Shown here: positions 1 to 64,000 of the stretch, piece after piece
How the letters are laid out: the number at the start of each line of letters is the position of its first letter
How positions within the stretch are numbered: position 1 is the first letter of the stretch
IMG/VR virus record: IMGVR_UViG_2546826724_000006
Location: 1 to 64,000 of that record
Direction: 5' to 3' (one strand)
Source of the DNA: a virus
Taxonomy: Duplodnaviria > Caudoviricetes
DNA: 64,000 nt
Notes under the pieces: generated by a model
What the model saw: the letters and a program-made list of their open reading frames with translations, nothing else
The model's database searches: none
Told to the model about the DNA's origin: nothing
Position numbers and translations under genes: made by a program

Positions 1-1107
1 TCAAGCCTCTGATTTCGTTGAAGAAATTGCCTGTTGCCGCCGCACCGGGATAGGTGGTGCGGCGTCAGAAGTCTCAGAATAGCGGTCGGCAATGCGTGCG
101 GCCAGCTTCGTTCTGTTGGCTCCGCGCACGTAAGTCGCGCTCTCCCGACTGCCTTCCGCCCACCCGAACCAGGCGTTCAGCTCGGCCTCCGTGGCGCCGT
201 TCTCGGCGGCCCGGCGCGCGCCGGCCTTGCGCAGCCCGTGGGCTCGGCCCGGCAGCCCCATCTCGGCGCACACGTCCCGGAACCAGTTGCCGAAGCTCTC
301 CTTCGTATACGGCCGACCCTTCTCGGTCGCGATGAAGGTCAGCTCGCCGATCGGCGCGGCGGCGATGGATGCGGCCAGGGGCGGCAGGATCCGGATCGTG
401 ACCTCTTGCTCGGTCTTCTCGGTCATGATGCGGATGAGGCCGTTGCGGACATGCGGCCGCCCGAGGCGGGCGGCATCGCCGCGCCGCAGGCCGGTGTAGA
501 GCAGGATGTCGAGGGCAAGCCGCTCGCGCGTGCCGACCTTGTGTCGGGCTTCGAACCGGGCGACCTCCTCCTCGGTCCACGTGTGGAAACCGTTGCGGTC
601 GTTGGCGCCGGCCAGGAGCTTGACGCTCCGCGTAGGATCCGCCGGCACGATGTCGAGCGCCACAGCCCAGCCGAACAGCCCGCGCATGGTCTTCAGCCAG
701 TTGTTGGCGCCGTGGGGCTGCGCGGCCCGCTTGTCCATGCCTTTCTGGATCGAGAGCTTGTTGATGCTGTCCGCGGCCTCGTGCCCTGCAGCCTTCTTCG
801 TCTCCTTCAGGATGCCGGCGCGCTGCGCCCTGGTCGCGGCGGACAGCTCTGTCGTCCACTGGGCGCTCGCCATGTAGCTGTCGATCAGCCAGCCTAGCGA
901 GCCCGTCGTCTGCGCCTTTCGCGCCTCGGCGTCCGGCGCGTGGCCGCGGACGGCCTTCTCGTACTCCGCCCAGAACGCCTTGCTGCCGAACGGCTCCCGC
1001 AGCCGGATCCGCGGGCCTTCCCCGCGCCGGACGTACCAGACCTTCTCGCCGTGGCGGGTGGTCTCGTGGCGGAGATGGAGCGGGCGCGGGCGAGGCATGG
1101 CGTTCAT
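1..1107 (-). CDS. int: Prophage tyrosine integrase
   Basis: TGLRRGDA, HGLRKAG, FGW...ATY catalytic motifs; N-terminal arm-binding region (WYVRRGEGPRIRL). Confidence 0.93.
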   Translation of the reverse strand: MNAMPRPRPLHLRHETTRHGEKVWYVRRGEGPRIRLREPFGSKAFWAEYEKAVRGHAPDAEARKAQTTGSLGWLIDSYMASAQWTTELSAATRAQRAGILKETKKAAGHEAADSINKLSIQKGMDKRAAQPHGANNWLKTMRGLFGWAVALDIVPADPTRSVKLLAGANDRNGFHTWTEEEVARFEARHKVGTRERLALDILLYTGLRRGDAARLGRPHVRNGLIRIMTEKTEQEVTIRILPPLAASIAAAPIGELTFIATEKGRPYTKESFGNWFRDVCAEMGLPGRAHGLRKAGARRAAENGATEAELNAWFGWAEGSRESATYVRGANRTKLAARIADRYSETSDAAPPIPVRRQQAISSTKSEA

Positions 1108-1292
1108 AGGGCGATCACCCGAGTCCGCTGCGCAAGCCGATTTTCGCGATCGCTGGGCTGGCCATCGTCGGCCTCGACGCTGACACCCTCCGGCCGGAAC
1201 ACGATCCGCACCTTCTCGACGCCAGCCGAGCGCAGCGCCCGCGCCGCGCGCGCGATGTCGGCCTGAGTGACGCTCGCACCTCTACGGGGCAC
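1104..1292 (-). CDS. Small excisionase-like protein
   Basis: 62 aa from GTG 1292 (TQADIARAARALRSAG); overlaps the integrase start. Confidence 0.55.
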   Translation of the reverse strand: MPRRGASVTQADIARAARALRSAGVEKVRIVFRPEGVSVEADDGQPSDRENRLAQRTRVIAL

Positions 1293-1698
1293 CTCGTCCT
1301 CCTGTATTCTCGGATCGGGAGTCGGGAAGAGGGGTGGCCTTGCCGGCGAGAGTTCTGTCGCCGACCCGCTTGCGGTACGGCAGCGGCAGGCTCGACCAGT
1401 CGAACTCGTCCTTGAACTGTCCGCACACGTGCTCGCGGCGCGTGATGCAGTGGCCGGCGCGCAGGGGCATGGAGACATTCGTGATGCCGATAGCTGCCCA
1501 TCGCTCGGCGCCGCCGACCATCGCGCTCTGGTGGCACTCACCGGCGATCGAGCTGATGGAGTGCCACCAGTCGCAGCCGGCGCAGCATGGGCCGCGGCGG
1601 TGGTAGAAGGTGTCCAGCACCTCCTGGCGGGTGCCGCGTTCTCTGCGCTCAGCCGCTTCGGCCATGCGAGCGGCGACAGATGGCTGCCGAGGCTTCAT
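1282..1698 (-). CDS. Cys-rich hypothetical phage protein
   Basis: CCAGCDWW...GEC...HVCGQF; overlaps neighbouring genes. Confidence 0.6.
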   Translation of the reverse strand: MKPRQPSVAARMAEAAERRERGTRQEVLDTFYHRRGPCCAGCDWWHSISSIAGECHQSAMVGGAERWAAIGITNVSMPLRAGHCITRREHVCGQFKDEFDWSSLPLPYRKRVGDRTLAGKATPLPDSRSENTGGRGAP

Positions 1699-1934
1699 CG
1701 CCCCTCCTCCTGCGTCAGGAGAGCGAGCTTCGCGGATCGTCCGAGGCGGGGATCGGGCTCGACGGCGTCGGTCGCCACACCATACCCGTAGGAGGCTGCC
1801 ATCAGGTCGCCGATCGGCGAGTCTCGCAGCGTGGCGAGTTCGTCCCGCGAGAGCCGGATCCCTTTCCCGGAGTGAAGGTGGATGGTCATCTTGGCGAGGA
1901 TGAACCATGCGGGATGAAGCTCAGAGCGATCCAT
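1695..1934 (-). CDS. Hypothetical protein
   Basis: Overlapping start/stop with neighbours in the leftward operon. Confidence 0.5.
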   Translation of the reverse strand: MDRSELHPAWFILAKMTIHLHSGKGIRLSRDELATLRDSPIGDLMAASYGYGVATDAVEPDPRLGRSAKLALLTQEEGR

Positions 1935-2583
1935 CGCCAGCCTCCTGGGGTTCGGGGGAGAGGGCTCGGATGGCGTCGCGACCCTCGGCGATCATCGCCA
2001 TGTAGGCGGCATCGCCGATCTCAAGGCCCATGGCCTTGGCGAAGGCTGCGCATAGGTCAGCCGCATCCATGCGAGGTGAGCCGTCATCCTGCTCGGCCCA
2101 TTCGAGGCCTTCGCCGGCCGCCATGTCGACGAAGGGCAGGAGAAGCAGCGTCCCCTTGGCCCACCCGTTGGTCATTCGCCTTGCGTTGCCGATTTTCTCA
2201 CTTAGCGAGTCGATCACTGCGGACTGAAACCGGCACTTGCGAAGCATATCGGGCAGCGCCTCGGCAGCTCCCTCCGCTTCCCTCACCCTATCCCGAAGGT
2301 TGGCGTTCTCGGCGCGGAGGTGGGCGACCTGCTGAGACAGGACCGCGATCTTGGTCTCCTGCCAGCAGGCGGGGGCGAACTCTGTCGCCTCGCTGGCGAG
2401 GTGCATCGTGGTCCCATCGCCATCGGCACGGGCACGGGCGTCGGCCTCGGTGTAGAGGCCCGCTTCCGCGAGGACGCCTGTGTAGCCCATGGCGTTGGGC
2501 CGCCAGTACAGCCCGCGCTTGATGAGCACGAACTCCCGCATCTCCTCGGCCGTCCGGCCGGTCTCGGGGGCGGGGGACGTCAT
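1921..2583 (-). CDS. Hypothetical phage protein
   Basis: Start MTSPAPE coupled to upstream stop; GLYWRPNAMGYT motif then coiled coil. Confidence 0.6.
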   Translation of the reverse strand: MTSPAPETGRTAEEMREFVLIKRGLYWRPNAMGYTGVLAEAGLYTEADARARADGDGTTMHLASEATEFAPACWQETKIAVLSQQVAHLRAENANLRDRVREAEGAAEALPDMLRKCRFQSAVIDSLSEKIGNARRMTNGWAKGTLLLLPFVDMAAGEGLEWAEQDDGSPRMDAADLCAAFAKAMGLEIGDAAYMAMIAEGRDAIRALSPEPQEAGDGSL

Positions 2584-2795
2584 GGCGACACCTGTTGGAG
2601 CACGCTGAAACCGACCATGCCGAAGACGCACGTGATGCCGGCGGTCGCGACAGATCCGAGCGCGAGTTCGAAGGATGACTCGGCTCCGCGTAGCGATGCT
2701 TTGATCGCGCGGACGAGCAGGGCGAACGACCACAAGGCCATCAGCGCCGCAAAGGTGAACGGGAACACAGACAGGGTGATCAGGAGGGCGCTCAT
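2580..2795 (-). CDS. Small membrane protein
   Basis: Two hydrophobic segments; ATGA coupling. Confidence 0.5.
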   Translation of the reverse strand: MSALLITLSVFPFTFAALMALWSFALLVRAIKASLRGAESSFELALGSVATAGITCVFGMVGFSVLQQVSP

Positions 2796-3109
2796 TCTGC
2801 GGCCTCCAGAGCTTCAGCAGAGCGATAGACGCCGTACCGGACCCGGCGCACGCCGCCATGGCGGACGAGATAGGCCAGGGCGTTGTAGATCTGCTTGTAG
2901 GTGGTCTCTGGAGCGTCGGCCCGCACGGCGCCAGCGATCTCGTCGATGCCGTATTCGCGACCAGGGCGGATCACCTCGGCGACGCGGCTGGACACGTCGC
3001 CTCGGATTGTAACGACATGGCCCTCAGGCCGGAGGCGCCGGAGCACGGTCAGACGCTCCTCGTCGGTGAGCGTGTCGACGAGCAGGAGGACAGCGGAGAG
3101 GACGCTCAT
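2792..3109 (-). CDS. Putative winged-helix protein
   Basis: EYGIDEIAGAV...KQIYNALAYLVRHGGVRRVRYGVY. Confidence 0.55.
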   Translation of the reverse strand: MSVLSAVLLLVDTLTDEERLTVLRRLRPEGHVVTIRGDVSSRVAEVIRPGREYGIDEIAGAVRADAPETTYKQIYNALAYLVRHGGVRRVRYGVYRSAEALEAAE

Positions 3110-3287
3110 TGATCCGCCTCCGTGGTGGACGGAGCGTCGGAGGGGGCTGCAGCACGAAGCTCGCGGATGACGTCCATCGCGAGATCAAGGGACGCGGAGT
3201 CGGCTTCCAGCCGGCTGCGGCGCGAGGCCGTCATGACGACCGGGCGGATGCTCATGAGGTAGAGCGCCCCGTAGTAGAGCCAGGACA

Positions 3288-4148
3288 TCACCGCACCTCC
3301 CCAGCAGCCTGAAGGGTGCGGAGGGCGGCTTCGATGTCGTTGGCAAGCTTCCAGTCGGCGTCCCTCTCCTTGGTCGGGAAGGGCACATCGTTGGCCCTCA
3401 ACCGCAGCCAGCGGGCATAGTGCTCGGAGGCCATGTATGAGGACGAGAGGTCGCCAAGGAAGGCTTTCGCCTCCTCCACCGTCATCTGAGGATCGACTGG
3501 GGTCTGGGAGGGAGAGGACTTGGGCGTTGCTTCGGGCGTTCCGGCTTCGCCGTCGCTTGCTCGTGAACCGAGCCCTTCGGTCTCGGCCCTCCGGGCTTCG
3601 CCAGCTAACGCGCCCCCTGGCGCTCGCACTTCGGCCAGGGGGCACTTCATATTTCCGCCGGAGAGAGTTCCGGGTTGGGATCCGGCCGCCGCGGGATCGC
3701 GCGACGGGTCATCTCGAACATGGGCAATCACCTCCTTTCGTGGACTTGGACGTCGATGGGCACGGCGGCTCAGCCATTGTTCTGAACCGCTTTCGCTGGC
3801 GATGCGTCGTTCACGCCTGCTTTCGTAGGCGGGCTCATCATCGCCAAATGGGCCGCGCGAAGGACACTCGGGCGTAGCCCCGAGACCGGAGGGCTCGGCT
3901 CGCGAGTGGCCTGACCCCATCGGGGTCGCGCCCTTCGTCTCTTCCCCCGATCCTGTAGAGGCGACGAGCTTGCCTAGGATCTCTTCGGCGCAATCCCGCA
4001 CGCTGTCAGGGTCAAGGTCGTAGTCCACCGCATTGTGGTGATAAATCGTGATGTGGCGGCGGATCAGAGCTTCAATCTCGGCCCGCCCGACATCTTCTCC
4101 GACACGCGGGTTGGAAGCGGTGGTGATCGGGTTGGTTGCTTCGGCCAT
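3288..4148 (-). CDS. Hypothetical protein
   Basis: Long ORF in the coupled leftward operon; low-complexity middle. Confidence 0.45.
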   Translation of the reverse strand: MAEATNPITTASNPRVGEDVGRAEIEALIRRHITIYHHNAVDYDLDPDSVRDCAEEILGKLVASTGSGEETKGATPMGSGHSRAEPSGLGATPECPSRGPFGDDEPAYESRRERRIASESGSEQWLSRRAHRRPSPRKEVIAHVRDDPSRDPAAAGSQPGTLSGGNMKCPLAEVRAPGGALAGEARRAETEGLGSRASDGEAGTPEATPKSSPSQTPVDPQMTVEEAKAFLGDLSSSYMASEHYARWLRLRANDVPFPTKERDADWKLANDIEAALRTLQAAGEVR

Positions 4149-4149
4149 G

Positions 4150-4482
4150 TCATGCCTCCGAGGGGGTGAGAGCCAGAGCCTGACCATCACGGAGGCCCTT
4201 CTCGTAGCCGCGCTCTTCCTCGCGGCGCAGCGCCTGCGCGTGGTCGGATGACATGGCGTGGATCGCCCGATGCAGGTTGGTGTCCTCGGCCCGGTAGGCG
4301 GCCAGTTCCGCCTCCTGCCGGCGAAGGCGCTCCAGCAGGTGATGCTCGCCGGGGATCCGCATCAGGCAGACGGGGGTCTCCATCTCGTCAGCCCCGAAGT
4401 GCTGGCGGGCCCAGCGCTCTTGCGCCTTGGTGAAGGCCTCGCCGCAATGAAAGCAGCGCCAGTGGATTTTGCGGTCTGCCAT
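4150..4482 (-). CDS. Zn-finger-like hypothetical protein
   Basis: WRCFHCGE...ARQHFG followed by coiled coil. Confidence 0.6.
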   Translation of the reverse strand: MADRKIHWRCFHCGEAFTKAQERWARQHFGADEMETPVCLMRIPGEHHLLERLRRQEAELAAYRAEDTNLHRAIHAMSSDHAQALRREEERGYEKGLRDGQALALTPSEA

Positions 4483-4485
4483 CTC

Positions 4486-4956
4486 TCAGGCTCCCGACGT
4501 TTCGGTCGCGGGGGCGAGGGACAGAAGCCGGGTGATCTCGGCAGGAAGAGCCGGCGGCGTCAGCTCGACAGCCTGCGGGGCGGCCCAGGGCTCGCCAGCG
4601 GTCGGCTCCGCCCCCCAGTCCACGACGATCTCGCCGGTAGCGAGGTAGTGGTCGCGGAGGCGCTTGAGGGTCGCGATGACGCGGTGGGCGGGGTAGCGGA
4701 TGCCGCCCGCATGAAGCCGCTCGTCCATCCAGCCCGGCGGGCAGGCCAAGTCATCACCGAGCGAGCCGTCAATGTCTAAGAACCCGTCGATGGTGCAGCT
4801 CGCGGCGTGCGAGACGGCCTTGATGTGACCCATGATGCAGCCAGGCGTTCCGCACTCTGGCGATCCGATGAACGCCATATTGATCCGCTCCGGCGGCTGC
4901 GCCTCCAGATGCGCGATGAGCTTGTCGAGGTTCGGGACGTTGAGGTGAGCGGACAT
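4486..4956 (-). CDS. Hypothetical phage protein
   Basis: CGTPGCIMGH motif typical of phage early hypotheticals. Confidence 0.6.
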   Translation of the reverse strand: MSAHLNVPNLDKLIAHLEAQPPERINMAFIGSPECGTPGCIMGHIKAVSHAASCTIDGFLDIDGSLGDDLACPPGWMDERLHAGGIRYPAHRVIATLKRLRDHYLATGEIVVDWGAEPTAGEPWAAPQAVELTPPALPAEITRLLSLAPATETSGA

Positions 4957-4963
4957 TTCAGTC

Positions 4964-5179
4964 TTACCTGTTAGTGCCTACCCCAGTGGGGCGCTTCGGT
5001 TGATCCAAGACTGCCCTTAGCTCCGGCGTCATGACGCCGACGCCGTAGCAGTGAGTGCAGACGCCTAAATTGGCCGGGAAGTGATAGCCTTGCCCATCGC
5101 ACTTTGAGCAGATCATTAGTTGCCCGACTTGCAGGCGCGCGAGTATTTCGCGCTCGTAGCTTGTGTACACCGCCGCCAT
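4964..5179 (-). CDS. Small Zn-ribbon protein
   Basis: CSKCDGQG...CTHCYGVG. Confidence 0.5.
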   Translation of the reverse strand: MAAVYTSYEREILARLQVGQLMICSKCDGQGYHFPANLGVCTHCYGVGVMTPELRAVLDQPKRPTGVGTNR

Positions 5180-5182
5180 TGA

Positions 5183-5668
5183 TCAATCCCTTGATGGTCG
5201 ATTGCGGGCTTCATCATAAAGCTTGACCCACAATGGCTTTCTGCCGTGCATGCGGTAGCCCTTAATCCAATCCTCCAGCCCCCTGTTTGTGCCTTGAGCG
5301 ATTGCAAGCTCTGTATTGAGTCGAACGATCTCAGCCTCAAGCTCGCGGACGCGTTCGTCAGCCCGTTCGTTGGCTGTATTGAACCCGTCTTGATAATCGA
5401 CCGAATGCTGGCCGCCCGTATTTTCCGGCACATGCTTGTTGGGCCAGAGACAAACAATCGCGTGAGGCGGCTCAGCCGGTAGTTCTTCGTATGGAATAAG
5501 CACTTCCAGCGCCTTCAAGTCCGCGGCTAATTCGTTCCAGTCGTTACGGTTGACGGCAAGAGGGAGCCAGTCGTGATGTCCCGTATTGTCAACGAGTGCC
5601 CACGCTGACCGTACCACAGCTAATACTGCTGCATACGCCACTGGGTTGGCCTTGACCACAAAGTCCAT
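5183..5668 (-). CDS. Hypothetical protein (lower GC)
   Basis: 161-aa ORF, visibly more AT-rich than flanks. Confidence 0.5.
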   Translation of the reverse strand: MDFVVKANPVAYAAVLAVVRSAWALVDNTGHHDWLPLAVNRNDWNELAADLKALEVLIPYEELPAEPPHAIVCLWPNKHVPENTGGQHSVDYQDGFNTANERADERVRELEAEIVRLNTELAIAQGTNRGLEDWIKGYRMHGRKPLWVKLYDEARNRPSRD

Positions 5669-5899
5669 CTCAGTGCTCCATGATTAGAGCACCTGAGGTG
5701 CTCAGGTGTTGCCGCGGGGCTGCGCGAGGGATGGAAGCGGCTTTGCCGGGATGACGCGAAGCGGCGTCATCCGAAGGACGACAGCCCGGTTCGCTCTGCG
5801 AACGCGCCCGTCTCTTTGCCCCAGCAGAGCGGACAGGCTTGTCGAGGTGGACGGTTGTGGTGGTGAGCGCGATGGCGCCGATCAGGGCGATGGAGGCGG

Positions 5900-6112
5900 T
5901 CATCGCGTCCTCGCTTTTGTCGGCTTACGGGTGTCTGCGACGCGCCGGGCTTCCTCCACGGCCTCGTCTGACCAGAAGCACTCGTTCCCGCGGCCTTGAC
6001 CGGAGACGCCGCCCGGTGCACTCGGCAGGAAGCCGCGGGCTTTCCACTTGCGCAGAAGATCAGGTGCGACGCCGAGCAGGCGGGCCACGTCGCTGGTTCG
6101 CCGCTCGTTCAC
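5900..6112 (-). CDS. MerR-like HTH DNA-binding protein
   Basis: TSDVARLLGVAPDLLRKWKARGFLP. Confidence 0.6.
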   Translation of the reverse strand: MNERRTSDVARLLGVAPDLLRKWKARGFLPSAPGGVSGQGRGNECFWSDEAVEEARRVADTRKPTKARTR

Positions 6113-6164
6113 GCGGCTTTTCCTGCGGTGTAGGCGAGCAGACCGGCGGCCAGGGCGAGGGAGG

Positions 6165-6419
6165 TCATGCGGCCTCCGCAGTGCGCGCATCAGGGTCGAT
6201 GCCCATCCGCCGGCAGATGACGTGCGCGTAGGTGCTGCCGGTGGTGTACAGCTCCATGGCGAGCACCCAGTTGGGCGAGCGCTGCCACTGGCGGGCACAG
6301 GTGCGTCGAGCGCCGCGGAAGACGCGCAGGGCGAGTTGCGGGTCCGGCACGAGCCGAGCGACGTCGCGCTCGATCCGCTCCCACTCGGCCTTGCGGTCGA
6401 TCTTGAAGGGCTCGCTCAT
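6165..6419 (-). CDS. Hypothetical protein
   Basis: Coupled ORF in the early operon. Confidence 0.5.
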   Translation of the reverse strand: MSEPFKIDRKAEWERIERDVARLVPDPQLALRVFRGARRTCARQWQRSPNWVLAMELYTTGSTYAHVICRRMGIDPDARTAEAA

Positions 6420-6480
6420 GCGTCATCTCCCGCGGTGATCGCGATGGCGCCGGCTAGGGCGAGGGGGAGGAGGACGGAGG

Positions 6481-6804
6481 TCATACGGCCTCCCGCGTGC
6501 TGTCCCAGATCGTTTCGGACGGGGTCACGATCAGCCAGGAGTGCTGGCACAGCCGCTCCCGCAGCCGGTTCGCGAGCGCGATGGCCTTTGCGAAGATCAG
6601 ATCGGGCTCGGCCGGGAAGCGCGGGTAGTTCAGCAGCCCGACGCGCACGCCAGCCTCGGCGCCGCCCGTGTAGATGAACTCGGTCGGCTCGACCGTGACG
6701 CAGAGCCCCGACATGCAGAACTCGCGGCAGACCTGCCGAGCCGTCGCGAGATCGCCCGCGAGGTAGATCGTTGCCGTGAAGGTAGGTTCGGTGCAGCTGG
6801 TCAT
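6481..6804 (-). CDS. Hypothetical phage protein
   Basis: CVTVEPTEFIYTGGAEAGVRVGLLNYPRFP. Confidence 0.6.
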   Translation of the reverse strand: MTSCTEPTFTATIYLAGDLATARQVCREFCMSGLCVTVEPTEFIYTGGAEAGVRVGLLNYPRFPAEPDLIFAKAIALANRLRERLCQHSWLIVTPSETIWDSTREAV

Positions 6805-7553
6805 GCAGCACTCTCCAGACCATCTTCGGCGAGCACGCAGAGAAAATCGCAGGCTGGAGCGACCGCCTCGGTCATCGGCTGGTCAGCCGGGATCTCGTCG
6901 ATGAAGACGCGCTCGCCCTGGAGCTTTGCCAGCCGAACGCCGAGATCGCGCGCCTGGGCGGCGGTAGCCGCGAACTCGGCCGGGAAGTGGTGGCGGAACA
7001 GCGCCCAGTAGCCGGGCGACTGAGCCTTCACGCACCCCGTGCGCAGGCAGTTCGCGTTCGGGAAGCCCAGACCGTAGGTGCGCGGTAGCCTGAGCCCGGC
7101 GCGCTCGACCATGGCGAGCGTCGCGGCTTTGGTAAGCCCCTGCTCGATCAGCGGCGCGCGCACCGTCAGCTCGAAATAGGTCGCCTTCAGGCGCTCGAAC
7201 CGCTCCACGTCACCGCGGTCGGCCGTGTAGCCGAACACGTGGACGTCATCGGGCCGCTGGAAGGCGAGACGGGGCTCGACCTTCATCGCCCTGGTGCAGG
7301 ACGCGCCAGCGATGCCGGCCATGTAGCGCTCGCGGCGCCACACCTCAGGGACGCTCTCGAACTTGTCGGATCGGAGCACCGTGACTGAGGCGTTGAGCCA
7401 GCGCATCACGTCCGCCTCGAAGCGGTAGTTGTCTGGATCCTCGTTGTTGGTCTCGCAGCGGGCGATGATCGCGTTCGGCTTCTCGCGGAGGATCAGACGG
7501 GCTGCAATGGCGCTGGCGGCCCCGGTGGACCACCACATGATCGTGCGGCTCAT
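6801..7553 (-). CDS. PAPS-reductase-like (PP-loop) protein
   Basis: N-terminal WWSTGAASA PP-loop variant; CTRAMK and NANCLRTGCVK Cys motifs. Confidence 0.7.
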   Translation of the reverse strand: MSRTIMWWSTGAASAIAARLILREKPNAIIARCETNNEDPDNYRFEADVMRWLNASVTVLRSDKFESVPEVWRRERYMAGIAGASCTRAMKVEPRLAFQRPDDVHVFGYTADRGDVERFERLKATYFELTVRAPLIEQGLTKAATLAMVERAGLRLPRTYGLGFPNANCLRTGCVKAQSPGYWALFRHHFPAEFAATAAQARDLGVRLAKLQGERVFIDEIPADQPMTEAVAPACDFLCVLAEDGLESAA

Positions 7554-7710
7554 GCGCAGGTCCTCTCGTCCTCACCCGCCTTCCCGGCGGCCAGGGCATC
7601 GGTGGCGGGGAGAGCGGGGACGCGCCGGCGGCGGTCGGACCAGAACGATACGCCGACGATCGCCACGAAGCCGACGAAGGCGGCGAGGATCCCGAGGGTG
7701 AGGGAGCCGG

Positions 7711-8601
7711 TCATGCCGCGGCTCCGGGCATGCCGTTGTGCTCGACGCCGTCGATCGTCCGGCCGGCCTTGCGCTTGCCGACCCGGCGGACGTGGCGCCC
7801 GTCCTCGAATGAGTGGATCGGGCCCGGCCCCTCGACCTCGCTGACCGAGACCCACTCGCCGTTCTGCTTGTGGTGGTAGGGCACGCCCGCCGCGTCGCAG
7901 GCGTCGCGGATGTCCCGGAACCACTGCGGGTTGGTCGGTCGCGCCTTGTGGCCGCCCTGGTCGGTCTCACCGCCGGTGATGACCCAGTCGATGCGCTCGA
8001 TGGCGGAGGCCTTCAGGGCGTCGCGCACGACCTCGTAGCGGCCCGCCGTCCCGTAGTGGATCCGGGTGAAATCGATCGGCCCGAGCAGCGGCTCGGCGGA
8101 AACGAAGCTGAACGCCGGGCGCAGATCCCGCGCGGCGTCGAGCAGGTGCCGGACGTTCCGGTTGGCGATCTCTTGGTTCTCGCAGGTGGCGCCGAGCGCG
8201 GCGTTCTCCGGTAGACTGCCAGCGTCCTCCGCCATGGCGACCGCGTTCTGCGGCCGCTTCGACAGCAGCATGTGCAGCAGGTGCGGCGTCTCGCGCATCA
8301 CCGCGAACCACTCGCGCCGGATGCCCGGGTCCGCGGCGTTGTCCCAGGGGTCGCAGAGCGACGGGAACACGCTGATGACGCGGCCGGCGGCCTTCGCCTC
8401 GCGGTCCCATCTGGCGAGCTGCCGCCAGTAGGACTCGCTGGTCCGACTGCGCTCACCGTGCGGGCCCCACTCGACCCGGCCGAGGCGCGTGTCCATCAGA
8501 TGCGCGGCATAGCAGCCGTCGCACGCGGGGCTGACCTTCGTGCAGCCGATCCAGGGCGACCAGGTCCGGTCGCACCAAGAGATGCCGGTCTCCTCAGCCA
8601 T
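7711..8601 (-). CDS. Phage Gp37/Gp68 (DUF5131) family protein
   Basis: TWSPWIGCTKVSPACDGCYA, SAEPLLGPID, WVITGGET, HKQNGEW. Confidence 0.9.
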   Translation of the reverse strand: MAEETGISWCDRTWSPWIGCTKVSPACDGCYAAHLMDTRLGRVEWGPHGERSRTSESYWRQLARWDREAKAAGRVISVFPSLCDPWDNAADPGIRREWFAVMRETPHLLHMLLSKRPQNAVAMAEDAGSLPENAALGATCENQEIANRNVRHLLDAARDLRPAFSFVSAEPLLGPIDFTRIHYGTAGRYEVVRDALKASAIERIDWVITGGETDQGGHKARPTNPQWFRDIRDACDAAGVPYHHKQNGEWVSVSEVEGPGPIHSFEDGRHVRRVGKRKAGRTIDGVEHNGMPGAAA

Positions 8602-8957
8602 CACGCGGCCTCCGCCATCGCAGCGGCCTCGCGGCGCACGGCTTCCTCAAGCGCAACAGCGCGACGGGCTCTCACGAGGACGACACGGAGAACGTCCGCG
8701 TCCTTGAGGCCGAAGCGGCGGGCGATGCCGTCTCTGTCGCCGTACCCAGCGGTGGAGACGGCCTTGAGCATCCGGCGGTAGCGATCGACGTCGGCAGGAC
8801 GTCCGGCTTCACCGCAGGCGATATGCCCTACGTATTTGCGGACGGTCCGGTAGGACCGATCCATGATGGCGGCGATGTCCGTGCGAGACAGGCCCTGCTC
8901 TGCGAGGGCGATCATCTCGGCGACTTCGCTCGGCGGGATGGGAAGGCCGGTGTTCAT
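8601..8957 (-). CDS. HTH protein
   Basis: GLSRTDIAAIMDRSYRTVRKY. Confidence 0.6.
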   Translation of the reverse strand: MNTGLPIPPSEVAEMIALAEQGLSRTDIAAIMDRSYRTVRKYVGHIACGEAGRPADVDRYRRMLKAVSTAGYGDRDGIARRFGLKDADVLRVVLVRARRAVALEEAVRREAAAMAEAA

Positions 8958-9099
8958 TTGCCGTCTCCATCCTCAAGCCTGCGATACGCCTCCCGCTCCG
9001 CGTCCTCCTCTCGGAGATCTTGGATCGCGAACCACATGAGGAAGCCGAAGACGAGGAGTGCGGCAGTGCCGAAGCCAGCGAGGTAGCCGAGCCAGAACA

Positions 9100-9513
9100 T
9101 CAGGCGGCCCTCCGAGCGGCATCCTCAAAGCCGGCGTCTGACCAGACGACCCCGCGCTCGGCGGCGAAGGCATCAATCAGCGCTAGCAACTCGCTGAACT
9201 CGGCCTTGCTCATGTCCGAGGTCCGCATGCCGAGCGGAACGAAGGTGCCGGGATCAATGCCGGGCACGACGCGGGCCTTGCGGAGCGACGCGCTGAGCAC
9301 GTCCTTCCAGTCCTCGCTGGACAGCTTCTGGCCGTACCAGTCGACCTGCTTGGAGATGTCGGCCAGACGGGCCCACAGGAGCGCGTTGGCGTCGAGCGAC
9401 CTGCGTGGCCCCTTGAACTCCACGCGCGTGCCCTCAGGCAGTCCCTGGATCCATTTGATAGCCCGCTCGCGGACGGCGGCGTTGGCGAGGATGAGGAAGG
9501 CGCGGCCGGTCAC
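9100..9513 (-). CDS. ninB: NinB/YbcN-family recombination protein
   Basis: RRSLDANALLWARLADISKQV; TSDMSKAEFSELLALIDAFAAERGV. Confidence 0.85.
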   Translation of the reverse strand: MTGRAFLILANAAVRERAIKWIQGLPEGTRVEFKGPRRSLDANALLWARLADISKQVDWYGQKLSSEDWKDVLSASLRKARVVPGIDPGTFVPLGMRTSDMSKAEFSELLALIDAFAAERGVVWSDAGFEDAARRAA

Positions 9514-10163
9514 GCGGCGCACTCCTCTGCGGCCTTGGCAAGGGCCTGCTTGATCCGCTGGCGAGAGACTTCATCGGCAGCGAGGTAGCCGGCGCGGAAC
9601 GCTTCCAGGCTTTTGAGGTCGGCGAGCACTTCCGGACGATGTGCCTGCGAGATTTCATGGAGCATGTGCTCGACCGACATCGGGGCCGGACGCTGTGCTT
9701 CGTCTTGATCAATCTCGTACTGGGCGCGGTCGCCGGGATCGCCGCTGCGGGCCGGACGCGCAGTCTTGAACTCGTCGGCCTCCTCTTCCGAGTAGGCGAG
9801 CCCGTGCAGCTCCACGAGCTTGAGGATGACGCGGTCCTTCCCGCGCTTCTCGGCCATGGCGTAGACATAAGCCGCCTGCTTGCCCGAGACGCGGTAGTTC
9901 ACGTTGACCAGCGCTTCACCGATGCTCCACTCGCTGCGCTTGTCGAGGCTGCCGGCGACCATGATGACCGCCTCGTCGCGCTCAGCGCGGAGGATCGTCG
10001 GCTTCTCGAACACGATGCCGGCTTGAGCAGCGATGCGCTCAAGGCAGCGATGCGAGATGACCGGCGTCCCCTGGACGCGCCAGACGTTGCCGCCTTGGCC
10101 CTCGGTGAACGGCTCGCCGTAGCGGCCGAGCACTTCGCGGATCTTGTCGTTGGCGGAGGCCAT
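9510..10163 (-). CDS. Putative single-strand annealing protein
   Basis: Lies between Gp157-like and ninB genes; AMAEKRGKDRVILKL...YSEEEAD resembles Rad52/Sak-type C-terminal helices. Confidence 0.5.
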   Translation of the reverse strand: MASANDKIREVLGRYGEPFTEGQGGNVWRVQGTPVISHRCLERIAAQAGIVFEKPTILRAERDEAVIMVAGSLDKRSEWSIGEALVNVNYRVSGKQAAYVYAMAEKRGKDRVILKLVELHGLAYSEEEADEFKTARPARSGDPGDRAQYEIDQDEAQRPAPMSVEHMLHEISQAHRPEVLADLKSLEAFRAGYLAADEVSRQRIKQALAKAAEECAA

Positions 10164-10663
10164 CAGCGGGTCCTCACGGTAAGCACGGGGATAGGGTTGG
10201 CCCACTCGGCGCCCGAGACGGGCCCCTCTGCGAGTGCAGCGGCGATGGCGGCCTTGCTCGGCTCACGCTTGAAGACGCAGGCGTCGTCCGGCAGGGCGGC
10301 TTCGTCGGTGATGACCACCTTGGGCTTGCCGGCGCCGACCGTGGCGGTCAGGTCGGGGCCTTCGAGCTTCTTCAGCCCGAGTTCGGCCATAGCCTGAAGA
10401 ACCACGCCACGAAGCCGCTCAGCCTTGTTGTCCAGCCGGGCCTTCCGCTCTCGGTTGTCCTTGATGATGCCCTCCAGCGCCTCGCTGTGGGCTTCCGTGC
10501 GGGTCGCAGCGCGGAGGATGCGGATGAGCCTGTCGAGGATCGTCGTTTCTGAGGCCAGCAACTCCTCATAATCAGGGTCATCAGGCCCCACGCCAGCGGC
10601 GGACAACCGGTCTGCGACGTAGCTTGCTAGCCGCATTTCCTCATGCAGCGGGACACTATGCAC
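10163..10663 (-). CDS. Siphovirus Gp157-family protein
   Basis: Coiled coil then KVVITDEAALPDDAC...EPSKAAIAAAL..G.VSGAE. Confidence 0.8.
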   Translation of the reverse strand: MHSVPLHEEMRLASYVADRLSAAGVGPDDPDYEELLASETTILDRLIRILRAATRTEAHSEALEGIIKDNRERKARLDNKAERLRGVVLQAMAELGLKKLEGPDLTATVGAGKPKVVITDEAALPDDACVFKREPSKAAIAAALAEGPVSGAEWANPIPVLTVRTR

Positions 10664-11282
10664 GGCTTACCTCCCTCGGAAGAACCGCAGCATCGGGGCT
10701 CATGCCATTCCGAATGCGCTTCGCTATCGTCAGGGGTCGTATTCCGAACCGACGACCAGCTTCAGCGAGAGTAAATACCTCGCCCTGAACCTCTATGTGC
10801 CGATTGACGCTGGTATTGTTGCACTGCTCAACAACCGTCGCCCAGCGACAATTTCCAGGCTCGTAGCCTTTATCATTGTCTATGCGGTCAATGGACTGCT
10901 TGTCAGCAGGGCGCTTGCCCATGTCGGCTAAGAACTGTTCGAAGCTCTTATCCCAAGCCGAGCAGACAGTGATCCCACGCCCACCATACCGATGATAGGA
11001 AGGATGCTTTGGGTTGTTGCAGCGGCCCCGCATGCTTCTCCAGATCTTGTATTCGGCGCTTTTGCTGGCCCCATGCTTGGTTTGTCGCGCGATTTGCCGC
11101 TCGCGGCCAAGACAACCGCAGGACTTGGATTGGCCCAGCATAAGGTGCTTACAGAGGACCGATTTCTCAGTCCCGCAGTCGCACACGCAATTCCAGCGCA
11201 TGCCGTCATCGGTGAGGTGCGCTTGCGACAGCACCTGCCAGCGACCAAAGCGCTGGCCCAGAAGGTTAGGACGCGGCTTCAT
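10656..11282 (-). CDS. Free-standing HNH homing endonuclease
   Basis: GQRFGRW, CVCDCG, YGGRGITVC, SIDRIDNDKGYEPGNCRWAT; lower GC. Confidence 0.88.
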   Translation of the reverse strand: MKPRPNLLGQRFGRWQVLSQAHLTDDGMRWNCVCDCGTEKSVLCKHLMLGQSKSCGCLGRERQIARQTKHGASKSAEYKIWRSMRGRCNNPKHPSYHRYGGRGITVCSAWDKSFEQFLADMGKRPADKQSIDRIDNDKGYEPGNCRWATVVEQCNNTSVNRHIEVQGEVFTLAEAGRRFGIRPLTIAKRIRNGMSPDAAVLPREVSRA

Positions 11283-11322
11283 GCGCCCATCTCCTGATGA
11301 AGCGGGATGCGGACGGGGGCGT

Positions 11323-11739
11323 TCATCGGCGCCGCTCCAGCCCGTCAAAGCCGTTCAGCGGCTGACCGACGATCTTCTTGCCCGGCCCGTACATGTTGCC
11401 GCCGAAGGTCGACAGGCGCGGCTTCGCGTTGTGCTTCCGGAAGATCGGCGCAGCCTGCTCAGCGATCCGCTTCAGGTCATCGCGCTTGATGTGAGGCCAG
11501 TCGTTCCGGAGCCGAGCGACCTCGACCAGAGCTTCCGCGGCATCCTCAATCCGCTCAAACGAACCGAGCTGCGTGAAAGCAAGCCCGCTCGTCAGATGCG
11601 TGATGACCCAGCGCCCGGCCTCACCGCCAAGCCCGTTGTGACAGGCCAGATCCCGGTAGCGCCACGAGGGGATCGTGTCCGGGCCATCATGGGTCGCGAC
11701 GGCGATCGTCTCGCGAGTGCAGAGATCAAGCGCGCTCAT
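11323..11739 (-). CDS. Hypothetical protein
   Basis: Coupled ORF; WVITHLTSGL motif. Confidence 0.5.
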   Translation of the reverse strand: MSALDLCTRETIAVATHDGPDTIPSWRYRDLACHNGLGGEAGRWVITHLTSGLAFTQLGSFERIEDAAEALVEVARLRNDWPHIKRDDLKRIAEQAAPIFRKHNAKPRLSTFGGNMYGPGKKIVGQPLNGFDGLERRR

Positions 11740-11968
11740 GCCGCCTCCGCACGCTGTTCGATGCCGAGGAAGTCAGAGACAGCCTCCTCATTCGGGAAGA
11801 TCATGCTGGCCCCGGTGAGAGGGTACGGAGCGCCCTCGAACTTCACCGGGAACAGACACACGGTGCCGTCGTCCTCAGAGAGGATCAGGGCGACGGCGAG
11901 AGTGGTGTTGCTCTCGTGGTAGACGCGAGGGGCGACGCCGGGACGCGAGCGGTCGATGTAGAAGGCGC

Positions 11969-12286
11969 TCATGACTGCGCCTCCGGCTGCTCTGCCGCGA
12001 GGGCCAGGATCACATAGCCGGGCTCAAGGCCGAACTGACCGCCGGTCAAGATCCAGGCGATGCGGCGCTCGACGGAATGGGCGAGCGACGGCATGCCCGT
12101 CGTGCCGCAGCCGTCTTCGGGCGTGAAGATCTGCGAACCGAGGGGGTTTTCGGTGAGGCGCAGGAGCCGGATCGTGTCGCCCTTCTGGAAGCCTCGATCA
12201 TCGCGCCGGATCTCGAACGTCTTCTCGCCGCGCTCGACAGCGTCAAAGTAGACCGGCAGCGTCTTGAGTTCGTGGATGGTGCTCAC
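11969..12286 (-). CDS. ASCH/PUA-like (DUF3850) protein
   Basis: HELKTLPVYFDAVERGEKTFEIRRDDRGFQKGD. Confidence 0.85.
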   Translation of the reverse strand: MSTIHELKTLPVYFDAVERGEKTFEIRRDDRGFQKGDTIRLLRLTENPLGSQIFTPEDGCGTTGMPSLAHSVERRIAWILTGGQFGLEPGYVILALAAEQPEAQS

Positions 12287-12683
12287 GACAGCGCTCCCGG
12301 GCTCACAGTGGCCGGCAGCCGGTCAGAACCGACAGGACGCGGAAGAACCTCGGCCTCCACCTCCTTCAGCGACCGAACGATGTCATCCGAGGCATTGAGA
12401 GCCAGGGACAGATACATCCGGTTGCAGGCGGCGCTGGTGAAGTTGGGATCGCCCTGACGGCGGCCTTCGACAACACGGGCGATGTCGTGCATCCGGTTGC
12501 GGAGGTCGTCTCCGAGACGGCGGAGGCGGGTGGTGTTAAGGGAAGGAGCCTCAACGAAGGGCTCGGGGGTGTCGTCGGCGGCATTCGCAAGATCGCACAT
12601 GGATCAAAACCCGATCAAAAGGTTGAAAAAGACACGAGCGGCGAAGGCGAAGCAGATCAGCCCAGGGACTAGATTGAGGAGCA

Positions 12684-13118
12684 TCAGACACCTCGGCGCT
12701 GATAGTTGCTGGCTCGCCCTTTGCGCTGAGCAGGAGCAAAGCCGCTAGAACGTCCGAATTGTTTGGTTGGTGTCGGCTCACGAGGCTCGGCAGACAGAAG
12801 CTTCCGCTGAAAGTCTCGGTAGCTTTCGGAAAGCCTGTCAGTCTTGTCGGCAATGTGCCGGTCACTGCCGGCCGTCGTCACCCGGCGCTCGCCTCCGGGG
12901 CCGTGGGTCTTAACTTTGTGGCAGTCGCGATGAACTGCCCGCATATTGTCCGGATCATCGGCCCCGCCGTTGACCAGCGCCTGTTCGTGGTCGAACTCAG
13001 TGTCGGTCAGCTCGCCCAGCTTCTCGCCGCACAGCGGGCAGCGAGCCTGCCGGGCCATGATGGTAAGCTTCTGAACCGGAGTGAGCTTCCGGCGGGGTTC
13101 GGTGACGCGGCGAGCCAT
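12684..13118 (-). CDS. HNH endonuclease
   Basis: CPLCGE...EFDHEQALVNGGADDPDNMRAVHRDCHKVKT. Confidence 0.85.
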   Translation of the reverse strand: MARRVTEPRRKLTPVQKLTIMARQARCPLCGEKLGELTDTEFDHEQALVNGGADDPDNMRAVHRDCHKVKTHGPGGERRVTTAGSDRHIADKTDRLSESYRDFQRKLLSAEPREPTPTKQFGRSSGFAPAQRKGRASNYQRRGV

Positions 13119-13120
13119 GG

Positions 13121-14161
13121 CTAGGCAGCCTCGACGGGCAGGCCGTCATCCGACAGGCGGTAGAAGACGCCAGCCTTGATGCCGTTCTCGCCGACCTTCG
13201 ATGCAAAAATCCGCCGGATGGCACCGCTGAACGGATCGCGATTGACGATGACGATTGCGCCGGTCTCGTCGGCCGAAGCGGATCCATCCTCGCCAAGGGC
13301 GCAGGCAACACTATGCTTCCCGGTGGCGGACGCGGCACCCCGGTCCCCGGTGGCGGACGCGGCACCCCGGTACCCGGTGGCGGACGCGGCACCCTGGTCC
13401 CCGGTGGCGGACGCGGCACCCCGGTACCCGGTGGCGGACGCGGCACCCTGGTACCCGGTGGCGGACGCGGCACCCTGGTCCCCGGTGGCGGACGCGGCAC
13501 CCCGGTACCCGGTGGCGGACGCGGCACCCTGGTCCCCGGTGGCGGACGCGGCACCCCGGTACCCGGTGGCGGACGCGGCACCCCGGTACCCGGTGGCGGA
13601 CGCGGCACCCTGGTCCCCGGTGGCGGACGCGGCACCCCGGTACCCGGTGGCGGACGCGGCACCCTGGTACCCGGTGGCGGACGCGGCACCCTGGTCCCCG
13701 GTGGCGGACGCGGCACCCCGGTCCCCGGTGGCGGACGCGGCACCCCGGTACCCGGTGGCGTGCTCAGTGTTCTCAGGCTTCGCCTGATCAAACACCCACT
13801 TCACCGCACGGGCGACCATATCGCCGATAGAAAGCTCAACGCCGAGCGTGATCTTGGCGGAAGCGACCTTCGTGTCGGCAGCGTGCCGGGCGAGTTCGCC
13901 AGACTGACGAACCTCAAAGAACCGCGACGTAGCCGGGGCGTAGTAGTCGAAGCAGTTGAGCGGGTGCTCGCAGGCATGGAAACCGTTGCTGCACGCCTCA
14001 ACCTTGCCCTCGACGGTATAGGTCTTGCCGATCTCAAACTTGAAACCGCGGCACGTCAGGTCGCGATTGAAGCCCTTGTACGAGGTGATGAACGGCTCAT
14101 CCGCCTGATTGGGCACAACTGGAGAAGCCGCCTTCGTAGGCTTGGTGCGGGTTTTGGCCAT
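13121..14161 (-). CDS. Phage repeat protein (DUF7666-like N-terminus plus GAASATG repeats)
   Basis: YKGFNRDLTCRGFKFEIGKTY...GFHACEHPLNCFDYY, then 16 nonapeptide repeats. Confidence 0.85.
   Translation of the reverse strand: MAKTRTKPTKAASPVVPNQADEPFITSYKGFNRDLTCRGFKFEIGKTYTVEGKVEACSNGFHACEHPLNCFDYYAPATSRFFEVRQSGELARHAADTKVASAKITLGVELSIGDMVARAVKWVFDQAKPENTEHATGYRGAASATGDRGAASATGDQGAASATGYQGAASATGYRGAASATGDQGAASATGYRGAASATGYRGAASATGDQGAASATGYRGAASATGDQGAASATGYQGAASATGYRGAASATGDQGAASATGYRGAASATGDRGAASATGKHSVACALGEDGSASADETGAIVIVNRDPFSGAIRRIFASKVGENGIKAGVFYRLSDDGLPVEAA
13319..13759. repeat. 16 x 27-bp coding tandem repeat
   Basis: Unit CCCGGTGGCGGACGCGGCACCC(C/T)GGT(A/C); only two positions vary. 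Confidence 0.95.
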
Positions 14162-14163
14162 TG

Positions 14164-14424
14164 TCAGGCAGCCTTCGCAATGTGAGAGATGGTTGGCGCC
14201 TTGCCGATTGCATCGATGGCGTACCGTTCGGCCTCAAGCTCAGCTTGCTCAGCGGCGTCGATCTCCGCCTGAGCCTCATCCTCATCGAGGAAGGCGTGAG
14301 CATGCCCGTAGGCGTCGCCCTCGCAGTCGAAGGCATCCGTCAGGCGGAATGGGCCTTTGAAGACTGCATAGCCGTTGCCGAACTCGTCGACAGCGTAGGG
14401 GCCGATCGCGTGAAAGCCGCGCAT
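14164..14424 (-). CDS. Hypothetical protein
   Basis: Near the start of the leftward operon; GAGG-type RBS upstream. Confidence 0.5.
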   Translation of the reverse strand: MRGFHAIGPYAVDEFGNGYAVFKGPFRLTDAFDCEGDAYGHAHAFLDEDEAQAEIDAAEQAELEAERYAIDAIGKAPTISHIAKAA

Positions 14425-14566
14425 GGCTCAAGCCTCCCGCAGGAGACGAGCAACCGCCGGAACGGTCGGCAGCAGGTAGAACAGAGCGCCGGTCAGGAAG
14501 GCGGCGGCGCCGAAGATGGGAACGATAACGGAAGCCATCGGGTCGCTCCTTGGGAACGACCCGACA

Positions 14567-14615
14567 TTGCTACTTTCGCAACATCAGCGCAAGGGGGTAG
14601 TTGCGATTTTCGCTA
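14567..14615. promoter_or_regulatory. OL-like repressor operators (two 15-bp imperfect palindromes)
   Basis: TTGCTACTTTCGCAA (14567-14581) and TTGCGATTTTCGCTA (14601-14615). Confidence 0.65.
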
Positions 14616-15251
14616 GAATTCTGTCGCGGGGGACACGAAGTCCAATACGAAGGCCGTCACCATCGTGACTTCGCCGTCGTGCTCGCCGATCTGAAGGGGC
14701 TCCTGGAAGCGGGCATCATCGCTGTCGGGCCACAGCTCGAAAACCCCATCGGCTCGACGGCGCATCTGCTTCACAGTGGTTTCAATCAGATCGCCACGCC
14801 TGCGCATGGCAATGACCCAATCCCCATCGCGCGGGCCGCGTGGTGCCGCGTCGAGCTTCAAGGTCACGACCTTAGCCCCGTCCTTCGCCCGGCGGTTGAC
14901 GCTCTCGCCTCGGATCACCAGCGCCTCAAGCGCCTCTGGAGGCCACCGGCCATCATATGAGTAGGGGAACGAATAGGGCACAAAGTCATCATAGGCCGGT
15001 TCGTGCCAGACGCCAGCGGCAACCTCACCCACAACTTGTATGGTGACAACCTGTGGAGAACCCGCCGCCTTTGCGCTTGGCGGGTCGATCCCGAGGGCGT
15101 GAGCTATCTGAACCGCCTCTTCGAAGCTCAGCTTGCGGCGGTTCTTGAGCACCTTGGACAGCACGTCGGCGGTGATGCCCGTCCGACGTGAAATCTCGGC
15201 CGGCTTCACGCCCGTCGTTTGCAGCGCTTTTTTGTACCAAGCCAACAGCAT
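14613..15251 (-). CDS. cI: CI-like repressor (XRE HTH plus S24 peptidase)
   Basis: HTH, VAAG autocleavage site, IRGESVN Ser motif, TVKQ Lys motif; divergent from the cro-like gene. Confidence 0.9.
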   Translation of the reverse strand: MLLAWYKKALQTTGVKPAEISRRTGITADVLSKVLKNRRKLSFEEAVQIAHALGIDPPSAKAAGSPQVVTIQVVGEVAAGVWHEPAYDDFVPYSFPYSYDGRWPPEALEALVIRGESVNRRAKDGAKVVTLKLDAAPRGPRDGDWVIAMRRRGDLIETTVKQMRRRADGVFELWPDSDDARFQEPLQIGEHDGEVTMVTAFVLDFVSPATEF

Positions 15252-15318
15252 AGCGCCATTAAGCGCTTGCCGAGGCGTATGTCTCTCGCTGAGATCGCGA
15301 AGGGCACAGGCGATCATA

Positions 15319-15366
15319 TCGCGAAAATCGCTCCCGACCCCTTGCATGAAGTTGCGATAATCGCTA
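15319..15366. promoter_or_regulatory. OR-like operators
   Basis: TCGCGAAAATCGCTC (15319-15333) and TTGCGATAATCGCTA (15352-15366); same consensus as OL. Confidence 0.65.
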
Positions 15367-15376
15367 TTCGAACTGG

Positions 15377-15649
15377 GTGAGCAAGCTTCAGCCAGCCTAC
15401 GGCATCATCAAGGACCTCGGGGGATCTACCGAGGTCGCAGCGGCGCTCGGTATCGACCGAAGCGCGGTCTGGCGTTGGACCCAGCCGAAAGCCAAAGGCG
15501 GCACGAACGGGACGGTTCCTCACTGGTACGTCGCCCGGCTGTTGGAATTTGCTCGCGACAAGGACAAGCCGCTGACCGCCGCGCGCTTTGCGCCCGTTGT
15601 GAACGTCCCGGCTTCGCCTGCCCATTCCGATATGCGCGAGGCCGTGTAG
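15377..15649 (+). CDS. cro: Cro-like repressor
   Basis: LGGSTEVAAALGIDRSAVWRW; divergent from cI. Confidence 0.8.
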   Translation: MSKLQPAYGIIKDLGGSTEVAAALGIDRSAVWRWTQPKAKGGTNGTVPHWYVARLLEFARDKDKPLTAARFAPVVNVPASPAHSDMREAV

Positions 15650-15780
15650 ATGACTACGCTCGTCACCCTACCGTTTGTTGCGTCTGCCGCTGCGTTGGCT
15701 GGCGCCTTCGTCGGTTTCCGCGCGGTTGTGCCTACTGTTGCCGTCGCTTTTGTGTCGGCGATTGGTTGGGCGGTGCTGTC

Positions 15781-17223
15781 GTGACGGCGCCTCGCAAGCT
15801 CCGCGGCTGGCAGGATGCCTGCCTCAAGGTCCTGACTGACGAGTGTTGGCCGAAGAAGCGGCGGGCCCTCGTCACCGCCACCCCCGGCGCCGGCAAGACG
15901 ACGCTGGCGCTGACCTACGCGCAGGATCGGATCCGCGTCGGCGAGGTCGATCACGTCCATGTCGTCGCGCCTACTAAGGCTCTGCGCCGTCACTGGCAGG
16001 ACGCCGCGCGCGAGTTCGGCATCAACCTGACCCGCCGCAACAATGCGAAGATGCGGCTGGCAGATTTGCCGTTTGATGTCGGCGGCGTCGTCACGACTTA
16101 CGCCGCGGTCGGCCGTGAGCCGGACGCGCACTACGCGGCGATTGAGGGCAAAAAGGCTCTCGTGATCCTGGACGAGGTCCACCATGCCGGCGACCGCCGG
16201 TCCTGGGGCGATGGGATCAAGGAGGCGTTTGAGGGCGCTCGGTTCGTGCTCTCGCTGTCTGGCACGCCGTTCCGCAACGACGACACCACGATCAGCTTCC
16301 TTGAGTACGGGCCCGGCGGCACCACCGTCGCCGATTACCCCTACCTGTACGCAGACGCGATCCGGGACGACGTCTGCCGCCCGGTGATCTTCAAGCCGTA
16401 CAACGCCCTGGTCGAGTACAAAGCCAAGGGCGAGCAGTTCCAGAGCACCTTCTCCGACACGATGCCTGACACGCAGATGTCGAGCCTGCTCCGGCACGCT
16501 CTGCATCCTGAAGCCGGCCTCGTCGAGCAGATGGTCAAGGATGCCGACGACGAGCTGTCGGCGATCCGTAGCCGCGGTCCGCGCTGGCAGGACGCCGGTG
16601 GCTTGCTGGTAGCGATGAGCCAAGCGCACGCATTCGAGTGCGCCAAGGTGATCCGCGAGGTCACGGGCGAGGAGCCCACGGTCGTTGTCTCTGACATGGA
16701 GACCGCCGAGGACGACCTGAACGCTTTCAAGTGCGGGATGGGGCGCTGGATCGTCGCCGTCCGCATGGTGTCTGAGGGTGTCGATATTCCTCGTTTGATG
16801 GTGTCGGTCTACGCGACCAACGTCATCTCGACGCTGTTCTTCCGACAGTTTGTCGGCCGCACCGTGCGGGTGCGTCACCGCGGCGCCGAGGAAGTCTCCT
16901 CTATCTTCCTGCCGGCGGACGAGCGCCTCTGCAAGGAGGCTGCCGATATCGAGGAAGACGTGAAGCGTTTCCTCAAGGACGCGCCTCCAAACCTCTATAA
17001 GGCCGTCCGCGCCGAGGCTGATCGGGCCGAACGCCGCCTCTACGAAGTGATCCCGAAGATTACGGACATAGAGGCGGGCGAGTGCACCTTCCGCGGCGAG
17101 CGGTTTACCGACGCTGAACTCTACAACGCGAACGCGGTCCGTCACCTGTTCCCGATGGGGGAACGGCTCGATCCGGCTCAGATCGCCTGGACCCTGCGGC
17201 GCCTCAAGAAGGATGCCGCCTAA
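15781..17223 (+). CDS. Superfamily 2 (DExH) helicase
   Basis: ATPGAGKT, ILDEVHH, LSGTPFR, SEGVDIP, QFVGRTVR. Confidence 0.9.
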   Translation: MTAPRKLRGWQDACLKVLTDECWPKKRRALVTATPGAGKTTLALTYAQDRIRVGEVDHVHVVAPTKALRRHWQDAAREFGINLTRRNNAKMRLADLPFDVGGVVTTYAAVGREPDAHYAAIEGKKALVILDEVHHAGDRRSWGDGIKEAFEGARFVLSLSGTPFRNDDTTISFLEYGPGGTTVADYPYLYADAIRDDVCRPVIFKPYNALVEYKAKGEQFQSTFSDTMPDTQMSSLLRHALHPEAGLVEQMVKDADDELSAIRSRGPRWQDAGGLLVAMSQAHAFECAKVIREVTGEEPTVVVSDMETAEDDLNAFKCGMGRWIVAVRMVSEGVDIPRLMVSVYATNVISTLFFRQFVGRTVRVRHRGAEEVSSIFLPADERLCKEAADIEEDVKRFLKDAPPNLYKAVRAEADRAERRLYEVIPKITDIEAGECTFRGERFTDAELYNANAVRHLFPMGERLDPAQIAWTLRRLKKDAA

Positions 17224-17976
17224 ATGGCCGCCGGCAGCAACGTGGAACGGCTCAAGGTTCCCACGCCGGAGGAGGCGCTGATCTATCGGCGCACCACGGC
17301 GACCGACAACACGTACAGCGTGATCCGCGACGGCGGTCAGAGCCTGAAGATGCTCCCGCACTGCCTGCTTCGGGCCTTTGAATGCGAGGCCTGGAAGGAA
17401 CGCCGCACGCCAAATGGGGCCGTCGTCGAGAACCGCGATTTCCTTGAGTGGGTGACGGCGACTTACCCGCGCGGGCTCGGAGCTACGCCTGAGATCGTGG
17501 AAGCGATCCTGACTAGCTCGCGCGACGTAGCCGAGGCTCAGCAGGCGCGACTTCTCTGGGATCGCGCGGTTCGAAATGAGCCCGGTCGTCCCGCATCCGT
17601 CGAAACCTTGTACAATGTACAAGATAAAACGGTTGAAGCTCCAACCGGCAACAGCGCTGCCGCTGGCATGCGGAAGCTCGATAAGGCCGCTGAGGGCGGA
17701 AACAGCATCGCCGCGCAGGCGCTGCAGGCTGTCATAGAGGGGCGACAGTCGGTGCACGCCGCCTGCGTCGAGGCTGGCCTTCGCAAGTCCACCAAGGTTG
17801 ACCCCGATGTCCGCGACCGCGCCGCTGCGCAGATCGCCGACATCTTGCTCGGAAACCTCAGCGACGACGCGGTGATGACGATCCGCGCGAACCTGTCGGC
17901 CACCACGACCAAGGCCATCGCCATCGCAATCGCAAACCTCGCTGGCGAGTGCGTGATGGACCGGAGGCACGGCTAA
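17224..17976 (+). CDS. Hypothetical protein coupled to the helicase
   Basis: TAA-ATG abutting; SVHAACVEAGLRK motif. Confidence 0.65.
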   Translation: MAAGSNVERLKVPTPEEALIYRRTTATDNTYSVIRDGGQSLKMLPHCLLRAFECEAWKERRTPNGAVVENRDFLEWVTATYPRGLGATPEIVEAILTSSRDVAEAQQARLLWDRAVRNEPGRPASVETLYNVQDKTVEAPTGNSAAAGMRKLDKAAEGGNSIAAQALQAVIEGRQSVHAACVEAGLRKSTKVDPDVRDRAAAQIADILLGNLSDDAVMTIRANLSATTTKAIAIAIANLAGECVMDRRHG

Positions 17977-18383
17977 ATGCTGCGCCTCGCTCACCAGATC
18001 CGGCCCCTGTCGGCCGGTAGCAGCGCCGAGGTGTTCTGGACCGGGGCTATCCCGATCGAGCCTCTGAGCCTGCGCACAGCCCAGGCGGGTCATGCCCGAG
18101 AGATCGGCGGATCCGTCTGGGCGCCTCATTCGGGGGCATCCTCGTGAGCGCCCTCACCAACACCGCCGACACGACCTTCACCACCGTCTTTGAGACGGCC
18201 GGCGGCGGTCAGATCCGGTTTCACGTCTGTCATGGGCGGGTGGACGTCACCACTCAGAGCCCCAACGGGCGTCACCGGAACACTACCCCCGCCGACACCG
18301 CTCGCATCCGCTTCCTGGCCCGCCGGCTCAACGAGCTTTGCGTTGTGGCCGAGGGCGACCAGCTTTCTGAGGATCGCTGAGAT

Positions 18384-19142
18384 ATGGCCGGATACCAGAC
18401 TATCGAGATGCTGCGGCCGATCCTGCATCGCGGGCCTGTTCCTACGCCTGTGGTGGACAGTCGGCTTGTGCGGCCGAAGGGCGGCTTCGTTTCGAAGCAG
18501 GGTCGCCGGACGCCTTACTGGGTCTTGCAAGAGATCGTCGAGCGCCGCCGGACGGGTGAACCGATCGCGTCTATCGCGAAGGCGACGGGCGTCAGCACCT
18601 GCACGGTCGTCAAGCATACAAAGCATGTCCCGCCCCCGCCGGGCGGCTGGCCGACCTGTTGGGTTTCTCGGCCGAAGCGGAACGTGAAGGAAGAGTTCGC
18701 CCGCCGTCTGCGGAGGTCCGGCTTCACCTGGGCCGAGATCAGCGAAGAATGCGGTGTTGCCGACAGCGTTATCCGCTACCGGATCGGCGCCAAGCAGCGC
18801 TATCCGCGTCGCACAAGCCCTCTTCAGAAAGCCAAGTGGCGCATTGCTGCGATCACCGGCGTCAAGGCCGCTGAGATCGTCCGCGATCCCAACCAGACGG
18901 GTCGAGCGCCTGAATTGATCAGCCGCACCCGGATGATCCTGTTCTGGGTCGGCCGAAACCGCCTCGGCCTCTCCAACCGCCAAATCGGTGAACAGCTCGG
19001 CGGCTTTGATCGCGACATGGTCGGCTACTGCGTCCGGCGAGTTGACCTCGCCATGGCGTCGGCAGGCGTCGCGAGCACCGCACCCGTAGGCCGCATCACT
19101 CGGGCCCTGCTGAACGCCGAGTGGCCGAAGGCGTCCGCATGA
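18384..19142 (+). CDS. Multi-HTH protein with DnaA domain IV-like C-terminus
   Basis: Two HTHs plus RMILFW...LSNRQIGEQLGGFDRDMVGYCVRRV. Confidence 0.7.
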   Translation: MAGYQTIEMLRPILHRGPVPTPVVDSRLVRPKGGFVSKQGRRTPYWVLQEIVERRRTGEPIASIAKATGVSTCTVVKHTKHVPPPPGGWPTCWVSRPKRNVKEEFARRLRRSGFTWAEISEECGVADSVIRYRIGAKQRYPRRTSPLQKAKWRIAAITGVKAAEIVRDPNQTGRAPELISRTRMILFWVGRNRLGLSNRQIGEQLGGFDRDMVGYCVRRVDLAMASAGVASTAPVGRITRALLNAEWPKASA

Positions 19143-19388
19143 CACCCTCGGCATCACTTCAGACCTCTGTGATCGCTCGGCTTGCCGGCCTCGCGTTCAC
19201 TCAACTGCGGACGATCGCAGACCTTGCCGGGTCTGTATGCGCGTCCGCTTTCCCTAACCGCGCGCTCATGGTCCAGCCCGGTCCACGCACGGTGATCGTA
19301 GTCGCGTCCACTTACCCCCTTTCTGTCGAGATCAGCCATCGCGGCTCCTCCTGTGTCGAAGTCACTTCGACCACGGAGCAGATGGGAA

Positions 19389-19778
19389 ATGTCCCAAAAG
19401 TGTTGGGAGGCGCGCGTGACTGCGCTCGCATTTGAAGTCGCGGATGGCCTCAAGGCCCTCGCCGGGCCGCCGCTGGAAGGCGACCGCGTCAAGGCTCGCA
19501 TTGCTCGCGCGGCTCGCGCGGCAGGGCTCTCCTACTGGCGCACGTTCGACCTTTGGTACGGCAAGGCACGGCGGATCGACGCCCACGAAGCAGACGCCAT
19601 CAGAACCGCTCGCGCCAAGCGGGCAGAAAGCCGCTCCCATGACCTTCAGGCCGTCGCCCACGAAATGGAAGCTCTTGCGGAACGCCTTGCCCTTCTGGCT
19701 GCGCGAGGCGGTGGGGAGGGGGCTGACCGGGCTCGGGCTGTCGCTGAGCGAGTTCGGCGCCTGGCTGCGGGAAACTGA
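19389..19778 (+). CDS. CII-like regulator / hypothetical protein
   Basis: IARAARAAGLSYWRTFDLWYGKARRID; start uncertain. Confidence 0.55.
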   Translation: MSQKCWEARVTALAFEVADGLKALAGPPLEGDRVKARIARAARAAGLSYWRTFDLWYGKARRIDAHEADAIRTARAKRAESRSHDLQAVAHEMEALAERLALLAARGGGEGADRARAVAERVRRLAAGN

Positions 19779-19781
19779 TTG

Positions 19782-20138
19782 ATGTCAGACCCTCGCACCT
19801 ATGGGATGACGACCCGCGCCGTGGAACTGCTGGCCGTCATCCGCGCCTTCCGGGTTCAGCACGGCCGCGTCCCGACCTACCAAGAGATGGCTACCGACCT
19901 CGGCGTCGCGGCCAAGTCTACGGTGCATCGGCTGATCACTCAGCTTGAGGCCCGCGGCCTCGTCCGCCGGCTTCACTACGCGCACCAGTCCATCGAACTG
20001 ATTGAGCCGCGCACGATCACGCTGCCGGAGGACGTGGCCATTCAGCTTCGTCACGCAGCCCGTGCCGCCGGCCGCACCCCTGAGGAGCATGTCGCCGCGC
20101 TTGTCCGGCACCACTGCCCCACGCCGAGCCCCTTCTGA
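19782..20138 (+). CDS. LexA-type winged HTH protein
   Basis: PTYQEMATDLGVAAKSTVHRLITQLEARG. Confidence 0.8.
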   Translation: MSDPRTYGMTTRAVELLAVIRAFRVQHGRVPTYQEMATDLGVAAKSTVHRLITQLEARGLVRRLHYAHQSIELIEPRTITLPEDVAIQLRHAARAAGRTPEEHVAALVRHHCPTPSPF

Positions 20139-20158
20139 CCTTCACAGCACGAGGCCCC

Positions 20159-20602
20159 ATGCCTACGGCGAGCATTCAGCGACAGATTAAGGCGGCCAAG
20201 CGCCCGGCGAAGAAGCCGGCCGCGCCGGGCAGCTTCGACCAGCGCACCGAGGCTGATGCTGTGCGCCTGCTGCTGCCCGTGCCTATGTCGGTGAATGCGA
20301 TTTACGAGCGCTATGCGGGCGGCGTGCGCCTGTCGAAGGCCTACAGTGCCTGGCTGTCCGAGGCTGGCTGGCGCCTGACGATGCAGCGTCCTGGCCGCAT
20401 CTCTGGCCGCTACGAGCTGACGCTCCGCATGCCCGTCGAGAGCGGCTTGGATCTCGACAACGCGATTAAGGCGACCTCGGACCTCCTGCAGCTCCACGGC
20501 GTCGTGCGCAACGACCGTCTGGCCTCTCGGATCGTGCTGGAATGGCAGTCCGAGCAGCCTGTCGCGATCGTCGAAATAGCCCCATTCGGAGGCGTCGCAT
20601 GA
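20159..20602 (+). CDS. rusA: RusA-like Holliday junction resolvase
   Basis: PMSVN; DLDNAIKATSDLL...VVRNDR. Confidence 0.75.
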   Translation: MPTASIQRQIKAAKRPAKKPAAPGSFDQRTEADAVRLLLPVPMSVNAIYERYAGGVRLSKAYSAWLSEAGWRLTMQRPGRISGRYELTLRMPVESGLDLDNAIKATSDLLQLHGVVRNDRLASRIVLEWQSEQPVAIVEIAPFGGVA

Positions 20603-21182
20603 CCGACGCTGATCCGACGCTGCCGGGCAAAGCCGGCCTCTACTTCCGCACGGAGAACTTGTCCCCCATCGGCTGGCAGCAAGAGCACCAAGCGCGCTCC
20701 CGTCTAGAGCGCTGGTGCTCGGAGTGCGGTCAGCGAGCTTGCTTCGGCTTTGGTGAGACGCTGCGCACCGAGGGCATCCTCTCGTGCTCCGCACCTGACT
20801 GCATGGACGCGGCGGAAGCGACGGCCCGTGAACGCGACTGCCCGTCTCCTCCCGCCAAGCCCAGCAACGCTGAAGCGACACTGGATCTGTTCGGAGCTGC
20901 CGCATGAGCAAGGTTACGATCAGATCCCGGCGAGCGCCGGCTGTCCTCTGCCGTGAGAACGGCTGGGCCGTTGGGACGTGCCTTCAGGGCGATGAGGGTT
21001 ACGGCCCGTCCATCATCCGCATCACGGCGATCGGTGAGGTCAGGATCCTTGCTCGCGAGATCCGCCGCGACGGGATCCGTTGCTTTGGCTGGGAAAGCAC
21101 TTGGACGCTGGATTGCCGCGACTGGCACGAGGTGCCGGACCCCGACGGCAAATGGCAAATCGAAGAGGAGGCGTAGACCGCT

Positions 21183-21752
21183 ATGGGTGAGAAGCCTCGT
21201 CGGACTGGCCGCCTCGGCGGTGTTGACCTGCTAGCTCAGGAACTGGCGGACGAAGTCTATCGCCGCACGATGGAGGAGCACGCCAAAGCGAAGGGCGACA
21301 GCCCTATCGAATGCATATTCTACACGGCGCTGCGGATGGTCGCTGCGCAGGCGCACCGTTCGATCCAGGCCATCTACGGCTTAGATGAGGGTGCTGACCT
21401 TGATTACTGGGTGCGCGTCGCTGCGGTAGGCGACGGGCATAGGGGCATGTCGGCCTTCTGCTTCAGCCAAGTGCAAATTGCAGGTTGGCGCGTCGATTTC
21501 GTCATCCACTATCCAGTCTGGCGCGATGGCAATTACGTGCTCAAGCGACTGATCGTTGAGTGCGACGGCCATGATTATCACGAGCGCACGAAGGATCAGG
21601 CCGCACGAGACCGCTCCCGTGATCGGCTCGCGCAGTACGAGGGCCTGCCGGTTTTCCGGTTCACCGGCTCGGAGATCTGGAACGATCCGCAAGGCTGCGC
21701 TGACGAGGTGCTGCAGTTCATGGAAAGCGGGCCGGAGGCGCTGCCAGCATGA
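21183..21752 (+). CDS. DUF559 / PD-(D/E)XK endonuclease
   Basis: SPIE, WRVDF, LIVECDGHDYH, DRSRDR, FRFTGSEIW. Confidence 0.85.
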   Translation: MGEKPRRTGRLGGVDLLAQELADEVYRRTMEEHAKAKGDSPIECIFYTALRMVAAQAHRSIQAIYGLDEGADLDYWVRVAAVGDGHRGMSAFCFSQVQIAGWRVDFVIHYPVWRDGNYVLKRLIVECDGHDYHERTKDQAARDRSRDRLAQYEGLPVFRFTGSEIWNDPQGCADEVLQFMESGPEALPA

Positions 21753-22759
21753 GCGACCGCCTACCATGGTTCCGCTGCTTTCCCTCCGCCCTGCTCGGCG
21801 CGCTGGCCGGCCTCGATGCCGATGAGGGCATCGTCTATGTCACGGCGCTGCTTCGCATCTACGAGACAGGCGCTCCGGTTGGCGAGACAGCCCGCACGTT
21901 GGGTCGCCGCACCGGTCTGACTGAGCGCAAGGCTGGCGCAGCCCTTGAGCGACTTTTCGAGGCCGGGAAGCTGATCCTGACGGCCGATGGCAAGCTCGAC
22001 AGCGCCTCCACGCACGCCGAGATCGGATGGCAACGCGAGCGTCGTCAGGACCAGTCAGCCGCCGGTCGCGCGAGTGCCGCTCGCCGTCAAAAACAGTCGG
22101 GCGCAGAAAAGAACGATGCGTTCGGCAAAACGCCCGATCAAAATGACAGGCAAAAATATCAACAAAATCAACGAAACGGCGCAACGGCCGTTGAGCTGCC
22201 GTTCAACCAATTAGAAGAAGATACAGATCAGAAAGAGGACAAGCCTCTTTCTGTCGCTCGCACGGCTCGCTCGCAGTCGGACTTCCCCCCGAATGCCTTT
22301 GCGATCTGGTGGCAGCTCCAGCCGAACAAGGTCGGGAAGGATGCGGCTGAGCGTGCCTTCGCAAAGGTCCGCAAGTCCGGCCGCGTGACGTTCGCCGAGC
22401 TGATGGACGGCCTCAAGCGCTACATCGCCACGAAGCCGCCGACCCGTGACTGGTGCCATCCGACGACATGGCTGAACCAAGGACGCTGGGCCGATGAGCC
22501 CGCAGCGCCTGTCCCGATCCGCGCCATGCCGATCGGCCGCCAACCCTCCGCGCAAGAGAGCTTCCTGAACCATTCCCGCAACGCTGACCGCGAAATGAGA
22601 GGCGAAGATGTCCAAAGCCCTTTCCTCTTCGACGCCGCACCGGTCGCTGACGCGGCTGGATACGCGAACGGACATGCTCGTCCGGCGCTTCTCGAACCAC
22701 TTGGAGGAAACCGCGGATTTCCGCCGCCGCGCTATCCCGGACCGACTCGCGCCCACTGA
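21749..22759 (+). CDS. Replication initiator (YdaU/DUF1376-like)
   Basis: PWFRCFPSALL N-terminus; KVGKDAAERAF...HPTTWLNQGRWADE. Confidence 0.8.
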   Translation: MSDRLPWFRCFPSALLGALAGLDADEGIVYVTALLRIYETGAPVGETARTLGRRTGLTERKAGAALERLFEAGKLILTADGKLDSASTHAEIGWQRERRQDQSAAGRASAARRQKQSGAEKNDAFGKTPDQNDRQKYQQNQRNGATAVELPFNQLEEDTDQKEDKPLSVARTARSQSDFPPNAFAIWWQLQPNKVGKDAAERAFAKVRKSGRVTFAELMDGLKRYIATKPPTRDWCHPTTWLNQGRWADEPAAPVPIRAMPIGRQPSAQESFLNHSRNADREMRGEDVQSPFLFDAAPVADAAGYANGHARPALLEPLGGNRGFPPPRYPGPTRAH

Positions 22760-23318
22760 CGACGAGCGGCGCGAGTTGAAAGCCAGGGTTGCCGAGATCG
22801 ACAGCGGCCTCGGTCGTGCCAGCGAGGCTTCGATCCGCCGCGCGGTCGGACTGGTGAAGGGCCTGATGGCCTCTCCCGCTATTGGTGAGACAACGGTCGA
22901 CGAGATCCTGAGCGGCTACGCTCTTGTGCTGGCGCCGTATCCGCAGCCGGTCATTGAGGACGTCTGCCGCCGCTACCTGGATGGACGCCTCGGCAACCGT
23001 GTCTACGCTCCCACTCCGGCTGAAATCGCTCACGAGTGCCGGGAGATGCTAGCGCCGATCTACGCCGAGCGTGCCCGGATCGCTCTGATCCTCGACGCCG
23101 AGGTCTACGAGACGCCGAGCCCGGAGCAGCAGGCCGAGGTCCAGGCCGCCTATCTGGCCTTCGTCGCTGAGACCAGTTCCCGAGCTGAGGGCGGCTTCGC
23201 TGGAGCGAAAGAGGCCGAAGGCAGTCAGGCCCACGCCGACCGCCTCTCTGCTCTCTCCACCCTCAAACAAGCCGAAGCCAAAGCGAAATCTGAACAGACG
23301 GATGGAGTGGAAGCGTGA
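22608..23318 (+). CDS. Putative helicase loader / replication partner
   Basis: Follows the initiator; YAPTPAEI motif. Confidence 0.55.
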   Translation: MSKALSSSTPHRSLTRLDTRTDMLVRRFSNHLEETADFRRRAIPDRLAPTDDERRELKARVAEIDSGLGRASEASIRRAVGLVKGLMASPAIGETTVDEILSGYALVLAPYPQPVIEDVCRRYLDGRLGNRVYAPTPAEIAHECREMLAPIYAERARIALILDAEVYETPSPEQQAEVQAAYLAFVAETSSRAEGGFAGAKEAEGSQAHADRLSALSTLKQAEAKAKSEQTDGVEA

Positions 23319-24010
23319 CCAACAAGCAGCGTCGAGCCCTCCGTCGCGAGAAGGCCCGCGAGCGTTCGCGGAAGAAGGCCGTCAAGCGGAGTGTGGCGGT
23401 CAACATGCAGTCGGTGCGAGCCGGCGCCTACATGGCCGCCAGGGAGCGCCAAGAGCGGTTTGAGGTCGATCCTACTCGCACGTGGTACGTCATCCGCACG
23501 CTGCCGCGCTGGGCGACGAAAGCTGCCGAGCAGATCACCGCTTCCGGCACGCCTGTGTTTGAGGCGCGCGAGGCGATCCGGCTGGTTTCCGACATCGGCA
23601 AGGTTCGGCTGGCTCTGATCCCTGTCCTGCGCCGGGTCATCTTCGTCGGCGTGCTGGATTGGCGCGAGCTGCGGCACGTGGAGAGCCATCCCGGCGTGTA
23701 CGACGACGCCACGGGCTACGGCCGATCCGGCGTCGTTCAGCGTCCTGGCGGCGGTCATATGGTCATCTCGGCCGAGGACCTGCAGAACTTCGCCGACTGC
23801 ATCACGGGCGTCGGTGGCGACGATGATGCGGCTCGCAAGGTGCTGTTTGAGATCGGCGGCAGCGTCCGTGTGAAGGACGGGCCGTTCGCCTCGTTCCAGG
23901 GCACGGTCGAGGAGCACGACGAGCGGACCGGCCGCACGAAGGTTGGCGTCGACATCTTCGGCCGGATCACGCCGATGTGGCTTGAGGAAAATGCTATCGA
24001 AGCGGCCTAG
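23315..24010 (+). CDS. NusG-family antiterminator (late regulator)
   Basis: WYVIRT NGN start; KOW VRVKDGPFASFQGTV...VGVDIFGRITP. Confidence 0.88.
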   Translation: MTNKQRRALRREKARERSRKKAVKRSVAVNMQSVRAGAYMAARERQERFEVDPTRTWYVIRTLPRWATKAAEQITASGTPVFEAREAIRLVSDIGKVRLALIPVLRRVIFVGVLDWRELRHVESHPGVYDDATGYGRSGVVQRPGGGHMVISAEDLQNFADCITGVGGDDDAARKVLFEIGGSVRVKDGPFASFQGTVEEHDERTGRTKVGVDIFGRITPMWLEENAIEAA

Positions 24011-24309
24011 AACGATTGACAAAACCTATCGTTCGTGTATCTAGGCACGCAGGACACATCCGAACCGCGGCGACAGCTACGGCAGTCTGGCCCACTTCGG
24101 ACCCCGGCCCACGATCAAAGGCGATCGAGGCGACAGGGTTGTTGTCTCAAAATTCCGCACTTGAGCGCCGAGCGCTCGGGCAATCAGTTCGATGCGGCCG
24201 CAGGGAGGGACCTGCTGAGAAGGCCGTAAGCCGGCCGCTACGTGCGGCGGAGTGCCGGCAGCCAGTTTCGAGTCTGGCCCGCATCGATACCCTTAGCCGG
24301 TAGCCTCTC

Positions 24310-24531
24310 ATGCCCGAGACCATCCCGGCCGACATCACGGCGGCGATCAAGAATTTCCATTCTGCGGCCCGTAGAGAGGGCGCGCTTGGAATTGGCACCC
24401 AAGCCTCAGCCGAGGCCGAGAACGCCGCCAGCGAGGCCCGTAAGCGATTGGAACGGGCAATCAGCGCTCACCTCCGCGGCTATGCCAGATTGAAGGCTGC
24501 GATGGACGCCATCACGAGCGGGGGCGCCTGA
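24310..24531 (+). CDS. Hypothetical protein
   Basis: First ORF after the late leader region. Confidence 0.45.
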   Translation: MPETIPADITAAIKNFHSAARREGALGIGTQASAEAENAASEARKRLERAISAHLRGYARLKAAMDAITSGGA

Positions 24532-25161
24532 CCCGTGGACTTCGACGATCTCTCCGACGTTCACCTGGACCGTGATCCCGACGACCTCCTCCCCGAGGAC
24601 TGGGACGACGACACAACCGGAGAGATCGAGCTGGCCGGCATTCGGCGCCGGGTGATGGCTGAGACTGAAGGGCGGGTGTGATGGGCTGTGCGGTCACCGG
24701 AAGCGTCACCATCCACGGCCTCGGCGGTGCGACTTGGGAATTGCCCGTTGGGGTGCTTCAGGAGGTCATCACGGTCGAGAAGGTCGTCGGCAGCGTCCGC
24801 ACGATCTACCGCGGCTCCATCGGCTCGCTGATTGCCCTCGGTGTGCTGACCCCGCCGGAAGTCTGACTTGGGCGACTGGCTGAATGAGCGTCCCGCTCTC
24901 TCCGGCTTCGCCATCGGCCTCACGTCGGCCGCCACTGGCCTGATTGCGATGGCCCTTCTGTGGATCTGATCTTCACCGCCGACTGGGTCTCCGGCTTTGC
25001 CTCGGGCGTGCTGCTAAGCAGCGTCATCGCCTGCTGCCTCGCGATGAGGGCTAGCCGCTGATGCCGGATCCGAAGGCTGTCCTGACCTGGCTGATGCTGC
25101 CGAGCCTGTTTGCCGCCGGCTGGATCTGCGCAGGCTTTGACCTGATGACGGGAGCGCGGAC

Positions 25162-25317
25162 ATGAGCCTCGTCACGATCCTCCTCATCATCCTGATCATC
25201 CTCGCCTTTGGTGGTGGCGGCTTCATCGGCGATGGCGCTTACCGTGGCCCTGGGTTCGGTCTCGGCGGGATCCTGCTGCTCGTGCTCATCGTCCTGTTGG
25301 TTTCCGGGAGGCTCTGA
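25162..25317 (+). CDS. Small membrane protein (DUF3309-like)
   Basis: MSLVTILLIILIILAFGGG...GLGGILLLVLIVLLVSGRL, 51 aa, GGAG RBS; absent from the ORF track. Confidence 0.7.
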   Translation: MSLVTILLIILIILAFGGGGFIGDGAYRGPGFGLGGILLLVLIVLLVSGRL

Positions 25318-25578
25318 TGCACCCGACCGACACGCTCCTCTCGCTGAGCCATGCTCGCATCGCCCGTGCTGCTGCCGCTGGCCCTCGCCGAGCCACACGG
25401 CCTACGCTGAACACCGATCGCCAGCATATGGCCCGCATCGCTCAGGCTGATCCGTGGACAACCCGCCACAGCGTCGGCGCCGCCATCGTCCGCCTCAACA
25501 CCCTCGCCCGTGCTGACGGCATCCTAGCCCAGCGCATCGACGCCTTGTAGGGCGGAATAAACAAACGGCAGAAATTCC

Positions 25579-25857
25579 ATGGGCGACAATCTCACTCGCC
25601 CCGGTCCTGGTCGCCCTAAGGGCTCAGTCAACAAGACGACGGCGCTTCTCAAGGATGCGATCCTTAAGGCCGCCGAGCAGGCTGGAGGCGGCGGGGAAGA
25701 GGGGCTGGTCAACTACCTGACCGCGCAGGCCTCCGAGAGCCCCGCGGCTTTCATGTCGCTTCTCGGCAAAGTGCTTCCGATGCAAGTCACCGGAGAGGAC
25801 GGCGGCCCGGTCAGGGCGACTTTCTCGTTCAAGCTTGATCGGCCAGAGCAGTCGTGA
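25579..25857 (+). CDS. terS: Terminase small subunit (helper)
   Basis: GRPKGSVNKTT...QVTGEDGGPV; overlaps terL. Confidence 0.75.
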   Translation: MGDNLTRPGPGRPKGSVNKTTALLKDAILKAAEQAGGGGEEGLVNYLTAQASESPAAFMSLLGKVLPMQVTGEDGGPVRATFSFKLDRPEQS

Positions 25858-27101
25858 ATTTCGAGTATGAGCGCCCTTGGCTGGCAGAGTACCAGCGAGA
25901 GGCGCTGTTCGGTGAGGAGCGGTACGGCGTCGTCGAGGGCTCGACGAAGTGCGGGAAGACGGCGCCCTGCCTGATCTGGCTCGCTGAGCAGTGCATGTTC
26001 GGCGGAGAAGGGCAGAACCACTGGTGGGTGGCGCCGGTCTACCCGCAGGCTGAGATCGCCTACAAGCGGATGAAGCGGGGCTTGCCCCACGACATCATCA
26101 AGACCCACGACACGGACAAGTGGATCGAACTGCCGGGCGGCCGGCGCATGTGGTTCAAGACCGCCGAGAAGCCGAACAACCTGTATGGCGAGGACGTCTA
26201 CAGCGCGGTGATCGACGAGGCCAGCCGCTGCCGCGAGGAGAGCTGGCACGCCGTCCGGTCGACACTGACGGCGACCCGTGGGCCGGTTCGGATCATCGGC
26301 AACGTCAAGGGCCGCAAGAACTGGGCGTTCGCCTTGGCTCGCAAAGCCGAGGCCGGCGCCCCTGGGATGGCCTACAAGCGGATCACGGCCTACGACGCGA
26401 TCCAGGCCGGCATCCTCTCGCAGGCCGAGATTGACCAAGCCCGGTCGGATCTGCCCGAGGCGGTGTTTCGGGAGCTGTACCTCGCCGAGCCGTCCGATGA
26501 TGGCGGCAACCCCTTCGGCATGAAGGCCATCGCCGACTGTATCGGCCCGATGTCCGACGGCAAGCCGATCGCGTGGGGCTGGGATCTGGCGAAGTCGGTC
26601 GACTGGACGGTCGGCATCGCGCTGGACGCTGAAGGTCGCATCTGCCGGTTCGAGCGGTTCCAGAAGCCCTGGAACGATACGATGGATCGGATCGTCGAGG
26701 CGACCGGGTCCATTCCGGCCCTTGTTGACAGCACGGGTGTCGGTGACCCGATCCTAGAGATGCTGCAGAAGCGCCCCGGCTCGCGGTTCGAAGGGTTCAA
26801 GTTCACCAGCGAGTCCAAGCAGCGGATTATGGAAGGGTTGGCAGTCGCGATCCAGAAGATGGAGATCGCGATCCCCGAAGGCCCGATCCGGTCAGAGCTT
26901 GAAAACTTCGAGTACGAGTACACCCGCACGGGTGTCCGCTACACGGCTCCGGATGGCTTCCACGACGACTGCGTGTGCGCGCTGGCGCTAGCGGTCAGTC
27001 ACAAAGCCCATGCCCGGCAGCCCCTGACGATCGACCCCGAGCTTCGCCGGCTCGCGAAGATGCCTCGGCGTGGAGGCTTCACGTTCAACCTCGGGACCTG
27101 A
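25854..27101 (+). CDS. terL: Terminase large subunit (helper)
   Basis: GSTKCGKT, VIDEAS, GWDLAKSVDWT, DSTGVGD, HDDCVCALAL. Confidence 0.92.
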   Translation: MNFEYERPWLAEYQREALFGEERYGVVEGSTKCGKTAPCLIWLAEQCMFGGEGQNHWWVAPVYPQAEIAYKRMKRGLPHDIIKTHDTDKWIELPGGRRMWFKTAEKPNNLYGEDVYSAVIDEASRCREESWHAVRSTLTATRGPVRIIGNVKGRKNWAFALARKAEAGAPGMAYKRITAYDAIQAGILSQAEIDQARSDLPEAVFRELYLAEPSDDGGNPFGMKAIADCIGPMSDGKPIAWGWDLAKSVDWTVGIALDAEGRICRFERFQKPWNDTMDRIVEATGSIPALVDSTGVGDPILEMLQKRPGSRFEGFKFTSESKQRIMEGLAVAIQKMEIAIPEGPIRSELENFEYEYTRTGVRYTAPDGFHDDCVCALALAVSHKAHARQPLTIDPELRRLAKMPRRGGFTFNLGT

Positions 27102-27103
27102 GT

Positions 27104-28735
27104 ATGACCCGAGCCCAGCGACGCAATCGAGCCAGGACCGCCGCGCAGGTAATTGGCACGGCGCAGGATACCACGCCCGAGGCCCGCAAGCCTCTCCAAA
27201 TCGCGTTAGAGCTTCGTGGGCGGGCCAAGATCGGCAAGGGGCAGGGGAAGCCCGTCGATCCCTTCGCCGCCGCTCAGCATCCGCCTGGGACGACGGGTGG
27301 CTCCAATCTGGCGATGGATGAGGCGCCTGGCGTTGGGCCTTGGGCGTCGGAACTGCTCGGCGCCTACACCGGCACCTACGGCTATTTTCCCGGGTTCGCG
27401 CAGCTCGCCATTCAGGCGCAGATCCCTGAGATCCGCCGGATGGTGGAGATCATCGCGACGGAAGCCACGCGCAAGTGGATCAAGATCCAGGGTACGGGCC
27501 AGGACAAGGCTGATCAGATCAAGGCGATTGAGGAGGCCTTCGTTGAGTTCGGGGTTCGCGACGTGTTTCGGAAGATGCTGGAATGCGACGGGTACTTCGG
27601 CCGAGGGCATATCTTCGTCGATACCGGAACGACCGATCCGGACGAACTGAAGACCCCAATCGGCAGCGGATCCGATAAGGCCAGCCAAGCCAAGGTCGGC
27701 CGAGGCAAGCTGAAGGGGTTCAAGGTCGTCGAGGCGATGTGGGCGTACCCCAACGGGTACAACGCCACGGACCCTCTGGCTGATAATTGGTACAAGCCCA
27801 CGACGTGGCTGGTGCAGGGCAAGCCGGTCCACCGGACGCGGCTGCTGACCTTCGTCGGCCGTGAAGTGCCCGACCTGCTGAAGCCGGCCTATAGCTTCGG
27901 TGGCGTGTCGCTCTCGCAGCTCGTGAAGCCCACGGTCGACAACTGGCTCCGTACCCGCCAGTCCGTGTCCGACATCGTGAACGCCTTCAGCGTCATGGTG
28001 CTGTCCACCCAGATGGGCAACACGCTCGGCGTGGCAGACACCAGTGTCGCGGATCGCGTCGAGCTGTTCAACGACCTCCGCGACAATCGCGGGGTCTGGC
28101 TCCTCAACAAGGAGACGGAGGACTTCAAGAACGTCTCGGCACCGCTCGGTGGCCTTGAGGCGCTTCAGGCTCAGTCTCAGGAGCACATGGCGGCGATCCC
28201 GGGCATCCCGCTCGTGAAGTTCTTCGGGCTTCAGCCGGCGGGGCTCAACGCTTCGTCGGACGGCGAGATGCGCTCGTTCTTCGACTGGATCGCCGCCTTC
28301 GTTGAGACCGGGCGCCCGATCATCCAGAGCATGCTCGGGTTCGTCCAGCTTCACCTGTTCGGTGAGGTCGACCCGGAAATCACCTTCGCGTTCGAGCCCC
28401 TTTGGTCCATGTCGGACAAGGAGCTTGCCGAGGTCCGGAAGATCGAGGCCGATACGGCTCTGGTCTACATTGACGCTGGCGTGCTCGACAAGGACGAGGA
28501 GCGCAAGCGGCTCGCGGATGATCCAGAGTCCACCTACCACGGTCTGGACCTGAACGCGGTCGTTGAGGAGCCGGAAGGCGAGGGTGACCTTGCCGACGTG
28601 GACGAAGGCGACGATGATGCCGGCTCGGCGGTCATGAGCCTCTTCGACCGCGCATCCGAGCAGCAGCATGATCGATCTGAGCCTGGGCGAGATGCTGGAA
28701 CTCGCCCGCGAGGCCGAGCTTCAGAAGCGGCTTGA
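27104..28735 (+). CDS. Portal protein (DUF1073 type)
   Basis: Follows terL; VHRTRLL, PAYSFGGVSLSQ, IPLVKFFGLQPAGLNAS, FEPLW. Confidence 0.88.
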   Translation: MTRAQRRNRARTAAQVIGTAQDTTPEARKPLQIALELRGRAKIGKGQGKPVDPFAAAQHPPGTTGGSNLAMDEAPGVGPWASELLGAYTGTYGYFPGFAQLAIQAQIPEIRRMVEIIATEATRKWIKIQGTGQDKADQIKAIEEAFVEFGVRDVFRKMLECDGYFGRGHIFVDTGTTDPDELKTPIGSGSDKASQAKVGRGKLKGFKVVEAMWAYPNGYNATDPLADNWYKPTTWLVQGKPVHRTRLLTFVGREVPDLLKPAYSFGGVSLSQLVKPTVDNWLRTRQSVSDIVNAFSVMVLSTQMGNTLGVADTSVADRVELFNDLRDNRGVWLLNKETEDFKNVSAPLGGLEALQAQSQEHMAAIPGIPLVKFFGLQPAGLNASSDGEMRSFFDWIAAFVETGRPIIQSMLGFVQLHLFGEVDPEITFAFEPLWSMSDKELAEVRKIEADTALVYIDAGVLDKDEERKRLADDPESTYHGLDLNAVVEEPEGEGDLADVDEGDDDAGSAVMSLFDRASEQQHDRSEPGRDAGTRPRGRASEAA

Positions 28736-28791
28736 GGCTGACGGCATAGCCCCGGTGGAGGGCAAGCCCGTCACAATGCCCGAGGATTTGC

Positions 28792-30540
28792 GTGGCAAGC
28801 TCGGTGAGGCCATTGAAGGGGAGCGGGGCGGTACTGCGCCCGATCCATCCCAGCGCCGGCCTTGAGGCCGCTTATCGCAAGCGGCTGACGGCAGCGCTGG
28901 AGGAGATGCACCGATCCATCATGTGGTGGATCAAGGCGGCTTATCGGTCGAACACGCCGCATCTGGCACAAGACGAGACGCCGGCCGAGACCCTGCGCAA
29001 GGCCATCCGCAAATTGACCCGGCGCTGGACCTCGCGCTTCAACGTGCTGGCGGACGACCTCGCCTCGTACTTCGCCCAGGCGGTAAACGAGCGCTCAGAT
29101 GCAGCGCTGAAGACGGCGCTCAAGAAGGGCGGCTTCACGGTAGAGTGGACGATGACCCGCGCCCAGCGCGACGTCGTCGGCTCGGTGGTCAACGAGAACG
29201 TCGCGCTCATCAAGAGCATCCCGCAGCGCTACCTCCAGGGTGTGGAAGGTGCTGTCATGCGGTCCGTGCAGACGGGTCGCGATCTCGGGCAACTGACCAA
29301 GGATCTGCAGGAGCAGTTCGGCGTCACGAAACGGCGAGCGGCCCTGATTTCGAGAGACCAAAATAACAAGGCGACAGCGGCGCTGACGAGAGCACGCCAG
29401 TTGGAGATTGGGGTCGAGGAGGCCGTATGGCTGCACTCGCATGCCGGACGTTCCCCGCGCAAAGCCCATCAGGCGATGAACGGTAAGACCTACGACATTA
29501 AGAAGGGTATGTGGGACCCTGACGAAAAGGCTTACGTGCTGCCGGGGGAATTGATCAACTGCTTCCCCGGCGACACGCAGGTTGGCTTAAGCGGCAGCCC
29601 GGTTCGGGTTTGGCGTGCGCCGTTCGAAGGACCAATGGTCCACCTCGAAATCGGAGCCGATCTGCTCAAGGGTACACCTAATCACCCAGTACTCACCGCC
29701 CGTGGGTGGGTTGGCATAGGCGAGCTTAATCGCGGCGATAAGGTCGTCTGCGTGGCGCTCCAAAACCGGAATGTGGTTCACAACAACGTAGACAAGCGAG
29801 TAGCCACATTCGCTGAGCTTTTCGAAGCGTGGTCGGCTCCATTTGGACATGTGAGCCGAGAGGGCACTGGTTTTAACTTCTACGGCGACAGGCCCAACGG
29901 CGACGTCGATGAGGTAATTGTCGGATACGACAACCTGTTGCTCAACAGGCAGTCCCGCGGCCTTGAGGATCGCAGCGATCTCGCGCTCTCCGAAACCGAT
30001 AGTGCGGTCGTCGGATTTGGTCTTAGCCGCGGTCTTCATGTTGGCTCTGCGGACTTCGCGAGCCTTGCTCACGATCAACGCCCGTCCCTCTGGACCGGCG
30101 GCGTCAAGCCGGATTTTGTTGGCATCGCTTCGGGCTCGCATGAGGCCGCGACGGTTCAGGACATCTCGGATGTTTGCGGCCGAGTGGCGGGGGAAGCCGA
30201 GCCTATCGGCAATGGCAGTAGTCCCAAGGCCGGACTCGTACAGCGGAATAATTTGGGGCGCCAAAGCCTCCCAGTCCATCCGTCTATCGGAGGCGACTCC
30301 GATCAAACGGAGCTTTTTTCCCAACTCGTCCGCAGTGCATCCGATAGCGGATGCCGCGTCTTTGAGTTTGGATCCACTCTCTACGAGTTCCGCCGCGTGA
30401 CGGATAAGCGTGTCCGGGATTTTTCTGGACATGTATTCACCATGCAAACGCTGAGTGGTTACTATAGCGTTGGCGGTGCATTTGTCCAGGCGAAAAACTG
30501 CCGGTGCGTATCGCGCGCCGTGGTCAAGGGCTTCGGCTGA
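28792..30540 (+). CDS. Head morphogenesis / minor head protein (Mu F, SPP1 gp7 family) containing an intein
   Basis: RAALISRDQNNK, WLHS...RKAH; the PGELIN/CRC motif is split by the intein. Confidence 0.88.
   Translation: MASSVRPLKGSGAVLRPIHPSAGLEAAYRKRLTAALEEMHRSIMWWIKAAYRSNTPHLAQDETPAETLRKAIRKLTRRWTSRFNVLADDLASYFAQAVNERSDAALKTALKKGGFTVEWTMTRAQRDVVGSVVNENVALIKSIPQRYLQGVEGAVMRSVQTGRDLGQLTKDLQEQFGVTKRRAALISRDQNNKATAALTRARQLEIGVEEAVWLHSHAGRSPRKAHQAMNGKTYDIKKGMWDPDEKAYVLPGELINCFPGDTQVGLSGSPVRVWRAPFEGPMVHLEIGADLLKGTPNHPVLTARGWVGIGELNRGDKVVCVALQNRNVVHNNVDKRVATFAELFEAWSAPFGHVSREGTGFNFYGDRPNGDVDEVIVGYDNLLLNRQSRGLEDRSDLALSETDSAVVGFGLSRGLHVGSADFASLAHDQRPSLWTGGVKPDFVGIASGSHEAATVQDISDVCGRVAGEAEPIGNGSSPKAGLVQRNNLGRQSLPVHPSIGGDSDQTELFSQLVRSASDSGCRVFEFGSTLYEFRRVTDKRVRDFSGHVFTMQTLSGYYSVGGAFVQAKNCRCVSRAVVKGFG
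29587..30432 (-). CDS. Antisense HTH plus PD-(D/E)XK (Vsr/DUF559-like) endonuclease nested in the intein
   Basis: 281 aa from ATG 30432 with GGTGA RBS; HTH repeats, then GEREIAAIL...QQVVVSDNYLIDVAVGPVAVEVK. Confidence 0.8.
   Translation of the reverse strand: MSRKIPDTLIRHAAELVESGSKLKDAASAIGCTADELGKKLRLIGVASDRRMDWEALAPQIIPLYESGLGTTAIADRLGFPRHSAANIRDVLNRRGLMRARSDANKIRLDAAGPEGRALIVSKAREVRRANMKTAAKTKSDDRTIGFGEREIAAILKAAGLPVEQQVVVSDNYLIDVAVGPVAVEVKTSALSAHMSKWSRPRFEKLSECGYSLVYVVVNHIPVLERHADDLIAAIKLAYANPPTGGEYWVIRCTLEQIGSDFEVDHWSFERRTPNPNRAAA
30461..30488 (-). promoter_or_regulatory. Putative sigma70 promoter for the antisense endonuclease
   Basis: TGGACA-N16-TATAGT on the minus strand, 28 nt upstream of ATG 30432. 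Confidence 0.4.
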
Positions 30541-30574
30541 TCGCTGCAGCCGGGCATAACTCGGCTGCAACTCC

Positions 30575-32035
30575 ATGCTTCTCTCTGCCGACACAAAAGT
30601 CCGGCTCGCGCTGGATCGCGCCGCCGTGCAGGAGTCCTTCCGAACGAAGGACAACGACGGCCACCTTCATATCTCGGCCACGCCGATCTCAAAAAGTAAT
30701 GTGTGTCCGTATTTCGGGCGGGAGATCATAAACTGGCGTGCGCTCGGCTTGGATGCCGACCGAGTTTACAAGCTCTATCGCGATCCCGAAGAGCTAGAGA
30801 AGGCCGCCAGCACCTTCTCCGGCAAGCCCCTGATGATGGGGCATTGGGAGAGTGACGCAGACAACCACGACCACCTCAACACAGTCGGTGGAACGCGGGA
30901 TGTCTACTGGAAGGCGCCGTACCTGATGACGGCGCTCGATGTCTGGCCTGGGCCAGCAATCGAAAAGATTGAAAGCGAAGAAGCCGCCGAGCTTTCTGCC
31001 GCTTACCGCTATCGAGCCGACATGACGCCGGGACGAACGCCTGATGGCGAGGTCTTCGACGGAGTTATGAGGGATATCGATGGATCCCACGTAGCATTCG
31101 TGCCGCGTGGCCGAGCAGGGCGTGATGTCCGAGCCTGGGATCAAGCCCCTATTACCTTCAAGGAGTTCATAATGAACACGGCCAAGTTGTCGCCGGCCGC
31201 TGCGCAGACCCGCGGCGCTCTGGCTGTCTACCTTCGTCCCAAGCTCGCCACTGACGCGGCTATCGACTTCGACCCCGCGCTCAAGGGCGTCACCGCCAAG
31301 AACTTCAAGGCTTCGATCCCGGCCATGGTGCTCGGGGTCATGAAGGCGACCAAGGGCAAGCTCGCCCAGGACGCCGACATTGAGGACGTCGCTGAGGTGA
31401 TTGAGGCGCTGGCCGAGATCCTACCGCCGGAAGCTGAAGCCGACGTGAAGGCCGCGGTTGAAGGCGCAGAAGGTGGGGAGGTCAACGACGACGCTGATGC
31501 GGCTGAAGCCTGCATTGAGATGTGCCGGAAACTCAGCCCCGAGGACCGTGAAAAGGTCATCGCTGGGTGCCAAGCCATGGGCGGTGGTGAGCAGGCCCAG
31601 GACGAGAAGGACGACGAGAAGAAGGACAAGGCCATGGACGCTGCGATGGTGCAGGCTCGCATCCGCGAGGCGACCAAGAGCATGGTCTCCAAGACCGCCA
31701 TGGACGCTGAGATCGCCCGCGCCCGTGCGGACGCCATCGCGGCCACCACCGCGCACATCAACGGCATCAACGAGGCCCGCCGTCGCGTCGCTCCGTGGGT
31801 CGGCGAACTCGCCATGGACTTCGACAGCATCGAGGCCGTGGAGCGCAAGGCCTGCGACGTGCTCGGCATCGCCCACAAGGGCAAGCACCCCGACGCCCTG
31901 ATGGACATCATCTCGGCTCGTCCGAAGGCCGGTGAGCGCTCCCGTGAGGCTGCGCCCCGCACTGCCATGGATGCCGCCGCTGCCAAGAGCTTCGACGAGC
32001 GCTTCGGCACTTCCCGCATCGGTCACGCCGCCTGA
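30575..32035 (+). CDS. Prohead protease-scaffold (DUF2213); probable internal scaffold start at 31172
   Basis: ELSAAYRY, GSHVAFVPRGRAG; AAGGAG RBS before internal MNTAK; repeated AxD motifs. Confidence 0.88.
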   Translation: MLLSADTKVRLALDRAAVQESFRTKDNDGHLHISATPISKSNVCPYFGREIINWRALGLDADRVYKLYRDPEELEKAASTFSGKPLMMGHWESDADNHDHLNTVGGTRDVYWKAPYLMTALDVWPGPAIEKIESEEAAELSAAYRYRADMTPGRTPDGEVFDGVMRDIDGSHVAFVPRGRAGRDVRAWDQAPITFKEFIMNTAKLSPAAAQTRGALAVYLRPKLATDAAIDFDPALKGVTAKNFKASIPAMVLGVMKATKGKLAQDADIEDVAEVIEALAEILPPEAEADVKAAVEGAEGGEVNDDADAAEACIEMCRKLSPEDREKVIAGCQAMGGGEQAQDEKDDEKKDKAMDAAMVQARIREATKSMVSKTAMDAEIARARADAIAATTAHINGINEARRRVAPWVGELAMDFDSIEAVERKACDVLGIAHKGKHPDALMDIISARPKAGERSREAAPRTAMDAAAAKSFDERFGTSRIGHAA

Positions 32036-32062
32036 TCGGCGCTCTGAACAGGAGACGAGACC

Positions 32063-32575
32063 ATGAGCTTCCCCACGACTGTCAATTACGCACCGGCTCC
32101 TGCCGTTGAAGGCGACTTCTGCGACAGCAACCCGCGTTCGTCTGTCGACGCCGGCCCCATGGGTCTGGTCGTCGGCTCGGGCGGCGCTGTCATCGGCCGG
32201 TGGCACTGGGCGACTGCCCCGAACGACGGCGATGGCGCGCCTGCGTCCATCACCAACTCTGGCACGGGCGCTCCCACGGGCTTCATGCACCGTGAGCAGC
32301 AGGCGCTGATCACCACCTATCTCGCCGAGTCCGGCATGACGGTGCAGCCCGGCTTCCCGGCCACGCTCATGAAGAGCGGCGGTTTCTGGGTGAAGAACCG
32401 TGGCTCGGCGCCGACTGTCGTGAACCAGAAGGTGTTCGCCAACAACACTGATGGCAGCAGCTCGACTGGTGCCGCCGGAGCCACCGTCGCGGGCGCGACC
32501 GAAACCAAGTGGTACTGCCACTCGGTCGCCGCTGTCGGCGAACTGTTCAAGATGTCCGCGCTGCCCAACGGCTAA
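32063..32575 (+). CDS. Capsid decoration/cement protein
   Basis: Lies between scaffold and capsid genes; PAPAVEGDF...GFMHREQQALI. Confidence 0.75.
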   Translation: MSFPTTVNYAPAPAVEGDFCDSNPRSSVDAGPMGLVVGSGGAVIGRWHWATAPNDGDGAPASITNSGTGAPTGFMHREQQALITTYLAESGMTVQPGFPATLMKSGGFWVKNRGSAPTVVNQKVFANNTDGSSSTGAAGATVAGATETKWYCHSVAAVGELFKMSALPNG

Positions 32576-32600
32576 GCGGCAGCATAGCGGAGATATCAAC

Positions 32601-33026
32601 ATGAACCTTCAGGAAGCACGTACTCAGTTTCTCGCCGACAAGGACGCTCTCGCTGAGAAGGGCGTTCACCTCAACGGCGTCGTGATGTATGCGACGCCCG
32701 AGATGAAGCGGGACAGCACGCTCGCGATGGACGCTCAGCCGGTTCTTCAGACCGCGCCGAGCGGCGGCATCCCGGCGTTGCTCACCACGACGATCGACCC
32801 GGACGTGATCCGCGTTCGCTTCTCCCCGACCAAGGCCACCGAAATCTTCGGTGAGCAGCAGAAGGGCGATTGGCGGCAGGACACGATCGCGTTCGGCGTG
32901 GTCGAGCAGACCGGCGAGACGTCGGTGTACGGTGACTACGCCAACAACGGCTCCGTCAACGTCAACATGAACTGGCCGCAGCGTCAGCTCTTCCGCTACC
33001 AGACCATTTCACAGGTAGTTCACTAA
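32601..33026 (+). CDS. Major capsid protein (DUF2184-type), 5' part, interrupted by the integrated element
   Basis: LAMDAQP...KGDW...YGDYANNG...NWPQRQ...YQTIS, then an element-derived stop. Confidence 0.88.
   Translation: MNLQEARTQFLADKDALAEKGVHLNGVVMYATPEMKRDSTLAMDAQPVLQTAPSGGIPALLTTTIDPDVIRVRFSPTKATEIFGEQQKGDWRQDTIAFGVVEQTGETSVYGDYANNGSVNVNMNWPQRQLFRYQTISQVVH
32997..33010 (+). repeat. attL core TACCAGACCATTTC
   Basis: 13/14 identity with 51304-51317. Confidence 0.9.
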
Positions 33027-33050
33027 TAATCCCTTTCGTATCAATACCTT

Positions 33051-33080
33051 AGGGCGCCTCTCATGGCGCCCTTTCCTTTG
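33051..33080 (+). terminator. Intrinsic terminator just inside attL
   Basis: AGGGCGCC-tctcat-GGCGCCCT followed by TTCCTTTG. Confidence 0.6.
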
Positions 33081-33196
33081 TCTACTGATTACCACCAGCA
33101 CATTATATATCAATGGGTTACAGCCGTTGACGGCTGCTACACATGCCATGACGCGCGCCATGGCCGCGCCACCGCAATCGCATCTCAGAGACTGCT

Positions 33197-33409
33197 ATGG
33201 ATCAGCTTCATGGTCGTGACGAAGGCGAGGTGCTGACCGGCGCCAAGGCCATCGCCAACAGGTTCGGGTTCACCCCTCGGCAGATCTACTATTGGGTAGG
33301 CCACGCTGGGTTCCCGGTTTTTCACATCGGAAAGATCATCTGTGCTCGGCCGGCCCACGTGCGTCGCTGGATCGCTGAGCAAGAGGCGGCAGCACGAAAG
33401 GCTGGCTGA
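33197..33409 (+). CDS. Excisionase/AlpA-like HTH protein (satellite)
   Basis: LTGAKAIANRFGFTPRQIYYW....FPVFHIGKIICAR; first gene inside attL. Confidence 0.75.
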   Translation: MDQLHGRDEGEVLTGAKAIANRFGFTPRQIYYWVGHAGFPVFHIGKIICARPAHVRRWIAEQEAAARKAG

Positions 33410-33410
33410 C

Positions 33411-33665
33411 ATGGCTTATCGGGAACGGCGTGAAGTCACGCACCATGAGGCTATGCGCCTCGGAGAGAATGCAGAGGTGCGGGTAGACGTTGAGACGGAG
33501 AGCACCTTCGACTTGGTGATTTTCCGGATTTGGTCCCTCGACCATCATCTCGGTTGGCTTCCGACGAGCAACACCATCCGCCTCAAGGCCGCGCAGTTGC
33601 CCGACTTCGTGCGGCTCGGCCTGCGGGCGCACCAATCCATCCAAGCCCGGAAGCCCCGGCCATGA
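33411..33665 (+). CDS. Putative PC4-like ssDNA-binding protein
   Basis: VRVDV...LVIFRIW....GWLPTSNTIRLKAAQLPDF pattern. Confidence 0.45.
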   Translation: MAYRERREVTHHEAMRLGENAEVRVDVETESTFDLVIFRIWSLDHHLGWLPTSNTIRLKAAQLPDFVRLGLRAHQSIQARKPRP

Positions 33666-34135
33666 GCGTGCGCTACACTCTAGGCGTGGACATCGGCGCG
33701 AGCGGCGCCCTGGCCTTCTACGCCGCCGCTGAGCCCGCCATCGTCACGGTAGACGACATGCCGATGGTCGCCGGCCGGGTGGACCCGCACGCGCTCGCCC
33801 GCCGGATCCGGCAGATGGCCCCTGCCTTCGCCGTCGTGGAGCAGCAGGGACCGCGCCCGACCGATGGGTGCAAGCAGTCCTTCGGGATCGGACACGCCTA
33901 TGCGGTGGTGACGACGGCGCTGGCCCTCTGCGACGTGCCAGTGCATCTCGTCACCTCTGGCACGTGGAAGAAGCATCACAAGATCTTCGGCGCGTCCGAT
34001 CCAAAGGAAGCGGGTCGCGCCCTGGCCCTCCGTCTCTGGCCGCAGTGCGCCGAGACCTTCGCGTTGAAGAAGCACGACGGCCGATCCGACGCGGCCCTTA
34101 TCGCCCGCTTCGGGGCTGAGACGATCCAACTCTGA
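33662..34135 (+). CDS. RuvC-like Holliday junction resolvase
   Basis: LGVDIGASGALA, AVVEQ, WKK, HDGRSDAALIA. Confidence 0.85.
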   Translation: MSVRYTLGVDIGASGALAFYAAAEPAIVTVDDMPMVAGRVDPHALARRIRQMAPAFAVVEQQGPRPTDGCKQSFGIGHAYAVVTTALALCDVPVHLVTSGTWKKHHKIFGASDPKEAGRALALRLWPQCAETFALKKHDGRSDAALIARFGAETIQL

Positions 34136-34244
34136 AATCTGAGATCGAGGCGGAAGGTCCCGTCTCGTTGCGAGCGCGCTGGGTGGTGATGAGGACCGCC
34201 GCCCGGCGCGCGAGCGCATGTCCGCAAACCTACGGAGACATCAC

Positions 34245-34694
34245 ATGGCACGACGCCAGACACGAGTGACGATCAAGGCTGAGCCGACGTTGGACGAAGA
34301 CGGCAGGGTGATCGCGCCGGCCCAGCCCGGCCGAGACGAGGGCAAGACCTACGTGTTGACGGAGATGTCCGCCAAGCAGGCCGAGAGCTGGGGTGGCCGG
34401 GCGTTGACGGCGCTCACGCACTCCGGGGCCGAGCTGCCGGACGAGATCATGACGGCAGGCATGGCAGGGTTCGCCATGATGGGGATGCAGGCCCTAGCGG
34501 GGATCAAGTTTGAGGAAATCGAGCCGCTGATGAACGAAATGTTCGAGTGCGTGCGGATCGCCCCCGACCCGAAGAACCCTGACTTGGTGCGTGACCTCGT
34601 TGAGGATGACATCGAGGAAGTCTGGACGCGCGTTAAGCTGCGGATCGCCGTGCTTGACCTTCACGTCCGCCCTTCCACGCCCGTCGCCCCCTAG
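34245..34694 (+). CDS. Satellite tail assembly chaperone; probable -1 frameshift extension to 34903
   Basis: Clear paralog of helper 60536-61021 (RDEGKTYVLTEMSA vs RDAGKTFLLTEMSA; LVEDDIEEV in both). Confidence 0.88.
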   Translation: MARRQTRVTIKAEPTLDEDGRVIAPAQPGRDEGKTYVLTEMSAKQAESWGGRALTALTHSGAELPDEIMTAGMAGFAMMGMQALAGIKFEEIEPLMNEMFECVRIAPDPKNPDLVRDLVEDDIEEVWTRVKLRIAVLDLHVRPSTPVAP

Positions 34695-34917
34695 ACATCG
34701 GTTCGGTTGGGGACGACGGGTTGCCGGCACGATGGCGGGAGTTTGAGAACGTCTCTCGCTCTATCGCCATCGTCATGACCGAGAAGTTCGCGACCATGGG
34801 CGAGCTGGATACCATCTACGGCTCGCAGGACTTGGCCGATATGGTCGAGATCATCAGCATCAACGCGCACAACGCGCGGCTGCTACAGCCCAAACCGCGC
34901 TAGCTACAGGCCCCCAC

Positions 34918-35382
34918 ATGTTCGTGGACTTCACCCATGCCGGGCGCGCTGCGCTCGACAATGCGATCCCTCATGCGTCGGCGCACCTCGTGCCGATGCT
35001 GAAGGCCGTTCGGGATCACGGGATGGCGTTCGTCATCGCCGCGCAGTCTCGGCGCGGGTTTGCGATCCCGGAGACCGGCCCGGCCGTCGTCATCATCGGC
35101 GACGACATGGCCCGGTCCCTTGGACCGCCTGGCTTCCACCTCAAATCCGTTCGGCGGCTTCTCGGCCGGGCGAAGGTCGTCGCCGTGATGGCGGGCGCCC
35201 CGGTGGAGACGATGTACGCCCGCATGACGCGTGACGCGGTGGAGCGCCGCGCCATCGTCGTGCTGATCGAGACCACGACCGCCCATGAGGAGGAGTGGAG
35301 CGCCTACGCGGAGGACGTGAACCCCGACGCCGACCTTCACCTTGTGTCGCCGACCGTGGCGAATTTGGGGGCGCCGGCATGA
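34918..35382 (+). CDS. Hypothetical protein
   Basis: IIGDD....GPPGF; VLIETT...EEEW. Confidence 0.6.
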   Translation: MFVDFTHAGRAALDNAIPHASAHLVPMLKAVRDHGMAFVIAAQSRRGFAIPETGPAVVIIGDDMARSLGPPGFHLKSVRRLLGRAKVVAVMAGAPVETMYARMTRDAVERRAIVVLIETTTAHEEEWSAYAEDVNPDADLHLVSPTVANLGAPA

Positions 35383-35639
35383 AGGATACCGCCCCCTTCG
35401 GCACCGTCGAGACCGCGTGCGACTTCCTCGCCGAGATGGCGGCCGGCGTGATCGCGCACGCCTCCGTCATGCAGAGCTACGCTGAGGCCCGGTACTATCC
35501 CGGCTTGGACTACGCCACTCGGCACACCGTCGCGTTCCTGCGCGCGATGGAAGCCGCGCACGCCGAGGTGGAGCGCTCGCGCGCCGTCGTGGCCTACCGC
35601 AAAGGCGCCGAGGCTATCGGGCCGGGGCAGGGTGTCTGA
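35379..35639 (+). CDS. Hypothetical protein
   Basis: Coupled to the rep gene (TGATG). Confidence 0.5.
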   Translation: MKDTAPFGTVETACDFLAEMAAGVIAHASVMQSYAEARYYPGLDYATRHTVAFLRAMEAAHAEVERSRAVVAYRKGAEAIGPGQGV

Positions 35640-36889
35640 TGCGGGAGCGCCTAGACGATCTGCCGCCGCTCGGCGAGCCGGACGAAGACGGCCGGTGGAT
35701 CCCGCCTGAGGAAGAGGCCCCGCGCGCCACGCCTTTGCTGCGAGCCACGCCCTACGTCTACCGCCCGCCGGCCGAGATCCCGATCCGGGAGTGGGTGTAC
35801 GGCAAGCATCTGATCCGCAGGTTCTTGAGCACCACCGTGGCCCCCGGCGCTGTCGGGAAGTCGAGCCTCGTTCTGGTCGAGGCCATCGCCATGGTGACGG
35901 GCCGCCCCTTGCTCGGGATCCAAGTCCCGCATCGGCTCCGGGTTTGGGTCGCGAACCTTGAGGACCCGCTTGAGGAGCTAGAGCGCCGCGTCGCTGCGAT
36001 CTGTCTCCACTACGGCATTGACCCGCGCGAGTTGGAAGGACGCCTGTTCCTCGACAGCGGGCGCACGGCCGAGATCATCATCGCCCGCCGCGAGCGCGAC
36101 GGCGTGAAGGTGGCAGAGCCCCTTATCGCTGCCATCGTGCAGACACTGCGGGAAAACCGGATCGATCACCTGACGGTCGACCCGTTCGTCTCGTCTCACC
36201 GCGTGACGGAGAACGCCAACGATGAGATCGACATCGTGGCGAAGGCTTGGAACCGCGTCGCCGAGACGGCCGGCGTGTCGATCGAACTCGTCCACCACGT
36301 CCGCAAAGGGCAGGGCGGGGCAGGGGAGTTCACGGTAGAGGACGGCCGCGGTGCCGGTGCCCTACTCGCCGCCGCTCGCTCGGCCCGCGTGCTCAACCCC
36401 ATGACCAAGGACGAGGCCGCCAGGGCCGGGTTGCCGTCGCATCGGGGCTACTTCCGGACGGACAACGGCAAGGCCAATCTCGCGCCGCCGCCCGACCGCT
36501 CGGAATGGTTTCATCTCACCTCCGTCTCACTCGGCAACGGGCCGGCTGGGCTCGTGGATGCCAGCGACCACGTAGCCGTCGTGGAACCCTGGACATGGCC
36601 GGATGCCTTCGACGGGATCAGCCTCAACGATCTGATGACGGCTCAAACCGCCGTAGCCGAGGGCGGTCCGTGGCGTGCCAGCCCGCAGTCGCCGGCATGG
36701 GTCGGCAGGCCGATAGCCCGCGCCTTGAGGATGGACCCCGACGATAAGGGAGACCGCCAGCGCGTCAGCCGCTTGCTCAAGACGTGGATGGAGACCGGCA
36801 TGTTCGTGACGGTCGAAGCACAGGACGAGGCCCGTAAAGTCCGGCAGTTCGTGGAGGTAGGAACCCGCGCCAGTGCGACACCGGACTGA
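35639..36889 (+). CDS. RepA-like AAA (SF4-type) helicase / replication protein
   Basis: APGAVGKSS Walker A, NLED, TVDPF, LVHHVRKG, DGRGAGAL, GKANLAP. Confidence 0.85.
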   Translation: MRERLDDLPPLGEPDEDGRWIPPEEEAPRATPLLRATPYVYRPPAEIPIREWVYGKHLIRRFLSTTVAPGAVGKSSLVLVEAIAMVTGRPLLGIQVPHRLRVWVANLEDPLEELERRVAAICLHYGIDPRELEGRLFLDSGRTAEIIIARRERDGVKVAEPLIAAIVQTLRENRIDHLTVDPFVSSHRVTENANDEIDIVAKAWNRVAETAGVSIELVHHVRKGQGGAGEFTVEDGRGAGALLAAARSARVLNPMTKDEAARAGLPSHRGYFRTDNGKANLAPPPDRSEWFHLTSVSLGNGPAGLVDASDHVAVVEPWTWPDAFDGISLNDLMTAQTAVAEGGPWRASPQSPAWVGRPIARALRMDPDDKGDRQRVSRLLKTWMETGMFVTVEAQDEARKVRQFVEVGTRASATPD

Positions 36890-36899
36890 GGGGCCGGAT

Positions 36900-37080
36900 C
36901 TGCTCCACCACCACTACTCCCCCCTATAAGGGGGTGGAGCAAGTGGCGCAGTGGCGCAAAGATCCTCAAGCGCTCCACTGCACCACCTTGCGACGCTCCA
37001 CCATTCTCAGGTGGCGCAAGTCTCTGATCCGCCGGTATGGCGCTACCACATAGGGCAAACGGCGAGGCTTTGGCGCATAG
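36900..37080. repeat. Putative satellite origin with short iterons
   Basis: Clustered TGG(C/A)GC copies in both orientations just downstream of rep. Confidence 0.45.
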
Positions 37081-37255
37081 GTTCCGGCTATGGATCTGAG
37101 TGCGGACGATAGACAGCGGCACACAGGGGGACGTGTCGTCTGAAGGGGATTGGGGGACGTGTGGTCACGCGGACGCCGCCTCTGGATTTTTCCCGGCCGT
37201 TGGCGAAGCCAAACGCGGTCACGCGGGAACCCACGCTTGACATCGCCGTGGCGCT

Positions 37256-37295
37256 CTTTACAACTTGCTCAACGAACGTAGAGCATTTCGTAAAG
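37256..37295. promoter_or_regulatory. Imperfect palindrome; candidate res/operator site of the serine recombinase
   Basis: CTTTACaactTGCTCaACG-aa-CGTaGAGCAtttcGTAAAG directly upstream of the gene. Confidence 0.55.
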
Positions 37296-37303
37296 GCACA
37301 GCG

Positions 37304-37978
37304 ATGGCGACCGGATCCTTCGTCACCTACGCGCGAGTTTCGACGGCGAAGCAGGGCCGCTCCGGTCTCGGCCTCGACGCTCAGCGCGCCGCTGTCACGG
37401 CCTATCTGAACGGCGGCAAGTGGAGCGTCGTCGGCGAGTTCGTGGAGATCGAGAGCGGCAAGCGCGCCGACCGTCCCGAACTGGCGAAGGCCATCGCCGC
37501 TTGCCGGCTGTACGGCGCCAAGCTCGTTGTTGCGAAGCTCGACCGGCTCAGCCGCGATCCCGGCTTCCTGCGGGACCTTGAGCGCAGCGGTATCGACTTC
37601 GTTGCGGCCGACATGCCCGACGCCAACCGGCTGACGGTAGGCGTGATGGCCCTTGTCGCCGAGCAAGAGCGGGAAGCCATCTCGGCCCGCACCAAGGCTG
37701 CCCTACAGGCTGCCAAGGCCCGCGGGACCAAGCTCGGGGGCTTCCGGGGCTACACCCTCACCGAAGCCGACCACGCCGCCGCCAAGGCTGGCAGGGAGGC
37801 TCGCACACAGGTCCAGGCCGACCGCATCGGGGCGACCGTGGCCGAGATCAGGGCCGCCGGCATCACGTCGGCCAATGGCATCGCCAAGGCTCTCAACGAA
37901 CGCGGCATCCCGACTGCTAAGGGCGGTCAGTGGCAGGCCGTACAGGTCCAGCGGGTGCTGTCCCGCCTGGAAGCATAG
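37304..37978 (+). CDS. Serine recombinase (resolvase family)
   Basis: YARVST..Q, ESGK...RPEL, AKLDRLSR, EREAISARTK. Confidence 0.92.
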   Translation: MATGSFVTYARVSTAKQGRSGLGLDAQRAAVTAYLNGGKWSVVGEFVEIESGKRADRPELAKAIAACRLYGAKLVVAKLDRLSRDPGFLRDLERSGIDFVAADMPDANRLTVGVMALVAEQEREAISARTKAALQAAKARGTKLGGFRGYTLTEADHAAAKAGREARTQVQADRIGATVAEIRAAGITSANGIAKALNERGIPTAKGGQWQAVQVQRVLSRLEA

Positions 37979-38018
37979 GGGCATCCATTCCGGGTGCCTC
38001 GACACAGAGGACACCCAC

Positions 38019-38264
38019 ATGGCTCCCACCACCAACTACCAGAACACCATCGGCACGTCGGGCACCTACACGGTCGCCGTCACGCAGCGCGCGGGCACCA
38101 TCAACGAGGAACAACACCTCGGCTACGTCTACGCCGTCACCATCACGTCGGGCGGCGCCACCACCGAAGTCATCACCGTGCCGGCCCTGCCCGAGGGCTG
38201 CGTCCGCGCCAACACCGCTGGCCTCGCTGTCCTGCGCGCCCTCAAGACCGTGCAGGGGAGCTGA
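38019..38264 (+). CDS. Hypothetical protein
   Basis: GAGGA RBS; beta-rich, 81 aa. Confidence 0.55.
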   Translation: MAPTTNYQNTIGTSGTYTVAVTQRAGTINEEQHLGYVYAVTITSGGATTEVITVPALPEGCVRANTAGLAVLRALKTVQGS

Positions 38265-38269
38265 GCGCC

Positions 38270-38554
38270 GTGGGCGCCGTCGTCAGTCTCCACCCTGTCG
38301 TGACGGTCTCGGAGCGGTTCACCCACCTTGAGACCTATGACCGGCTCGGCAGGCACGAACTGATCCTCGCCCGGTCCGAGATCGGCGGCGGCCCCGCACT
38401 GTCGGTGCTGCTACTCCTGAACGAGCCGGACGGCGACGGGTTTGAGATCCTGTCATCCGTCCGCGAGCAACCCGGCGTGCGCGAGGCGCTAGCCATCGTG
38501 GCGCGGGCCGTCTCGCTCGCTGCGCTCCACCTGTTGCCGGACGATCCGCTGTAG
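38270..38554 (+). CDS. Hypothetical protein
   Basis: GTG start just after the previous stop. Confidence 0.4.
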   Translation: MGAVVSLHPVVTVSERFTHLETYDRLGRHELILARSEIGGGPALSVLLLLNEPDGDGFEILSSVREQPGVREALAIVARAVSLAALHLLPDDPL

Positions 38555-38691
38555 CCGGCGAGCCTCGTCAGCATAGCCTCAGATTTGGCCGCTGACGGCC
38601 GCTGACGCTCGACCGCTGTCCTGTAGCCAAAATCCGCCCACGCCAGTCCTGAGCCATCCTAGGCGCAGGGATCGGCATTCTGCGAGCCATC

Positions 38692-39063
38692 ATGCCCAAA
38701 GCACGCGCGGCCGTCTCGCGGTCGGCCATGACGAACGGCCGCCGCCTTCACCTGATCCGCCCGTCCGGTTGGACTGCCGAGGGGCGGCGCTTTCAAGACC
38801 TCGTTGAGGCCCTGACGGAGGAACGCGGCGGCGCTGCGGCCCTCGATGTCGCCCGGCAGGAAGCGATCCGCATGTACGCGCTGCTCAGCGTCGAGCGGAG
38901 CCGGATTGAGGTGGACATGGCCTCCGGCAGGCCCGTGGACGCGGAGCACTACGGGCGACTGTGCGACCGCGCCGACCGTCAGTATCGCCGCATGGGGCCG
39001 CCCCTGCCGCGCACCAAGCAATCGCTTAGGGATCAACTATTGCAAAGAGCAGGTAAGGCATGA
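38692..39063 (+). CDS. terS: Satellite terminase small subunit
   Basis: Helical 123-aa protein coupled (ATGA) to the second terL. Confidence 0.65.
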   Translation: MPKARAAVSRSAMTNGRRLHLIRPSGWTAEGRRFQDLVEALTEERGGAAALDVARQEAIRMYALLSVERSRIEVDMASGRPVDAEHYGRLCDRADRQYRRMGPPLPRTKQSLRDQLLQRAGKA

Positions 39064-40595
39064 AAATCATATGCTCCATGCGAGAAGCATTGGAAGATGA
39101 TAGACTACTTGGCACTGTTCTTCCAGGGGAAAGCTGGCGGAACTGGCGTATTCTTCTGATCGCCAGCCGGGGCGAGCCGCTGACGGCAGAGGAACGGGAG
39201 GTGTTCACCCGCCTGACGACCCGCGAGCGCGAGCCGGAGGAAGCGTGCGACGAAGTTTGGTCCGTAGTCGGGCGCGGTGGCGGCAAGTCGGCGGCCATGA
39301 GCGCGGCGGCTGCGTACTATGCCGGGTGCGTGGACCATACCGGCAAGTTCAAGCCGGGGCAGCGACTGCGCATTCCGGTGATGGCGACGGCGAAAGAGAC
39401 GGCGGCCGAGTGCCTGAACTACCTCAAGGGCATCTTTACCGAGATCGAGTTCTTCGCCGAGCTTGTCGAGTATGAGATGAACGGCCGGAAGCGGAGTGAG
39501 CCCCGCATCACGGAAAGCAAGATCAGCCTCGTCAACTCGGTGGACATCCTCGTCACGGCGGCCAACTTCAAGACGGTGCGCGGCGCGACGCTGATCGCCG
39601 CCTTGTTCGATGAGCTGGCCTTCTGGGCGCTGGACGGGCAGGCCAATCCGGATCGAGAGATCGCCCGCGCGACACGCCCCGGTCTCGGCCGCTACGGCGA
39701 CGGCGTGTTGCTCGTCATGTCCAGCCCCTACGCCAAGAAGGGGCTCTTATTCGAGACGTACAAGAAGCATTTCCGGCCGGACGGCGATCCGCGCGTGCTC
39801 GTCGTCCAGGCGCCGACGCTGGAGATGAACAACAACCCGGATCTGCGCCGGAAGATTGAGCGCGAATATGCCGACGATCCCGAGTCGGCGCGGGCCGAGT
39901 ACGGCGCGGAGTTCCGGGAAGGCGTCTCGGACTTCGTGAGCCGTGAAGTCGTGGATCAGTGTACGGACTTCGGTGTCCGTCAGCGAGAACCTGACCCGAA
40001 CGTCCAGTACACGGCCTTTATCGATCCATCCGGCGGCACCGGCAAGGACAGCATGACGCTTGCTGTTGCGCATCGGGAGAAGGACGGCTCCGTTATTTTG
40101 GACCTCGTTGACGGAGTGAAGCCGCCGTACTCCCCCGATGCCGTCTGCCAGCAGTTCGCCGCGACGCTCAAGCCGTTCCGGATCTACGAAGTCACGGGCG
40201 ACAACTTCGCAGCCGAGTGGCCCAAAGAGCTAATCCGCAAGTACGGCATCACCTACGTTCAGTGTCCGAAACCGAAGGCGGCGCTGTACTCCGAGTTTTT
40301 GCCGGCCCTGAACAGCGGCAAGGTGCGCTTGCTCGAACACGACAAGATGCGCAACGAATTGCTGAACCTTGAGCGCCGGACCAATTTCGGCGGAAAAGAC
40401 AGCATTGACCATCCGGCAAACGGTCACGACGATTACATTAATGCCGTTGCCGGTGTAGTATGGGCGGAGAGCAATGCATCCAAGCCCATCGTCATCTCGC
40501 CAGAGCTTCGAGAACTGGCGAAGACGCCGAACAGACGCACGCAGAGAGACGCCTTCAACTTCGTCATGGGCTACGGCCCCGGCCGACGCTTCTAA
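39060..40595 (+). CDS. terL: Satellite terminase large subunit
   Basis: VGRGGGKS, LFDELAF, MSSPY, FIDPSGG, HDDYINAVAG. Confidence 0.9.
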   Translation: MKIICSMREALEDDRLLGTVLPGESWRNWRILLIASRGEPLTAEEREVFTRLTTREREPEEACDEVWSVVGRGGGKSAAMSAAAAYYAGCVDHTGKFKPGQRLRIPVMATAKETAAECLNYLKGIFTEIEFFAELVEYEMNGRKRSEPRITESKISLVNSVDILVTAANFKTVRGATLIAALFDELAFWALDGQANPDREIARATRPGLGRYGDGVLLVMSSPYAKKGLLFETYKKHFRPDGDPRVLVVQAPTLEMNNNPDLRRKIEREYADDPESARAEYGAEFREGVSDFVSREVVDQCTDFGVRQREPDPNVQYTAFIDPSGGTGKDSMTLAVAHREKDGSVILDLVDGVKPPYSPDAVCQQFAATLKPFRIYEVTGDNFAAEWPKELIRKYGITYVQCPKPKAALYSEFLPALNSGKVRLLEHDKMRNELLNLERRTNFGGKDSIDHPANGHDDYINAVAGVVWAESNASKPIVISPELRELAKTPNRRTQRDAFNFVMGYGPGRRF

Positions 40596-40607
40596 AGGAG
40601 ACGCACA

Positions 40608-41087
40608 ATGGCTTTGATGAAACGCACCCGCGCTACCGCGCTAGACCGCGACCCCCTGGACCGCGATAAGCTCGACAACTTGATGCTGTTCCTGAAGGAC
40701 CGGCTCAGCCCCGACGACTTCGCTAAGTTCACCGACCTGATTGACGATCTGCAGGACGATGCAGAGGCTGCGAACCCCTCTCGTGAGATGGCGACGGACG
40801 CCCTGCCGGCTTCGATCCGCCGCGCGGTCCGCCGCGAGATGCGGAGTGCCCGCCTCCGCCTCTCGGGCGGCTCGTCCCTCGCGCAGGACGCGGCGCGCAT
40901 CAGCTCGTTCGAAGAGCGCTATCCGGGCGCCGCGAGGATTAAGGGCGACCCGATGCCGGGCGCTATGTACACGGCCCGCCGACCGGATCCGGTTCTGTCG
41001 CAGCCTGAGGCCCGCGCAGCGAGGGAAGCGAGCGCGGCTCGCATCTCTGCAATGATGGGCGGCCGCATCATCAAGGACGCTGAGTGA
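40608..41087 (+). CDS. Satellite scaffold-like protein
   Basis: AxD motifs; LSPDD and SFEERYPGAARI match helper scaffold LSPED and SFDERFGTSRI. Confidence 0.65.
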   Translation: MALMKRTRATALDRDPLDRDKLDNLMLFLKDRLSPDDFAKFTDLIDDLQDDAEAANPSREMATDALPASIRRAVRREMRSARLRLSGGSSLAQDAARISSFEERYPGAARIKGDPMPGAMYTARRPDPVLSQPEARAAREASAARISAMMGGRIIKDAE

Positions 41088-41857
41088 TGGTCGGGCCCCG
41101 CCGGCAGGAAGCCGTCATCTCGGCTTCCGAGCCTTCGCTTCGTTCTCCGGAGCGCCAAGCCCTCGCCGAAGCCATCGCCAAGGCTGAGGAGCACAACAAG
41201 GGTCTCGCCGCGTGCCGCGCCGCGATCCAGGCCGCCGAGGGGATGGAGGCGACCGCGGAGGCCGCCCTCCGAGATGCCCAAGCCGAAGTCGAACAGGCTA
41301 AAGCAAGCCGTGCCGCTGAGATCACGGCTGCGGCTGCGGCCGGGCAGTCCGTCCCGTCGAGCGATCGTCAGCGTCTTGCCCGCCAGCGCGAAGTGGAGGC
41401 GCAGGACGAACTAGAGGCCGTGCGATCCTCGCTTGAGGCCGTGCGGGCGCCGCTAAGTGACTGGGAATACTGGGCGCAAAATTGCGCTGAGAAGGTCCGC
41501 AAGGCTGCGGCCGATGTTGCTACTGCTCAGGTCCCGGAAGCGATTGCGGTAGCGCTCAGGGCGATCAAGAACGCCGAGGTTTGCGTCCGCTCGGCCTATG
41601 CGGCGCATAGCGCGGTAACCGATGTCGCGGGCGGCCAGGATCAGGCCATGTCGGCGCGCATCAACGCTCTGCTCAACTTCGTGCCGGGCACCTGGGACTA
41701 TCGCAATCCCAGCCGCGGGGACGGTCCCGAGTGGAACAGGGCTGTCGCAGCCTTGCTGACGGATCCCGACGCGCCCCTGCCGGCCGTGCGCGAGGTAGCG
41801 GACATGGTTCCCGGCGAGCCCGGTCCCGGCATCACCGGCCCGCGGCGCGTCGCCTGA
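41084..41857 (+). CDS. Coiled-coil hypothetical protein
   Basis: Ala/Glu-rich helices; C-terminal W...L.TDPDAPLP. Confidence 0.65.
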   Translation: MMVGPRRQEAVISASEPSLRSPERQALAEAIAKAEEHNKGLAACRAAIQAAEGMEATAEAALRDAQAEVEQAKASRAAEITAAAAAGQSVPSSDRQRLARQREVEAQDELEAVRSSLEAVRAPLSDWEYWAQNCAEKVRKAAADVATAQVPEAIAVALRAIKNAEVCVRSAYAAHSAVTDVAGGQDQAMSARINALLNFVPGTWDYRNPSRGDGPEWNRAVAALLTDPDAPLPAVREVADMVPGEPGPGITGPRRVA

Positions 41858-42078
41858 TCCCGCGCGATCACCGGCCCCTCTGAAGCAGCGGGCGCCGGCC
41901 GCGCGGCTAGTGCGGGGGCTTCTCGGCTTCACCCCGCATGGCGCCAAGCCAGTGAGTGGCGTTCCTCAAGTAACCGCTAGCAGGCGGGGCCGGGCTCATC
42001 CGGTTCGGCGACCCGCTCAAGATCGCCCTCGGCGCAGACCTCCCGCTGTGCCGGGGGCACTTCCTATCGGAGATCCAC

Positions 42079-42768
42079 ATGAGCAGCGGCGCAGGCAATT
42101 CGGGGAACGACGCCCCGGTCGGGCAGATGACTGTCCGCGATCCCAATTCGGAAGTGAACCGCGACTTTTTCCAGTCTCGCCAGCAATTCGGCGAGCGCCG
42201 GTTTCACTTCATGGCGAAGATCGTCAAGGTCAAGAATAAGAATAGCTTAACTCAACCTTGCACCGTCGATATTCAGCCGATCGTGAAGCAACTGGATGGG
42301 AGCGGCAAGGCTACCTCTCACGGGATCATCTACAACGTCCCCGTTCCGAGAAACCAGTCCGGCGATAGTGTGATCGTCAATGACCCAAGTGTCGGAGATG
42401 TAGGCAATTTCTCGATTTTGGACCGTGATCACAAATCAGCCCAAGCCAACGATTGGGCCGAAAGCAATCCTGGCAGCCAGCGCCGCAACAGCATGTCCGA
42501 TGCGGTGTTCCACGGCACGCTTCCGCGCAAGGCGCAGGAAGTGAAGCAGTACGTCCGCATGGACGAGAACGGCGTCGATATCCGGCAGCGTGACGGACAC
42601 ACCTTCGCGATGACCAAGGACGGCTTCAATCTCAACGGCGTGAAGATCGACAAGGACGGCAACTTCACTGCTCCGGGCAAGGTGGTGGCAGGGCAGGGGA
42701 CCGCCGATGAAGTCTCCCTGCAAAGCCATCTGCACGGCAGCGGGCCGGCGCCGACGCCAGGGAGCTAA
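42079..42768 (+). CDS. Baseplate central spike (Gp138/GpV-like), satellite
   Basis: TVDIQPIV, PSVGDVG, RRNSMSDA; C-terminal SLQSHLH metal-binding tip. Confidence 0.85.
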   Translation: MSSGAGNSGNDAPVGQMTVRDPNSEVNRDFFQSRQQFGERRFHFMAKIVKVKNKNSLTQPCTVDIQPIVKQLDGSGKATSHGIIYNVPVPRNQSGDSVIVNDPSVGDVGNFSILDRDHKSAQANDWAESNPGSQRRNSMSDAVFHGTLPRKAQEVKQYVRMDENGVDIRQRDGHTFAMTKDGFNLNGVKIDKDGNFTAPGKVVAGQGTADEVSLQSHLHGSGPAPTPGS

Positions 42769-42771
42769 AGC

Positions 42772-43623
42772 ATGGCCTTCGCCGCGAAGTTCATCAACGT
42801 CACCATAGAGCTGCAAAATCCTGGCTCGCAAGGCGGGGTCAACAAAGCGACCATCAAGAACCATCGTGTCGCCGTTGCCGTCGAACAGAACGGCAGTCCG
42901 GACATGGGCAAGGCCACGTGCAGTATCTATGGCCTTAGCCTCTCGCTAATGAACCAATTAACGCAGCTTCCATTCATGGCAGAGGCTGTCGGCAACAACA
43001 AAATCATGATTGAGGCCGGCGAGGGCAACGGCGTCCCGAAAAAGGTCTACTCGGGGACGATCTTCGCGGCGTTCGCCGACATTCGCGCTCCTATTGGCGC
43101 CTTGCGGGTGGATGCGCTCGGCGGATACTACAATGCCGTCGCTCCGGCGACGCCGACAAGCAAAGAGGGGGACGCGGATGTCGCAACCCTCCTCGGCCAG
43201 ATCGCCAAGCAAGGGCAACTCACCCTCGAAAATAACAACGTGTCGTGCGTCGTGAGAGATCCTTATTTGCCAGGCTCTAATCGCCAGCAAATCAAGCATC
43301 TCGCCGAGTCGGCCGGCATCAATTGGCTAATTGAAGACGATAAGCTCGCGATTTGGCCGAAGAACGGTAGCCGGAATGGCGACGCCGTGAAGGTAAGCAA
43401 GCTGACCGGTATGGTTGGCTATCCGCGCTACACGGCTAGCGGGATTGAAGTCGTCGCGACGTGGAACCCGAACCTGCGATATGGCGGAAGTATTCAGGTC
43501 GAAAGCGAATTAACCCCGGCCTGCGGTACGTGGTACATCGTGAACATTGCGCATGAACTTGAAAGTGAGACGCCGAATGGAAGGTGGTTCACGATCCTTA
43601 CCTGCACGAGATTGAAGACTTAG
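42772..43623 (+). CDS. Baseplate hub protein, satellite
   Basis: IYGLSLSLMNQL, IEAG, TGMVGYP, NPNL..GG.I.VES, HELESETPNGRWFT. Confidence 0.82.
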   Translation: MAFAAKFINVTIELQNPGSQGGVNKATIKNHRVAVAVEQNGSPDMGKATCSIYGLSLSLMNQLTQLPFMAEAVGNNKIMIEAGEGNGVPKKVYSGTIFAAFADIRAPIGALRVDALGGYYNAVAPATPTSKEGDADVATLLGQIAKQGQLTLENNNVSCVVRDPYLPGSNRQQIKHLAESAGINWLIEDDKLAIWPKNGSRNGDAVKVSKLTGMVGYPRYTASGIEVVATWNPNLRYGGSIQVESELTPACGTWYIVNIAHELESETPNGRWFTILTCTRLKT

Positions 43624-43632
43624 AGGTACAAG

Positions 43633-45872
43633 ATGGCTACGGTTCTGGATACTCTTGTCGTACAACTTGGCCTCGACCCTAAGGCTTTCGTCAAGGGTAC
43701 ACAGCAGACCACGGGTGCGCTCGCCAAGACCCGTGAGGGGGCGCTCAAGGAAGGCAAGCAGATCGAGCGCTCGCTGGACAACGCCAGCGAGTCCGTCGAG
43801 CGCCTTGCCCGCAACGCCTTGAAACTGGCAGCGATTTTCACCGGCGGGCGAGCCCTCGGAACATTCATAACCGATATCGGCCGGGCGGACGCCGCTATGG
43901 GCCGGATGGCTGACCGCCTGGGCGTAGCGCCCGAACGGGTCGCGGCCTTCGACAACGCCATCAAGCGGATGGGAGGCTCGGCCGGCGAGGGCGCCGCCGC
44001 CTTCCAGCGCATGTCGGATACCGTCAACGAATTGCGATCGACAGGAAATTCCTCGGCCCTGCCGGCGCTCGCCAAGCTACAGGCCATGTCCGGCCAGCAA
44101 ATCCGGTTGAACGGCGAGACGGAGGAGTCGCTAGGCGACCTCGCCGAAGCCGCCAAGCGGGCCTCTGAGCGCGTCGGCGCCGCGCGGGCCAGCTTTGAGC
44201 TTCGGAGCGCCGGCTATAGCGATGCCGCGATCAATCAGCTTCTCAAGGGCCGTGCCGAGCTACAGAAGGCCCTGGCGCAGTCACAGCGATCCGGCCTCGT
44301 GTCGAAGGCCGACGCCGACGCCGCCCGCGCGCCCTCGGGGCTCAGTATGAGGATCTGTCCGACAAGGTGGCGGACTTCGGCCGGCGGATCAGCACGGCGC
44401 TGACGCCGATCCTCACCGACCTGATGAAGCGGTTCGGCGACTGGATCGACAAGAACAAAGAATGGCTCGCGCAGGACATTGCGACGGAGGTCGGCAAGTT
44501 CGCGACCGAGCTGCGCAAGATCCCCTGGGATGACGTAGCCAAGGGGATCAAGGAGTTCGTCAAGGGCGCGAACGACGGCGCGCAGGCGGTCGGCGGCTGG
44601 ACCCGTGTCGCGGAGATTTTCTTCGGGCTCTGGATCGGCAGTAAGGTGGTGGGGGTTCTCGCCAGCATCGCCGCGATCCGGAACGCCCTCGTCATCGGCG
44701 ACACGTCGTTGCTCGCGGCCATGGCGCGCGTCGGCATTCCGGTCGCAATCGGCGCCGTCGCGATGGGCCACGGTTTCCAGACGCCAGAACAGGCCGCGAA
44801 AGACCCGGATCAGGCTCTGCTTCAGCGCGAGGGTATCGACCGCCGGGCGCGGGTGCGCGGGTGGCTCGGAGACAGGTACGATGACGTGCGGCGGTTTGGG
44901 CGCCGTCTACTCGGCGGCGGTAGCGCGGAGGCCGGCGAGGACGACCGTCACTCCGATGGCATTCGTCGGCGCGGTCGCCGGGCAGCTCAGAATTATGATG
45001 GGAGCGGTGCGACGCCTCCCCGGGGTGATGGTAGCGGCAATGCCCGTGCGGCTCGCACTGCTGACATGATGCGGTATGCGATGGATCAGCTAAAGCGCGA
45101 GGGTGTGCCGGAAGCGCATCTGCGGCAGTCGGCGGCGCACCTCGTCGGACAAGCGACGATGGAGTCGGGACTAGACCCGAACAAGACCCATGATCCCGAT
45201 GCCAGTGGCCGTCCGACCGGCTATGGCATCTATGGCGCGCGACTGGTTCGGCGCGACCGGATGCTGCGCTGGCTGGAAAAGAACGGCTACGCGAAGAACT
45301 CTGCGGAAGGCCAGATGCGGTACATGTCGCATGAAGCCATGAACGATAAGACCTACGCAAGAACCCGCAGCATTCTGATGGGGGGCGGATCCGGTAATAT
45401 CGACGCGGACACCGACACCATCACGAAAAACTTTGAGAGCCCGAAGTTCGTCAACCGTCGTTCCGGTGCCGTTCGGAATGCCCTGCGGACTGGGGCCTCG
45501 CCAGAGCCGCAGCGCGAGAAGGACATTAAGACGATCCAAGACACGGTTTCCGGCGCCCGCAAGCCTGAAGTTCTGGCGGATCCCAAGGACGAACGCCGCA
45601 AGCCGATGGCCTCGCTATTCTACGGCGACACCCCGCCTGGCGTGCAGGCGGGTGCGCGATCCGCAGTCGCGCAACAGCAGAGTGCCCTGGCGGATCGAGC
45701 TGCCGTCACTCAGAACGACAACCGGAGCACAAGCACCTCCACGCAGGAAGCTCACTTCCACGGCGACATGGTGTTTCAGAACGCCGGGGACAGTCGCGAG
45801 ATCGCCAGCAACCTGCGGGCGCGCTTGAAGGAGCCGCAGTTCGTCTCGGCGGCAAATACCGGACAGGCGTAG
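43633..45872 (+). pseudogene. Satellite tape measure protein with tail-lysozyme domain, frameshifted at ~44326-44332
   Basis: Both ORF halves align with helper TMP 61162-63588; removing one GC from CGCGCGC gives a 745-aa ORF. Confidence 0.85.
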
Positions 45873-45876
45873 GCGA

Positions 45877-46182
45877 CTAGCGGGCTCCGAACGTGTCGGG
45901 GAAGCTTTTAAGCACTCTAGCGCAGAGGGCTTTGCGGCCTTCCTCGGCCTCGCGGGCGTCAAAGACCTTGATCCCCGCAGATAGCCCAGCCTCAAGGCTC
46001 GCTTTGGTCATCTGAGTGGCACACTCTCGGGCTTGCTGAATGTAGGCTTCGGGGTAGTGCTCGAACCCGCACTGGAACTGAGCGCGGCTGAGGAAGCCAT
46101 GCGTCTTAAGAAATTTCGGGCAGTCGGCGGCCTGCGCCGAGACGGACGTGGCGATGATCGCGGCGGCGAGGGTGTAGCGCAT
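45877..46182 (-). CDS. Secreted/periplasmic protein convergent on the satellite TMP gene
   Basis: Signal peptide MRYTLAAAIIATSVSAQA; four Cys. Confidence 0.7.
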   Translation of the reverse strand: MRYTLAAAIIATSVSAQAADCPKFLKTHGFLSRAQFQCGFEHYPEAYIQQARECATQMTKASLEAGLSAGIKVFDAREAEEGRKALCARVLKSFPDTFGAR

Positions 46183-46417
46183 CCGGGCAACATATACCCC
46201 CGGTTGAGACTGTCGAGATGACGCGCAGCACGAAACCCCCTGCGCCTTGCCGGGCGAGGGGTGTTCGTGTCATGCTGTGGATGGAGCTTCGCAACTCCCG
46301 AGATGGACCCTTGCCGGGGTTGGCATCTCAGTCCGTGAAAGGCGTGCGCTACGGCTTGCCGGCCGAAGTGTCGCCTCTAAAAACCGCGCTCACACCGTGA
46401 GCCGCGACCGGCTCACT

Positions 46418-46504
46418 ATGCCGGGAGTGCCACGGTTATACAAGAGCCTTCGGGTGAAGGCCGTGGCGCACGTTCTCACGGGCGTGTTGCGAAGCTCCTG
46501 GCGC
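46418..46504 (+). ncRNA. C4/CI-like antisense RNA
   Basis: Cloverleaf-like stems; unpaired TCAC and TTGCGAA complementary to flanking CCGTGA and TTCGCAA sites. Confidence 0.7.
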
Positions 46505-46578
46505 CAGCGCCGACCGCTGGCATGGGTGGACCCCTTCGCAAGGGAAAGCCCCCGGCCTTCGCAAGCCGGTTCTAGACC

Positions 46579-47253
46579 GTGAGCAACGAACTTATGTCAT
46601 TCCACGACCACCGCACGCCGCGCATCGCGGCTGTGCTTCCGACTGCCAAGCGGCAGTACGGACCCGTCACGCTCGCCATCCGAGCGATGCGCGCCGCCTA
46701 CGGCATCAATGCCAAGGCCCCGGCCCGTCGAGCCGGCCCCGTCACCGAAGCCATCCGCACCATGCGGGCCGCCGTGCCGGACTTCGATGCCAACCCCGAC
46801 CTCATTGCCCTGCGCCGGGCGCTCGCTAATCGGATCGAGACGGACATTGCCGCGCTCGACATGCTGGGCGGGGATCCGGACCTTGAGTCGGATTTTGTCA
46901 TGGAGGAGTGCGCCGCCAACGGCACGCTCTACCTGCGCGGCAGATCCTCGGACGACGAGCCGAGCTTGTGCGGCGCAGGTACTCACGAAGGCGGCGTGCT
47001 CGGCGGTCTGACGCCATCGCAGGGCGGTGACGACCGTGAGGACGAGAACGAGCACGGCGGCGACGTTCAGGACGAACCGCACGATCCCGAGGAGGACGGC
47101 GACGTTCATGAGATCGGCACGGCGGTCGCGGGTTTCGACGGGACCAACTATCTGCGCACAAGCCTGAACCGTCGCGTCAGCGTCATTCCGCGCGGCGTCG
47201 TGATCGTTGGACCGGACGGCGCGGGTTACACCGTGTCGCGGGTGGCGCGATGA
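46579..47253 (+). CDS. Hypothetical protein (immunity operon)
   Basis: IAALDMLGGDPDLE followed by an acidic tract. Confidence 0.6.
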   Translation: MSNELMSFHDHRTPRIAAVLPTAKRQYGPVTLAIRAMRAAYGINAKAPARRAGPVTEAIRTMRAAVPDFDANPDLIALRRALANRIETDIAALDMLGGDPDLESDFVMEECAANGTLYLRGRSSDDEPSLCGAGTHEGGVLGGLTPSQGGDDREDENEHGGDVQDEPHDPEEDGDVHEIGTAVAGFDGTNYLRTSLNRRVSVIPRGVVIVGPDGAGYTVSRVAR

Positions 47254-47765
47254 CCGCCTCCACCCGTCGCGCCGCGCTCGGCGCCATCCTCGCGGCTCCG
47301 CTGGCATCCGTGCCCGCCGTCGCCGCTCCCGAACGAGCGGACTATCGCGCTCGGCTACTCGCCGCCTATGCGGACGACAGAGCTTGCCGTCCGATCAACT
47401 GCGTCGCTGAGATGGGCTCTTTTGAGGATGAGGTTTGCGATCACATCCTTTTGCACTCATGGGCCGTGCAGACGGAGGTAGCGACACTGCCGCCGCCAGC
47501 CACTCTCGAGGGATTGGCGCTCGCCGCGATAGCGACGGCGCTCGCTTGGGAAGGGGAGGATCCGAAGTCTGAGTCGAAGGACGCCTGCGCCATCGGTTTG
47601 ATCCGTGCCGTTCTGGCGTTCACTGGCGCCACCATGCCGGCAGGCTTCATCGGCTTTGCTGATGAGCCGGATCACATGGCGCGCGACAAAGCCGTTCATG
47701 ATGAACGGCCTGGACGCCTCGCGGCGTGGGCGGTTGCGAAAGCGCAGGTGCAGTCATGCGCCTGA
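47250..47765 (+). CDS. Hypothetical protein
   Basis: TRRAALG N-terminus; PATLEGL motif. Confidence 0.6.
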   Translation: MTASTRRAALGAILAAPLASVPAVAAPERADYRARLLAAYADDRACRPINCVAEMGSFEDEVCDHILLHSWAVQTEVATLPPPATLEGLALAAIATALAWEGEDPKSESKDACAIGLIRAVLAFTGATMPAGFIGFADEPDHMARDKAVHDERPGRLAAWAVAKAQVQSCA

Positions 47766-48064
47766 TCTATTCCTTCCTCGCCGTCTGGCAGATCCGGCTT
47801 GCCCGGTTCGACATCGCCCGATCCGAACGCCTTACCGACGATGCGCAGGAAGCCTTCGCCAAGGCCGGCGAGCGAGCACGTCTCGCAGACCGTCTCATGG
47901 TTCGGGCGGGCCTGCCCGTCATCTTCGGACGCTGATACCCGGCCCGGCCGCTCGCGCGGTCGGAATTGTCGCCAAGTTGGCGGCATATGCCCCGAGCCCG
48001 GCCGGGCCTCACGACAGCCCTCGGCGCAATTCCGTGCCGGGGGCATCTTCGTGAGGATGCCACC

Positions 48065-48835
48065 ATGACACAGACCATGCCGGTCCTGGCGGTCCACGAC
48101 GGACGCCCGATGGCCGATAGCCGCGACGTAGCAGCTACGTTCGGGAAAGAGCACAAGCACGTGTTGGAAGCCTATCGGAACTGCCATTGCAGCGCCGGCT
48201 TCCGGGAGACGAATTTTCGACCGTTCAAAATCAAGGACTTAACCGGCGAGAGCACCAGCCACGTCCTGATGACGAAGAATGGCTTTGCCTTCCTCGTGCT
48301 CGGCTTCACGGGCGCAGCGGCGGCGGTGTTCAAGGAGGCATACGTTGAGCGCTTCGACGCGATGGAAGCGGAGCTGCGTCGCCAGTCTGGTCCGGTTGTG
48401 CCTCAGAGCCTGCCAGAAGCTCTCAGGCTGGCGGCGGACCTCGCTGAGCAGGTAGCCACGCAAAAGGCCGAGATCGCCGTCCTGGCGCCCCGTAGCGAGG
48501 CCCTGGCGGTCATCTCTGACGCGGACGGCTCGCTGTGCGTGACCGACGCTGCAAAGGCCCTACAGATGCCGCCGGGCGAGCTGTGGGCCTACCTGCTCAG
48601 CGCGCAGTGGATCTACCGCCGGGAGAAGGACGGGCACCCCGTCGCCTACCAGTCCAAGCTGACGGCCGGCTACCTTGAGCACAAGGTGGTCCCGATCCCG
48701 ACCGCCCCCGGTAAGACCTGGGCTCGGCAACAGGTCCGCATCACGCCGAAGGGCCTAACCGCCCTCGCGCAGCGGATCCCCCTCGACCGGCCGGGCGGAT
48801 TGTTCGGCCGCCTCGCCGCGCCCGCCAGCGCCTAA
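48065..48835 (+). CDS. Rha-family regulator fused to an antirepressor (ANT/KilAC) domain
   Basis: DSRDVAATFGKEHKHVL, MTKNGFAFLVLGFTG, PQSLPEALRLAADLAE, QVRITPKG. Confidence 0.88.
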   Translation: MTQTMPVLAVHDGRPMADSRDVAATFGKEHKHVLEAYRNCHCSAGFRETNFRPFKIKDLTGESTSHVLMTKNGFAFLVLGFTGAAAAVFKEAYVERFDAMEAELRRQSGPVVPQSLPEALRLAADLAEQVATQKAEIAVLAPRSEALAVISDADGSLCVTDAAKALQMPPGELWAYLLSAQWIYRREKDGHPVAYQSKLTAGYLEHKVVPIPTAPGKTWARQQVRITPKGLTALAQRIPLDRPGGLFGRLAAPASA

Positions 48836-48885
48836 CCGCAACAGCCCGGCCGTGGCTGGCGGCCGGGCGCACTAGGAGATCAGAC

Positions 48886-50022
48886 ATGGCAAGCGTCCGA
48901 CTGAGGCGGTGCAAGGGCAAGAAGGGGGCGATGGTTGAGGTTTGGGTCGTGGAGTGGACCGACGCCAAGCGCAAGCGGCATCGCCATACCCCAAGGCCCA
49001 ACACCAAGGCCGCCGCCGACAAACTCGCGCGTAAGCTCGAAAAGGATCCGCACCTTTCGAATAGATTTCTACCGATCACCGTCAAAGACGTTTGCATGAA
49101 TTGGCTTCGCCATATTGAGCAACGTTATGAGGACGGGGACAACATGTCTATGGAAAAACTCCGGCAAAATTGGAGCATCGTTTTCAAAAACATCATTCCA
49201 TATCTGGGCGATCTTAAGGCGGCCGATCTGTCGCCAATCCATGTGCAAGAATTTTCCGACATGATGAGAGACAAAAGACGTGGAGCCAAGTCTCCAATCG
49301 TAATCAGGAACACAATCAGCGTACTTGGTCGCGCCCTTACCGAAGCGCAGCGGCTTGAGATTATCCCTCGCAACGTCGTTAAGGACGTGCCGCCACATAT
49401 GCCGAAGATACCGAAGGCTTCGATCGAAGTTCCGGACCGATCTGACCTGCGCCAGTTGCTAAACAATGCGGACGGCGCAATCGGCCTTATGGTCCGCATA
49501 GCTATCTTCACGGGCTTGAGAGTGGGAGAAATCCGCGCGCTGATGTGGCCACAAATTGATTTTGAGAAAAACTTGATCCACGTCAAACATTCTGCGACGC
49601 CTAGAGGAAAGATCAAAACTCCGAAAACAAAGGCTGGAAATCGAACTGTCCCAATACCGCCGATGCTGACCTCTGAACTCCGTAAATGGAAGATTGCCAA
49701 TATCTCAAATCGAATGGGCTTTCTGTTCCCCAACTCAAGATGCCCAGCAGAATTGGCGATAAGCCAAACACAGGTTCAGAATTTGTGGCGAAGGCTTAAA
49801 GTTAAGAGCGAGGTTAAGCCAATTCATTTCCATGCCTTGCGGCACGCAGCGGCCAGCTTGTTCATCGAAACAGGTCTCTCTCCGCAGAGACTAAAGGTCC
49901 TTATGGGGCACGCAAATATCAACATGACTTTCGATACCTACGGCTATCTCTTCCCGGACGACGGTGCGGCACACATTGCTAGTACGCAAGTGGAGACCAC
50001 TCTACTGAACGGGGTGCTGTGA
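48886..50022 (+). CDS. Tyrosine integrase A (satellite; AT-richer)
   Basis: TGLRVGEI, PKTKAG, FHALRH, MGH, TYGY. Confidence 0.9.
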   Translation: MASVRLRRCKGKKGAMVEVWVVEWTDAKRKRHRHTPRPNTKAAADKLARKLEKDPHLSNRFLPITVKDVCMNWLRHIEQRYEDGDNMSMEKLRQNWSIVFKNIIPYLGDLKAADLSPIHVQEFSDMMRDKRRGAKSPIVIRNTISVLGRALTEAQRLEIIPRNVVKDVPPHMPKIPKASIEVPDRSDLRQLLNNADGAIGLMVRIAIFTGLRVGEIRALMWPQIDFEKNLIHVKHSATPRGKIKTPKTKAGNRTVPIPPMLTSELRKWKIANISNRMGFLFPNSRCPAELAISQTQVQNLWRRLKVKSEVKPIHFHALRHAAASLFIETGLSPQRLKVLMGHANINMTFDTYGYLFPDDGAAHIASTQVETTLLNGVL

Positions 50023-50023
50023 G

Positions 50024-51238
50024 ATGGCTAGCGTTCGCAAAAGAACCTGGACTGGGCCGGACGGGAAACCCTGTGAGACCTGGACCGTGGAGTTCACCGA
50101 CTCTGATGGTCGCCGTCGCCGTGAGACACCTAAGAGCGGTCTCAAGAAGGATGCCGAGGCAATCCGCAAGCGGATTGAGCGGGAGATGGACGACGGGACG
50201 TTCGTGGCCGCCTCGCAAACCGTGACGGTGGCCGCGCTTTGTGACCGCTATCGCGAGCATGTGGAGGCCAAGCTCCGTGACGGTCGAATTGGTCCCGCTC
50301 GTATCATCCAGCTCGACTACCATTTCAAATCCATCAAGAAACATCTCGGATCCGTTCTGGCGACCGATTTGACCCCTGACATGATTGACCGGGCCTATGT
50401 AGCCCTTGTGAAAGACGACGGATTGGTGCCGACAACCGCTAAGCATCGGCTCTATACCCTGAAAATGATGCAGGACTTTGCCGTCAAGAAGGGGCTTATG
50501 GTGAAGCTCCCGGCCGATGCCGCGCTCAAGGAATTGCGGGGCATCGAACGGAAGCCCATCCGAACCTTCAGTCGGGACGACGCGGTATTGCTCATAAAGA
50601 CCGCCTCGGTCCGCCGACCAGGAGGACGGCCGTACAATGCGGCTCTACTGGAATGCCTTGTCAACCTTGCCGCGTTCTGCGGGCTTCGGTACGGGGAGAT
50701 TATTGGTCTCACGCGCGCGAACGTGGATTTGACGGGGCGCATGATCCATGTGCGTCAGAGCTTCTGTCGCTATACGGTGAAACTGAAGGGACCAAAGACA
50801 GCGGCGGGCGTGCGGGATGTCCCGATGCCTATGCATGTCGTCGCTCTTGTGCGGCGTTGGATTGAAACCTACTCTGTTCCGAACAGCCTCGACCTCGTGT
50901 TCACCATTGCTGAAGGGAAGTGGCTGGAGCAATCCAATTTCCGCAACAACATGTGGCTCCCGTTGCTGAAGCGCGCAGGGCTTGAGCACAGCGATGCGCT
51001 GCACTTCCACAGCCTTCGGCACTTCGCGGCGTCGTGGATGATCGAGTGCGGCATGCCGCTCACCGATGTGGCGCGGATCATGGGGCACAGCAAATTCGAC
51101 ATGACGTTGCAGGTTTACGCGCACCCAGTGCATTCGCCGGCTCATGCGCGCGAAGCGATTGATCGCATGGCGGATCGGTTCCTAGCGCTGCCGAAGACCA
51201 TCGAACTGCCGGTAGCGGCGCCACAGATTGAAGCCTAG
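50024..51238 (+). CDS. Tyrosine integrase B (satellite; next to attR)
   Basis: CGLRYGEI, PKTAAG, FHSLRH, MGH, VYAH. Confidence 0.92.
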   Translation: MASVRKRTWTGPDGKPCETWTVEFTDSDGRRRRETPKSGLKKDAEAIRKRIEREMDDGTFVAASQTVTVAALCDRYREHVEAKLRDGRIGPARIIQLDYHFKSIKKHLGSVLATDLTPDMIDRAYVALVKDDGLVPTTAKHRLYTLKMMQDFAVKKGLMVKLPADAALKELRGIERKPIRTFSRDDAVLLIKTASVRRPGGRPYNAALLECLVNLAAFCGLRYGEIIGLTRANVDLTGRMIHVRQSFCRYTVKLKGPKTAAGVRDVPMPMHVVALVRRWIETYSVPNSLDLVFTIAEGKWLEQSNFRNNMWLPLLKRAGLEHSDALHFHSLRHFAASWMIECGMPLTDVARIMGHSKFDMTLQVYAHPVHSPAHAREAIDRMADRFLALPKTIELPVAAPQIEA

Positions 51239-51303
51239 GCGCGCCATGAGCGCGCCATGGCAAAAAATGCCACGCTAAATCAGAGGGTTAGTGGGTGTAA
51301 ATT

Positions 51304-51317
51304 TACCAGACCATCTC
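51304..51317 (+). repeat. attR core TACCAGACCATCTC
   Basis: Direct repeat of 32997-33010. Confidence 0.9.
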
Positions 51318-51999
51318 TGAGTACGGGGAGCTTGAGGTTGAGCGTGCCGGTCTCGCCGGCATCAACCTGGTCGCCGAAAAGGACAACGCTGCCGCGACCG
51401 TGATGGGTCGTCTTGAGAACACCGTGTCGTTCTACGGCGTGGCTGGGCTCCAGAATTACGGCTTCACTAACGACCCGTCGCTGTATGCCGTTCTGACCCC
51501 GGCGACGAAGGCTGCCGGCGGCACGACTTGGTTCACCACGGGCGGCGCCCCGAACGCCACGGCCAACGAGGTCTACAACGACTTCCTGTCCATGTTCGCG
51601 CAGCTCGTGAACCAGACTGCCGGCCTCGTCGAGGCTACCGATCGCTTGGTTTGGGCGCTCCCGCCGCAGCAGGCCGTCGCGCTGGGCTTCATCAACCAGT
51701 ACAACGTGAAGGTTCGTGAAGCCATTCAGGCCGAGTTCCCGAGCCTGCGCATCGTGACCGCCGTCCAGTACGGCAAGCAGAGCGCGCAGAGCCCGATGGG
51801 CCTGTCGGCCGGCAACATGACCCAGCTCTTCGCCGAGACGATTGACGGTCAGGAGACGGGCTTCAACGCCTACGCCGAGAAGATGCGCTCGCACAACGTC
51901 GTCACCGACCTGTCGAGCTACAAGAAGAAGTGGTCGGGCGCGACCTGGGGTGCCGTGATCAAGGTCCCCTATGCCATCGTCGGCATGGTGGGCATCTGA
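51304..51999 (+). CDS. Major capsid protein, 3' part
   Basis: Open frame from the repeat (YQTISEYGELEVERAG...FYGVAGLQNYGFTNDP...GMVGI); in frame with the 5' part. Confidence 0.88.
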   Translation, partial: YQTISEYGELEVERAGLAGINLVAEKDNAAATVMGRLENTVSFYGVAGLQNYGFTNDPSLYAVLTPATKAAGGTTWFTTGGAPNATANEVYNDFLSMFAQLVNQTAGLVEATDRLVWALPPQQAVALGFINQYNVKVREAIQAEFPSLRIVTAVQYGKQSAQSPMGLSAGNMTQLFAETIDGQETGFNAYAEKMRSHNVVTDLSSYKKKWSGATWGAVIKVPYAIVGMVGI

Positions 52000-52000
52000 T

Positions 52001-52498
52001 ATGGCGCAGCCCCAGCACAACCCCCTGCCGCGCCAGGGTATCGCGCCGACGAACACTATCACCACGGCTCGCGAGGTGGTCTCGGTCGCCTGCAAGATGC
52101 CGAACGGGATCATCCTGCGGACCTTCGTGCCGCGGACTGAGAGCGAACTCGTTCTCGGCGGCGGTTCCCGTGAGGTGACCGTCTATCGGGAGACCGAGGA
52201 TCAGATCGTGATCGGCGGAACCGCCGCGCGTATCGGTGATCCTCGCCCCCCGATCCTGGTTGAGGGCGGGTATCGCATCACGCAGAACGTCCCGAAGAGC
52301 CTATGGGATGCGTGGTACGCTGCGAACAAGCACTCGGATCTGGTCAAGAACCGTCTGATCTACGCCAGCGAGAAGCGCGAGGACGCCGAGGCATTCTCCC
52401 GCGAGCACGAGAGTGTCGTGACCGGGCTGGAGGGGATTGATCCCGCCAACCCCGGCAAGCGCGTCCGCGGCATCGTCCCGGGCGATAAGCCCAAGTAG
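52001..52498 (+). CDS. Virion-associated protein, paralog 1
   Basis: VACKMPNGIIL...LWDAWYAANKHSDL. Confidence 0.7.
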   Translation: MAQPQHNPLPRQGIAPTNTITTAREVVSVACKMPNGIILRTFVPRTESELVLGGGSREVTVYRETEDQIVIGGTAARIGDPRPPILVEGGYRITQNVPKSLWDAWYAANKHSDLVKNRLIYASEKREDAEAFSREHESVVTGLEGIDPANPGKRVRGIVPGDKPK

Positions 52499-52518
52499 CA
52501 GCCCGACAGGAGAGCGTC

Positions 52519-52950
52519 ATGGCTAAAACGGTCAAGGTCGGCTGCCGTATGCCCGGCGGCATTCGTCTTCAGGTCCCCGATTGGGTTCAGGGTCCCGATG
52601 GCGAGAAGACCCTCAAGACGGTCGCAATCTACGACATCGCCGGCAGCAACCGGCACATCGGCGGTGTGCCTGGCGGCCTGCACCACGAAGACGACGCCAC
52701 CTTCACGGAGATCCCTGCGGATCACTGGGAGAAGTGGTACGAGATGAACAAGGACAGCGATCTCGCCACCAGCGGCGCCATCTTCAAGGGTCCCGCGAAG
52801 GCCGATGTCGCCGATCCGGCGCTGGCCGCCGACCCTGTGCAGGCGGAAGCCGAGATGCAGCGCCAGGTGCTCGGCGAGCAGCAGTCGACCGACCCGAAGG
52901 CCGATGCGGAAGCCGCTAAGGGGCGCACCCGCGCCGCCAAGCAGGCCTAA
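52519..52950 (+). CDS. Virion-associated protein, paralog 2
   Basis: VGCRMPGGIRL...WEKWYEMNKDSDL. Confidence 0.7.
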   Translation: MAKTVKVGCRMPGGIRLQVPDWVQGPDGEKTLKTVAIYDIAGSNRHIGGVPGGLHHEDDATFTEIPADHWEKWYEMNKDSDLATSGAIFKGPAKADVADPALAADPVQAEAEMQRQVLGEQQSTDPKADAEAAKGRTRAAKQA

Positions 52951-52962
52951 GGGAGCGACGCC

Positions 52963-53391
52963 ATGGCTGAGACCGTGAAGATCGGGTGCCGCGTTCCGAG
53001 CGGCCTCCGCCTGCGCGTCTACGAGATGCAGGAGACCCCTGAGGGCCAGATGGCCGTCGAGGTCGGCATGATCGAGCTTGCCGGCTCCGGCGACCTGTCG
53101 GCGCCTGAGGGCGATGCCACGTACTCGGAGGTCGATGCCGGCCTCTGGGACAAGTGGCTCGCCATGAACAAGGACAGCGACCTGATCGCCAACCGGACCG
53201 TCTACAAGGGCAATGCGTCCGCGAAGACCCCGGCTGAGAAGGAAGCGGCGGCGGCTCCCGCCTCGGCGCCTGAGAAGCCCGCTGACAAGCCCGTAGCGGC
53301 CCCGTCGTCCGCTTCGACCGCGTCCACGGCCTCGACTGCCTCGACGTCGTCGACCGCCGTCTCCGGCCTCGACAAGCCCAAGGCGCCCTGA
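52963..53391 (+). CDS. Virion-associated protein, paralog 3
   Basis: IGCRVPSGLRL...WDKWLAMNKDSDL. Confidence 0.7.
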   Translation: MAETVKIGCRVPSGLRLRVYEMQETPEGQMAVEVGMIELAGSGDLSAPEGDATYSEVDAGLWDKWLAMNKDSDLIANRTVYKGNASAKTPAEKEAAAAPASAPEKPADKPVAAPSSASTASTASTASTSSTAVSGLDKPKAP

Positions 53392-53411
53392 TCTAGGCGG
53401 GAGCACCCATC

Positions 53412-53852
53412 ATGGGGGCGATAGCGACCTTCAACTATCAGGCGTGGAAGGCTCGCTATCCCGAGTTCGGCACCGTCTCGCAGGATCTGGCGACCGCCTA
53501 CTTCGCAGAGGCGACGCTGTATCTGCGGAACGATGGCACGGGGCCGGTGCAGGATGCCGGGCAGCAGCTCCTCTTATTGGGAATGCTGACCGCCCACATA
53601 GCGAAGCTGAACGCGCTGAACGACGATGGGTCGTCTGCTTCTGGCTTGGTTGGGCCTATCACCGCCGCGTCGGAAGGCTCGGTTTCGGTGAGCAGCGGGC
53701 TGGTCGTCGAGTCTGGCACGGCTGGCTGGTTCCAGCAGACGCCCTACGGCTACGCCTTCTGGAACGCGACGGCCCCCTATCGCGCGATGCGGTACGTGCC
53801 GAGCCGCAGGGCCTACAGCACCGGTTATGGCGGCTACGGGCGGGTGTGGTGA
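53412..53852 (+). CDS. Head-tail connector (DUF4054)
   Basis: ARYPEF, LTAHIA, SEGSVSVS, WFQQTPYG. Confidence 0.85.
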   Translation: MGAIATFNYQAWKARYPEFGTVSQDLATAYFAEATLYLRNDGTGPVQDAGQQLLLLGMLTAHIAKLNALNDDGSSASGLVGPITAASEGSVSVSSGLVVESGTAGWFQQTPYGYAFWNATAPYRAMRYVPSRRAYSTGYGGYGRVW

Positions 53853-53884
53853 TCGCCCTGGCGACACGTTCAATTGGTCATTTG

Positions 53885-56098
53885 TCATTCGGGGTTGATC
53901 CCGGCCTGAAACCGTGCCCACGCCCGATCCACGATGCGCCTATTTTCATCATCGGCCGGCGGCAGGCTTCCGTCCGGCGGCACATCAAGCAGCACGTCCA
54001 GGGCATTGCGCAGCATCTTCGCGGATGCCGTCTTGCCCATGCCATCAAGCTCTTGGGCAACGCCTTCGATCGCGGCGGCGGCATCCAAGCAGGACTGCTC
54101 TTTTATCATTCTAAACTCCCTTCTTTAGGCGGGTATCCGACATTCGAGGTTGCTGAGCCCAACGCTGGCCATCAGGTCGATTGTGGCTTTGGAGGTTGAT
54201 GGGACGCGTCCAAGCATCCGGATCGAATTTGCCGTTCCGCCTCTCGAACGATGGCACGAACCCACACCCGCCCATCTTCGCTAAGCTCATCCCATTCGCA
54301 GGCGTAGTAGGCCTCACGCAACACGTTGGGTGAGTTGCATATAACTTGAGGGTCAAGGTGATTGTCGTTCATGGCGCTCAGATCTTGTCATTCGTCAGAC
54401 GGGATCGATGGCTCCACGATCGGCGTCCAGTGCGTGTGATAGCCGGGCCAATTCTCGCAAGTCGGCGATCCGCAGTAGGGCGGCTCTACGATCGGGAAGC
54501 GCCACCAAAGCACGTAGCGATCTTCTTCGGTCCACTCAGATCGTGGGCGAGCGTTCATCCGAATTGGCCCCAATCGATGTAGAAGATGAGGACCAGCGCC
54601 ACCGCTATGAAAACGGTCGGCAGGTCTGACGCGCTCATTCGGGAAGAGCTTCCTCGGCGGCCTGAACTGCGCTGCGCAGCGTCGGATGATACGGGCCACC
54701 CTCGTCCATCTGCCAGTTGGCGTAGGCGACAAGCGTGCGAAGGTGTTTGGCTAAAATCGCATTTCGATGCGGATGACTGTTCCTCACCCCCGGGCTTTCC
54801 ACCGATGAGTAAGCGTTCCCGGCATCGCAGATCATCCGGGCCAATCCGCGGTCGGTCGCATCGCTGCCTGTGGCAAGATCTACGACGACGACACCGCGTG
54901 CATCGCACACGCACCCAGGAGCGGCATCATCGATCCGCCAAGGAAGTGGAGCGTGGATGAAGTCGATCAGCGGGCGTCCTGGGCCGAAGCCCGCGGCCTC
55001 AAGATCCGCGTAATTGGTGTTTGTATAGTCGCGGGTTTCCACGGCATGCCGCGCCCGTGCGATGCGGTCAGCCGTGTCATCGTCCGGTCGATCCATCAGG
55101 GGCTGACCAAGTTGGGTCTTGACCATCTGCACTTGGCTTGGGCTCTCCGGGTTGGTGACCACGGGAGCGGAGGATAAGGTCGGGGCTGCCATTTCATTCC
55201 TCTCGATCATTCAGCCGCTTCGTCCAAGTCGCGCAAAAGCTCTCGCGGAACCGGGAAGCTGTTGCCGATCCCGTCAGCGTATTTGACCCACACCGCCTTG
55301 CCGTCGTCGCTGACGATGCGGACGCGGGGCCAGGACTCCACGCCCTCGTAGCTGCACCGCATCTCGCACTCTTGCCCGGCTTCGAACGGCACCCCTCATC
55401 TCCTCGGCAGCGGCGAAGTGGTCAGCGCCCACGCCATGAACGCGAGCCACGCGAGGCTGGGCAGCACGCCGCAAACGAAGCCGGTCGCGACCATGAGGAG
55501 GATGCCGACAGCTTCAGCCATCCGAAGGCCTCACGTTCATCGGATAAGCCGGATCGCGTCGGGGATCGGTAAGTGGCAGGACGGCGCGTAGGGCCTCTCT
55601 GATGGCGATCTGAAGCCCCGCGCATGCTTGGACGTTCGCCTTTGTACGTCGGACGCCCGCGGCTGTGGTTCCTGCGATCATCAGATCCAGACTGATCTGA
55701 TCGAGATCGGGAAGGCGCCTCATCTCAGTCCTCCCCGTCATCATCCGGCCGCCCAGCGGCGGCCTCGGCATCGCGGCGACTGGCATACGGGCCGTCGCAT
55801 TCCCCCGTGCTCCGATCGACCGCATACCAGCCGCGGTCGCGGTACTCGCCGTACTCCGGCGCGCCTGTGACGAACTCGATCCGCATCACAGCACCGCCTC
55901 GCGGGAGGGGGCGGTGCCTTCGAACGTGGCGGTGATCGAACCGCAGGGACGAACGGTGCCGACGCCCTGGTGCAGGCTGAGCAGCTTGCCCGCGCAATCG
56001 GAACGGCGAGCGTCGATCCAAGCCTGCATCGCGCCGAGGTCGGCGGTGATGAACGTGAACCCGTTGATGTGGCCGCGGAAGATCTTGGTGGTGGGCAT
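53885..56098 (-). other. Antisense accessory cassette of about eight short hypothetical ORFs
   Basis: Closely packed minus-strand ORFs (e.g. 55886-56098, 55725-55886, 55207-55392, 54635-55210, 54172-54372, 53885-54109) inside the late operon. Confidence 0.55.
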
Positions 56099-56132
56099 CG
56101 GGTGGCTCCGTCTCTGATGTAGACAGAGATAA

Positions 56133-56202
56133 CCAATTGCGGTAACGGTGTCAATATCCGCAATTGGATTTTGGTGCCCTTTGACGAACATTCCGCAATT
56201 GG
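56133..56202. promoter_or_regulatory. Divergent promoter region with three CCGCAATTGG sites
   Basis: 56133-56142 (inverted), 56158-56167 and 56193-56202; TTGACA on minus and TTGACG on plus. Confidence 0.6.
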
Positions 56203-56216
56203 ATACGGCCACCCGC

Positions 56217-56426
56217 ATGGGCCGGAAGCCGATCAAGCGCGACGTGCGAATGAAACAGTTCACTCACTGGCTCGACCCAGACGCGATGGCTCGCGTCGAA
56301 GCGCTGGTCGGCAAGATGAAGATCTCGGACTTCATGCGCGCTGCGGTCGAGCATGAATTGCAGCGCCGTGAGGCTTCCGATGGTTCAGATCAAAGGCGGC
56401 GAGGCATTGGAGAAGCACCTCGGTGA
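56217..56426 (+). CDS. Ribbon-helix-helix (CopG-like) regulator
   Basis: MGRKP...FTHWLDPDAMARVEALVG...SDFMRAAVEHEL. Confidence 0.7.
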   Translation: MGRKPIKRDVRMKQFTHWLDPDAMARVEALVGKMKISDFMRAAVEHELQRREASDGSDQRRRGIGEAPR

Positions 56427-56919
56427 GCTGGCAAAGAAAGTAGAAAGGCCGGCCAATCTCTCTGTCGGCTTCCTGTCCGATGCGACTTACGAAGACGGTA
56501 AGAGCGTCGCTATGGTCGCTGCGATACAGGAATTCGGCGCACCTAAAGCGGGCATCCCGCCCCGGCCCTTCTTCCGCAACATGGTGGCCGCCAAGTCCGG
56601 CCAGTGGCCTGATGCCATCGCGAACTTGCTGAAGGCGACCGACTACGACGCCACCAAGACCATGATGCAGGTCGGCGAGGGCATCTCCGGGCAGCTTCGC
56701 CAGTCTATCGTAGACACTTCTGAGCCGCCGCTCAGTGTCCTGACGCTGATGGCCCGGAAGTGGAAGAGCGACAACCCCGACGAAGCCATGACGCGCACCG
56801 TCTTGGAGCAGTTGCGGGCTAGCCTCTCAAAAGGGCCTCCGGACCTCGGCGGGGTTTCAACGAAGCCTCTTGTTGAGAGCGGCAACATGCTTAACAGCAT
56901 CGATTACACGGTGGACTGA
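56380..56919 (+). CDS. Neck / tail-completion protein
   Basis: VAAIQEFG....IPPRPFFR; KPLVESGNMLNSI. Confidence 0.8.
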   Translation: MVQIKGGEALEKHLGELAKKVERPANLSVGFLSDATYEDGKSVAMVAAIQEFGAPKAGIPPRPFFRNMVAAKSGQWPDAIANLLKATDYDATKTMMQVGEGISGQLRQSIVDTSEPPLSVLTLMARKWKSDNPDEAMTRTVLEQLRASLSKGPPDLGGVSTKPLVESGNMLNSIDYTVD

Positions 56920-56921
56920 GC

Positions 56922-57338
56922 ATGCCCGGCCTGAACCTGCGCAACATCGCCAACGGCGCGATCCAGGGGCTGAACCCGAACGTCATCGCCACGGTCCGCC
57001 GCGCGGCCGGCTACACCACCGACGCCAGCGGCAAGCGCACGCCGTCGTTCACCGAGATCGTCGTCCCCGTCCAGATCCAGCCGATCACCACGGGCGACAT
57101 GCAGAAGCTGGACAACCTGAACATCCAGGGCGTCCACCGCGCCATCTACGTCAGCGCTGAAGTCGAAGCGATGATCCGCGTCGACAAGAAGGGCGGCGAC
57201 CAGATCGTGTTCCCGCGAGGCGTCATGCCCGAGGACAACGACAATACCACCCGCTGGATCGTCTCCGCCGTTCTGGAAGTCTACCAGAGTGGATGGAGAA
57301 AGTGCGCTATCACACTCCAAAATAGCTACTCGCAGTGA
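56922..57338 (+). CDS. Head-closure / adaptor protein
   Basis: Position; LNIQG and GGD motifs. Confidence 0.7.
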   Translation: MPGLNLRNIANGAIQGLNPNVIATVRRAAGYTTDASGKRTPSFTEIVVPVQIQPITTGDMQKLDNLNIQGVHRAIYVSAEVEAMIRVDKKGGDQIVFPRGVMPEDNDNTTRWIVSAVLEVYQSGWRKCAITLQNSYSQ

Positions 57339-58060
57339 TCCCCGGCCTCCTGCCGGTCCCGAGCCGCGTCGACATCCAGACGGCTCTGCGATCGGTCCTG
57401 CTTCAGATCCTGCCCGACGGCGTCGAGGTCATCGCCGGTCAGGACAACAACGTGCCCGAGCCCACGGGCGACTTCGTCAGCATGACCGTGCTCCGGCAGG
57501 AGCGGCTGGCGACCAATATCGTAGCCTATGAGGACTGCGCGTTCACCGGGGCCATCGCAGGCCGCATCCTGACGCCGACCAACATCCGGTTCGGAAGCCT
57601 CACCGCTGGACGGCTTGTCTTCGGGACCGGGGCTGCAACGGCTCCGACCATCAGCGCCGTCAACTCGGACGGTACGGCAACCCTCTCGCAGAACCTGACG
57701 GTTACGGCCAGGCCGATGGCCTCTGGCGTGAAGGGGCTCAAGCAGAAGACCCGCTTCGTCTTCCAGTTGGACATCCACTGCGACGACGACGACCACGCCT
57801 CGGACATGGGGCAGGTCATCTCCACCATGCTCCGCGATGACGCTGGGATCCGCCTCTTCGCGGCGACCAACGTCGCAGTCACGCCGCTCTACGCCGACGA
57901 TCCTCGGCAGATGCCCTTCGTCAACGCCGAGCAGCAGTACGAAGATCGCTTCGTGGTCGAGTGCCACTTGCAAGCCGACCAAATCATCACCCCGCCGCAA
58001 GAGTTCATGGACCGCGTCGATGCCGACCGGATCCCGGCCGACATCTTCTTCGCCGCCTGA
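57335..58060 (+). CDS. Neck/tail terminator protein
   Basis: Precedes the sheath; PLYADDPRQMPFVNAEQQYEDR. Confidence 0.75.
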   Translation: MIPGLLPVPSRVDIQTALRSVLLQILPDGVEVIAGQDNNVPEPTGDFVSMTVLRQERLATNIVAYEDCAFTGAIAGRILTPTNIRFGSLTAGRLVFGTGAATAPTISAVNSDGTATLSQNLTVTARPMASGVKGLKQKTRFVFQLDIHCDDDDHASDMGQVISTMLRDDAGIRLFAATNVAVTPLYADDPRQMPFVNAEQQYEDRFVVECHLQADQIITPPQEFMDRVDADRIPADIFFAA

Positions 58061-58069
58061 GGACGCAGC

Positions 58070-60070
58070 ATGACGACCATTTCCGCATCTCAGATCGTCA
58101 GGATCCTTCCGCAGGTCCTGAACGGCGGCGGCGATCCGCTGGCGTTCAACGGTCTGTTCCTGACCAAGAACGCCCGCGTCCCGACCATCAACGGGGCCAG
58201 CGGCGGTGTGCTGTCGTTCCCGAACGATGGCACGTCCGTGGCGTCCTACTTCGGCGGCACGTCCTCCGAGGCGGTCGAGGCCAACGTCTACTTCCTCGGG
58301 CCCGACACCTCGACGAAGAAGGCCGAGAACGTCCTCTTCGCCCGTTTCCCGGCCTCGGCCATCGCGGCGTTCCTGCGCGGCGGCAACGTCACCACGCTGA
58401 CGCTCGCCCAGCTTCAGGCGCTCTCGGGCACGCTGTCGATCATCGTCGATGGCTACACCCGCTCGGCGACTGGCCTGTCTCTGTCCGCGGCCACGAGCTA
58501 CACCGCGGCGGCGTCGCTGATCCAGGCGGGCCTCAACGCCTCGCAGCCTGTCGCGGCCTCGGTCACGGGTGCCATCGCGGCGGGGCCGTCCGTCTCGCTC
58601 ACCGGCTCCATCGCCGGCAACGTCCTCACCGTCAACAGCGTCGCCACCGGCCCGATCGTGCCCGGCACCGTGTTGAGCGGAACTGGCGTCACTGCCGGGA
58701 CCACCGTCACCAATCAGCTCTCGGGCGCGCAGGGCGGCGTCGGCACTTATGCGGTGTCCGCGTCTCAAATCGTGCCGAATGGCTCTCTGACGGGCTCCTA
58801 CGGCGTTCTGACGGTCACTGCAGTGGCGAGCGGTACGCTGTCGGTCGGACAGGCCCTGTCGGGCACTGGCGTGACCACTGGGACGGTCATCACCGGCCTC
58901 GGCACCGGCACGGGCCTCGCGGGCACCTACTACATCAATCCGAGCCAGACGGCTGCGAGTGGCACGATCACCGCAGCATCCACGCCCGTGACTGTGGCCT
59001 TCGACAGCCAGTCGGGCGGCTTCGTCATCACCTCGGGCATCACGGGCTCGCCCTCCACCATGGCCTACGCCACGGGCTCTCTGGCTGACAGCCTGTTCCT
59101 GTCGCAGGCAACCGGTGCGATCCTGTCCCAGGGCTCGGATGCCATGACGCCGGGCGACTTCATGACGGCGCTGACCCAGATCACGCAGAACTGGGTCTCG
59201 TTCACGACGCTGTTCGACCCCGATGGCGGCCTAACCGGCACCAACGTTCAGAAGCTGCTGTTCTCAACGTGGAACAACGCCCAGAACAACCGCTACGTCT
59301 ACGTCGCCTGGGATCGCGATCTCAGCCCGACGACCGTCGTGCCGGCGCCGACCTCGCTGGGCTATCTGCTCCAGTCGACGAACCTGTCCGGCACCTTCCC
59401 CTTCTGGGAGCCGAGCAATCAGCATGGCGCGGCCTTCGTGATGGGCTACATCGCCTCGCTGGACTTCGACGGCTTCAACGGCCGGACGACTGCTGCCTTC
59501 CGCAGCCAGACTGGTCTGGTGGCCGGCGTGAGCAACGCCACGGTTGCGAGCAACCTCGCCGGCTCGCCGCAGGCCACCGGTAGCTTCGGCAACGGCTATA
59601 ACTTCTACGGCGCCTACGCCACGGCCAATCAGGGCTTCGTATTCCTGAACCGCGGCACGATCTCGGGCCGGTTCCAGTGGCTGGATAGCTACGTCAACCA
59701 GATCTGGATCAACAACCAGCTCCAGCTCGCCTTCATGAACCTGCTCACGCAGGTCAACAGCATCCCGTACAACACGGACGGTGATGCCCTGATCGAGGCG
59801 GCTGCGCTGGATCCGATCACGGCGGCGGTGAATTTTGGCGCCATCCGTGCGGGCGTGCCGCTGTCGAACGCCCAGCGGGCTCAGGTCAAGTCCATGGCTG
59901 GCCTCGACATCGCCAGCACCCTCACGCAGCGCGGCTGGTATTTCCAGTCGCTGGCCGCCACCGCCTCGACGCAGACCCGTCAGGGCCGCGCCAGCCCGCC
60001 CGTGCGGCTCTTCTACATGGACGGCCAGTCTGTCCAGGCCCTCACCGTCCCCTCCGTCATGATCCAGTGA
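58070..60070 (+). CDS. Tail sheath protein (DUF3383)
   Basis: [44 protein letters not shown]. Confidence 0.88.
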
Positions 60071-60096
60071 TCGCCACGATCTAGGAGCTTTAGACC

Positions 60097-60525
60097 ATGT
60101 CGATCACCTCCGCGAACGCGGTCCTGTATCTCGGCGTCACCGGCCTGTTCCCGACGCCGCAGAAGATCCAGGGCTTCGCCACCGACGACATCTACGACAC
60201 CGAGGCGCTTGAGGTCGGCGACACCATGATGGGTGTCGACGGCTACCTCTCGGGCGGCTTCGTCTACAACCCCGTGATCCAGGGCTACAGCATCATGGCT
60301 GACAGCCCCTCGGCCGATTTCTTCGACAACTGGGTCGCGGCCGAGCGTCTGATCAACGACAAGTACACCGCGTTCGGGACGATCTTCCTTCAGGGCACCG
60401 GCCGGAAGTACGCGATGACGAAGGGCTTCCTCGTCACGGCCCCCGTGCTGCCGGATGCCAAGAAGCTCCTCCAGCCGCGGAAGTTCACCATCCGGTGGGA
60501 GCGCGTGCTCCCGGCGCCGGTCTGA
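60097..60525 (+). CDS. Tail tube protein
   Basis: Follows the sheath; MGVDGYLSGG, ADSPS. Confidence 0.82.
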   Translation: MSITSANAVLYLGVTGLFPTPQKIQGFATDDIYDTEALEVGDTMMGVDGYLSGGFVYNPVIQGYSIMADSPSADFFDNWVAAERLINDKYTAFGTIFLQGTGRKYAMTKGFLVTAPVLPDAKKLLQPRKFTIRWERVLPAPV

Positions 60526-60535
60526 GGTCTGACGC

Positions 60536-61021
60536 ATGGCACGTCGTGATGTCCGGGTGACAATCCCCTCGGATGACCCGAAGAACCGGGACGCTGGCAA
60601 GACCTTCCTTCTGACCGAGATGTCCGCGGCCCGCGCTGAGGACTGGGCGATGCGGGCGCTTCTCGCGTTGACCACCTCTGGCGCCGAGCTGCCTGATGAC
60701 GTGCAAGGCGCCGGCATGGCCGGTCTCGCGGTGATGGGCGTCCAGGCGCTCCAGGGCCTCAAGTACGACGAGGTCAAGCCGCTGATGGACGAGATGTTCG
60801 CCTGTGTGCAGATCTGCCCGGATCGGCAGCATCCTAGCGTGGTCCGGGCGCTCGTTGAGGACGATATCGAAGAGGTCTCGACGCGTCTCCGGCTGCGAAA
60901 GGAGATCCTTGACCTCCACGTGGGTTTTTCGCTGCCCGGCGCCCCGTCGATGTCGGCTCAGTCGGCGACGCCGGGCGCCCTAGCGGATGGCGTGATTACC
61001 CGAACGTCCCCCGGACGATAG
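60536..61021 (+). CDS. Tail assembly chaperone; programmed -1 frameshift at G GGT TTT (60922-60928) extends it to 61158
   Basis: Between tube and TMP; canonical X XXY YYZ heptamer; -1 frame open to TAG 61156-61158. Confidence 0.85.
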   Translation: MARRDVRVTIPSDDPKNRDAGKTFLLTEMSAARAEDWAMRALLALTTSGAELPDDVQGAGMAGLAVMGVQALQGLKYDEVKPLMDEMFACVQICPDRQHPSVVRALVEDDIEEVSTRLRLRKEILDLHVGFSLPGAPSMSAQSATPGALADGVITRTSPGR

Positions 61022-61161
61022 GCGTCATCCGAAACGCCAAGGCGGCCACGCTGCACGAGCTGCAGACCGTCTACGGCATCAAAGACGCCTATGACATGAT
61101 CGAAATGATCCAGATTGACGCGCACAATCAGCGCGTGATGGCGCCAAAACAGGGCTAGCCT

Positions 61162-63588
61162 ATGGCGACCGTCATCGACAGCCTGATCGTCTCGTTGGGC
61201 CTTGACCCCTCTGCCTTCACGAAGGGGCAGAAGGAGGCCGCTGCCTCCATCGCCAAGACGCGCGAGCAGGCGCAGAAGCACGGCGCTGGTATCGAAAAGA
61301 GCATGGACGGCGCGTCCGAGGCAGTGGATCGCCTCGCTCGCAACGCCCTCAAGCTGTTTGCGGTCTTCACGGCTGGTCGGGCGATCAAGGATTTCGTCGC
61401 CGATGTCACGTCGGCCGACGCGGCTCTCGGCCGGCTCGCCAAGTCGGTCGGCTCGACGCCCGATGTGATCTCTTCGCTGGGCAACGCAGTCGCCCGCAAC
61501 GGGGGCTCTGCGACTGCGGCGGCTGGCTCATTTGAGCGGCTGGCCGACAGCATCAACGAGATCAAGACCACTGGCAACTCGCCGATCCTGCCGTTCCTGT
61601 ACCGCCTGCAGGGGCTGGGCGGGAAGCAGATCAACCTCAACAAGGAGCTGTCCGAGACATTCGGCGATCTGGCTGAGAACGCCAAGAACATCGCCGATCG
61701 CCAGGGCGTTCCGTTCGCGACCTACCTGCTGAAGCAGGCCGGCGTTGACCGCGATACGGCAGCCCTACTGGTCAAGGGGCGTGAGGCTTATAACAAGGCG
61801 CTCGCCGAGAGCCGTCGGATTGGCATCGTCCGCAAGGAGGACACTGAGGCCGCTCAGAAGCTTGAGACTTCGCTGGAGAGCCTGCGCCAGACCTCGGAGG
61901 GGTTCGGCCGCACGATCCTGACGGCGATTACCCCGACCGTCACTGACCTAATTGAGCGGATGCGGGAGTGGATCACCGCCAACCAGGATTGGATCAAGAC
62001 CGAGATCGTTACCAAGATCCGCGAGTTCGCGGACTGGCTGAAGAGCATCGACTGGAATTCGATCCTGTCCGGGATCCGCGGGTTCATTCGCGGTGCCGAC
62101 GATGCGGCCAAGGCGGTCGGTGGCTGGAAGGTTGTAGCGGAAGCGTTCTTCGCGCTCTGGGCGGCGAGCAAAATGGCGGCGCTATTCGCCCCGCTGCTCC
62201 TGCAAATCGCAGGCGTTCGGCTCGCTCTGCTCGGCCTTGGCCCATTTGGAGCTGCGCTCCTCGGATTGGGTGCGCTAGCAGGCGTCGCCGGTCTCGCGAC
62301 GGCAGACCAGCTTCCGAAGGTACTTGGGCGCGAGGGTGCCGCAGGCGTCGATCCTGGAACGGGCGGTGCTACCGAGCGGCCGCCGATGGACCTGTACGGC
62401 CAAGAGGGTGGCGCCCGGCCTTGGCTGCGTCGGCAGTGGAACCGGACGAAGCGGCTGTTCGGTGGCGGCTCGGCTGATGCGGCAGAGGGCGGAGCTGGTA
62501 TCCGCACTCGGGCAGCCCGTGCCGCCCGCGGAGATCAGTCTGGAGGTGTGGCCGCCAATCCTGGCGCTTACAAGGATGTTCTTGATCACATCGCCCGAAG
62601 CGAAGGAACAGCTAACCAAGCCGGGGGCGGCTATAACACTTCCCTGGGGTATGGTCGCTATCTCCCGGGAGGGAAGGAGCAGAACCTCACCAGCAAGACG
62701 CTGGATGAGATCTTGGAACTCGGCAACCATATGCGGAGGCAGCCAGGAAACCCGAACTCCTCTGCAATGGGCCGATATCAGATTGTCGGGAGCACCCTAC
62801 GTGCTCAGATGCGGCAACTCGGGCTCAAAGGAAGCGATCTTTTTGACGAGAAGACGCAGGACCGGATCGGGGCCAATTTGGCTCGGCAGCGTGGGGCGAA
62901 TTCGGTCGGACTTCAGCAGGAGTGGGCATCCCTAGTCGGAGCTAAGAACGCTACGGCCGTCGCGCTTATGCAGAAGGTTGATCGGAACGCGTCAACCATC
63001 CCGCTGGATCGGCCTTCGGCTCCTTCTCCCGCAGACACAACGCGGCGCGATGTGCTGGCTGATCCTAACGATGAGCGGCGCAAGATAGAGGCCCAAAAAG
63101 TTGCTGAGAGCGTCGCAGCGGCACAGGTATTGAAGTCTGTTCAGGAGAGTCAGAAGCAAGGCACTCTAGCGGAACGTGCCGCTGCCGGGAGTGAGTATGG
63201 TCCGCAGACTCCATACCCCGGCAGCCGATCTATCAAGCAAATGAACGATTGGCTCTGGGACAAGAAAGGACCCCAGCCAATCGACTGGAAGAAAGACCCA
63301 GAAACTGGGAACTGGAAGCCCGTTTTCGCTGGAGGCAAGCCAAGTGCGGCTCTGGGGGCGCAGCGGGCTGGTGCTCAGGCTGCAATTGCTCAGGTACAGG
63401 CGGCTCAGACTGCTGCGGTGTCAACCACTGCGAATGACAATCGCACGACCTCAAGCGTCGAGAACAACATCAACGGGCCGATCAACATCCATACCGCAGC
63501 TACGGACGCTAGCGGGATCGCCCGTGACATTAAGCCAGCCCTCCAGCGGCATGCTTTCGCCGCGGCAGCCAACTACGCGAGAGCCTGA
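61162..63588 (+). CDS. Tape measure protein with lambda-R-like muralytic domain
   Basis: MATVIDSLIVSLGLD; LDHIARSEGT...GGYN...SAMGRYQI...FDEKTQDR. Confidence 0.88.
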   Translation: MATVIDSLIVSLGLDPSAFTKGQKEAAASIAKTREQAQKHGAGIEKSMDGASEAVDRLARNALKLFAVFTAGRAIKDFVADVTSADAALGRLAKSVGSTPDVISSLGNAVARNGGSATAAAGSFERLADSINEIKTTGNSPILPFLYRLQGLGGKQINLNKELSETFGDLAENAKNIADRQGVPFATYLLKQAGVDRDTAALLVKGREAYNKALAESRRIGIVRKEDTEAAQKLETSLESLRQTSEGFGRTILTAITPTVTDLIERMREWITANQDWIKTEIVTKIREFADWLKSIDWNSILSGIRGFIRGADDAAKAVGGWKVVAEAFFALWAASKMAALFAPLLLQIAGVRLALLGLGPFGAALLGLGALAGVAGLATADQLPKVLGREGAAGVDPGTGGATERPPMDLYGQEGGARPWLRRQWNRTKRLFGGGSADAAEGGAGIRTRAARAARGDQSGGVAANPGAYKDVLDHIARSEGTANQAGGGYNTSLGYGRYLPGGKEQNLTSKTLDEILELGNHMRRQPGNPNSSAMGRYQIVGSTLRAQMRQLGLKGSDLFDEKTQDRIGANLARQRGANSVGLQQEWASLVGAKNATAVALMQKVDRNASTIPLDRPSAPSPADTTRRDVLADPNDERRKIEAQKVAESVAAAQVLKSVQESQKQGTLAERAAAGSEYGPQTPYPGSRSIKQMNDWLWDKKGPQPIDWKKDPETGNWKPVFAGGKPSAALGAQRAGAQAAIAQVQAAQTAAVSTTANDNRTTSSVENNINGPINIHTAATDASGIARDIKPALQRHAFAAAANYARA

Positions 63589-63598
63589 CACTTCGGGT

Positions 63599-63991
63599 TC
63601 AAGATGGTGGGCGACCGTCGTAAACATCATCTTGATGCTTGATGATCGCCGCGCGAGAAAGAACTGATCCGCCGACCTGAATGCGGTCAATCTCAAGATA
63701 GCCGGCGCCGACAAACTGGCCATCATAGACGAAGCGGTTCCGAGCGGCGTTCTGGCAGACGATGTGTATGTGGCGCTTGCGCTTGTCTTGCGCGTCGCAG
63801 GAGTAGCCAGCCTCTTGAAGACGTTGAAAATACCGGACGGTTGTGCGGTCGCCGGACAGCCCCTCACCGGGTGCCTCGGCCATAGGGGTATTCGGAAATG
63901 ACAAGGCGGGGTGCTGTTCCCACGGCATCGCTTGGGCTAAAGACGTTGAGGCAGACAGAACGGCTGTAGCCAAAGCAAAAGCGTAACGCAT
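63599..63991 (-). CDS. Secreted/periplasmic protein convergent on the helper TMP gene
   Basis: Signal peptide MRYAFALATAVLSASTSLAQA. Confidence 0.65.
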   Translation of the reverse strand: MRYAFALATAVLSASTSLAQAMPWEQHPALSFPNTPMAEAPGEGLSGDRTTVRYFQRLQEAGYSCDAQDKRKRHIHIVCQNAARNRFVYDGQFVGAGYLEIDRIQVGGSVLSRAAIIKHQDDVYDGRPPS

Positions 63992-64000
63992 TACGGCATC

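Follow-up and report, generated by a model that had tools for sequence, protein, structure and literature searches.

A probable helper-embedded phage satellite in the major capsid gene of an alphaproteobacterial prophage

A major capsid gene split by an 18.3-kb element

The window, a 64,000-nucleotide stretch of an 87,028-bp viral record, contains a PF09950 (DUF2184) major capsid gene which, according to frame and repeat analysis, is split by an 18,307-bp element. We interpret the element as a helper-embedded phage satellite, belonging to an alphaproteobacterial family independent of the enterobacterial HE-PICIs, whose excision would be triggered by transcription and which would build chimeric tails (probability of about 0.7).

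The 5′ part of the capsid gene (32601..33010, on the + strand, as are all features given below) is 42-51% identical to the N-halves of eight intact homologues, and its frame (32601-33026) ends ...YQTISQVVH-stop. The frame resumes as YQTISEYGELE at 51304, and this 3′ part (51304..51999) matches PF09950 (E 2e-6) and is 68-73% identical to intact homologues from the Methylobacterium genus; the host of the prophage is probably Methylobacterium. The attL core (32997..33010) recurs as a direct repeat at attR (51304..51317), with 13 of 14 bp shared (11 exact, one mismatch and two more), and the 11-mer has exactly two copies in the whole record. A crossover at this repeat in silico gives 363 aa and a stop, with no internal stop. 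The split frame, its 18,307-bp spacing, the bounding 14-bp repeat and a restored gene of 363 codons had all been proposed in a preliminary description of this DNA, and each is borne out.

The two capsid halves are contiguous in all eight homologues compared. Across a wider set of 86 loci, for which 80 of 363 viral-contig matches, the best ones, were retained and in which some loci are the same prophage twice, the YQTI site is uninterrupted in 85, the single exception being cut by a contig end. A search for DUF2184 capsid genes split at YQTI, suggested earlier as a check, thus returned empty sites at 85/86 loci and a second occupant at 0/86 of this same set. The split gene and its empty homologues agree with the earlier view of a capsid-less satellite inserted site-specifically in the capsid gene of its own helper, and they support the conclusion that capsid protein cannot be made from the split copy until the element excises.

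The helper is an intact-looking myovirus prophage whose late genes appear whole. It encodes a repressor of CI type that bears an S24 domain and, ahead of the late operon, a NusG paralogue (23315..24010; NusG chains, E 2e-12) that is a candidate late antiterminator. The satellite-to-helper size ratio is 0.27.

Element ends and cargo

Sixteen elements were mapped, namely the element of the window and 15 relatives, all of which share the orientation of their target. Just inside attL lies an intrinsic-terminator-like hairpin with a T-run (33051..33080), whose assignment rests on conserved position and not on a whole-element terminator scan, in which the count was at chance level (11 vs 13.7). A similar hairpin stands 46-64 nt from the attL core, ahead of xis, in 15/16 mapped elements, compared with 42 of 192 internal control segments. 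It is followed by a tandem 11-bp repeat of putative integrase arm sites (33154..33175; 9/11 match, a level reached by 1.1% of 3200 control segments), with a counterpart at the right end (51239..51260; 10/11 match). Arm repeats of at least 8/11 occur at the left end in 14 of the 16 elements and at the right end in 12. The first gene after attL, xis (33197..33409), encodes an excisionase-like HTH protein (phrog_66, E 0.002; phrog_18541, E 2e-12) that is not matched by the Phage_AlpA profile; it is present in 18/18 elements, which were chosen by possessing xis. The order terminator, arm sites, xis behind the helper late transcript is common to many target genes and genera.

At the opposite end, the main tyrosine integrase (50024..51238; PF00589) belongs to a late-gene-targeting clade, and its residues R222, H329, R332, H355 and Y365 are invariant across 30 homologues. 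An accessory tyrosine integrase (48886..50022; GC 0.52; 27% identical to the main one) precedes it; a related contig of run X19 lacks approximately 1,138 nt at this position.

The zones between run in the order xis, replication, late, Bro, int. The attL-proximal part encodes a RuvC-like Holliday junction resolvase (33662..34135; phrog_1770, E 1e-20), a tail assembly chaperone with its downstream partner ORF (34218..34903, partner 34721-34903; phrog_1932, E 8e-38; 58% and 47% identical to the helper pair), an AAA_25 replication helicase/primase-type protein (35639..36889; PF13481, E 1e-35; phrog_906) and a serine resolvase (37265..37978; PF00239, E 2e-28). The satellite has its own large terminase, TerL, distinct from that of the helper (39060..40595; phrog_2, E 9e-21). 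TerL is preceded by a putative small terminase (38692..39063), a position kept in 10/10 fetched TerL regions; an ESM lead connects this protein to Terminase_4 clusters at a score of only 0.89. A Rha/ANT regulator of the Bro network (47966..48835; PF09669, PF03374) lies ahead of the integrases.

The tail and scaffold genes of the satellite match the helper of the window. The protein at 42079..42768, which from its position we take to be a baseplate spike-type protein, is 64% identical to the product of the helper gene at record 66531-67229, with no family match, and is followed by a baseplate hub (42772..43623; PF22759, E 1e-18; 45% identical to the helper hub). A tape measure protein with a lysozyme domain (43633..45872; phrog_9570; PF18013) is 45-50% identical to that of the helper in its N-terminal part. 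Its gene appears frameshifted in the window, and this break is probably an assembly error, since contigs of runs X1 and X2 lack 2 letters at 44326, giving one frame of 745 aa (808 aa in the helper); a pseudogene was rejected on the basis of these contigs. Tape measure proteins are encoded in 10/18 elements. At E<0.01 the element gave no match to a capsid, portal, sheath, tube, fibre or baseplate-J family. The earlier inventory of integrases, an xis-like gene, rep, terminase, scaffold mimic and tail-tip genes is therefore upheld by family matches, as is the reported lack of a recognisable capsid, portal, tube, sheath or fibre gene; the chaperone pair, tape measure gene, RuvC, serine resolvase and the terminator inside attL had escaped that first reading.

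The scaffold-like protein (40608..41087) is protease-less and carries the C-terminal motif of the helper scaffold, as judged from homologue and profile comparisons. Its homologue P0124 matches the C-terminus of the helper DUF2213 protein at 80% identity over 30 aa (E 2e-12), and when the 547 ORFs of the record are searched with a profile of the scaffold region of the helper type, the ORF comes second only to the scaffold itself (E 0.0025). A terminal RIIK, resembling the CpmB motif, is not retained in homologues and was treated as chance. The adjoining protein (41084..41857) is a long helical hairpin for which a Psu/Sid-like identity is a weak lead, from an ESM cluster with 79% PF07455 Psu (score 0.95). 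That identity was unconfirmed by Pfam on 64 homologues (none matched), by a PDB sequence search and by three fold searches; with two structure models (pLDDT 74 and 91), Foldseek returned nothing at E<=0.001, and a VIA fold search gave a best Z of 9.9 to generic hairpins, the fold searches as a whole yielding generic coiled coils. A scan of the element for sigma-70-like promoters found 3 against 3.2 expected, none of which stood out, and a repeat scan gave only chance-like pairs.

Integrase clade, cargo chassis and competing readings

Within the alphaproteobacterial integrase clade, at least 41 of 57 evaluable loci have a prophage late-gene frame immediately after them (29 by PHROGs, 11 more by BLAST and one by att mapping, the frames scanned by PHROGs being hand-picked); 16 loci have no late-gene assignment. 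Targets include terminase, portal, protease and several capsid types. The element had been described as targeting a conserved essential gene of its helper, which holds for the capsid gene here, but its integrase relatives hit many late genes. Leave-self-out BLAST assigned 25/57 clade loci and 0/70 distant integrases, a control biased by references drawn from clade loci and by distant integrases mostly from other phyla. At further Methylobacterium loci, something else follows the integrase in 4 of 9.

A first automatic att mapping returned mostly arm repeats or chance matches, with a clear restored late-gene frame only in L029/L124 and L125, and was therefore redone by homology. This second mapping recovered the two halves of the target gene, with an in-frame core of 7-14 bp, for 13 of 29 xis/int pairs, in addition to L029 and G004; 14 pairs had no shared homologue, and two had both halves without a firm core. 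Viral-contig searches with the main integrase or TerL as a single query gave no confirmed relative, an alignment query being needed. A close integrase was absent from GenBank phages, where the best match stood at 27.5%, and, by DNA search, from E. coli genomes. Sequencing runs with small word shares were left out.

The cargo has a wider distribution. TerL relatives occur in 30/146 Methylobacterium-genus genomes, and the fetched TerL regions carry a P4-type integrase in 9/10 cases and a late-gene integrase in 0/10. Cargo relatives with the P4-type integrase sit at tRNA-Leu, -His and -Ser and at chromosomal genes, and one element, G118, which occupies a chromosomal site, has genes for scaffold, hub and tape measure that belong to the same helper type. 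Homologues at unrelated sites, named in the preliminary description as evidence against its reading, thus exist in part, as integrase relatives in other late genes and as cargo relatives with another integrase. Such relatives favour an ordinary PICI-like satellite acting in trans, which would excise but would use the late gene as a hitch-hiking site and the terminator as a mere insulator with no timing link. We consider this unlikely, given that the terminator, arm-site and xis order is conserved across many target genes and genera and that every mapped element is co-oriented. Under helper-embedding with transcription-triggered excision, embedding would be a swappable integration cassette on a PICI-like chassis.

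More doubtful still is a dead end, in which the prophage is grounded and the element, a prophage-disabling or decaying island, no longer excises. Neither an excised circle nor an empty attB was seen in the X1 contigs, which drop rare forms and derive from presumably uninduced DNA; the second integrase is inserted ahead of the main one; and, in the available text of PMC10111431, virions of the precedent 11capE were not recoverable. Against this, the catalytic residues are intact, as are the terminator, the arm repeats at either end and every cargo frame, the sole frameshift is absent from contigs of two runs, and the helper late genes appear whole. Run X19 holds a related element, with diverged att arms and integrase, as one 17,990-bp contig that ends near both att positions at depth 70, alongside helper-like capsid pieces at depth 7-10; contig depth is not copy number, and the contrast is a weak hint of excision. 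An assembly chimera of two phages, a worry raised at the outset and given some ground by the probable error at 44326, is hardly credible, as the Logan contigs, a separate assembly of run X1 (possibly the source run), cross both junctions at a flat depth of 316-323, and the att geometry is shared with 15 mapped relatives.

Known satellites, a proposed mechanism and significance

The element had been put forward as an undescribed satellite class, which does not hold, since the HE-PICI 11capE already occupies a helper capsid gene, the lambda-type gene E, and excises after induction (PMC10111431, Tommasini, Mageeney and Williams 2023); 491 further HE-PICIs were mapped there. As far as the available text of that paper describes them, HE-PICIs (11capE in 50icd) resemble the present family in co-oriented insertion inside helper late genes, including the major capsid gene; a short core without replacement sequence; an integrase clade in which new late-gene sites have been taken up again and again; an arm-type motif that is doubled at either end; late-gene capture and a Bro-network regulator; and one helper being able to host two satellites. 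They differ in being found in Enterobacterales, the present family in Alphaproteobacteria, and in carrying int-alpA at attL, whereas the element of the window has xis at attL and int at attR. Their zones run integration, Bro, replication, late, unlike the order found here. A conserved attL terminator, a tape measure in 10/18 elements and, in the window, an own TerL with a myovirus helper and DUF2184 coat further set the present family apart.

The main integrase matches that of 11capE at a BLAST E of 0.14 and 20% identity by hhalign. In the tree, the 11capE integrase, of the P4/PICI group, falls with those of P4 type (SH-aLRT 96, a value subject to a long-branch warning), and forcing it into the late-gene clade is rejected (p-AU 0.0036). 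The doubled TGTATTGC attP motif of HE-PICIs has 0 exact core copies in the element vs 3 in the 11capE control, a different 11-bp tandem occupying comparable positions; the best match of xis to the 11capE AlpA is E 0.18, while that AlpA, as control, matches Phage_AlpA at E 3e-15. With the HE-PICI clade represented by 11capE alone, sequence comparison indicates that the main integrase lineage is unrelated to that of HE-PICIs at subfamily level. Relative to HE-PICIs, the novelty lies in an independent lineage of Alphaproteobacteria that has a layout of its own and frequently carries a tape measure gene, and a separate, widespread family seems to have reached helper-embedding independently of the gut-bacterial satellites.

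The PLE of Vibrio cholerae offers a second parallel in a partial tail pathway of chaperone, tape measure and hub without a capsid gene, its chimeric tails using helper tube, sheath and fibres, according to the available text of PMC12987554; the likeness is one of strategy, not descent. PLE resides in the host chromosome and parasitises lytic ICP1 in trans, whereas the helper here is temperate and lies in cis, its tail genes being 45-64% identical to those of the satellite. According to the same text (2026), tape measure proteins have not been reported from any satellite except PLE. SaPI CpmB is, by description, a similar short protein that shares the motif at the C-terminus of the helper scaffold and belongs to a satellite without a capsid gene, roughly one quarter to one third the size of its helper (PMC5644958), but a CpmA-like partner was not found in the element of the window.

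Gram-negative PICIs and P4 share a 10-20 kb size, a primase/helicase-type rep, a Bro-network regulator, packaging genes, dependence on helper structural proteins and, through chassis siblings, a P4-type integrase at tRNA genes; the element differs in lacking an AlpA match, in gene order and in having a large terminase and tail genes. P4-like satellites have Psu/Sid capsid proteins, to which the protein at 41084..41857 is the weak ESM lead, and carry an Alpha primase-helicase, a Delta/Ogr activator and a P4 integrase. In the element the rep is AAA_25, Ogr_Delta is unmatched among the scanned ORFs and the integrase is not of P4 type. cf-PICIs are defined by their own capsid, portal and head-completion genes, and neither a capsid nor a portal match was found in the element.

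We propose that in the lysogen the attL terminator would block helper late read-through, so that xis would stay silent. Upon induction the 87-kb composite would excise and replicate as a single unit, and the satellite would thus be amplified passively. The antiterminated late transcript of the helper would then reach xis and the 18.3-kb circle would excise, reconnecting the capsid gene and the downstream tail operon. The satellite could subsequently replicate, package its own DNA with its own terminase into helper coat protein, possibly in smaller heads through the scaffold mimic, and build chimeric, slightly shorter tails. Small-capsid redirection and transcription-triggered excision are suggested by analogy only; the order of composite excision, replication and satellite excision has precedent in the available text of PMC10111431.

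Put more broadly, we give even odds to a second independent origin of helper-embedded satellites, in which a portable cassette of PICI-like elements in Alphaproteobacteria, with terminator, arm sites and xis at one end and the integrase at the other, uses the antiterminated late transcript of the helper as its excision trigger and has been retargeted among terminase, portal, protease and several unrelated capsid types, the members commonly carrying a tape measure gene of their own. The data suggest that late-gene targeting of the helper evolved at least twice, in different integrase lineages, and the tropism is therefore probably a selected trait and not a peculiarity of a single clade, a point left open in the available text of PMC10111431. 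The conserved layout of terminator then xis suggests a timing mechanism that is open to direct test. The SatelliteFinder PICI model, and any other satellite model in which tail genes are forbidden, could miss such elements. If the proposal is true, chimeric-tail piracy would be common and not unique to PLE. Many alphaproteobacterial prophages called defective because their terminase, portal or capsid gene is split may instead be intact helpers that carry a satellite.

Insertion in the helper capsid gene

The PF09950 (DUF2184) capsid gene of the myovirus helper prophage is split as the preliminary description proposed: the att cores (13/14 identical) start at positions 32997 and 51304, 18,307 bp apart, and crossover at these cores yields the expected 363-codon frame (363 aa). 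The capsid halves are contiguous in 8/8 homologous loci and in 85/86 loci of a larger set, for which the best 80 of 363 viral-contig matches were kept. Logan contigs of sequencing run X1 cross both junctions, but as X1 may itself be the run behind the record, this does not amount to independent biological evidence; neither an attB nor an attP joint occurs in these contigs. The insertion is real and well supported. An apparent frameshift in the tape measure gene, present in the window, is absent from the contigs of X1 and of a second run, X2, and is probably an assembly error. At 45623-45713, X1 also has small alternative contigs, one of which, at low depth, differs by one A>G change.

The window covers the first 64 kb of a record of 87,028 bp. 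Exact copies of two element proteins are encoded on a 5.3-Mb contig, so this record is most likely a provirus cut out of a chromosome, and the homologues that carry a name suggest Methylobacterium as the host. Without the insert the helper measures 68,721 bp and looks whole, comprising an integrase, a CI-type repressor with an S24 domain and a NusG paralogue; terminase, DUF1073 portal, MuF, DUF2213 protease-scaffold, cement and capsid; and DUF3383 sheath, tube, tape measure, baseplate and a lysis region. One early gene (13121-14161) carries a long tandem peptide repeat. The MuF head protein (28792-30540, 582 aa) has a long C-terminal extension of lower GC, and its family matches were limited to MuF and one weak repeat; MuF fusions with similar extensions often bear an enzymatic domain. 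Two tandem, mutually similar small ORFs 3' of the capsid gene (52519-53391) resemble 51971-52498, and moron-like small genes, mostly reverse-oriented, interrupt the head-tail region at 53878-56356.

An integrase clade and its late-gene targets

Searches with an alignment of 30 integrase homologues, each limited to the 80 best matches, gave 80 loci from genomes and 79 viral ones. In a 129-row tree, the main integrase (50024..51238) falls in a 60-row clade (SH-aLRT 97) in which every named member is either alphaproteobacterial or an unclassified proteobacterial MAG. In at least 41 of 57 evaluable loci (the clade minus 7 duplicates, with 3 having <200 nt of flank also dropped) the integrase is directly followed by a prophage late-gene frame, which in most cases begins mid-profile; near-copies are included, so the independent events are fewer than this count. 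The remaining 16 are unassigned or plainly something else. The genes hit encode two terminase types, two portal types, a Clp protease, several capsid types and a minor tail protein. Genus-wide, the integrase occurs in 11/146 Methylobacterium genomes, and of nine further Methylobacterium loci one is truncated, four lead into a P22-type coat, capsid E, gpA or portal gene, and four do not. In genome G007, one capsid gene holds a clade integrase at each of two positions (L189-L190), and G072 carries three within ~22 kb (C2:786717-808914; L330, L334, L335), two of which precede terminase and portal fragments.

Both ends were mapped for 13/29 xis/int pairs, plus L029 and G004, and mapped elements span 9.5-21.3 kb. 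In the 13 pair-mapped elements, the distance between attL and xis is ~180-280 nt, and int stops 3-76 nt short of attR. An 11-bp tandem repeat sits inside each element end; the scan used fixed search ranges, and for the left range, which is longer, the 120-nt control underestimates chance matches. Of 16 elements, 15 have a terminator-like hairpin immediately inside attL, compared with 42/192 internal segments and 3/16 attR ends. The window element (xis at 33197..33409) shares the xis/int placement, end repeats and attL hairpin.

Cargo and modularity

The element encodes, in order, xis, RuvC, a chaperone pair, AAA_25 rep, serine resolvase, TerS-like protein, TerL, scaffold-like protein, helical hairpin protein, spike, hub, tape measure, Rha/ANT, accessory integrase (48886..50022) and main integrase. 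As first described, no capsid, portal, sheath, tube or fibre gene is recognisable in it, nor was baseplate-J found. Its tail genes share 45-64% identity with those of the helper and include a chaperone, tape measure and hub, the same three that PLE11 puts into helper tails (PMC12987554). The scaffold-like protein is without a protease domain and bears the C-terminal motif of the helper scaffold; through such a motif SaPI1 CpmB competes with its helper's scaffold (PMC5644958). Reverse-strand small genes with secreted-looking products (window 45877-46182; record 63599-64639) come after the tape measure gene in satellite, helper and G118, and were perhaps captured together. A conserved stretch (46218-46582) upstream of ORF 46579 recurs in G002, G004, G005a and G006; it may be a regulatory RNA region comparable to the immunity RNAs in the Bro zones of PICIs.

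Among 18 elements (16 mapped, two with approximate ends), Rha/Bro genes occur in eight, AAA_25 rep in four, the window's type of TerL in two, and tape measure genes in ten (the window and 9/9 candidates tested). Five carry an HK97-like protease and capsid pair and one more a capsid gene, so the capsid-less state is not a family trait. Four ~10-kb elements (L181, L125, L126, L022) have capsid and tape measure genes, and in three of them the HK97-like protease is present too; none of their long ORFs stood out as a portal or large terminase.

TerL relatives occur in 30/146 Methylobacterium genomes. Ten high-scoring regions that were retrieved contain a P4-type integrase in nine and the late-gene integrase in none, and their 16-18-kb elements end at tRNA-Leu, tRNA-His, tRNA-Ser or chromosomal genes. 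Targeting of a helper gene, as originally claimed, thus holds for the element itself but not for these cargo relatives. Chassis and embedding cassette are thus exchanged separately. Such PICI-like Methylobacterium satellites (16-18 kb; L207/L225-L226 in G118, L227 in G032, L231 in G030, L237 in G049, L241 in G136) have a P4-type integrase and their own TerS-TerL, some with scaffold, hub, neck-type and tape measure genes; at L234 (G027:C108), two related TerL-bearing elements lie head to head with divergent P4-type integrases.

Proposed cycle and relation to helper-embedded PICIs

Anatomy, target and family recurrence are established, and beyond them we infer the following cycle. The attL terminator would keep xis silent in the lysogen. 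After induction the composite of helper and satellite would replicate, and antiterminated late transcription would reach xis, leading to satellite excision. Restored gene copies would then supply coat and tail proteins, and the satellite would package itself via its own terminase, with chimeric tails and possibly in smaller heads; the satellite/helper size ratio of 0.27 is near T=4/T=9 or T=3/T=7 volumes. Packaging of the whole composite is unlikely because its length is 127% of the helper's. The only hint of a free satellite, a contig of run X19, is weak, since that element's integration module is diverged and the depth of a contig does not measure copy number.

The element had been put forward as an undescribed satellite class; the helper-embedded concept is, in fact, already published (PMC10111431), and that survey reports phage surroundings of such elements only in Enterobacterales and calls further ones likely. 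A full-text literature search, whose coverage leaves out most subscription papers, returned no paper on an alphaproteobacterial family, and the main text of SatelliteFinder (PMC10085698) has neither 'Alphaproteobacteria' nor 'tape measure' as terms. The integrase of 11capE, the helper-embedded PICI (HE-PICI) in capsid gene E of its helper, is ~20% identical to the main integrase and groups with P4-type integrases (with a long-branch warning); a tree constrained to place it with the late-gene clade was rejected (p-AU 0.0036) in a quick analysis with 11capE as the sole representative of HE-PICIs. The element lacks AlpA, the motif and the zone order of HE-PICIs. It appears to work like an HE-PICI but is not a member.

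The late-gene tropism of the alphaproteobacterial clade is thus probably convergent with that of HE-PICIs; the concept is known and the family-level result appears new. That result, combining convergent late-gene tropism, an attL terminator and frequent tape measure genes, outweighs the individual locus in interest.

Follow-up and report, generated by a model that had tools for sequence, protein, structure and literature searches.

Classical PICIs, SaPIs and PLEs redirect packaging through TerS, Ppi/Rpp or packaging inhibitors, and they use the TerL of the helper. The proteins that capsid-forming PICIs (cf-PICIs) bring themselves include a TerL and a portal. According to the available part of the report on them, cf-PICIs encode all the proteins for capsid production and packaging and take only tails from the helper (10.1101/2022.09.08.507074); a first-pass annotation of the present locus had stated that typical PICIs redirect packaging by TerS or Ppi alone, which is fair apart from this reported case. 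The closest described elements by location are the helper-embedded PICIs (HE-PICIs) of enterobacterial lambdoid prophages (Tommasini, Mageeney, Williams 2023, PMC10111431); in the available text of that paper the word 'terminase' appears twice and 'TerL' never.

We analysed a window of 64,000 nucleotides, meaning the whole stretch of DNA under study, in which a small mobile element interrupts a Methylobacterium prophage at its capsid gene. The element belongs to a known kind, the helper-embedded satellites, and differs from the described ones as set out below. As in HE-PICIs, whose integration targets include capsid and portal genes, the att identity block is short (10 bp in HE-PICIs, 11 bp here), the disrupted gene would stay inactive until the element excises, and helper late genes have been captured (PMC10111431, in the part available). 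Unlike the HE-PICIs of that text, the element has an alphaproteobacterial host, a myovirus-like helper, integrases at its right end and no AlpA that we could see, and it encodes a TerS-like protein and a TerL of its own. Compared with cf-PICIs, as far as the available text describes them, it likewise brings packaging machinery of its own and does not merely redirect that of the helper, but it is without a capsid or portal gene, has some tail genes, and its TerL must use a foreign portal. With classical PICIs, SaPIs and PLEs it shares integrase, replication and packaging modules and the dependence on helper virions, whereas its family encodes its own TerL. The family lies outside the satellite classes described in the literature surveyed.

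The island and its host prophage

The helper is a complete myovirus-like Methylobacterium prophage. Its relevant genes and the limits of the element are as follows.

25854..27101, + strand: helper TerL, 415 aa, Mu gp28 / Terminase_6 type, tail PLTIDPELRRLAKMPRRGGFTF
27104..28735, + strand: helper portal, Phage_portal_3 (PF06381, E 1.3e-78) and phrog_146 (E 4.5e-101)
32661..33026, + strand: helper major capsid gene, N-terminal piece, phrog_264 profile positions 11-110
32997..33007, + strand: left 11-bp att core TACCAGACCAT, within the YQTIS codons of the capsid gene
33008..51314, + strand: helper-embedded element, 18.3 kb, main genes all on the + strand
51301..51999, + strand: helper major capsid gene, C-terminal piece, phrog_264 profile positions 107-321
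51304..51314, + strand: right 11-bp att core, second copy of the repeat

The element splits the helper major capsid gene cleanly and the flanking 11-bp repeats are intact; it thus lies inside a late gene of a prophage, with an att repeat on both sides, so that the interrupted gene could in principle be restored. Contigs of runs X2 and X3 span the same junctions between element and capsid gene. Among the matches listed, which were contigs and no raw reads, none had an empty capsid site, and no RNA record was among the listed holders of the stretch.

Regarding gene content, the element has a replication gene, recombinases, the TerS-like gene, TerL and tail genes that are diverged copies of those of the helper, with identities to the helper's late genes of 58% for TAC, 64% for the baseplate protein, 45% for the hub and 50% for the tape-measure protein (TMP). 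Two tandem tyrosine integrases lie at the right end; the integrase at 50024-51238 returned no match when used as a scan query. No AlpA-like match was seen among the element ORFs scanned. None of the 22 called ORFs matched a capsid or portal family in Pfam or PHROG, and the unexplained ORFs are of at most 257 aa, so that the major capsid and portal genes that characterise a capsid-forming PICI were not found; nor were the psu, sid or delta genes of P4-like satellites. ORF 41084-41857 has atlas features resembling, at 0.95, a cluster with Psu in 79% of its members, and Psu was rejected for this ORF because none of six members matched in Pfam at E <= 10 and a PDB profile search gave none. With a TerL of its own and neither a portal nor a capsid gene, the element is a satellite-like island whose DNA can be packaged in helper procapsids only.

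Satellite terminase genes and their family

Two adjacent ORFs of the element form the putative packaging module.

38692..39063, + strand: TerS-like ORF, 123 aa, its stop overlapping the TerL start
39060..40595, + strand: satellite TerL, 511 aa, with ATPase, RNase H-like nuclease and C-terminal tail

ORF 39060..40595 is a large terminase by profile, invariant motifs and predicted fold. A PHROG profile search matched it to phrog_2 (E 9.1e-21); Pfam gave no match, and neither did a PDB sequence search with the profile of 33 relatives. Its Walker A is GRGGGKS (residues 71-77, nt 39270), and across these 33 relatives G71, R72, G75 and K76 of the ATPase are unchanged, together with the Walker B acidic pair D184 and E185 and the nuclease acids D322 (in DPSGG at nt 40023), D381 and D458 (in HDD). 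The AF2 model (pLDDT 86.9) has HK97 TerL 6z6d as its best PDB match in Foldseek (E 1.8e-18), with Sf6 gp2 and T4 gp17 also among the matches, and the nuclease domains of G20c and P74-26 TerL superpose on it with a target-normalised TM of 0.73-0.79. The 511-aa ORF on the + strand and every motif quoted for it by the first-pass annotation were found at the places claimed.

The upstream ORF is a putative TerS by position, size, helical model and conservation. In relatives it is kept upstream of TerL, with tblastn matches at 19 of 80 genome loci and 13 sequences in its alignment (A4), and its model consists of four helices (pLDDT 81). It has no match in Pfam or PHROG and none in Foldseek at E <= 0.001, that is, neither a TerS family nor a TerS fold. 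Thus, of the complete private packaging motor that had been proposed for the element, its own TerL stands, and the other half is a conserved, helical, TerS-like ORF without family or fold match.

Relatives of the satellite TerL are encoded in at least 537 genome stretches and mark a broad alphaproteobacterial family of such elements. The gene order of the element recurs across genera. An integrase gene lies 4-9 kb before TerL at all 21 loci examined upstream, two of these genes being in pieces or weak, and a portal or capsid gene was found near a family TerL at none of nine genome loci and none of six closer viral loci. Distant members of the family occur in complete phages, where they adjoin helper-type portals.

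Matching tails on unalignable bodies

The helper TerL also belongs to phrog_2 (E 2.4e-27), with Terminase_6N/6C slightly below the Pfam cut-offs, and the portal gene begins directly after its stop. Its ATPase and nuclease motifs are STKCGKT (nt 25941) and DLAKS (nt 26583), against GRGGGKS and DPSGG in the satellite, and its tail PLTIDPELRRLAKMPRRGGFTF starts at nt 27021; the corresponding motif of the satellite, PIVISPELRELAKTPNRR..FNF, starts at nt 40485.

40476..40595, + strand: C-terminal tail of satellite TerL, residues about 473-511

BLASTP between the two proteins gave one significant segment, residues 430-504 of the satellite against 345-414 of the helper (28/75 identical, 37%, E 9e-9), and the second-best segment had E 0.56. 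The TerL ends therefore align and the bodies do not, which bears out the first-pass observation that the catalytic motifs differ and the ends match. In the AF2 model the satellite tail is placed outside the fold, as an extension beyond the final nuclease helix, and is predicted to comprise a coil (473-480), a short helix (481-488, ELRELAKT) and a disordered basic/aromatic end. The likeness to the helper tail lies in this extension, about 35 residues long.

Judged from the tail alignments, the match is beyond chance and specific to the co-resident helper. When the satellite tail was compared with 120 helper-family tails, the co-resident helper ranked first (score 68; runner-up 47), and in the reverse comparison with 239 satellite-family tails the co-resident satellite ranked second, after P0024, which carries the same tail. 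The pair ranks 5th of 22,967 cross-family tail pairs. The score of the satellite tail is 66 with its own helper but 18-25 with five further tails associated with the same portal clade. A word-index search with residues 466-511 returned the protein itself as sole match. Could the tail be generic among unrelated TerLs, a doubt that the annotation itself had raised? We rejected this, since the loose pattern of strand, S/T/D and helix is frequent (33 of 120 helper-family tails) though the specific motif PELRxLAK is rare, present in 2/120, 1/120, 0/76 and 0/50 tails of four sets. Recent gene conversion was also rejected, because the DNA of the tail core is just 59% identical (30/51 nt); the third base is shared in 6 of the 11 identical residues.

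Within the family, tails differ widely among 120 + 76 + 50 members. P0024 has a body 50% identical to the satellite TerL and nearly the same tail (score 121), while the relatives at 83% and 72% identity bear other tails. Other phage TerL tail motifs, namely STMDLL, and GAGLMDLY followed by G or D and then D, occur near-verbatim on satellite-family TerLs of other genomes. A metagenome scan did not return the 23.9 kb contig of P0024 and yielded no more than a 2.9 kb relative that shares the tail type, and the L010 tail, searched in five genomes, found satellite-type TerLs and one noise match only. From these comparisons and the model, the tails look swapped between enzyme bodies, and the tail is a separate, flexible, modular piece.

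Co-resident pairs in other genomes are fewer and mixed. A helper-family TerL occurs in a single genome, G014, both among the 33 satellite-bearing genomes and among 401 genomes of the family of G001; its satellite and helper, about 200 kb apart, share a different tail motif, VT.AML.RFSQ, and this pair ranks 1/239 and 29/22,967. In G002 a related satellite splits the helper portal gene, and is hence also helper-embedded; its tail pair matches weakly (score 21, rank 35/239). In G003, G012 and G025 a Phage_portal_3 phage, not necessarily the helper, has a tail unlike that of the satellite (ranks 97, 205/209 and 41/178). Two TerL matches were present in 5 of 40 virus records; three of these gave tail scores of 11, 18 and 21, with no match, and G432 and G455 were left out of tail scoring because the frame of the second match was unlike a TerL C-terminus. 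When pairs were permuted over six genomes, 28 of 720 arrangements equalled or exceeded the observed sum, a result driven by two pairs. Tail matching between co-resident satellite and helper is not universal: a match is present in this pair and in G014, weak in G002, and missing from three genome pairs and three virus records.

These data bear on whether the tail likeness is a non-adaptive by-product, left by an early and partial uptake of late-gene DNA from the helper or due to chance within a common tail type. The element did capture helper-type late genes, at the identities given above, as is also reported for HE-PICIs in the available text of PMC10111431, but in the tail the residues have been kept while synonymous sites diverged. 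The loose pattern is frequent and several co-resident pairs are unmatched, which speaks for a by-product; yet the two matched pairs rank 5 and 29 of 22,967, the second has a different motif with its partners far apart in the genome, and P0024 bears the same tail on a body just 50% identical. We regard a by-product as unlikely.

Proposed docking on the portal of the helper

For P22, TerS has been named as the partner of the TerL tail. For lambda gpA, T3 gp19 and T4 gp17, the available part of PMC5389665 describes C-terminal tails that bind the portal, and portal contact through the ATPase domain and TerS-TerL contacts are also discussed there. Those proteins, like the satellite TerL, have a short extension after the nuclease domain that is held to dock the motor; they serve the phage's own portal, whereas the satellite tail appears to copy that of another element's TerL. 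We propose, at slightly better than even odds (about 0.55), that the satellite TerL is a working motor whose helper-like tail docks on the helper portal. By this analogy the portal at 27104..28735 is probably the docking target, and the docking step is put forward because of the published work on other phages, as far as that source was available (PMC5389665). After induction the element would excise and the capsid gene would be restored; the satellite TerS-like protein and TerL would cut satellite concatemers, and the tail would dock the foreign motor on the helper portal, replacing or competing with helper TerL. Across the family, the tail may act as a swappable module that sets which helper procapsids a satellite can use. 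The grafted adaptor for the helper portal that the annotation had envisaged is supported in part, as a specific, modular tail match that fits tail swapping in the family; the grafting we infer, and the docking comes from other phages.

The tail may instead bind another shared partner, such as a small terminase, a head-completion or scaffold protein, or a host factor, an explanation that we also hold to be improbable. The portal is assigned as partner by analogy, and the ATPase-domain and TerS-TerL contacts discussed in the available part of PMC5389665 leave room for others. Against a small terminase, the helper candidate TerS (ORF 25579-25857) has no similarity to the conserved satellite ORF 38692-39063, and since the two candidates are unrelated, a partner common to both TerLs is more likely a part of the helper virion than TerS. 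Moreover, the satellite is without a portal, so some part of its TerL must dock on that of the helper. In the portal tree, all six portals linked to A-like tails group in a single clade (98/98) in which two TerL body families are represented, so that these tails track the portal across bodies; on the other side, tails within this clade are only modestly alike (22.6 against 14.8), and Phage_portal_3 portals accompany several tail types.

That the element is a decaying prophage fragment with a relic TerL packaging nothing, as its odd gene mix, its tandem integrases and a tape-measure gene that lies in two frames in the record might suggest, is very improbable, since the invariant catalytic motifs and confident model count against a relic, the gene order and the integrase gene recur in the family, the att repeats are intact around a cleanly split capsid gene, and in contigs of three runs the tape-measure gene is in a single frame, owing to the absence of 2 nt at 44326.

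Returning to the docking motor, a broader and more tentative proposal, which we place a little short of an even chance, is that alphaproteobacterial satellites without capsid or portal genes hijack procapsids with a foreign TerS-TerL motor bearing a swappable tail of ~35 residues copied from the helper TerL, and that some insert into a capsid or portal gene of the helper and thereby make head assembly wait for excision. If the docking reading is true, the copied tail would let the satellite compete with the helper motor at the portal, and exchanging the tail would direct a satellite to the portal of another helper. Known satellites fall into those that redirect the helper terminase (TerS, Ppi, Rpp) and those that make capsids themselves; a satellite whose own TerL is fitted to the helper portal by a copied tail would represent a third kind of molecular piracy. 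The family would also offer a natural experiment on the old question of which part of TerL recognises the portal, because matched and reshuffled tails on unalignable TerL bodies make a short peptide testable as the specificity determinant.

The helper prophage and its split capsid gene

The provirus record comprises 87,028 bp, of which the window is the first 64 kb, and the helper prophage is a complete myovirus-like temperate phage. It carries a CI-like repressor, then helicase, replication genes and an antiterminator; the head genes encode TerL, portal, MuF, protease and a cement protein, and the tail genes encode neck protein, sheath, tube, chaperone, tape measure, baseplate and fibres, with lysis genes after them. 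A DUF7666 and collagen-repeat protein (phrog_4433, tail-fibre-like) is encoded at 13121-14161 (- strand), adjoining the repressor and distant from the helper tail module, and three tandem paralogues of phrog_2085 lie after the capsid gene (51971-53391).

Helper features, in window coordinates
1-1107, - strand, integrase
27104-28735, portal (Phage_portal_3 / phrog_146)
32661-33026, major capsid gene, first piece (phrog_264 profile positions 11-110)
51301-51999, major capsid gene, second piece (phrog_264 profile positions 107-321)

The two major-capsid pieces lie 18.3 kb apart, and the insert has a copy of an 11-bp direct repeat, TACCAGACCAT, on either side (32997-33007 and 51304-51314); both copies fall within the capsid-gene codons for YQTIS. 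The split is clean and restorable. The same two junctions are bridged into a related element in contigs of X2 and X3, sequencing runs of two other organisms, so the embedding is not peculiar to this record.

Satellite genes in the 18.3 kb insert; all listed genes lie on the + strand
33530-34135, +, Holliday-junction resolvase
34218-34694, +, tail assembly chaperone
35639-36889, +, AAA_25 primase/helicase-like protein
37265-37978, +, small serine recombinase of resolvase/invertase type, between the replication gene and the TerS-like ORF
38692-39063, +, TerS-like ORF, preceding TerL
40608-41087 and 41084-41857, +, two ORFs after TerL
42079-42768, +, baseplate protein
42772-43623, +, baseplate hub
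43633-45872, +, tape measure with lysozyme
47966-48835, +, Rha/Ant
48886-50022 and 50024-51238, +, two tandem tyrosine integrases at the right end

None of the satellite's ORFs has a portal or capsid family match, the unexplained ones measuring at most 257 aa. The TerS-like ORF is a candidate small terminase on the basis of position, conservation and a helical model. The tail genes are diverged helper copies (chaperone 58%, baseplate protein 64%, hub 45%, N-terminal part of the tape measure 50%), and no sheath or tube gene was found in the satellite. Their order differs from that in the helper, and similar subsets of helper-type tail genes are carried by the satellite's relatives. In the record, two overlapping ORFs cover the tape-measure/lysozyme gene. 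Contigs from runs X1, X2 and X3 are 2 nt shorter at 44326, a difference that would give a single reading frame, and the break in the record therefore probably reflects misassembly or strain variation. The stretch 48896-50125 is absent from contigs of X2, X3 and X13, and the related elements therefore seem to carry the second integrase (50024-51238) only. Just 3' of TerL, ORF 41084-41857 encodes a conserved Ala-rich coiled-coil protein whose language-model features resemble (0.95) clusters of which one has Psu, the P4 capsid decoration protein, in 79% of its members. A Psu identity was unsupported by Pfam (0/6 members) and likewise by a PDB profile search, and a role in capsid assembly is offered as a lead.

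Terminase bodies and tails

The first-pass annotation had described the satellite and helper TerLs as different in body and matching at their ends. The satellite ORF was confirmed at 39060..40595 (+; 511 aa), and all the motifs quoted are in place there and in the helper ORF at 25854..27101 (415 aa). Both proteins match phrog_2, a terminase large-subunit family (satellite E 9.1e-21, helper E 2.4e-27). BLASTP between them gave one significant segment, satellite 430-504 against helper 345-414 (28/75 identical, E 9e-9; next-best segment E 0.56). The segment takes in the last nuclease motif (HDD) and all residues after it, so the description is correct.

In 33 relatives of the satellite TerL, the Walker A residues G71, R72, G75 and K76, the Walker B pair D184 and E185, and the nuclease acidic residues D322, D381 and D458 are invariant. 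An AlphaFold2 model built on this alignment (mean pLDDT 86.9) found HK97 TerL as its top Foldseek match (6z6d, E 1.8e-18), then Sf6 gp2, T4 gp17 and D6E TerL. Its final nuclease-domain helix (458-472) is followed by coil (473-480), a short helix (481-488, ELRELAKT) and a disordered end (489-511), so that the tail, as modelled, is an appendage outside the catalytic fold.

The alternative that the tail motif is generic among unrelated TerLs was not borne out. A loose pattern (a short hydrophobic strand followed in turn by S/T/D and an amphipathic helix, counted by strict regular expression) is indeed common, occurring in 10/120 satellite-family and 33/120 helper-family proteins, 7/76 genome loci and 2/50 viral loci, but PELRxLAK is rare (2/120, 1/120, 0/76 and 0/50, respectively) and the co-resident match goes well beyond the pattern. 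Against 120 helper-family tails the satellite tail scores 68 with its own helper and 47 with the next; conversely, among 239 satellite-family tails the helper's own satellite comes second, behind P0024, a TerL relative with the same tail. The pair ranks 5 of 22,967 cross-family pairs, and the helper TerL's 87% and 84% relatives have tails unlike the helper's. The flexible satellite tail thus specifically matches that of its helper. A fresh recombination patch as the source is ruled out by the underlying DNA, which is identical at 30/51 nucleotides, with the third codon base common to only 6/11 identical residues; judged from these sequences, the likeness is held at the protein level.

Tails are modular across the satellite TerL family. 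Past the last nuclease helix they vary extremely: the 83% and 72% relatives carry other tail types, while P0024, with a body 50% identical, bears almost the same tail as the satellite (score 121), and whole tail types are common to both TerL families. A domain-sized C-terminal extension of a quite different kind, ~90 residues long, links the satellite-family proteins P0079, P0081 and P0086 with P0133 of the helper family (score 97) and is another instance of unrelated terminase bodies exchanging tails. Satellite-family proteins of other genomes also bear near-verbatim copies of two motifs from the tails of other phage TerLs: STMDLL, and GAGLMDLY with G or D next and then D.

Tail covariation across satellite/helper pairs

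Among the 33 genomes that carry a satellite-type TerL, G014 alone also has a helper-family TerL, and a wider search of 401 genomes of that genome's family again found one in G014 only. There, satellite and helper lie ~200 kb apart and their tails share a motif distinct from that of the window's pair, VT.AML.RFSQ (rank 1 of 239; rank 29 of 22,967). A Phage_portal_3 portal is present in 6/33 genomes. In G002 (Methylorubrum suomiense, contig C13; loci L006, L213, L217 and L218) the portal gene is split at codons for RNYY, with profile positions 2-298 at 110006-110896 and 292-355 at 129317-129508; the ~18.4 kb between the pieces holds a satellite-type TerL, and a tyrosine integrase adjoins the right junction, making G002 a second case of helper embedding. 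Its helper TerL ends in ..GGPSTMDLL, and the satellite tail bears a weak resemblance to this ending (score 21, rank 35 of 239). In genomes G003, G012 and G025 the tails of resident satellite and resident phage TerLs were unmatched (ranks 97, 205/209 and 41/178), and three of the five virus records that held two TerL matches gave unmatched tail pairs (scores 11, 18 and 21), the open frame at the second match in the other two being unlike a TerL C-terminus. In a permutation over the six genomes, 28/720 arrangements equalled or exceeded the observed sum, the signal coming from G000 and G014. Tail matching is therefore not uniform: it is real in two pairs (the window's and G014), weak in one certain pair (G002) and absent in pairs of uncertain helper relation.

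TerL loci, portals and a proposed mechanism

Relatives of the satellite TerL number more than 2,616; Methylobacterium and Methylorubrum come first, followed by other Alphaproteobacteria and lineages outside that class. No portal or capsid gene follows TerL in nine genome loci (0/9) or six closer viral loci (0/6; 42-47% identity), where small ORFs precede a neck protein, baseplate hub, tape measure or head protease. Upstream lie a TerS-like ORF (19/80 loci, tblastn), often a serine recombinase in the same place as 37265-37978 (11/80 genome loci), and an AAA_25 or primase gene. An integrase gene stands 4-9 kb before TerL in 21/21 loci examined upstream, counting L069 (two pieces) and L011 (weak match). 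In several loci it adjoins ordinary chromosomal genes, e.g. ABC transporters, and these look like PICI-like chromosomal islands. Members at most 41% identical are TerLs of complete phages with an adjoining portal; at L135, L098, L104/L106 and L116-L123 the adjoining portals are of the helper's phrog_146 type (40-49% identical to the helper's).

In a tree of 12 portals, the six next to TerLs with an A-like tail, resembling the satellite/helper tail, form one clade (98/98), A-likeness being judged by eye and the strict pattern fitting 3/6. This clade holds both TerL body families, and portals with other tail types fall outside it. Tail likeness is only modestly higher within it (mean 22.6, n = 14) than across it (14.8, n = 30); the satellite tail scores 66 with its own helper and 18-25 with the other five. 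With so small a sample and related rows, this is only a hint that A-like tails follow one portal clade. According to PMC5389665, several kinds of evidence assign the portal contact to the TerL C-terminal tail; the paper also notes a rival view in which contact is made through the ATPase domain.

For enterobacterial lambdoid prophages, satellites that sit inside helper late genes, capsid and portal genes among them, and that capture late genes have been reported (PMC10111431, whose text has 'terminase' twice and 'TerL' never), and a cf-PICI preprint reportedly describes satellites encoding all proteins for capsid production and packaging (10.1101/2022.09.08.507074). The embedding here is the same, in the capsid gene of a Methylobacterium prophage. 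Literature searches, judged by titles and abstract openings, found no description of a satellite TerL with a helper-matched tail. The proteins that cf-PICIs encode are said to include TerL and portal.

The element thus has a TerL whose catalytic motifs are all invariant and whose fold is confidently modelled, and neither portal nor capsid genes. We propose that induction would lead to excision of the element, that the TerS-like protein and TerL would cut satellite DNA, and that the tail would dock the motor on the helper portal, perhaps in competition with the helper's own TerL. As no size-redirecting gene was recognised in the element, its 18.3 kb genomes would be packed as multimers in full-size heads.

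Follow-up and report, generated by a model that had tools for sequence, protein, structure and literature searches.

Why an integrative element lodged in the head gene of a prophage should carry genes for the tip of a contractile tail is the question raised by this locus. In the window, by which we mean the whole stretch of 64,000 nucleotides analysed here, the major head gene of a Methylobacterium-type prophage with a contractile tail, hereafter called the helper, is interrupted by an element of approximately 18.3 kb (about 33013-51303). The junctions of the element, its chaperone, terminase, tail-tip and integrase genes and the chaperone and tape measure genes of the helper are all given on the + strand. 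The attL core at the left junction in the helper head gene (32998-33012) and the attR core at the right junction (51304-51318) form a direct repeat, exact over 11 nt and imperfect over 15 nt. The head-gene frame stops a few codons past the left junction and restarts at the right one, where the C part matches PHROG 264 over profile positions 143-321, and all three related proviruses have the N and C parts joined directly and in frame. Two intact tyrosine integrases are encoded in tandem at the right end of the element (48886-51238; PHROG 1 at 1e-63 and 5.2e-64; Pfam Phage_integrase), which, together with the precise att repeats, points to a live element. The idea that the element is an assembly chimera was rejected because the head gene is split exactly and in frame, with a duplicated core, and because a single 19-kb contig from run X1 extends across the module.

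By its gene content the element looks like a phage satellite. Besides the two tyrosine integrases it encodes a primase-helicase, an anti-repressor and a large terminase (TerL) of its own. No PHROG match to a head shell, portal or protease, nor to a sheath, tube or fibre, was obtained for the scanned element ORFs, and the portal, protease and head proteins of the helper were likewise unmatched in the element. Among the 30 packaging and virion proteins of the helper that were compared, just 5 matched the element at E <= 0.01, namely the C-terminal end of TerL, the tail assembly chaperone (TAC), the tape measure protein (TMP), the hub and the spike, whereas the helper sheath, tube, neck, wedge and fibre proteins gave no match. 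This agrees with an earlier note on this DNA, according to which the element has no tube, sheath or fibres. The chaperone, TMP, hub and spike are diverged copies of the helper genes (45-64% identity). The intergenic regions of satellite and helper had only chance-level words of 9-12 nt in common and no shared regulatory motif.

The earlier note had described positions 42079-45872 as a tail-tip module made up of spike, hub and TMP. The ORFs concerned (42079-42768, 42772-43623 and 43633-44403 plus 44367-45872) are present and the three assignments stand, but the list of members was incomplete since a chaperone gene at 34218-34694 (PHROG 1932) had been overlooked. Judged from its genes, the satellite has a complete tail-starting set, consisting of the chaperone with its -1 extension, the TMP, the hub and the spike. 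The DNA of the module gave no match among phage records.

The baseplate hub (42772-43623; 283 aa) matches the Pfam family E217_GP41 (PF22759) over residues 8-266 with 67.7 bits against a cut-off of 27, and PHROG 196 at 6.9e-54; its sequence matches in PDB were Pam3 gp19 (2.7e-7), the PhiTE hub (1e-4) and E217 gp41 (1.4e-3). The 229-aa product of the preceding gene (42079-42768) is assigned as the central, membrane-piercing spike from fold matches to solved spikes; it had no Pfam or PHROG match above cut-off, and searching PDB with the sequence returned chance matches only. With an AlphaFold model built on a 35-sequence alignment (pLDDT 69, pTM 0.52), Foldseek yielded eleven PDB matches at E <= 0.001, including E217 (8eon_F) and 9cuy_Y, both at 1.1e-7, Orf41 of phage SN (4ru3) at 7.2e-7 and phi92 (3pqi) at 6.4e-6, as well as P2 gpV and the spikes of Mu and R2 pyocin. 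The predicted fold is an N-terminal barrel followed by a beta-helical needle, as in solved spikes. The N-terminal domain PF18352 fell below the Pfam cut-off on the spike itself (E 0.13, 12.7 bits against 26.1), and was matched at E <= 1 by 8 of the 35 family members, the best at 2.1e-5. At the C-terminus, all 35 aligned sequences keep both histidines of a His-x-His motif (H217 and H219). At the tip of a spike, this motif has a metal-binding role.

The TMP, which contains a lysozyme domain, spans 43633-45872 and is read in two frames in the window (43633-44403 and 44367-45872). Its halves match PHROG 9570 (N half 4.9e-17, C half 1.3e-25), and the C half matches Pfam Phage_lysozyme2 (PF18013) with 39.4 bits against a cut-off of 28.2. 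The homology to the 808-aa TMP of the helper (61162-63588; PHROG 9570) that had been claimed before is borne out, the N-terminus, the motif VLADP.DERRK seen in the translations and the C-terminus being common to both. Identity is 50% over residues 1-232, 36-45% over the next approximately 110-225 residues and 29% over the last approximately 129, with a divergent middle.

The frame break in the TMP gene is present in the window sequence itself. When two letters at 44326 are left out, 745 codons are read without a stop, which is the length of the repaired protein given in the earlier note. Three runs have contigs covering the position (X1, X2 and X4; run X3 had no depth there), and the two letters are missing from the contigs of each. 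One of the X1 contigs, 19,141 nt long, is letter-perfect apart from the two letters, and a second X1 contig overlaps the position only partly. The 745-codon reading is probably the true sequence, so that no repair is needed. A minority allele with a broken TMP may exist, since X1 is possibly the source sample of the record and Logan contigs drop rare variants. A programmed frameshift was also considered and rejected, as a slippery site is lacking and the two letters do not occur in the run contigs.

The satellite chaperone (34218-34694; PHROG 1932 at 8e-38) represents the G-like frame, is 58% identical to the helper chaperone (60536-61021; PHROG 1932) and lies about 7-8 kb upstream of the spike, hub and TMP genes. 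It overlaps a -1-frame extension of 81 open codons (34658-34903), the T-like part, which shares 41 of 79 aligned residues with the corresponding extension of the helper. The helper gene has the sequence GGGTTTT at 60922, in register; in the satellite gene no XXXYYYZ heptamer was found within 34641-34700, where there are just five C before the stop. The helper hub and spike lie past the end of the window, and the comparison beyond 64 kb that the earlier note had proposed identified both: the satellite hub is 45% identical to the protein at record positions 65671-66534 and the satellite spike 64% identical to that at 66531-67229. Between its TMP and hub the helper encodes two further proteins (record 64440-65674), which are 65-76% identical to the versions in the sister phages, referred to as type B, and for which PDB sequence searches returned nothing usable. 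The satellite is without both, so its core would have to fit the helper versions.

The order spike-hub-TMP had been taken as a reversal of the usual one. This view was not sustained as a trait of the satellite, since sister phage contigs have the same order. Two IMG/VR contigs of this kind (L083 and L084) carry the genes as TAC-spike-hub-TMP, adjoining a tube and a sheath that are 97% and 88% identical to those of the helper. Their hubs are 67-70% identical to the satellite hub versus 48% to the helper hub, and the N-terminal part of their TMPs is 76% identical to the satellite protein versus 47-52% to the helper protein. In a tree of the hubs, a split at 93/100 separates the helper-type hubs from those of the satellite and the two contigs. 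Natural phage contigs combine hub and TMP alleles of the satellite type with a tube and sheath of the helper type, and the module has its origin in a natural phage cassette. In the two contigs the cassette is placed within a full tail operon, after the sheath, the tube and two further tail genes, unlike in the satellite, where it comes after the terminase gene and two genes of unknown function, with the chaperone shifted approximately 8 kb upstream. On a nearly constant tube, the phage group as a whole has three or more gene orders, and its hub and TMP alleles fall into two deep classes.

We used the satellite TerL (39060-40595; PHROG 2 at 9.1e-21) as a marker of the element family. Only its last 75 residues match the helper TerL, with 37% identity. 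A single-protein search of genome and viral contigs returned no close relatives, and an alignment was needed as the query for this purpose; 2616 relatives of the protein were found. Of the 18 Methylobacterium or Methylorubrum loci that have a satellite-type TerL, 12 encode a TMP downstream, and with the seeds used neither sheath nor tube was detected in any of 80 loci of this type. The cargo behind TerL varies greatly among family members: there are TMPs from several families, hubs, neck proteins, chaperones and fibres, and in addition a head protein. Related elements of this type have intact TMPs, with the hub, neck protein or chaperone present or absent; two of them (L007 and L015) encode TMPs of 835 and 737 aa, plus hub and/or neck protein. 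Decay of the module in all homologues, which the earlier note had named as evidence against its proposal, is contradicted by the intact TMPs in these two elements and in the run contigs. Of 390 differences in total from close relatives, 40 were listed, and 34 of these 40 are located at codon position 3 (binomial p = 2e-11), indicating that the tail-tip genes are maintained. For the spike, the corresponding number is 20 of the 21 listed differences.

Since four core tail-tip proteins are encoded by the element itself, in well-preserved copies, we consider it probable that the satellite nucleates hybrid tails from helper parts. This was also the proposal of the earlier note, and the part of it that stands comprises the satellite traits, the complete and maintained starter set and the natural occurrence of the cassette beside a helper-like tube and sheath. 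The satellite would supply every axial protein of the starting complex of a contractile tail: the chaperone in two forms, short and -1-frame extended, the TMP, which would contribute a cell-wall hydrolase, a trimeric hub and a piercing spike. Upon induction the element would be excised, restoring the head gene of the helper. The satellite chaperone, TMP, hub and spike would then form an initiator complex, on which the wedge, tube-initiator, tube, sheath and fibre proteins of the helper would assemble, the outcome being hybrid tails on satellite-filled heads. The injection core of such particles would be unlike that of the helper, with a TMP of 745 rather than 808 aa, another hydrolase domain and other hub and TMP alleles, and the tail would perhaps be slightly shorter; at about 1.5 angstrom per residue, the 63 residues missing from the TMP would take roughly 7-10 nm off its length. 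Satellite tails could then be assembled, or function, in situations that block helper-type cores. We infer expression of the satellite tail proteins, their incorporation into particles and a benefit from them; entry into helper lysogens by means of these tails, as the earlier note suggested, is pure conjecture.

The sole attachment site is located in the helper head gene, so the satellite must enter cells that carry the helper. One may therefore ask whether the cassette is what makes a helper-embedded cycle possible, in that a core with other alleles evades exclusion by the helper or host defences aimed at the helper core, and the cargo behind TerL is swapped, by recombination, to suit each type of helper. 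We regard this reading as rather unlikely. A different use of the same genes would be interference, whereby the satellite copies mainly act as poison subunits that are built into or cap the initiating helper tail and lower the helper yield, without being needed for transfer. The copies are indeed paralogues, diverged to 45-64% identity, of proteins that have to assemble together, and blocking of tail assembly by satellites and prophages is known from Tai systems (PMC11364771) and from Rta of PLE11 (PMC12987554), as far as the available parts of these papers describe it. A single poison subunit would suffice for that purpose, however, whereas a whole coherent set has been retained, including the chaperone extension and a full-length enzymatic TMP, and the same alleles form a normal cassette in the two sister phage contigs. 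Interference as the main role is accordingly judged unlikely.

The genes could also be inert cargo with no present role, left over from recombination of a satellite backbone with a type-B phage or belonging to a decaying second prophage. The broken frame of the TMP in the window would fit such an origin, as would the distance of 7 kb between the chaperone and the other three genes and the strongly differing cargo downstream of TerL across the family. Against this, the run contigs do not have the frame break, the listed differences are strongly biased to third codon positions, the chaperone extension is still open, other genomes contain compact elements in which the same backbone goes together with an intact TMP, and the att repeats are precise and the two integrases intact, making the inert-cargo reading improbable. 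Finally, it is very improbable that the cassette is mainly a reservoir for tail-tip allele swaps in the helper lineage, with the satellite as vehicle rather than user. In its favour are the varied gene orders (three or more) and deeply split hub and TMP alleles on a near-constant tube, and a close relative in X4 in which 751 letters in the middle of the TMP are swapped for 757 others. These are offset by the lack of DNA-level repeats between the two modules in a comparison covering 32000-52500 and by the hub and TMP identities of 45-50% between helper and satellite, which leave little DNA homology for recombination.

Hybrid tails built by a satellite, the reading preferred here, are so far proven only for satellites of cholera phages. 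The statement in the earlier note that PLEs supply their own TMP and chaperone is confirmed by the available part of a recent report (PMC12987554, Nature 2026), where PLE11 carries a TAC, a TMP and the hub BhuB, which replace their ICP1 counterparts in chimeric tails according to western blot, mass spectrometry and electron microscopy. The present element resembles PLE11 of Vibrio cholerae (and PLE1 and PLE4) in having diverged TAC, TMP and hub genes, no tube, sheath or fibres, and a contractile-tailed helper. It is unrelated to it, however, has an alphaproteobacterial host and its own large terminase, and additionally carries the central spike. Identity to the helper copies is 45-64% here, compared with the 20-41% given for PLE11 in the same part of the report. 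The phage exploited by PLEs is lytic, whereas the present element sits in a gene of a prophage. PLE11 also has Rta, whereas no such inhibitor of the helper TMP was identified in the element by Pfam and PADLOC scans; PADLOC assigned none of the eleven unassigned element ORFs to a defence family, so no analogue of Rta or Tai can be named. The chimeric tails of PLE11 were shown experimentally, whereas those of the present element are predicted from its genes.

Helper-embedded PICIs (HE-PICIs) of Enterobacteria were published in 2023 (Tommasini, Mageeney and Williams, PMC10111431), and with the head gene split at 33012/51304 and flanked by the 15-nt repeat our element is helper-embedded as well, the likeness being one of insertion position. 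From what the accessible portion of that study describes, HE-PICIs are AlpA/primase PICIs, often with a capsid gene, and differ from the present element in host group and gene content; here, the integrases are at the downstream end and the cargo consists of tail-tip genes. Tail Pfams served as prophage signatures in the same portion and matched no satellites. The EPIPs of Mycolicibacterium aichiense are satellites with a TMP for which tails of altered length were reported (PMC12822802, bioRxiv 2025); they differ in that their helper is a siphophage and that they encode a serine integrase as well as a small terminase, and no hub, spike or chaperone is reported in the available sections of that preprint. 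Like the element, cf-PICIs, as far as their description was available (10.1101/2025.02.11.637232), have a packaging enzyme of their own and rely on a helper for the remaining particle components. The cf-PICIs, however, make their own heads and borrow tails, in contrast to the present element, which gave no head shell, portal or protease match and carries tail-tip genes. Some cf-PICIs are reported to have putative tmp genes in the legend to Extended Data Fig. 10 of PMC12987554. Our literature search found no paper on phage satellites of Methylobacterium or on such a set of tail genes.

Should the preferred reading be confirmed, the building of hybrid tails by satellites would be a strategy that recurs, not a peculiarity of the cholera-phage PLEs, and one that extends to plant- and soil-associated Alphaproteobacteria in a family of terminase-carrying elements. 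The combination of chaperone, TMP, hub and spike would be the fullest tail set of a satellite so far, and the helper-embedded satellite and the chimeric tail, two separately published ideas, would be combined in one element. The system is suited to asking how the initiator complex picks its TMP and what the core of the tail adds to entry and exclusion, with a natural control available in the sister phages, where this cassette is combined with a tube that hardly differs.

Two other proteins of the element were examined. The 159-aa protein at 40608-41087 gave no usable Atlas match. For the 257-aa protein at 41084-41857, an Atlas feature search led to Psu clusters with a score of 0.95 (5 of 30 matches). 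We rejected it as a Psu-like candidate since the link was not backed by Pfam or by Foldseek against PDB (no match at E <= 0.001), and these searches gave no support for P4-like Psu/Sid-type capsid proteins in the element. The model of this protein is a long helical hairpin.

We confirmed and extended the observation of the earlier note that the satellite carries a tail-tip module of spike (42079-42768), hub (42772-43623) and tape measure protein (TMP; 43633-45872) genes. The hub was a solid assignment (67.7 bits in Pfam, where the cut-off is 27), and both halves of the TMP matched PHROG 9570, with a Phage_lysozyme2 domain in the C-terminal half. The spike had no family hit, but a search found 33 homologues and a model predicted from an alignment of 35 sequences gave matches to the solved central spikes of E217, PhiTE, phage SN, phi92, Pam3, P2, Mu and R2 pyocin. 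In a comparison with the whole record, the satellite tail proteins matched their helper counterparts only, with identities of 64% for the spike, 45% for the hub and 58% for the chaperone, and the proposed homology of the two TMPs held at 50% identity in the N-terminal part and 45% in the next part. Only 5 of 30 helper packaging and virion proteins had matches in the element, with sheath, tube, neck, wedge and fibres among the unmatched, in agreement with the claim that it encodes no tube, sheath or fibres.

A tail assembly chaperone (TAC; 34218-34694), overlooked previously, is also present in the satellite. Its -1 frame is open for 81 codons and is identical at 41 of 79 positions to the corresponding extension in the helper; such -1-frame extensions characterise the chaperones that long-tailed phages make as two products. 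The helper gene contains a canonical GGGTTTT at 60922, in register for a -1 shift, and its conserved extension terminates just ahead of the TMP start; the slip region of the satellite gene has a run of C before the stop codon and nothing more.

PHROG and Pfam scans of the 87,028-nt record, whose first 64 kb form the window, identified the helper as a contractile-tailed phage with a terminase (25854-27101), a portal, a prohead protease, a sheath (58070-60070), a tube, a chaperone (60536-61021) and a TMP of 808 aa (61162-63588). Past the window come two more tail genes and then a hub (record 65671-66534), a protein of 232 aa (record 66531-67229), gp25-like and J-like wedge proteins and fibres. 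The nearest named relatives of the record's proteins are from Methylobacterium and Methylorubrum. An ORF screen of two stretches of the helper late region, 28735-30575 and 53852-56353, yielded no plus-strand structural gene and some minus-strand ORFs; these may be further inserts or morons.

The satellite lies wholly inside the major head gene of the helper and is co-oriented with it. The N-terminal part of this gene stops just past 33012 and the C-terminal part restarts at 51304, and an imperfect direct repeat of 15 nt, with 11 nt exact, is present at both junctions (32998-33012; 51304-51318). The two parts were contiguous and in frame in all three related proviruses, with an overlap of exactly five duplicated codons, and a nearly identical core sequence was located at the homologous site in two of the three. 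Precise excision of the satellite would restore the head gene. All coding in the ~18.3 kb between the junctions is on the plus strand and includes a Holliday-junction resolvase, the chaperone, a primase-helicase, a small serine recombinase and a 123-aa protein, then a large terminase, 159-aa and 257-aa proteins of unknown family and the spike, hub and TMP, and lastly an anti-repressor and two tandem tyrosine integrases. Both integrases (48886-51238, at the downstream end) are full-length; both may serve the element, or one may be the remnant of another. The terminases of the satellite (40347-40571) and the helper (26886-27095) are alike in their last 75 residues only, at 37% identity. This C-terminal end docks on the portal in other phages, so the satellite terminase may be adapted to the portal of the helper, provided that its end docks there.

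The TMP frame changes in the window near 44326-44334. We compared Logan contigs of four public sequencing runs (X1 to X4) with positions 42000-46000 and found that two letters at 44326 were missing from the contigs of X1, X2 and X4, while X3 was without depth there. Once these two letters are dropped the TMP reads through in one frame of 745 codons, the length that had been given for the repaired protein. The break thus most likely reflects an error in the deposited sequence, or a minority variant of it, and not decay. This judgement is drawn from contigs, which hide rare variants; X1, whose 19,141-nt contig has no further difference from the window, may be the source sample and may not be independent of the record.

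The contigs of X2 to X4 had 390 differences from the window. Among the 40 of these 390 that were listed, 34 fell at third codon positions (binomial p = 2e-11 versus one third), namely 20 of 21 in the spike, 3 of 6 in the hub and 11 of 13 in the TMP, a bias that points to maintenance of the genes. The 79 nt ahead of the spike start, where sister phages have the chaperone gene, are covered by the X1, X2 and X4 contigs as well, which therefore seem to represent the satellite arrangement. In X4, a close relative, 757 unrelated letters replace positions 44782-45534, the middle of the TMP with its lysozyme region, both flanks remaining alike, and likeness to the window was lost over the same segment in X2. 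Amidase- or peptidase-like parts stand in place of the lysozyme part in the TMPs of two related elements (L007 and L016), and the wall-degrading part of the protein appears to be swapped frequently.

The order spike-hub-TMP had been described as the reverse of the usual myophage order. Among the loci found with the spike alignment (L083 to L093), the tail genes occur in at least three different orders within the phage group of the helper: TAC-TMP-two genes-hub-spike-gp25-J in the helper-type contigs L085 to L090, sheath-tube-two genes-TAC-spike-hub-TMP in the natural phage contigs L083 and L084, and a third order in L092 and L093. The sheath and tube of L083 and L084 are 88% and 97% identical to those of the helper, whereas their hub is 67-70% identical to the satellite hub versus 48% to the helper hub, and the N-terminal part of their TMP is 76% identical to the satellite TMP versus 47-52% to the helper TMP. 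A split in the hub tree, with support 93/100, separated all helper-type hubs from those of the satellite, L083 and L084. The order in the satellite is thus not a self-made reversal. Its cassette is, by these comparisons, a natural alternative, which functions in natural phages together with a tube that is nearly the same as that of the helper. Across L083 to L093, hub and TMP form two deep allele classes with <50% identity, and tube and sheath are 88-97% identical.

The chaperone, TMP, hub and spike are the proteins that make up the axial starting complex of a contractile tail, as is well established for tail assembly (summarised in PMC12987554). The most economical reading, which is plausible and partly supported, is that the satellite would start tails on its own core and that helper parts would then complete them. 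The chimeric-tail interpretation of the earlier note stands to this extent, by the sister cassette with its near-identical tube and by the precedent of PLE11, and without the reversed order. PLE11 is reported to encode a TAC, a TMP and the hub BhuB (PMC12987554, 2026); its particles are described as excluding the ICP1 TMP and BhuB and as having tails 10 nm shorter, and its own core as a way to evade the inhibitor that PLE11 itself directs at the helper TMP (PMC12987554). That account is a direct precedent for satellite-started chimeric tails. No such inhibitor was identified among the proteins of the present element that were searched. The proposed entry into helper lysogens, which hold the attachment site, by way of a different core would fit the embedded position. 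TMPs have been described in EPIPs (PMC12822802) and in cf-PICIs and PLE-like elements (PMC12987554), and HE-PICIs as satellites embedded in prophage late genes (PMC10111431). The present case stands apart in its satellite lineage, in a more complete set of tail-core genes, spike included, and in the position inside the helper head gene; our literature search found no paper joining phage satellites with Methylobacterium and none combining satellite, tail assembly chaperone, tape measure, helper phage and spike.

A search with an alignment of the satellite terminase, the protein by which the element family is defined, gave 448 relatives, from which 80 loci (L003 to L082) were kept. Using tblastn with seeds drawn from these loci, we found a TMP in 15 of the 80, a hub in 7, a neck or tail-completion protein in 7 and a chaperone in 5, and a sheath or tube in none. 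Eighteen loci had Methylobacterium or Methylorubrum in their titles, and 12 of them had a TMP. The remaining six comprise three that stop no more than about 3 kb from the terminase, one that stops about 4 kb past it, one of which just some 80 nt are left, and one with a hub and a neck protein and the TMP unmatched. PHROG scans confirmed TMPs of several unrelated families from at least three PHROG groups, of myophage type in L007, L008, L015 and L016, of siphophage type in L005 and L011 (with a chaperone) and L003 (chaperone not matched), and of another type in L012; L017 has a head protein and a 1368-aa TMP, and L014 a fibre and a tail spike. The virion cargo, which starts some 1-7 kb past the terminase match, differs widely between loci. 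L007 and L015 share a backbone of integrase, resolvase or primase-helicase, 123-aa protein, terminase and two unknown proteins, and because their TMPs are intact (835 and 737 aa) the module is not decayed in all homologues, the outcome that would have counted against it.

In these two loci the small protein after the terminase (L007, 11773-12303; L015, 11761-12291) is 40-51% identical over its last 37-90 residues to the C-terminal end of the helper prohead protease/scaffold (31778-32032), and may mimic a scaffold so as to redirect the assembly of heads; just 20 residues of the window counterpart (40608-41087) match, at chance level. For the 257-aa protein (41084-41857), a language-model lead to P4 Psu was unconfirmed by Pfam or fold search. 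This protein is 56-58% identical in L007 and L015, and its predicted model is a long helical hairpin.
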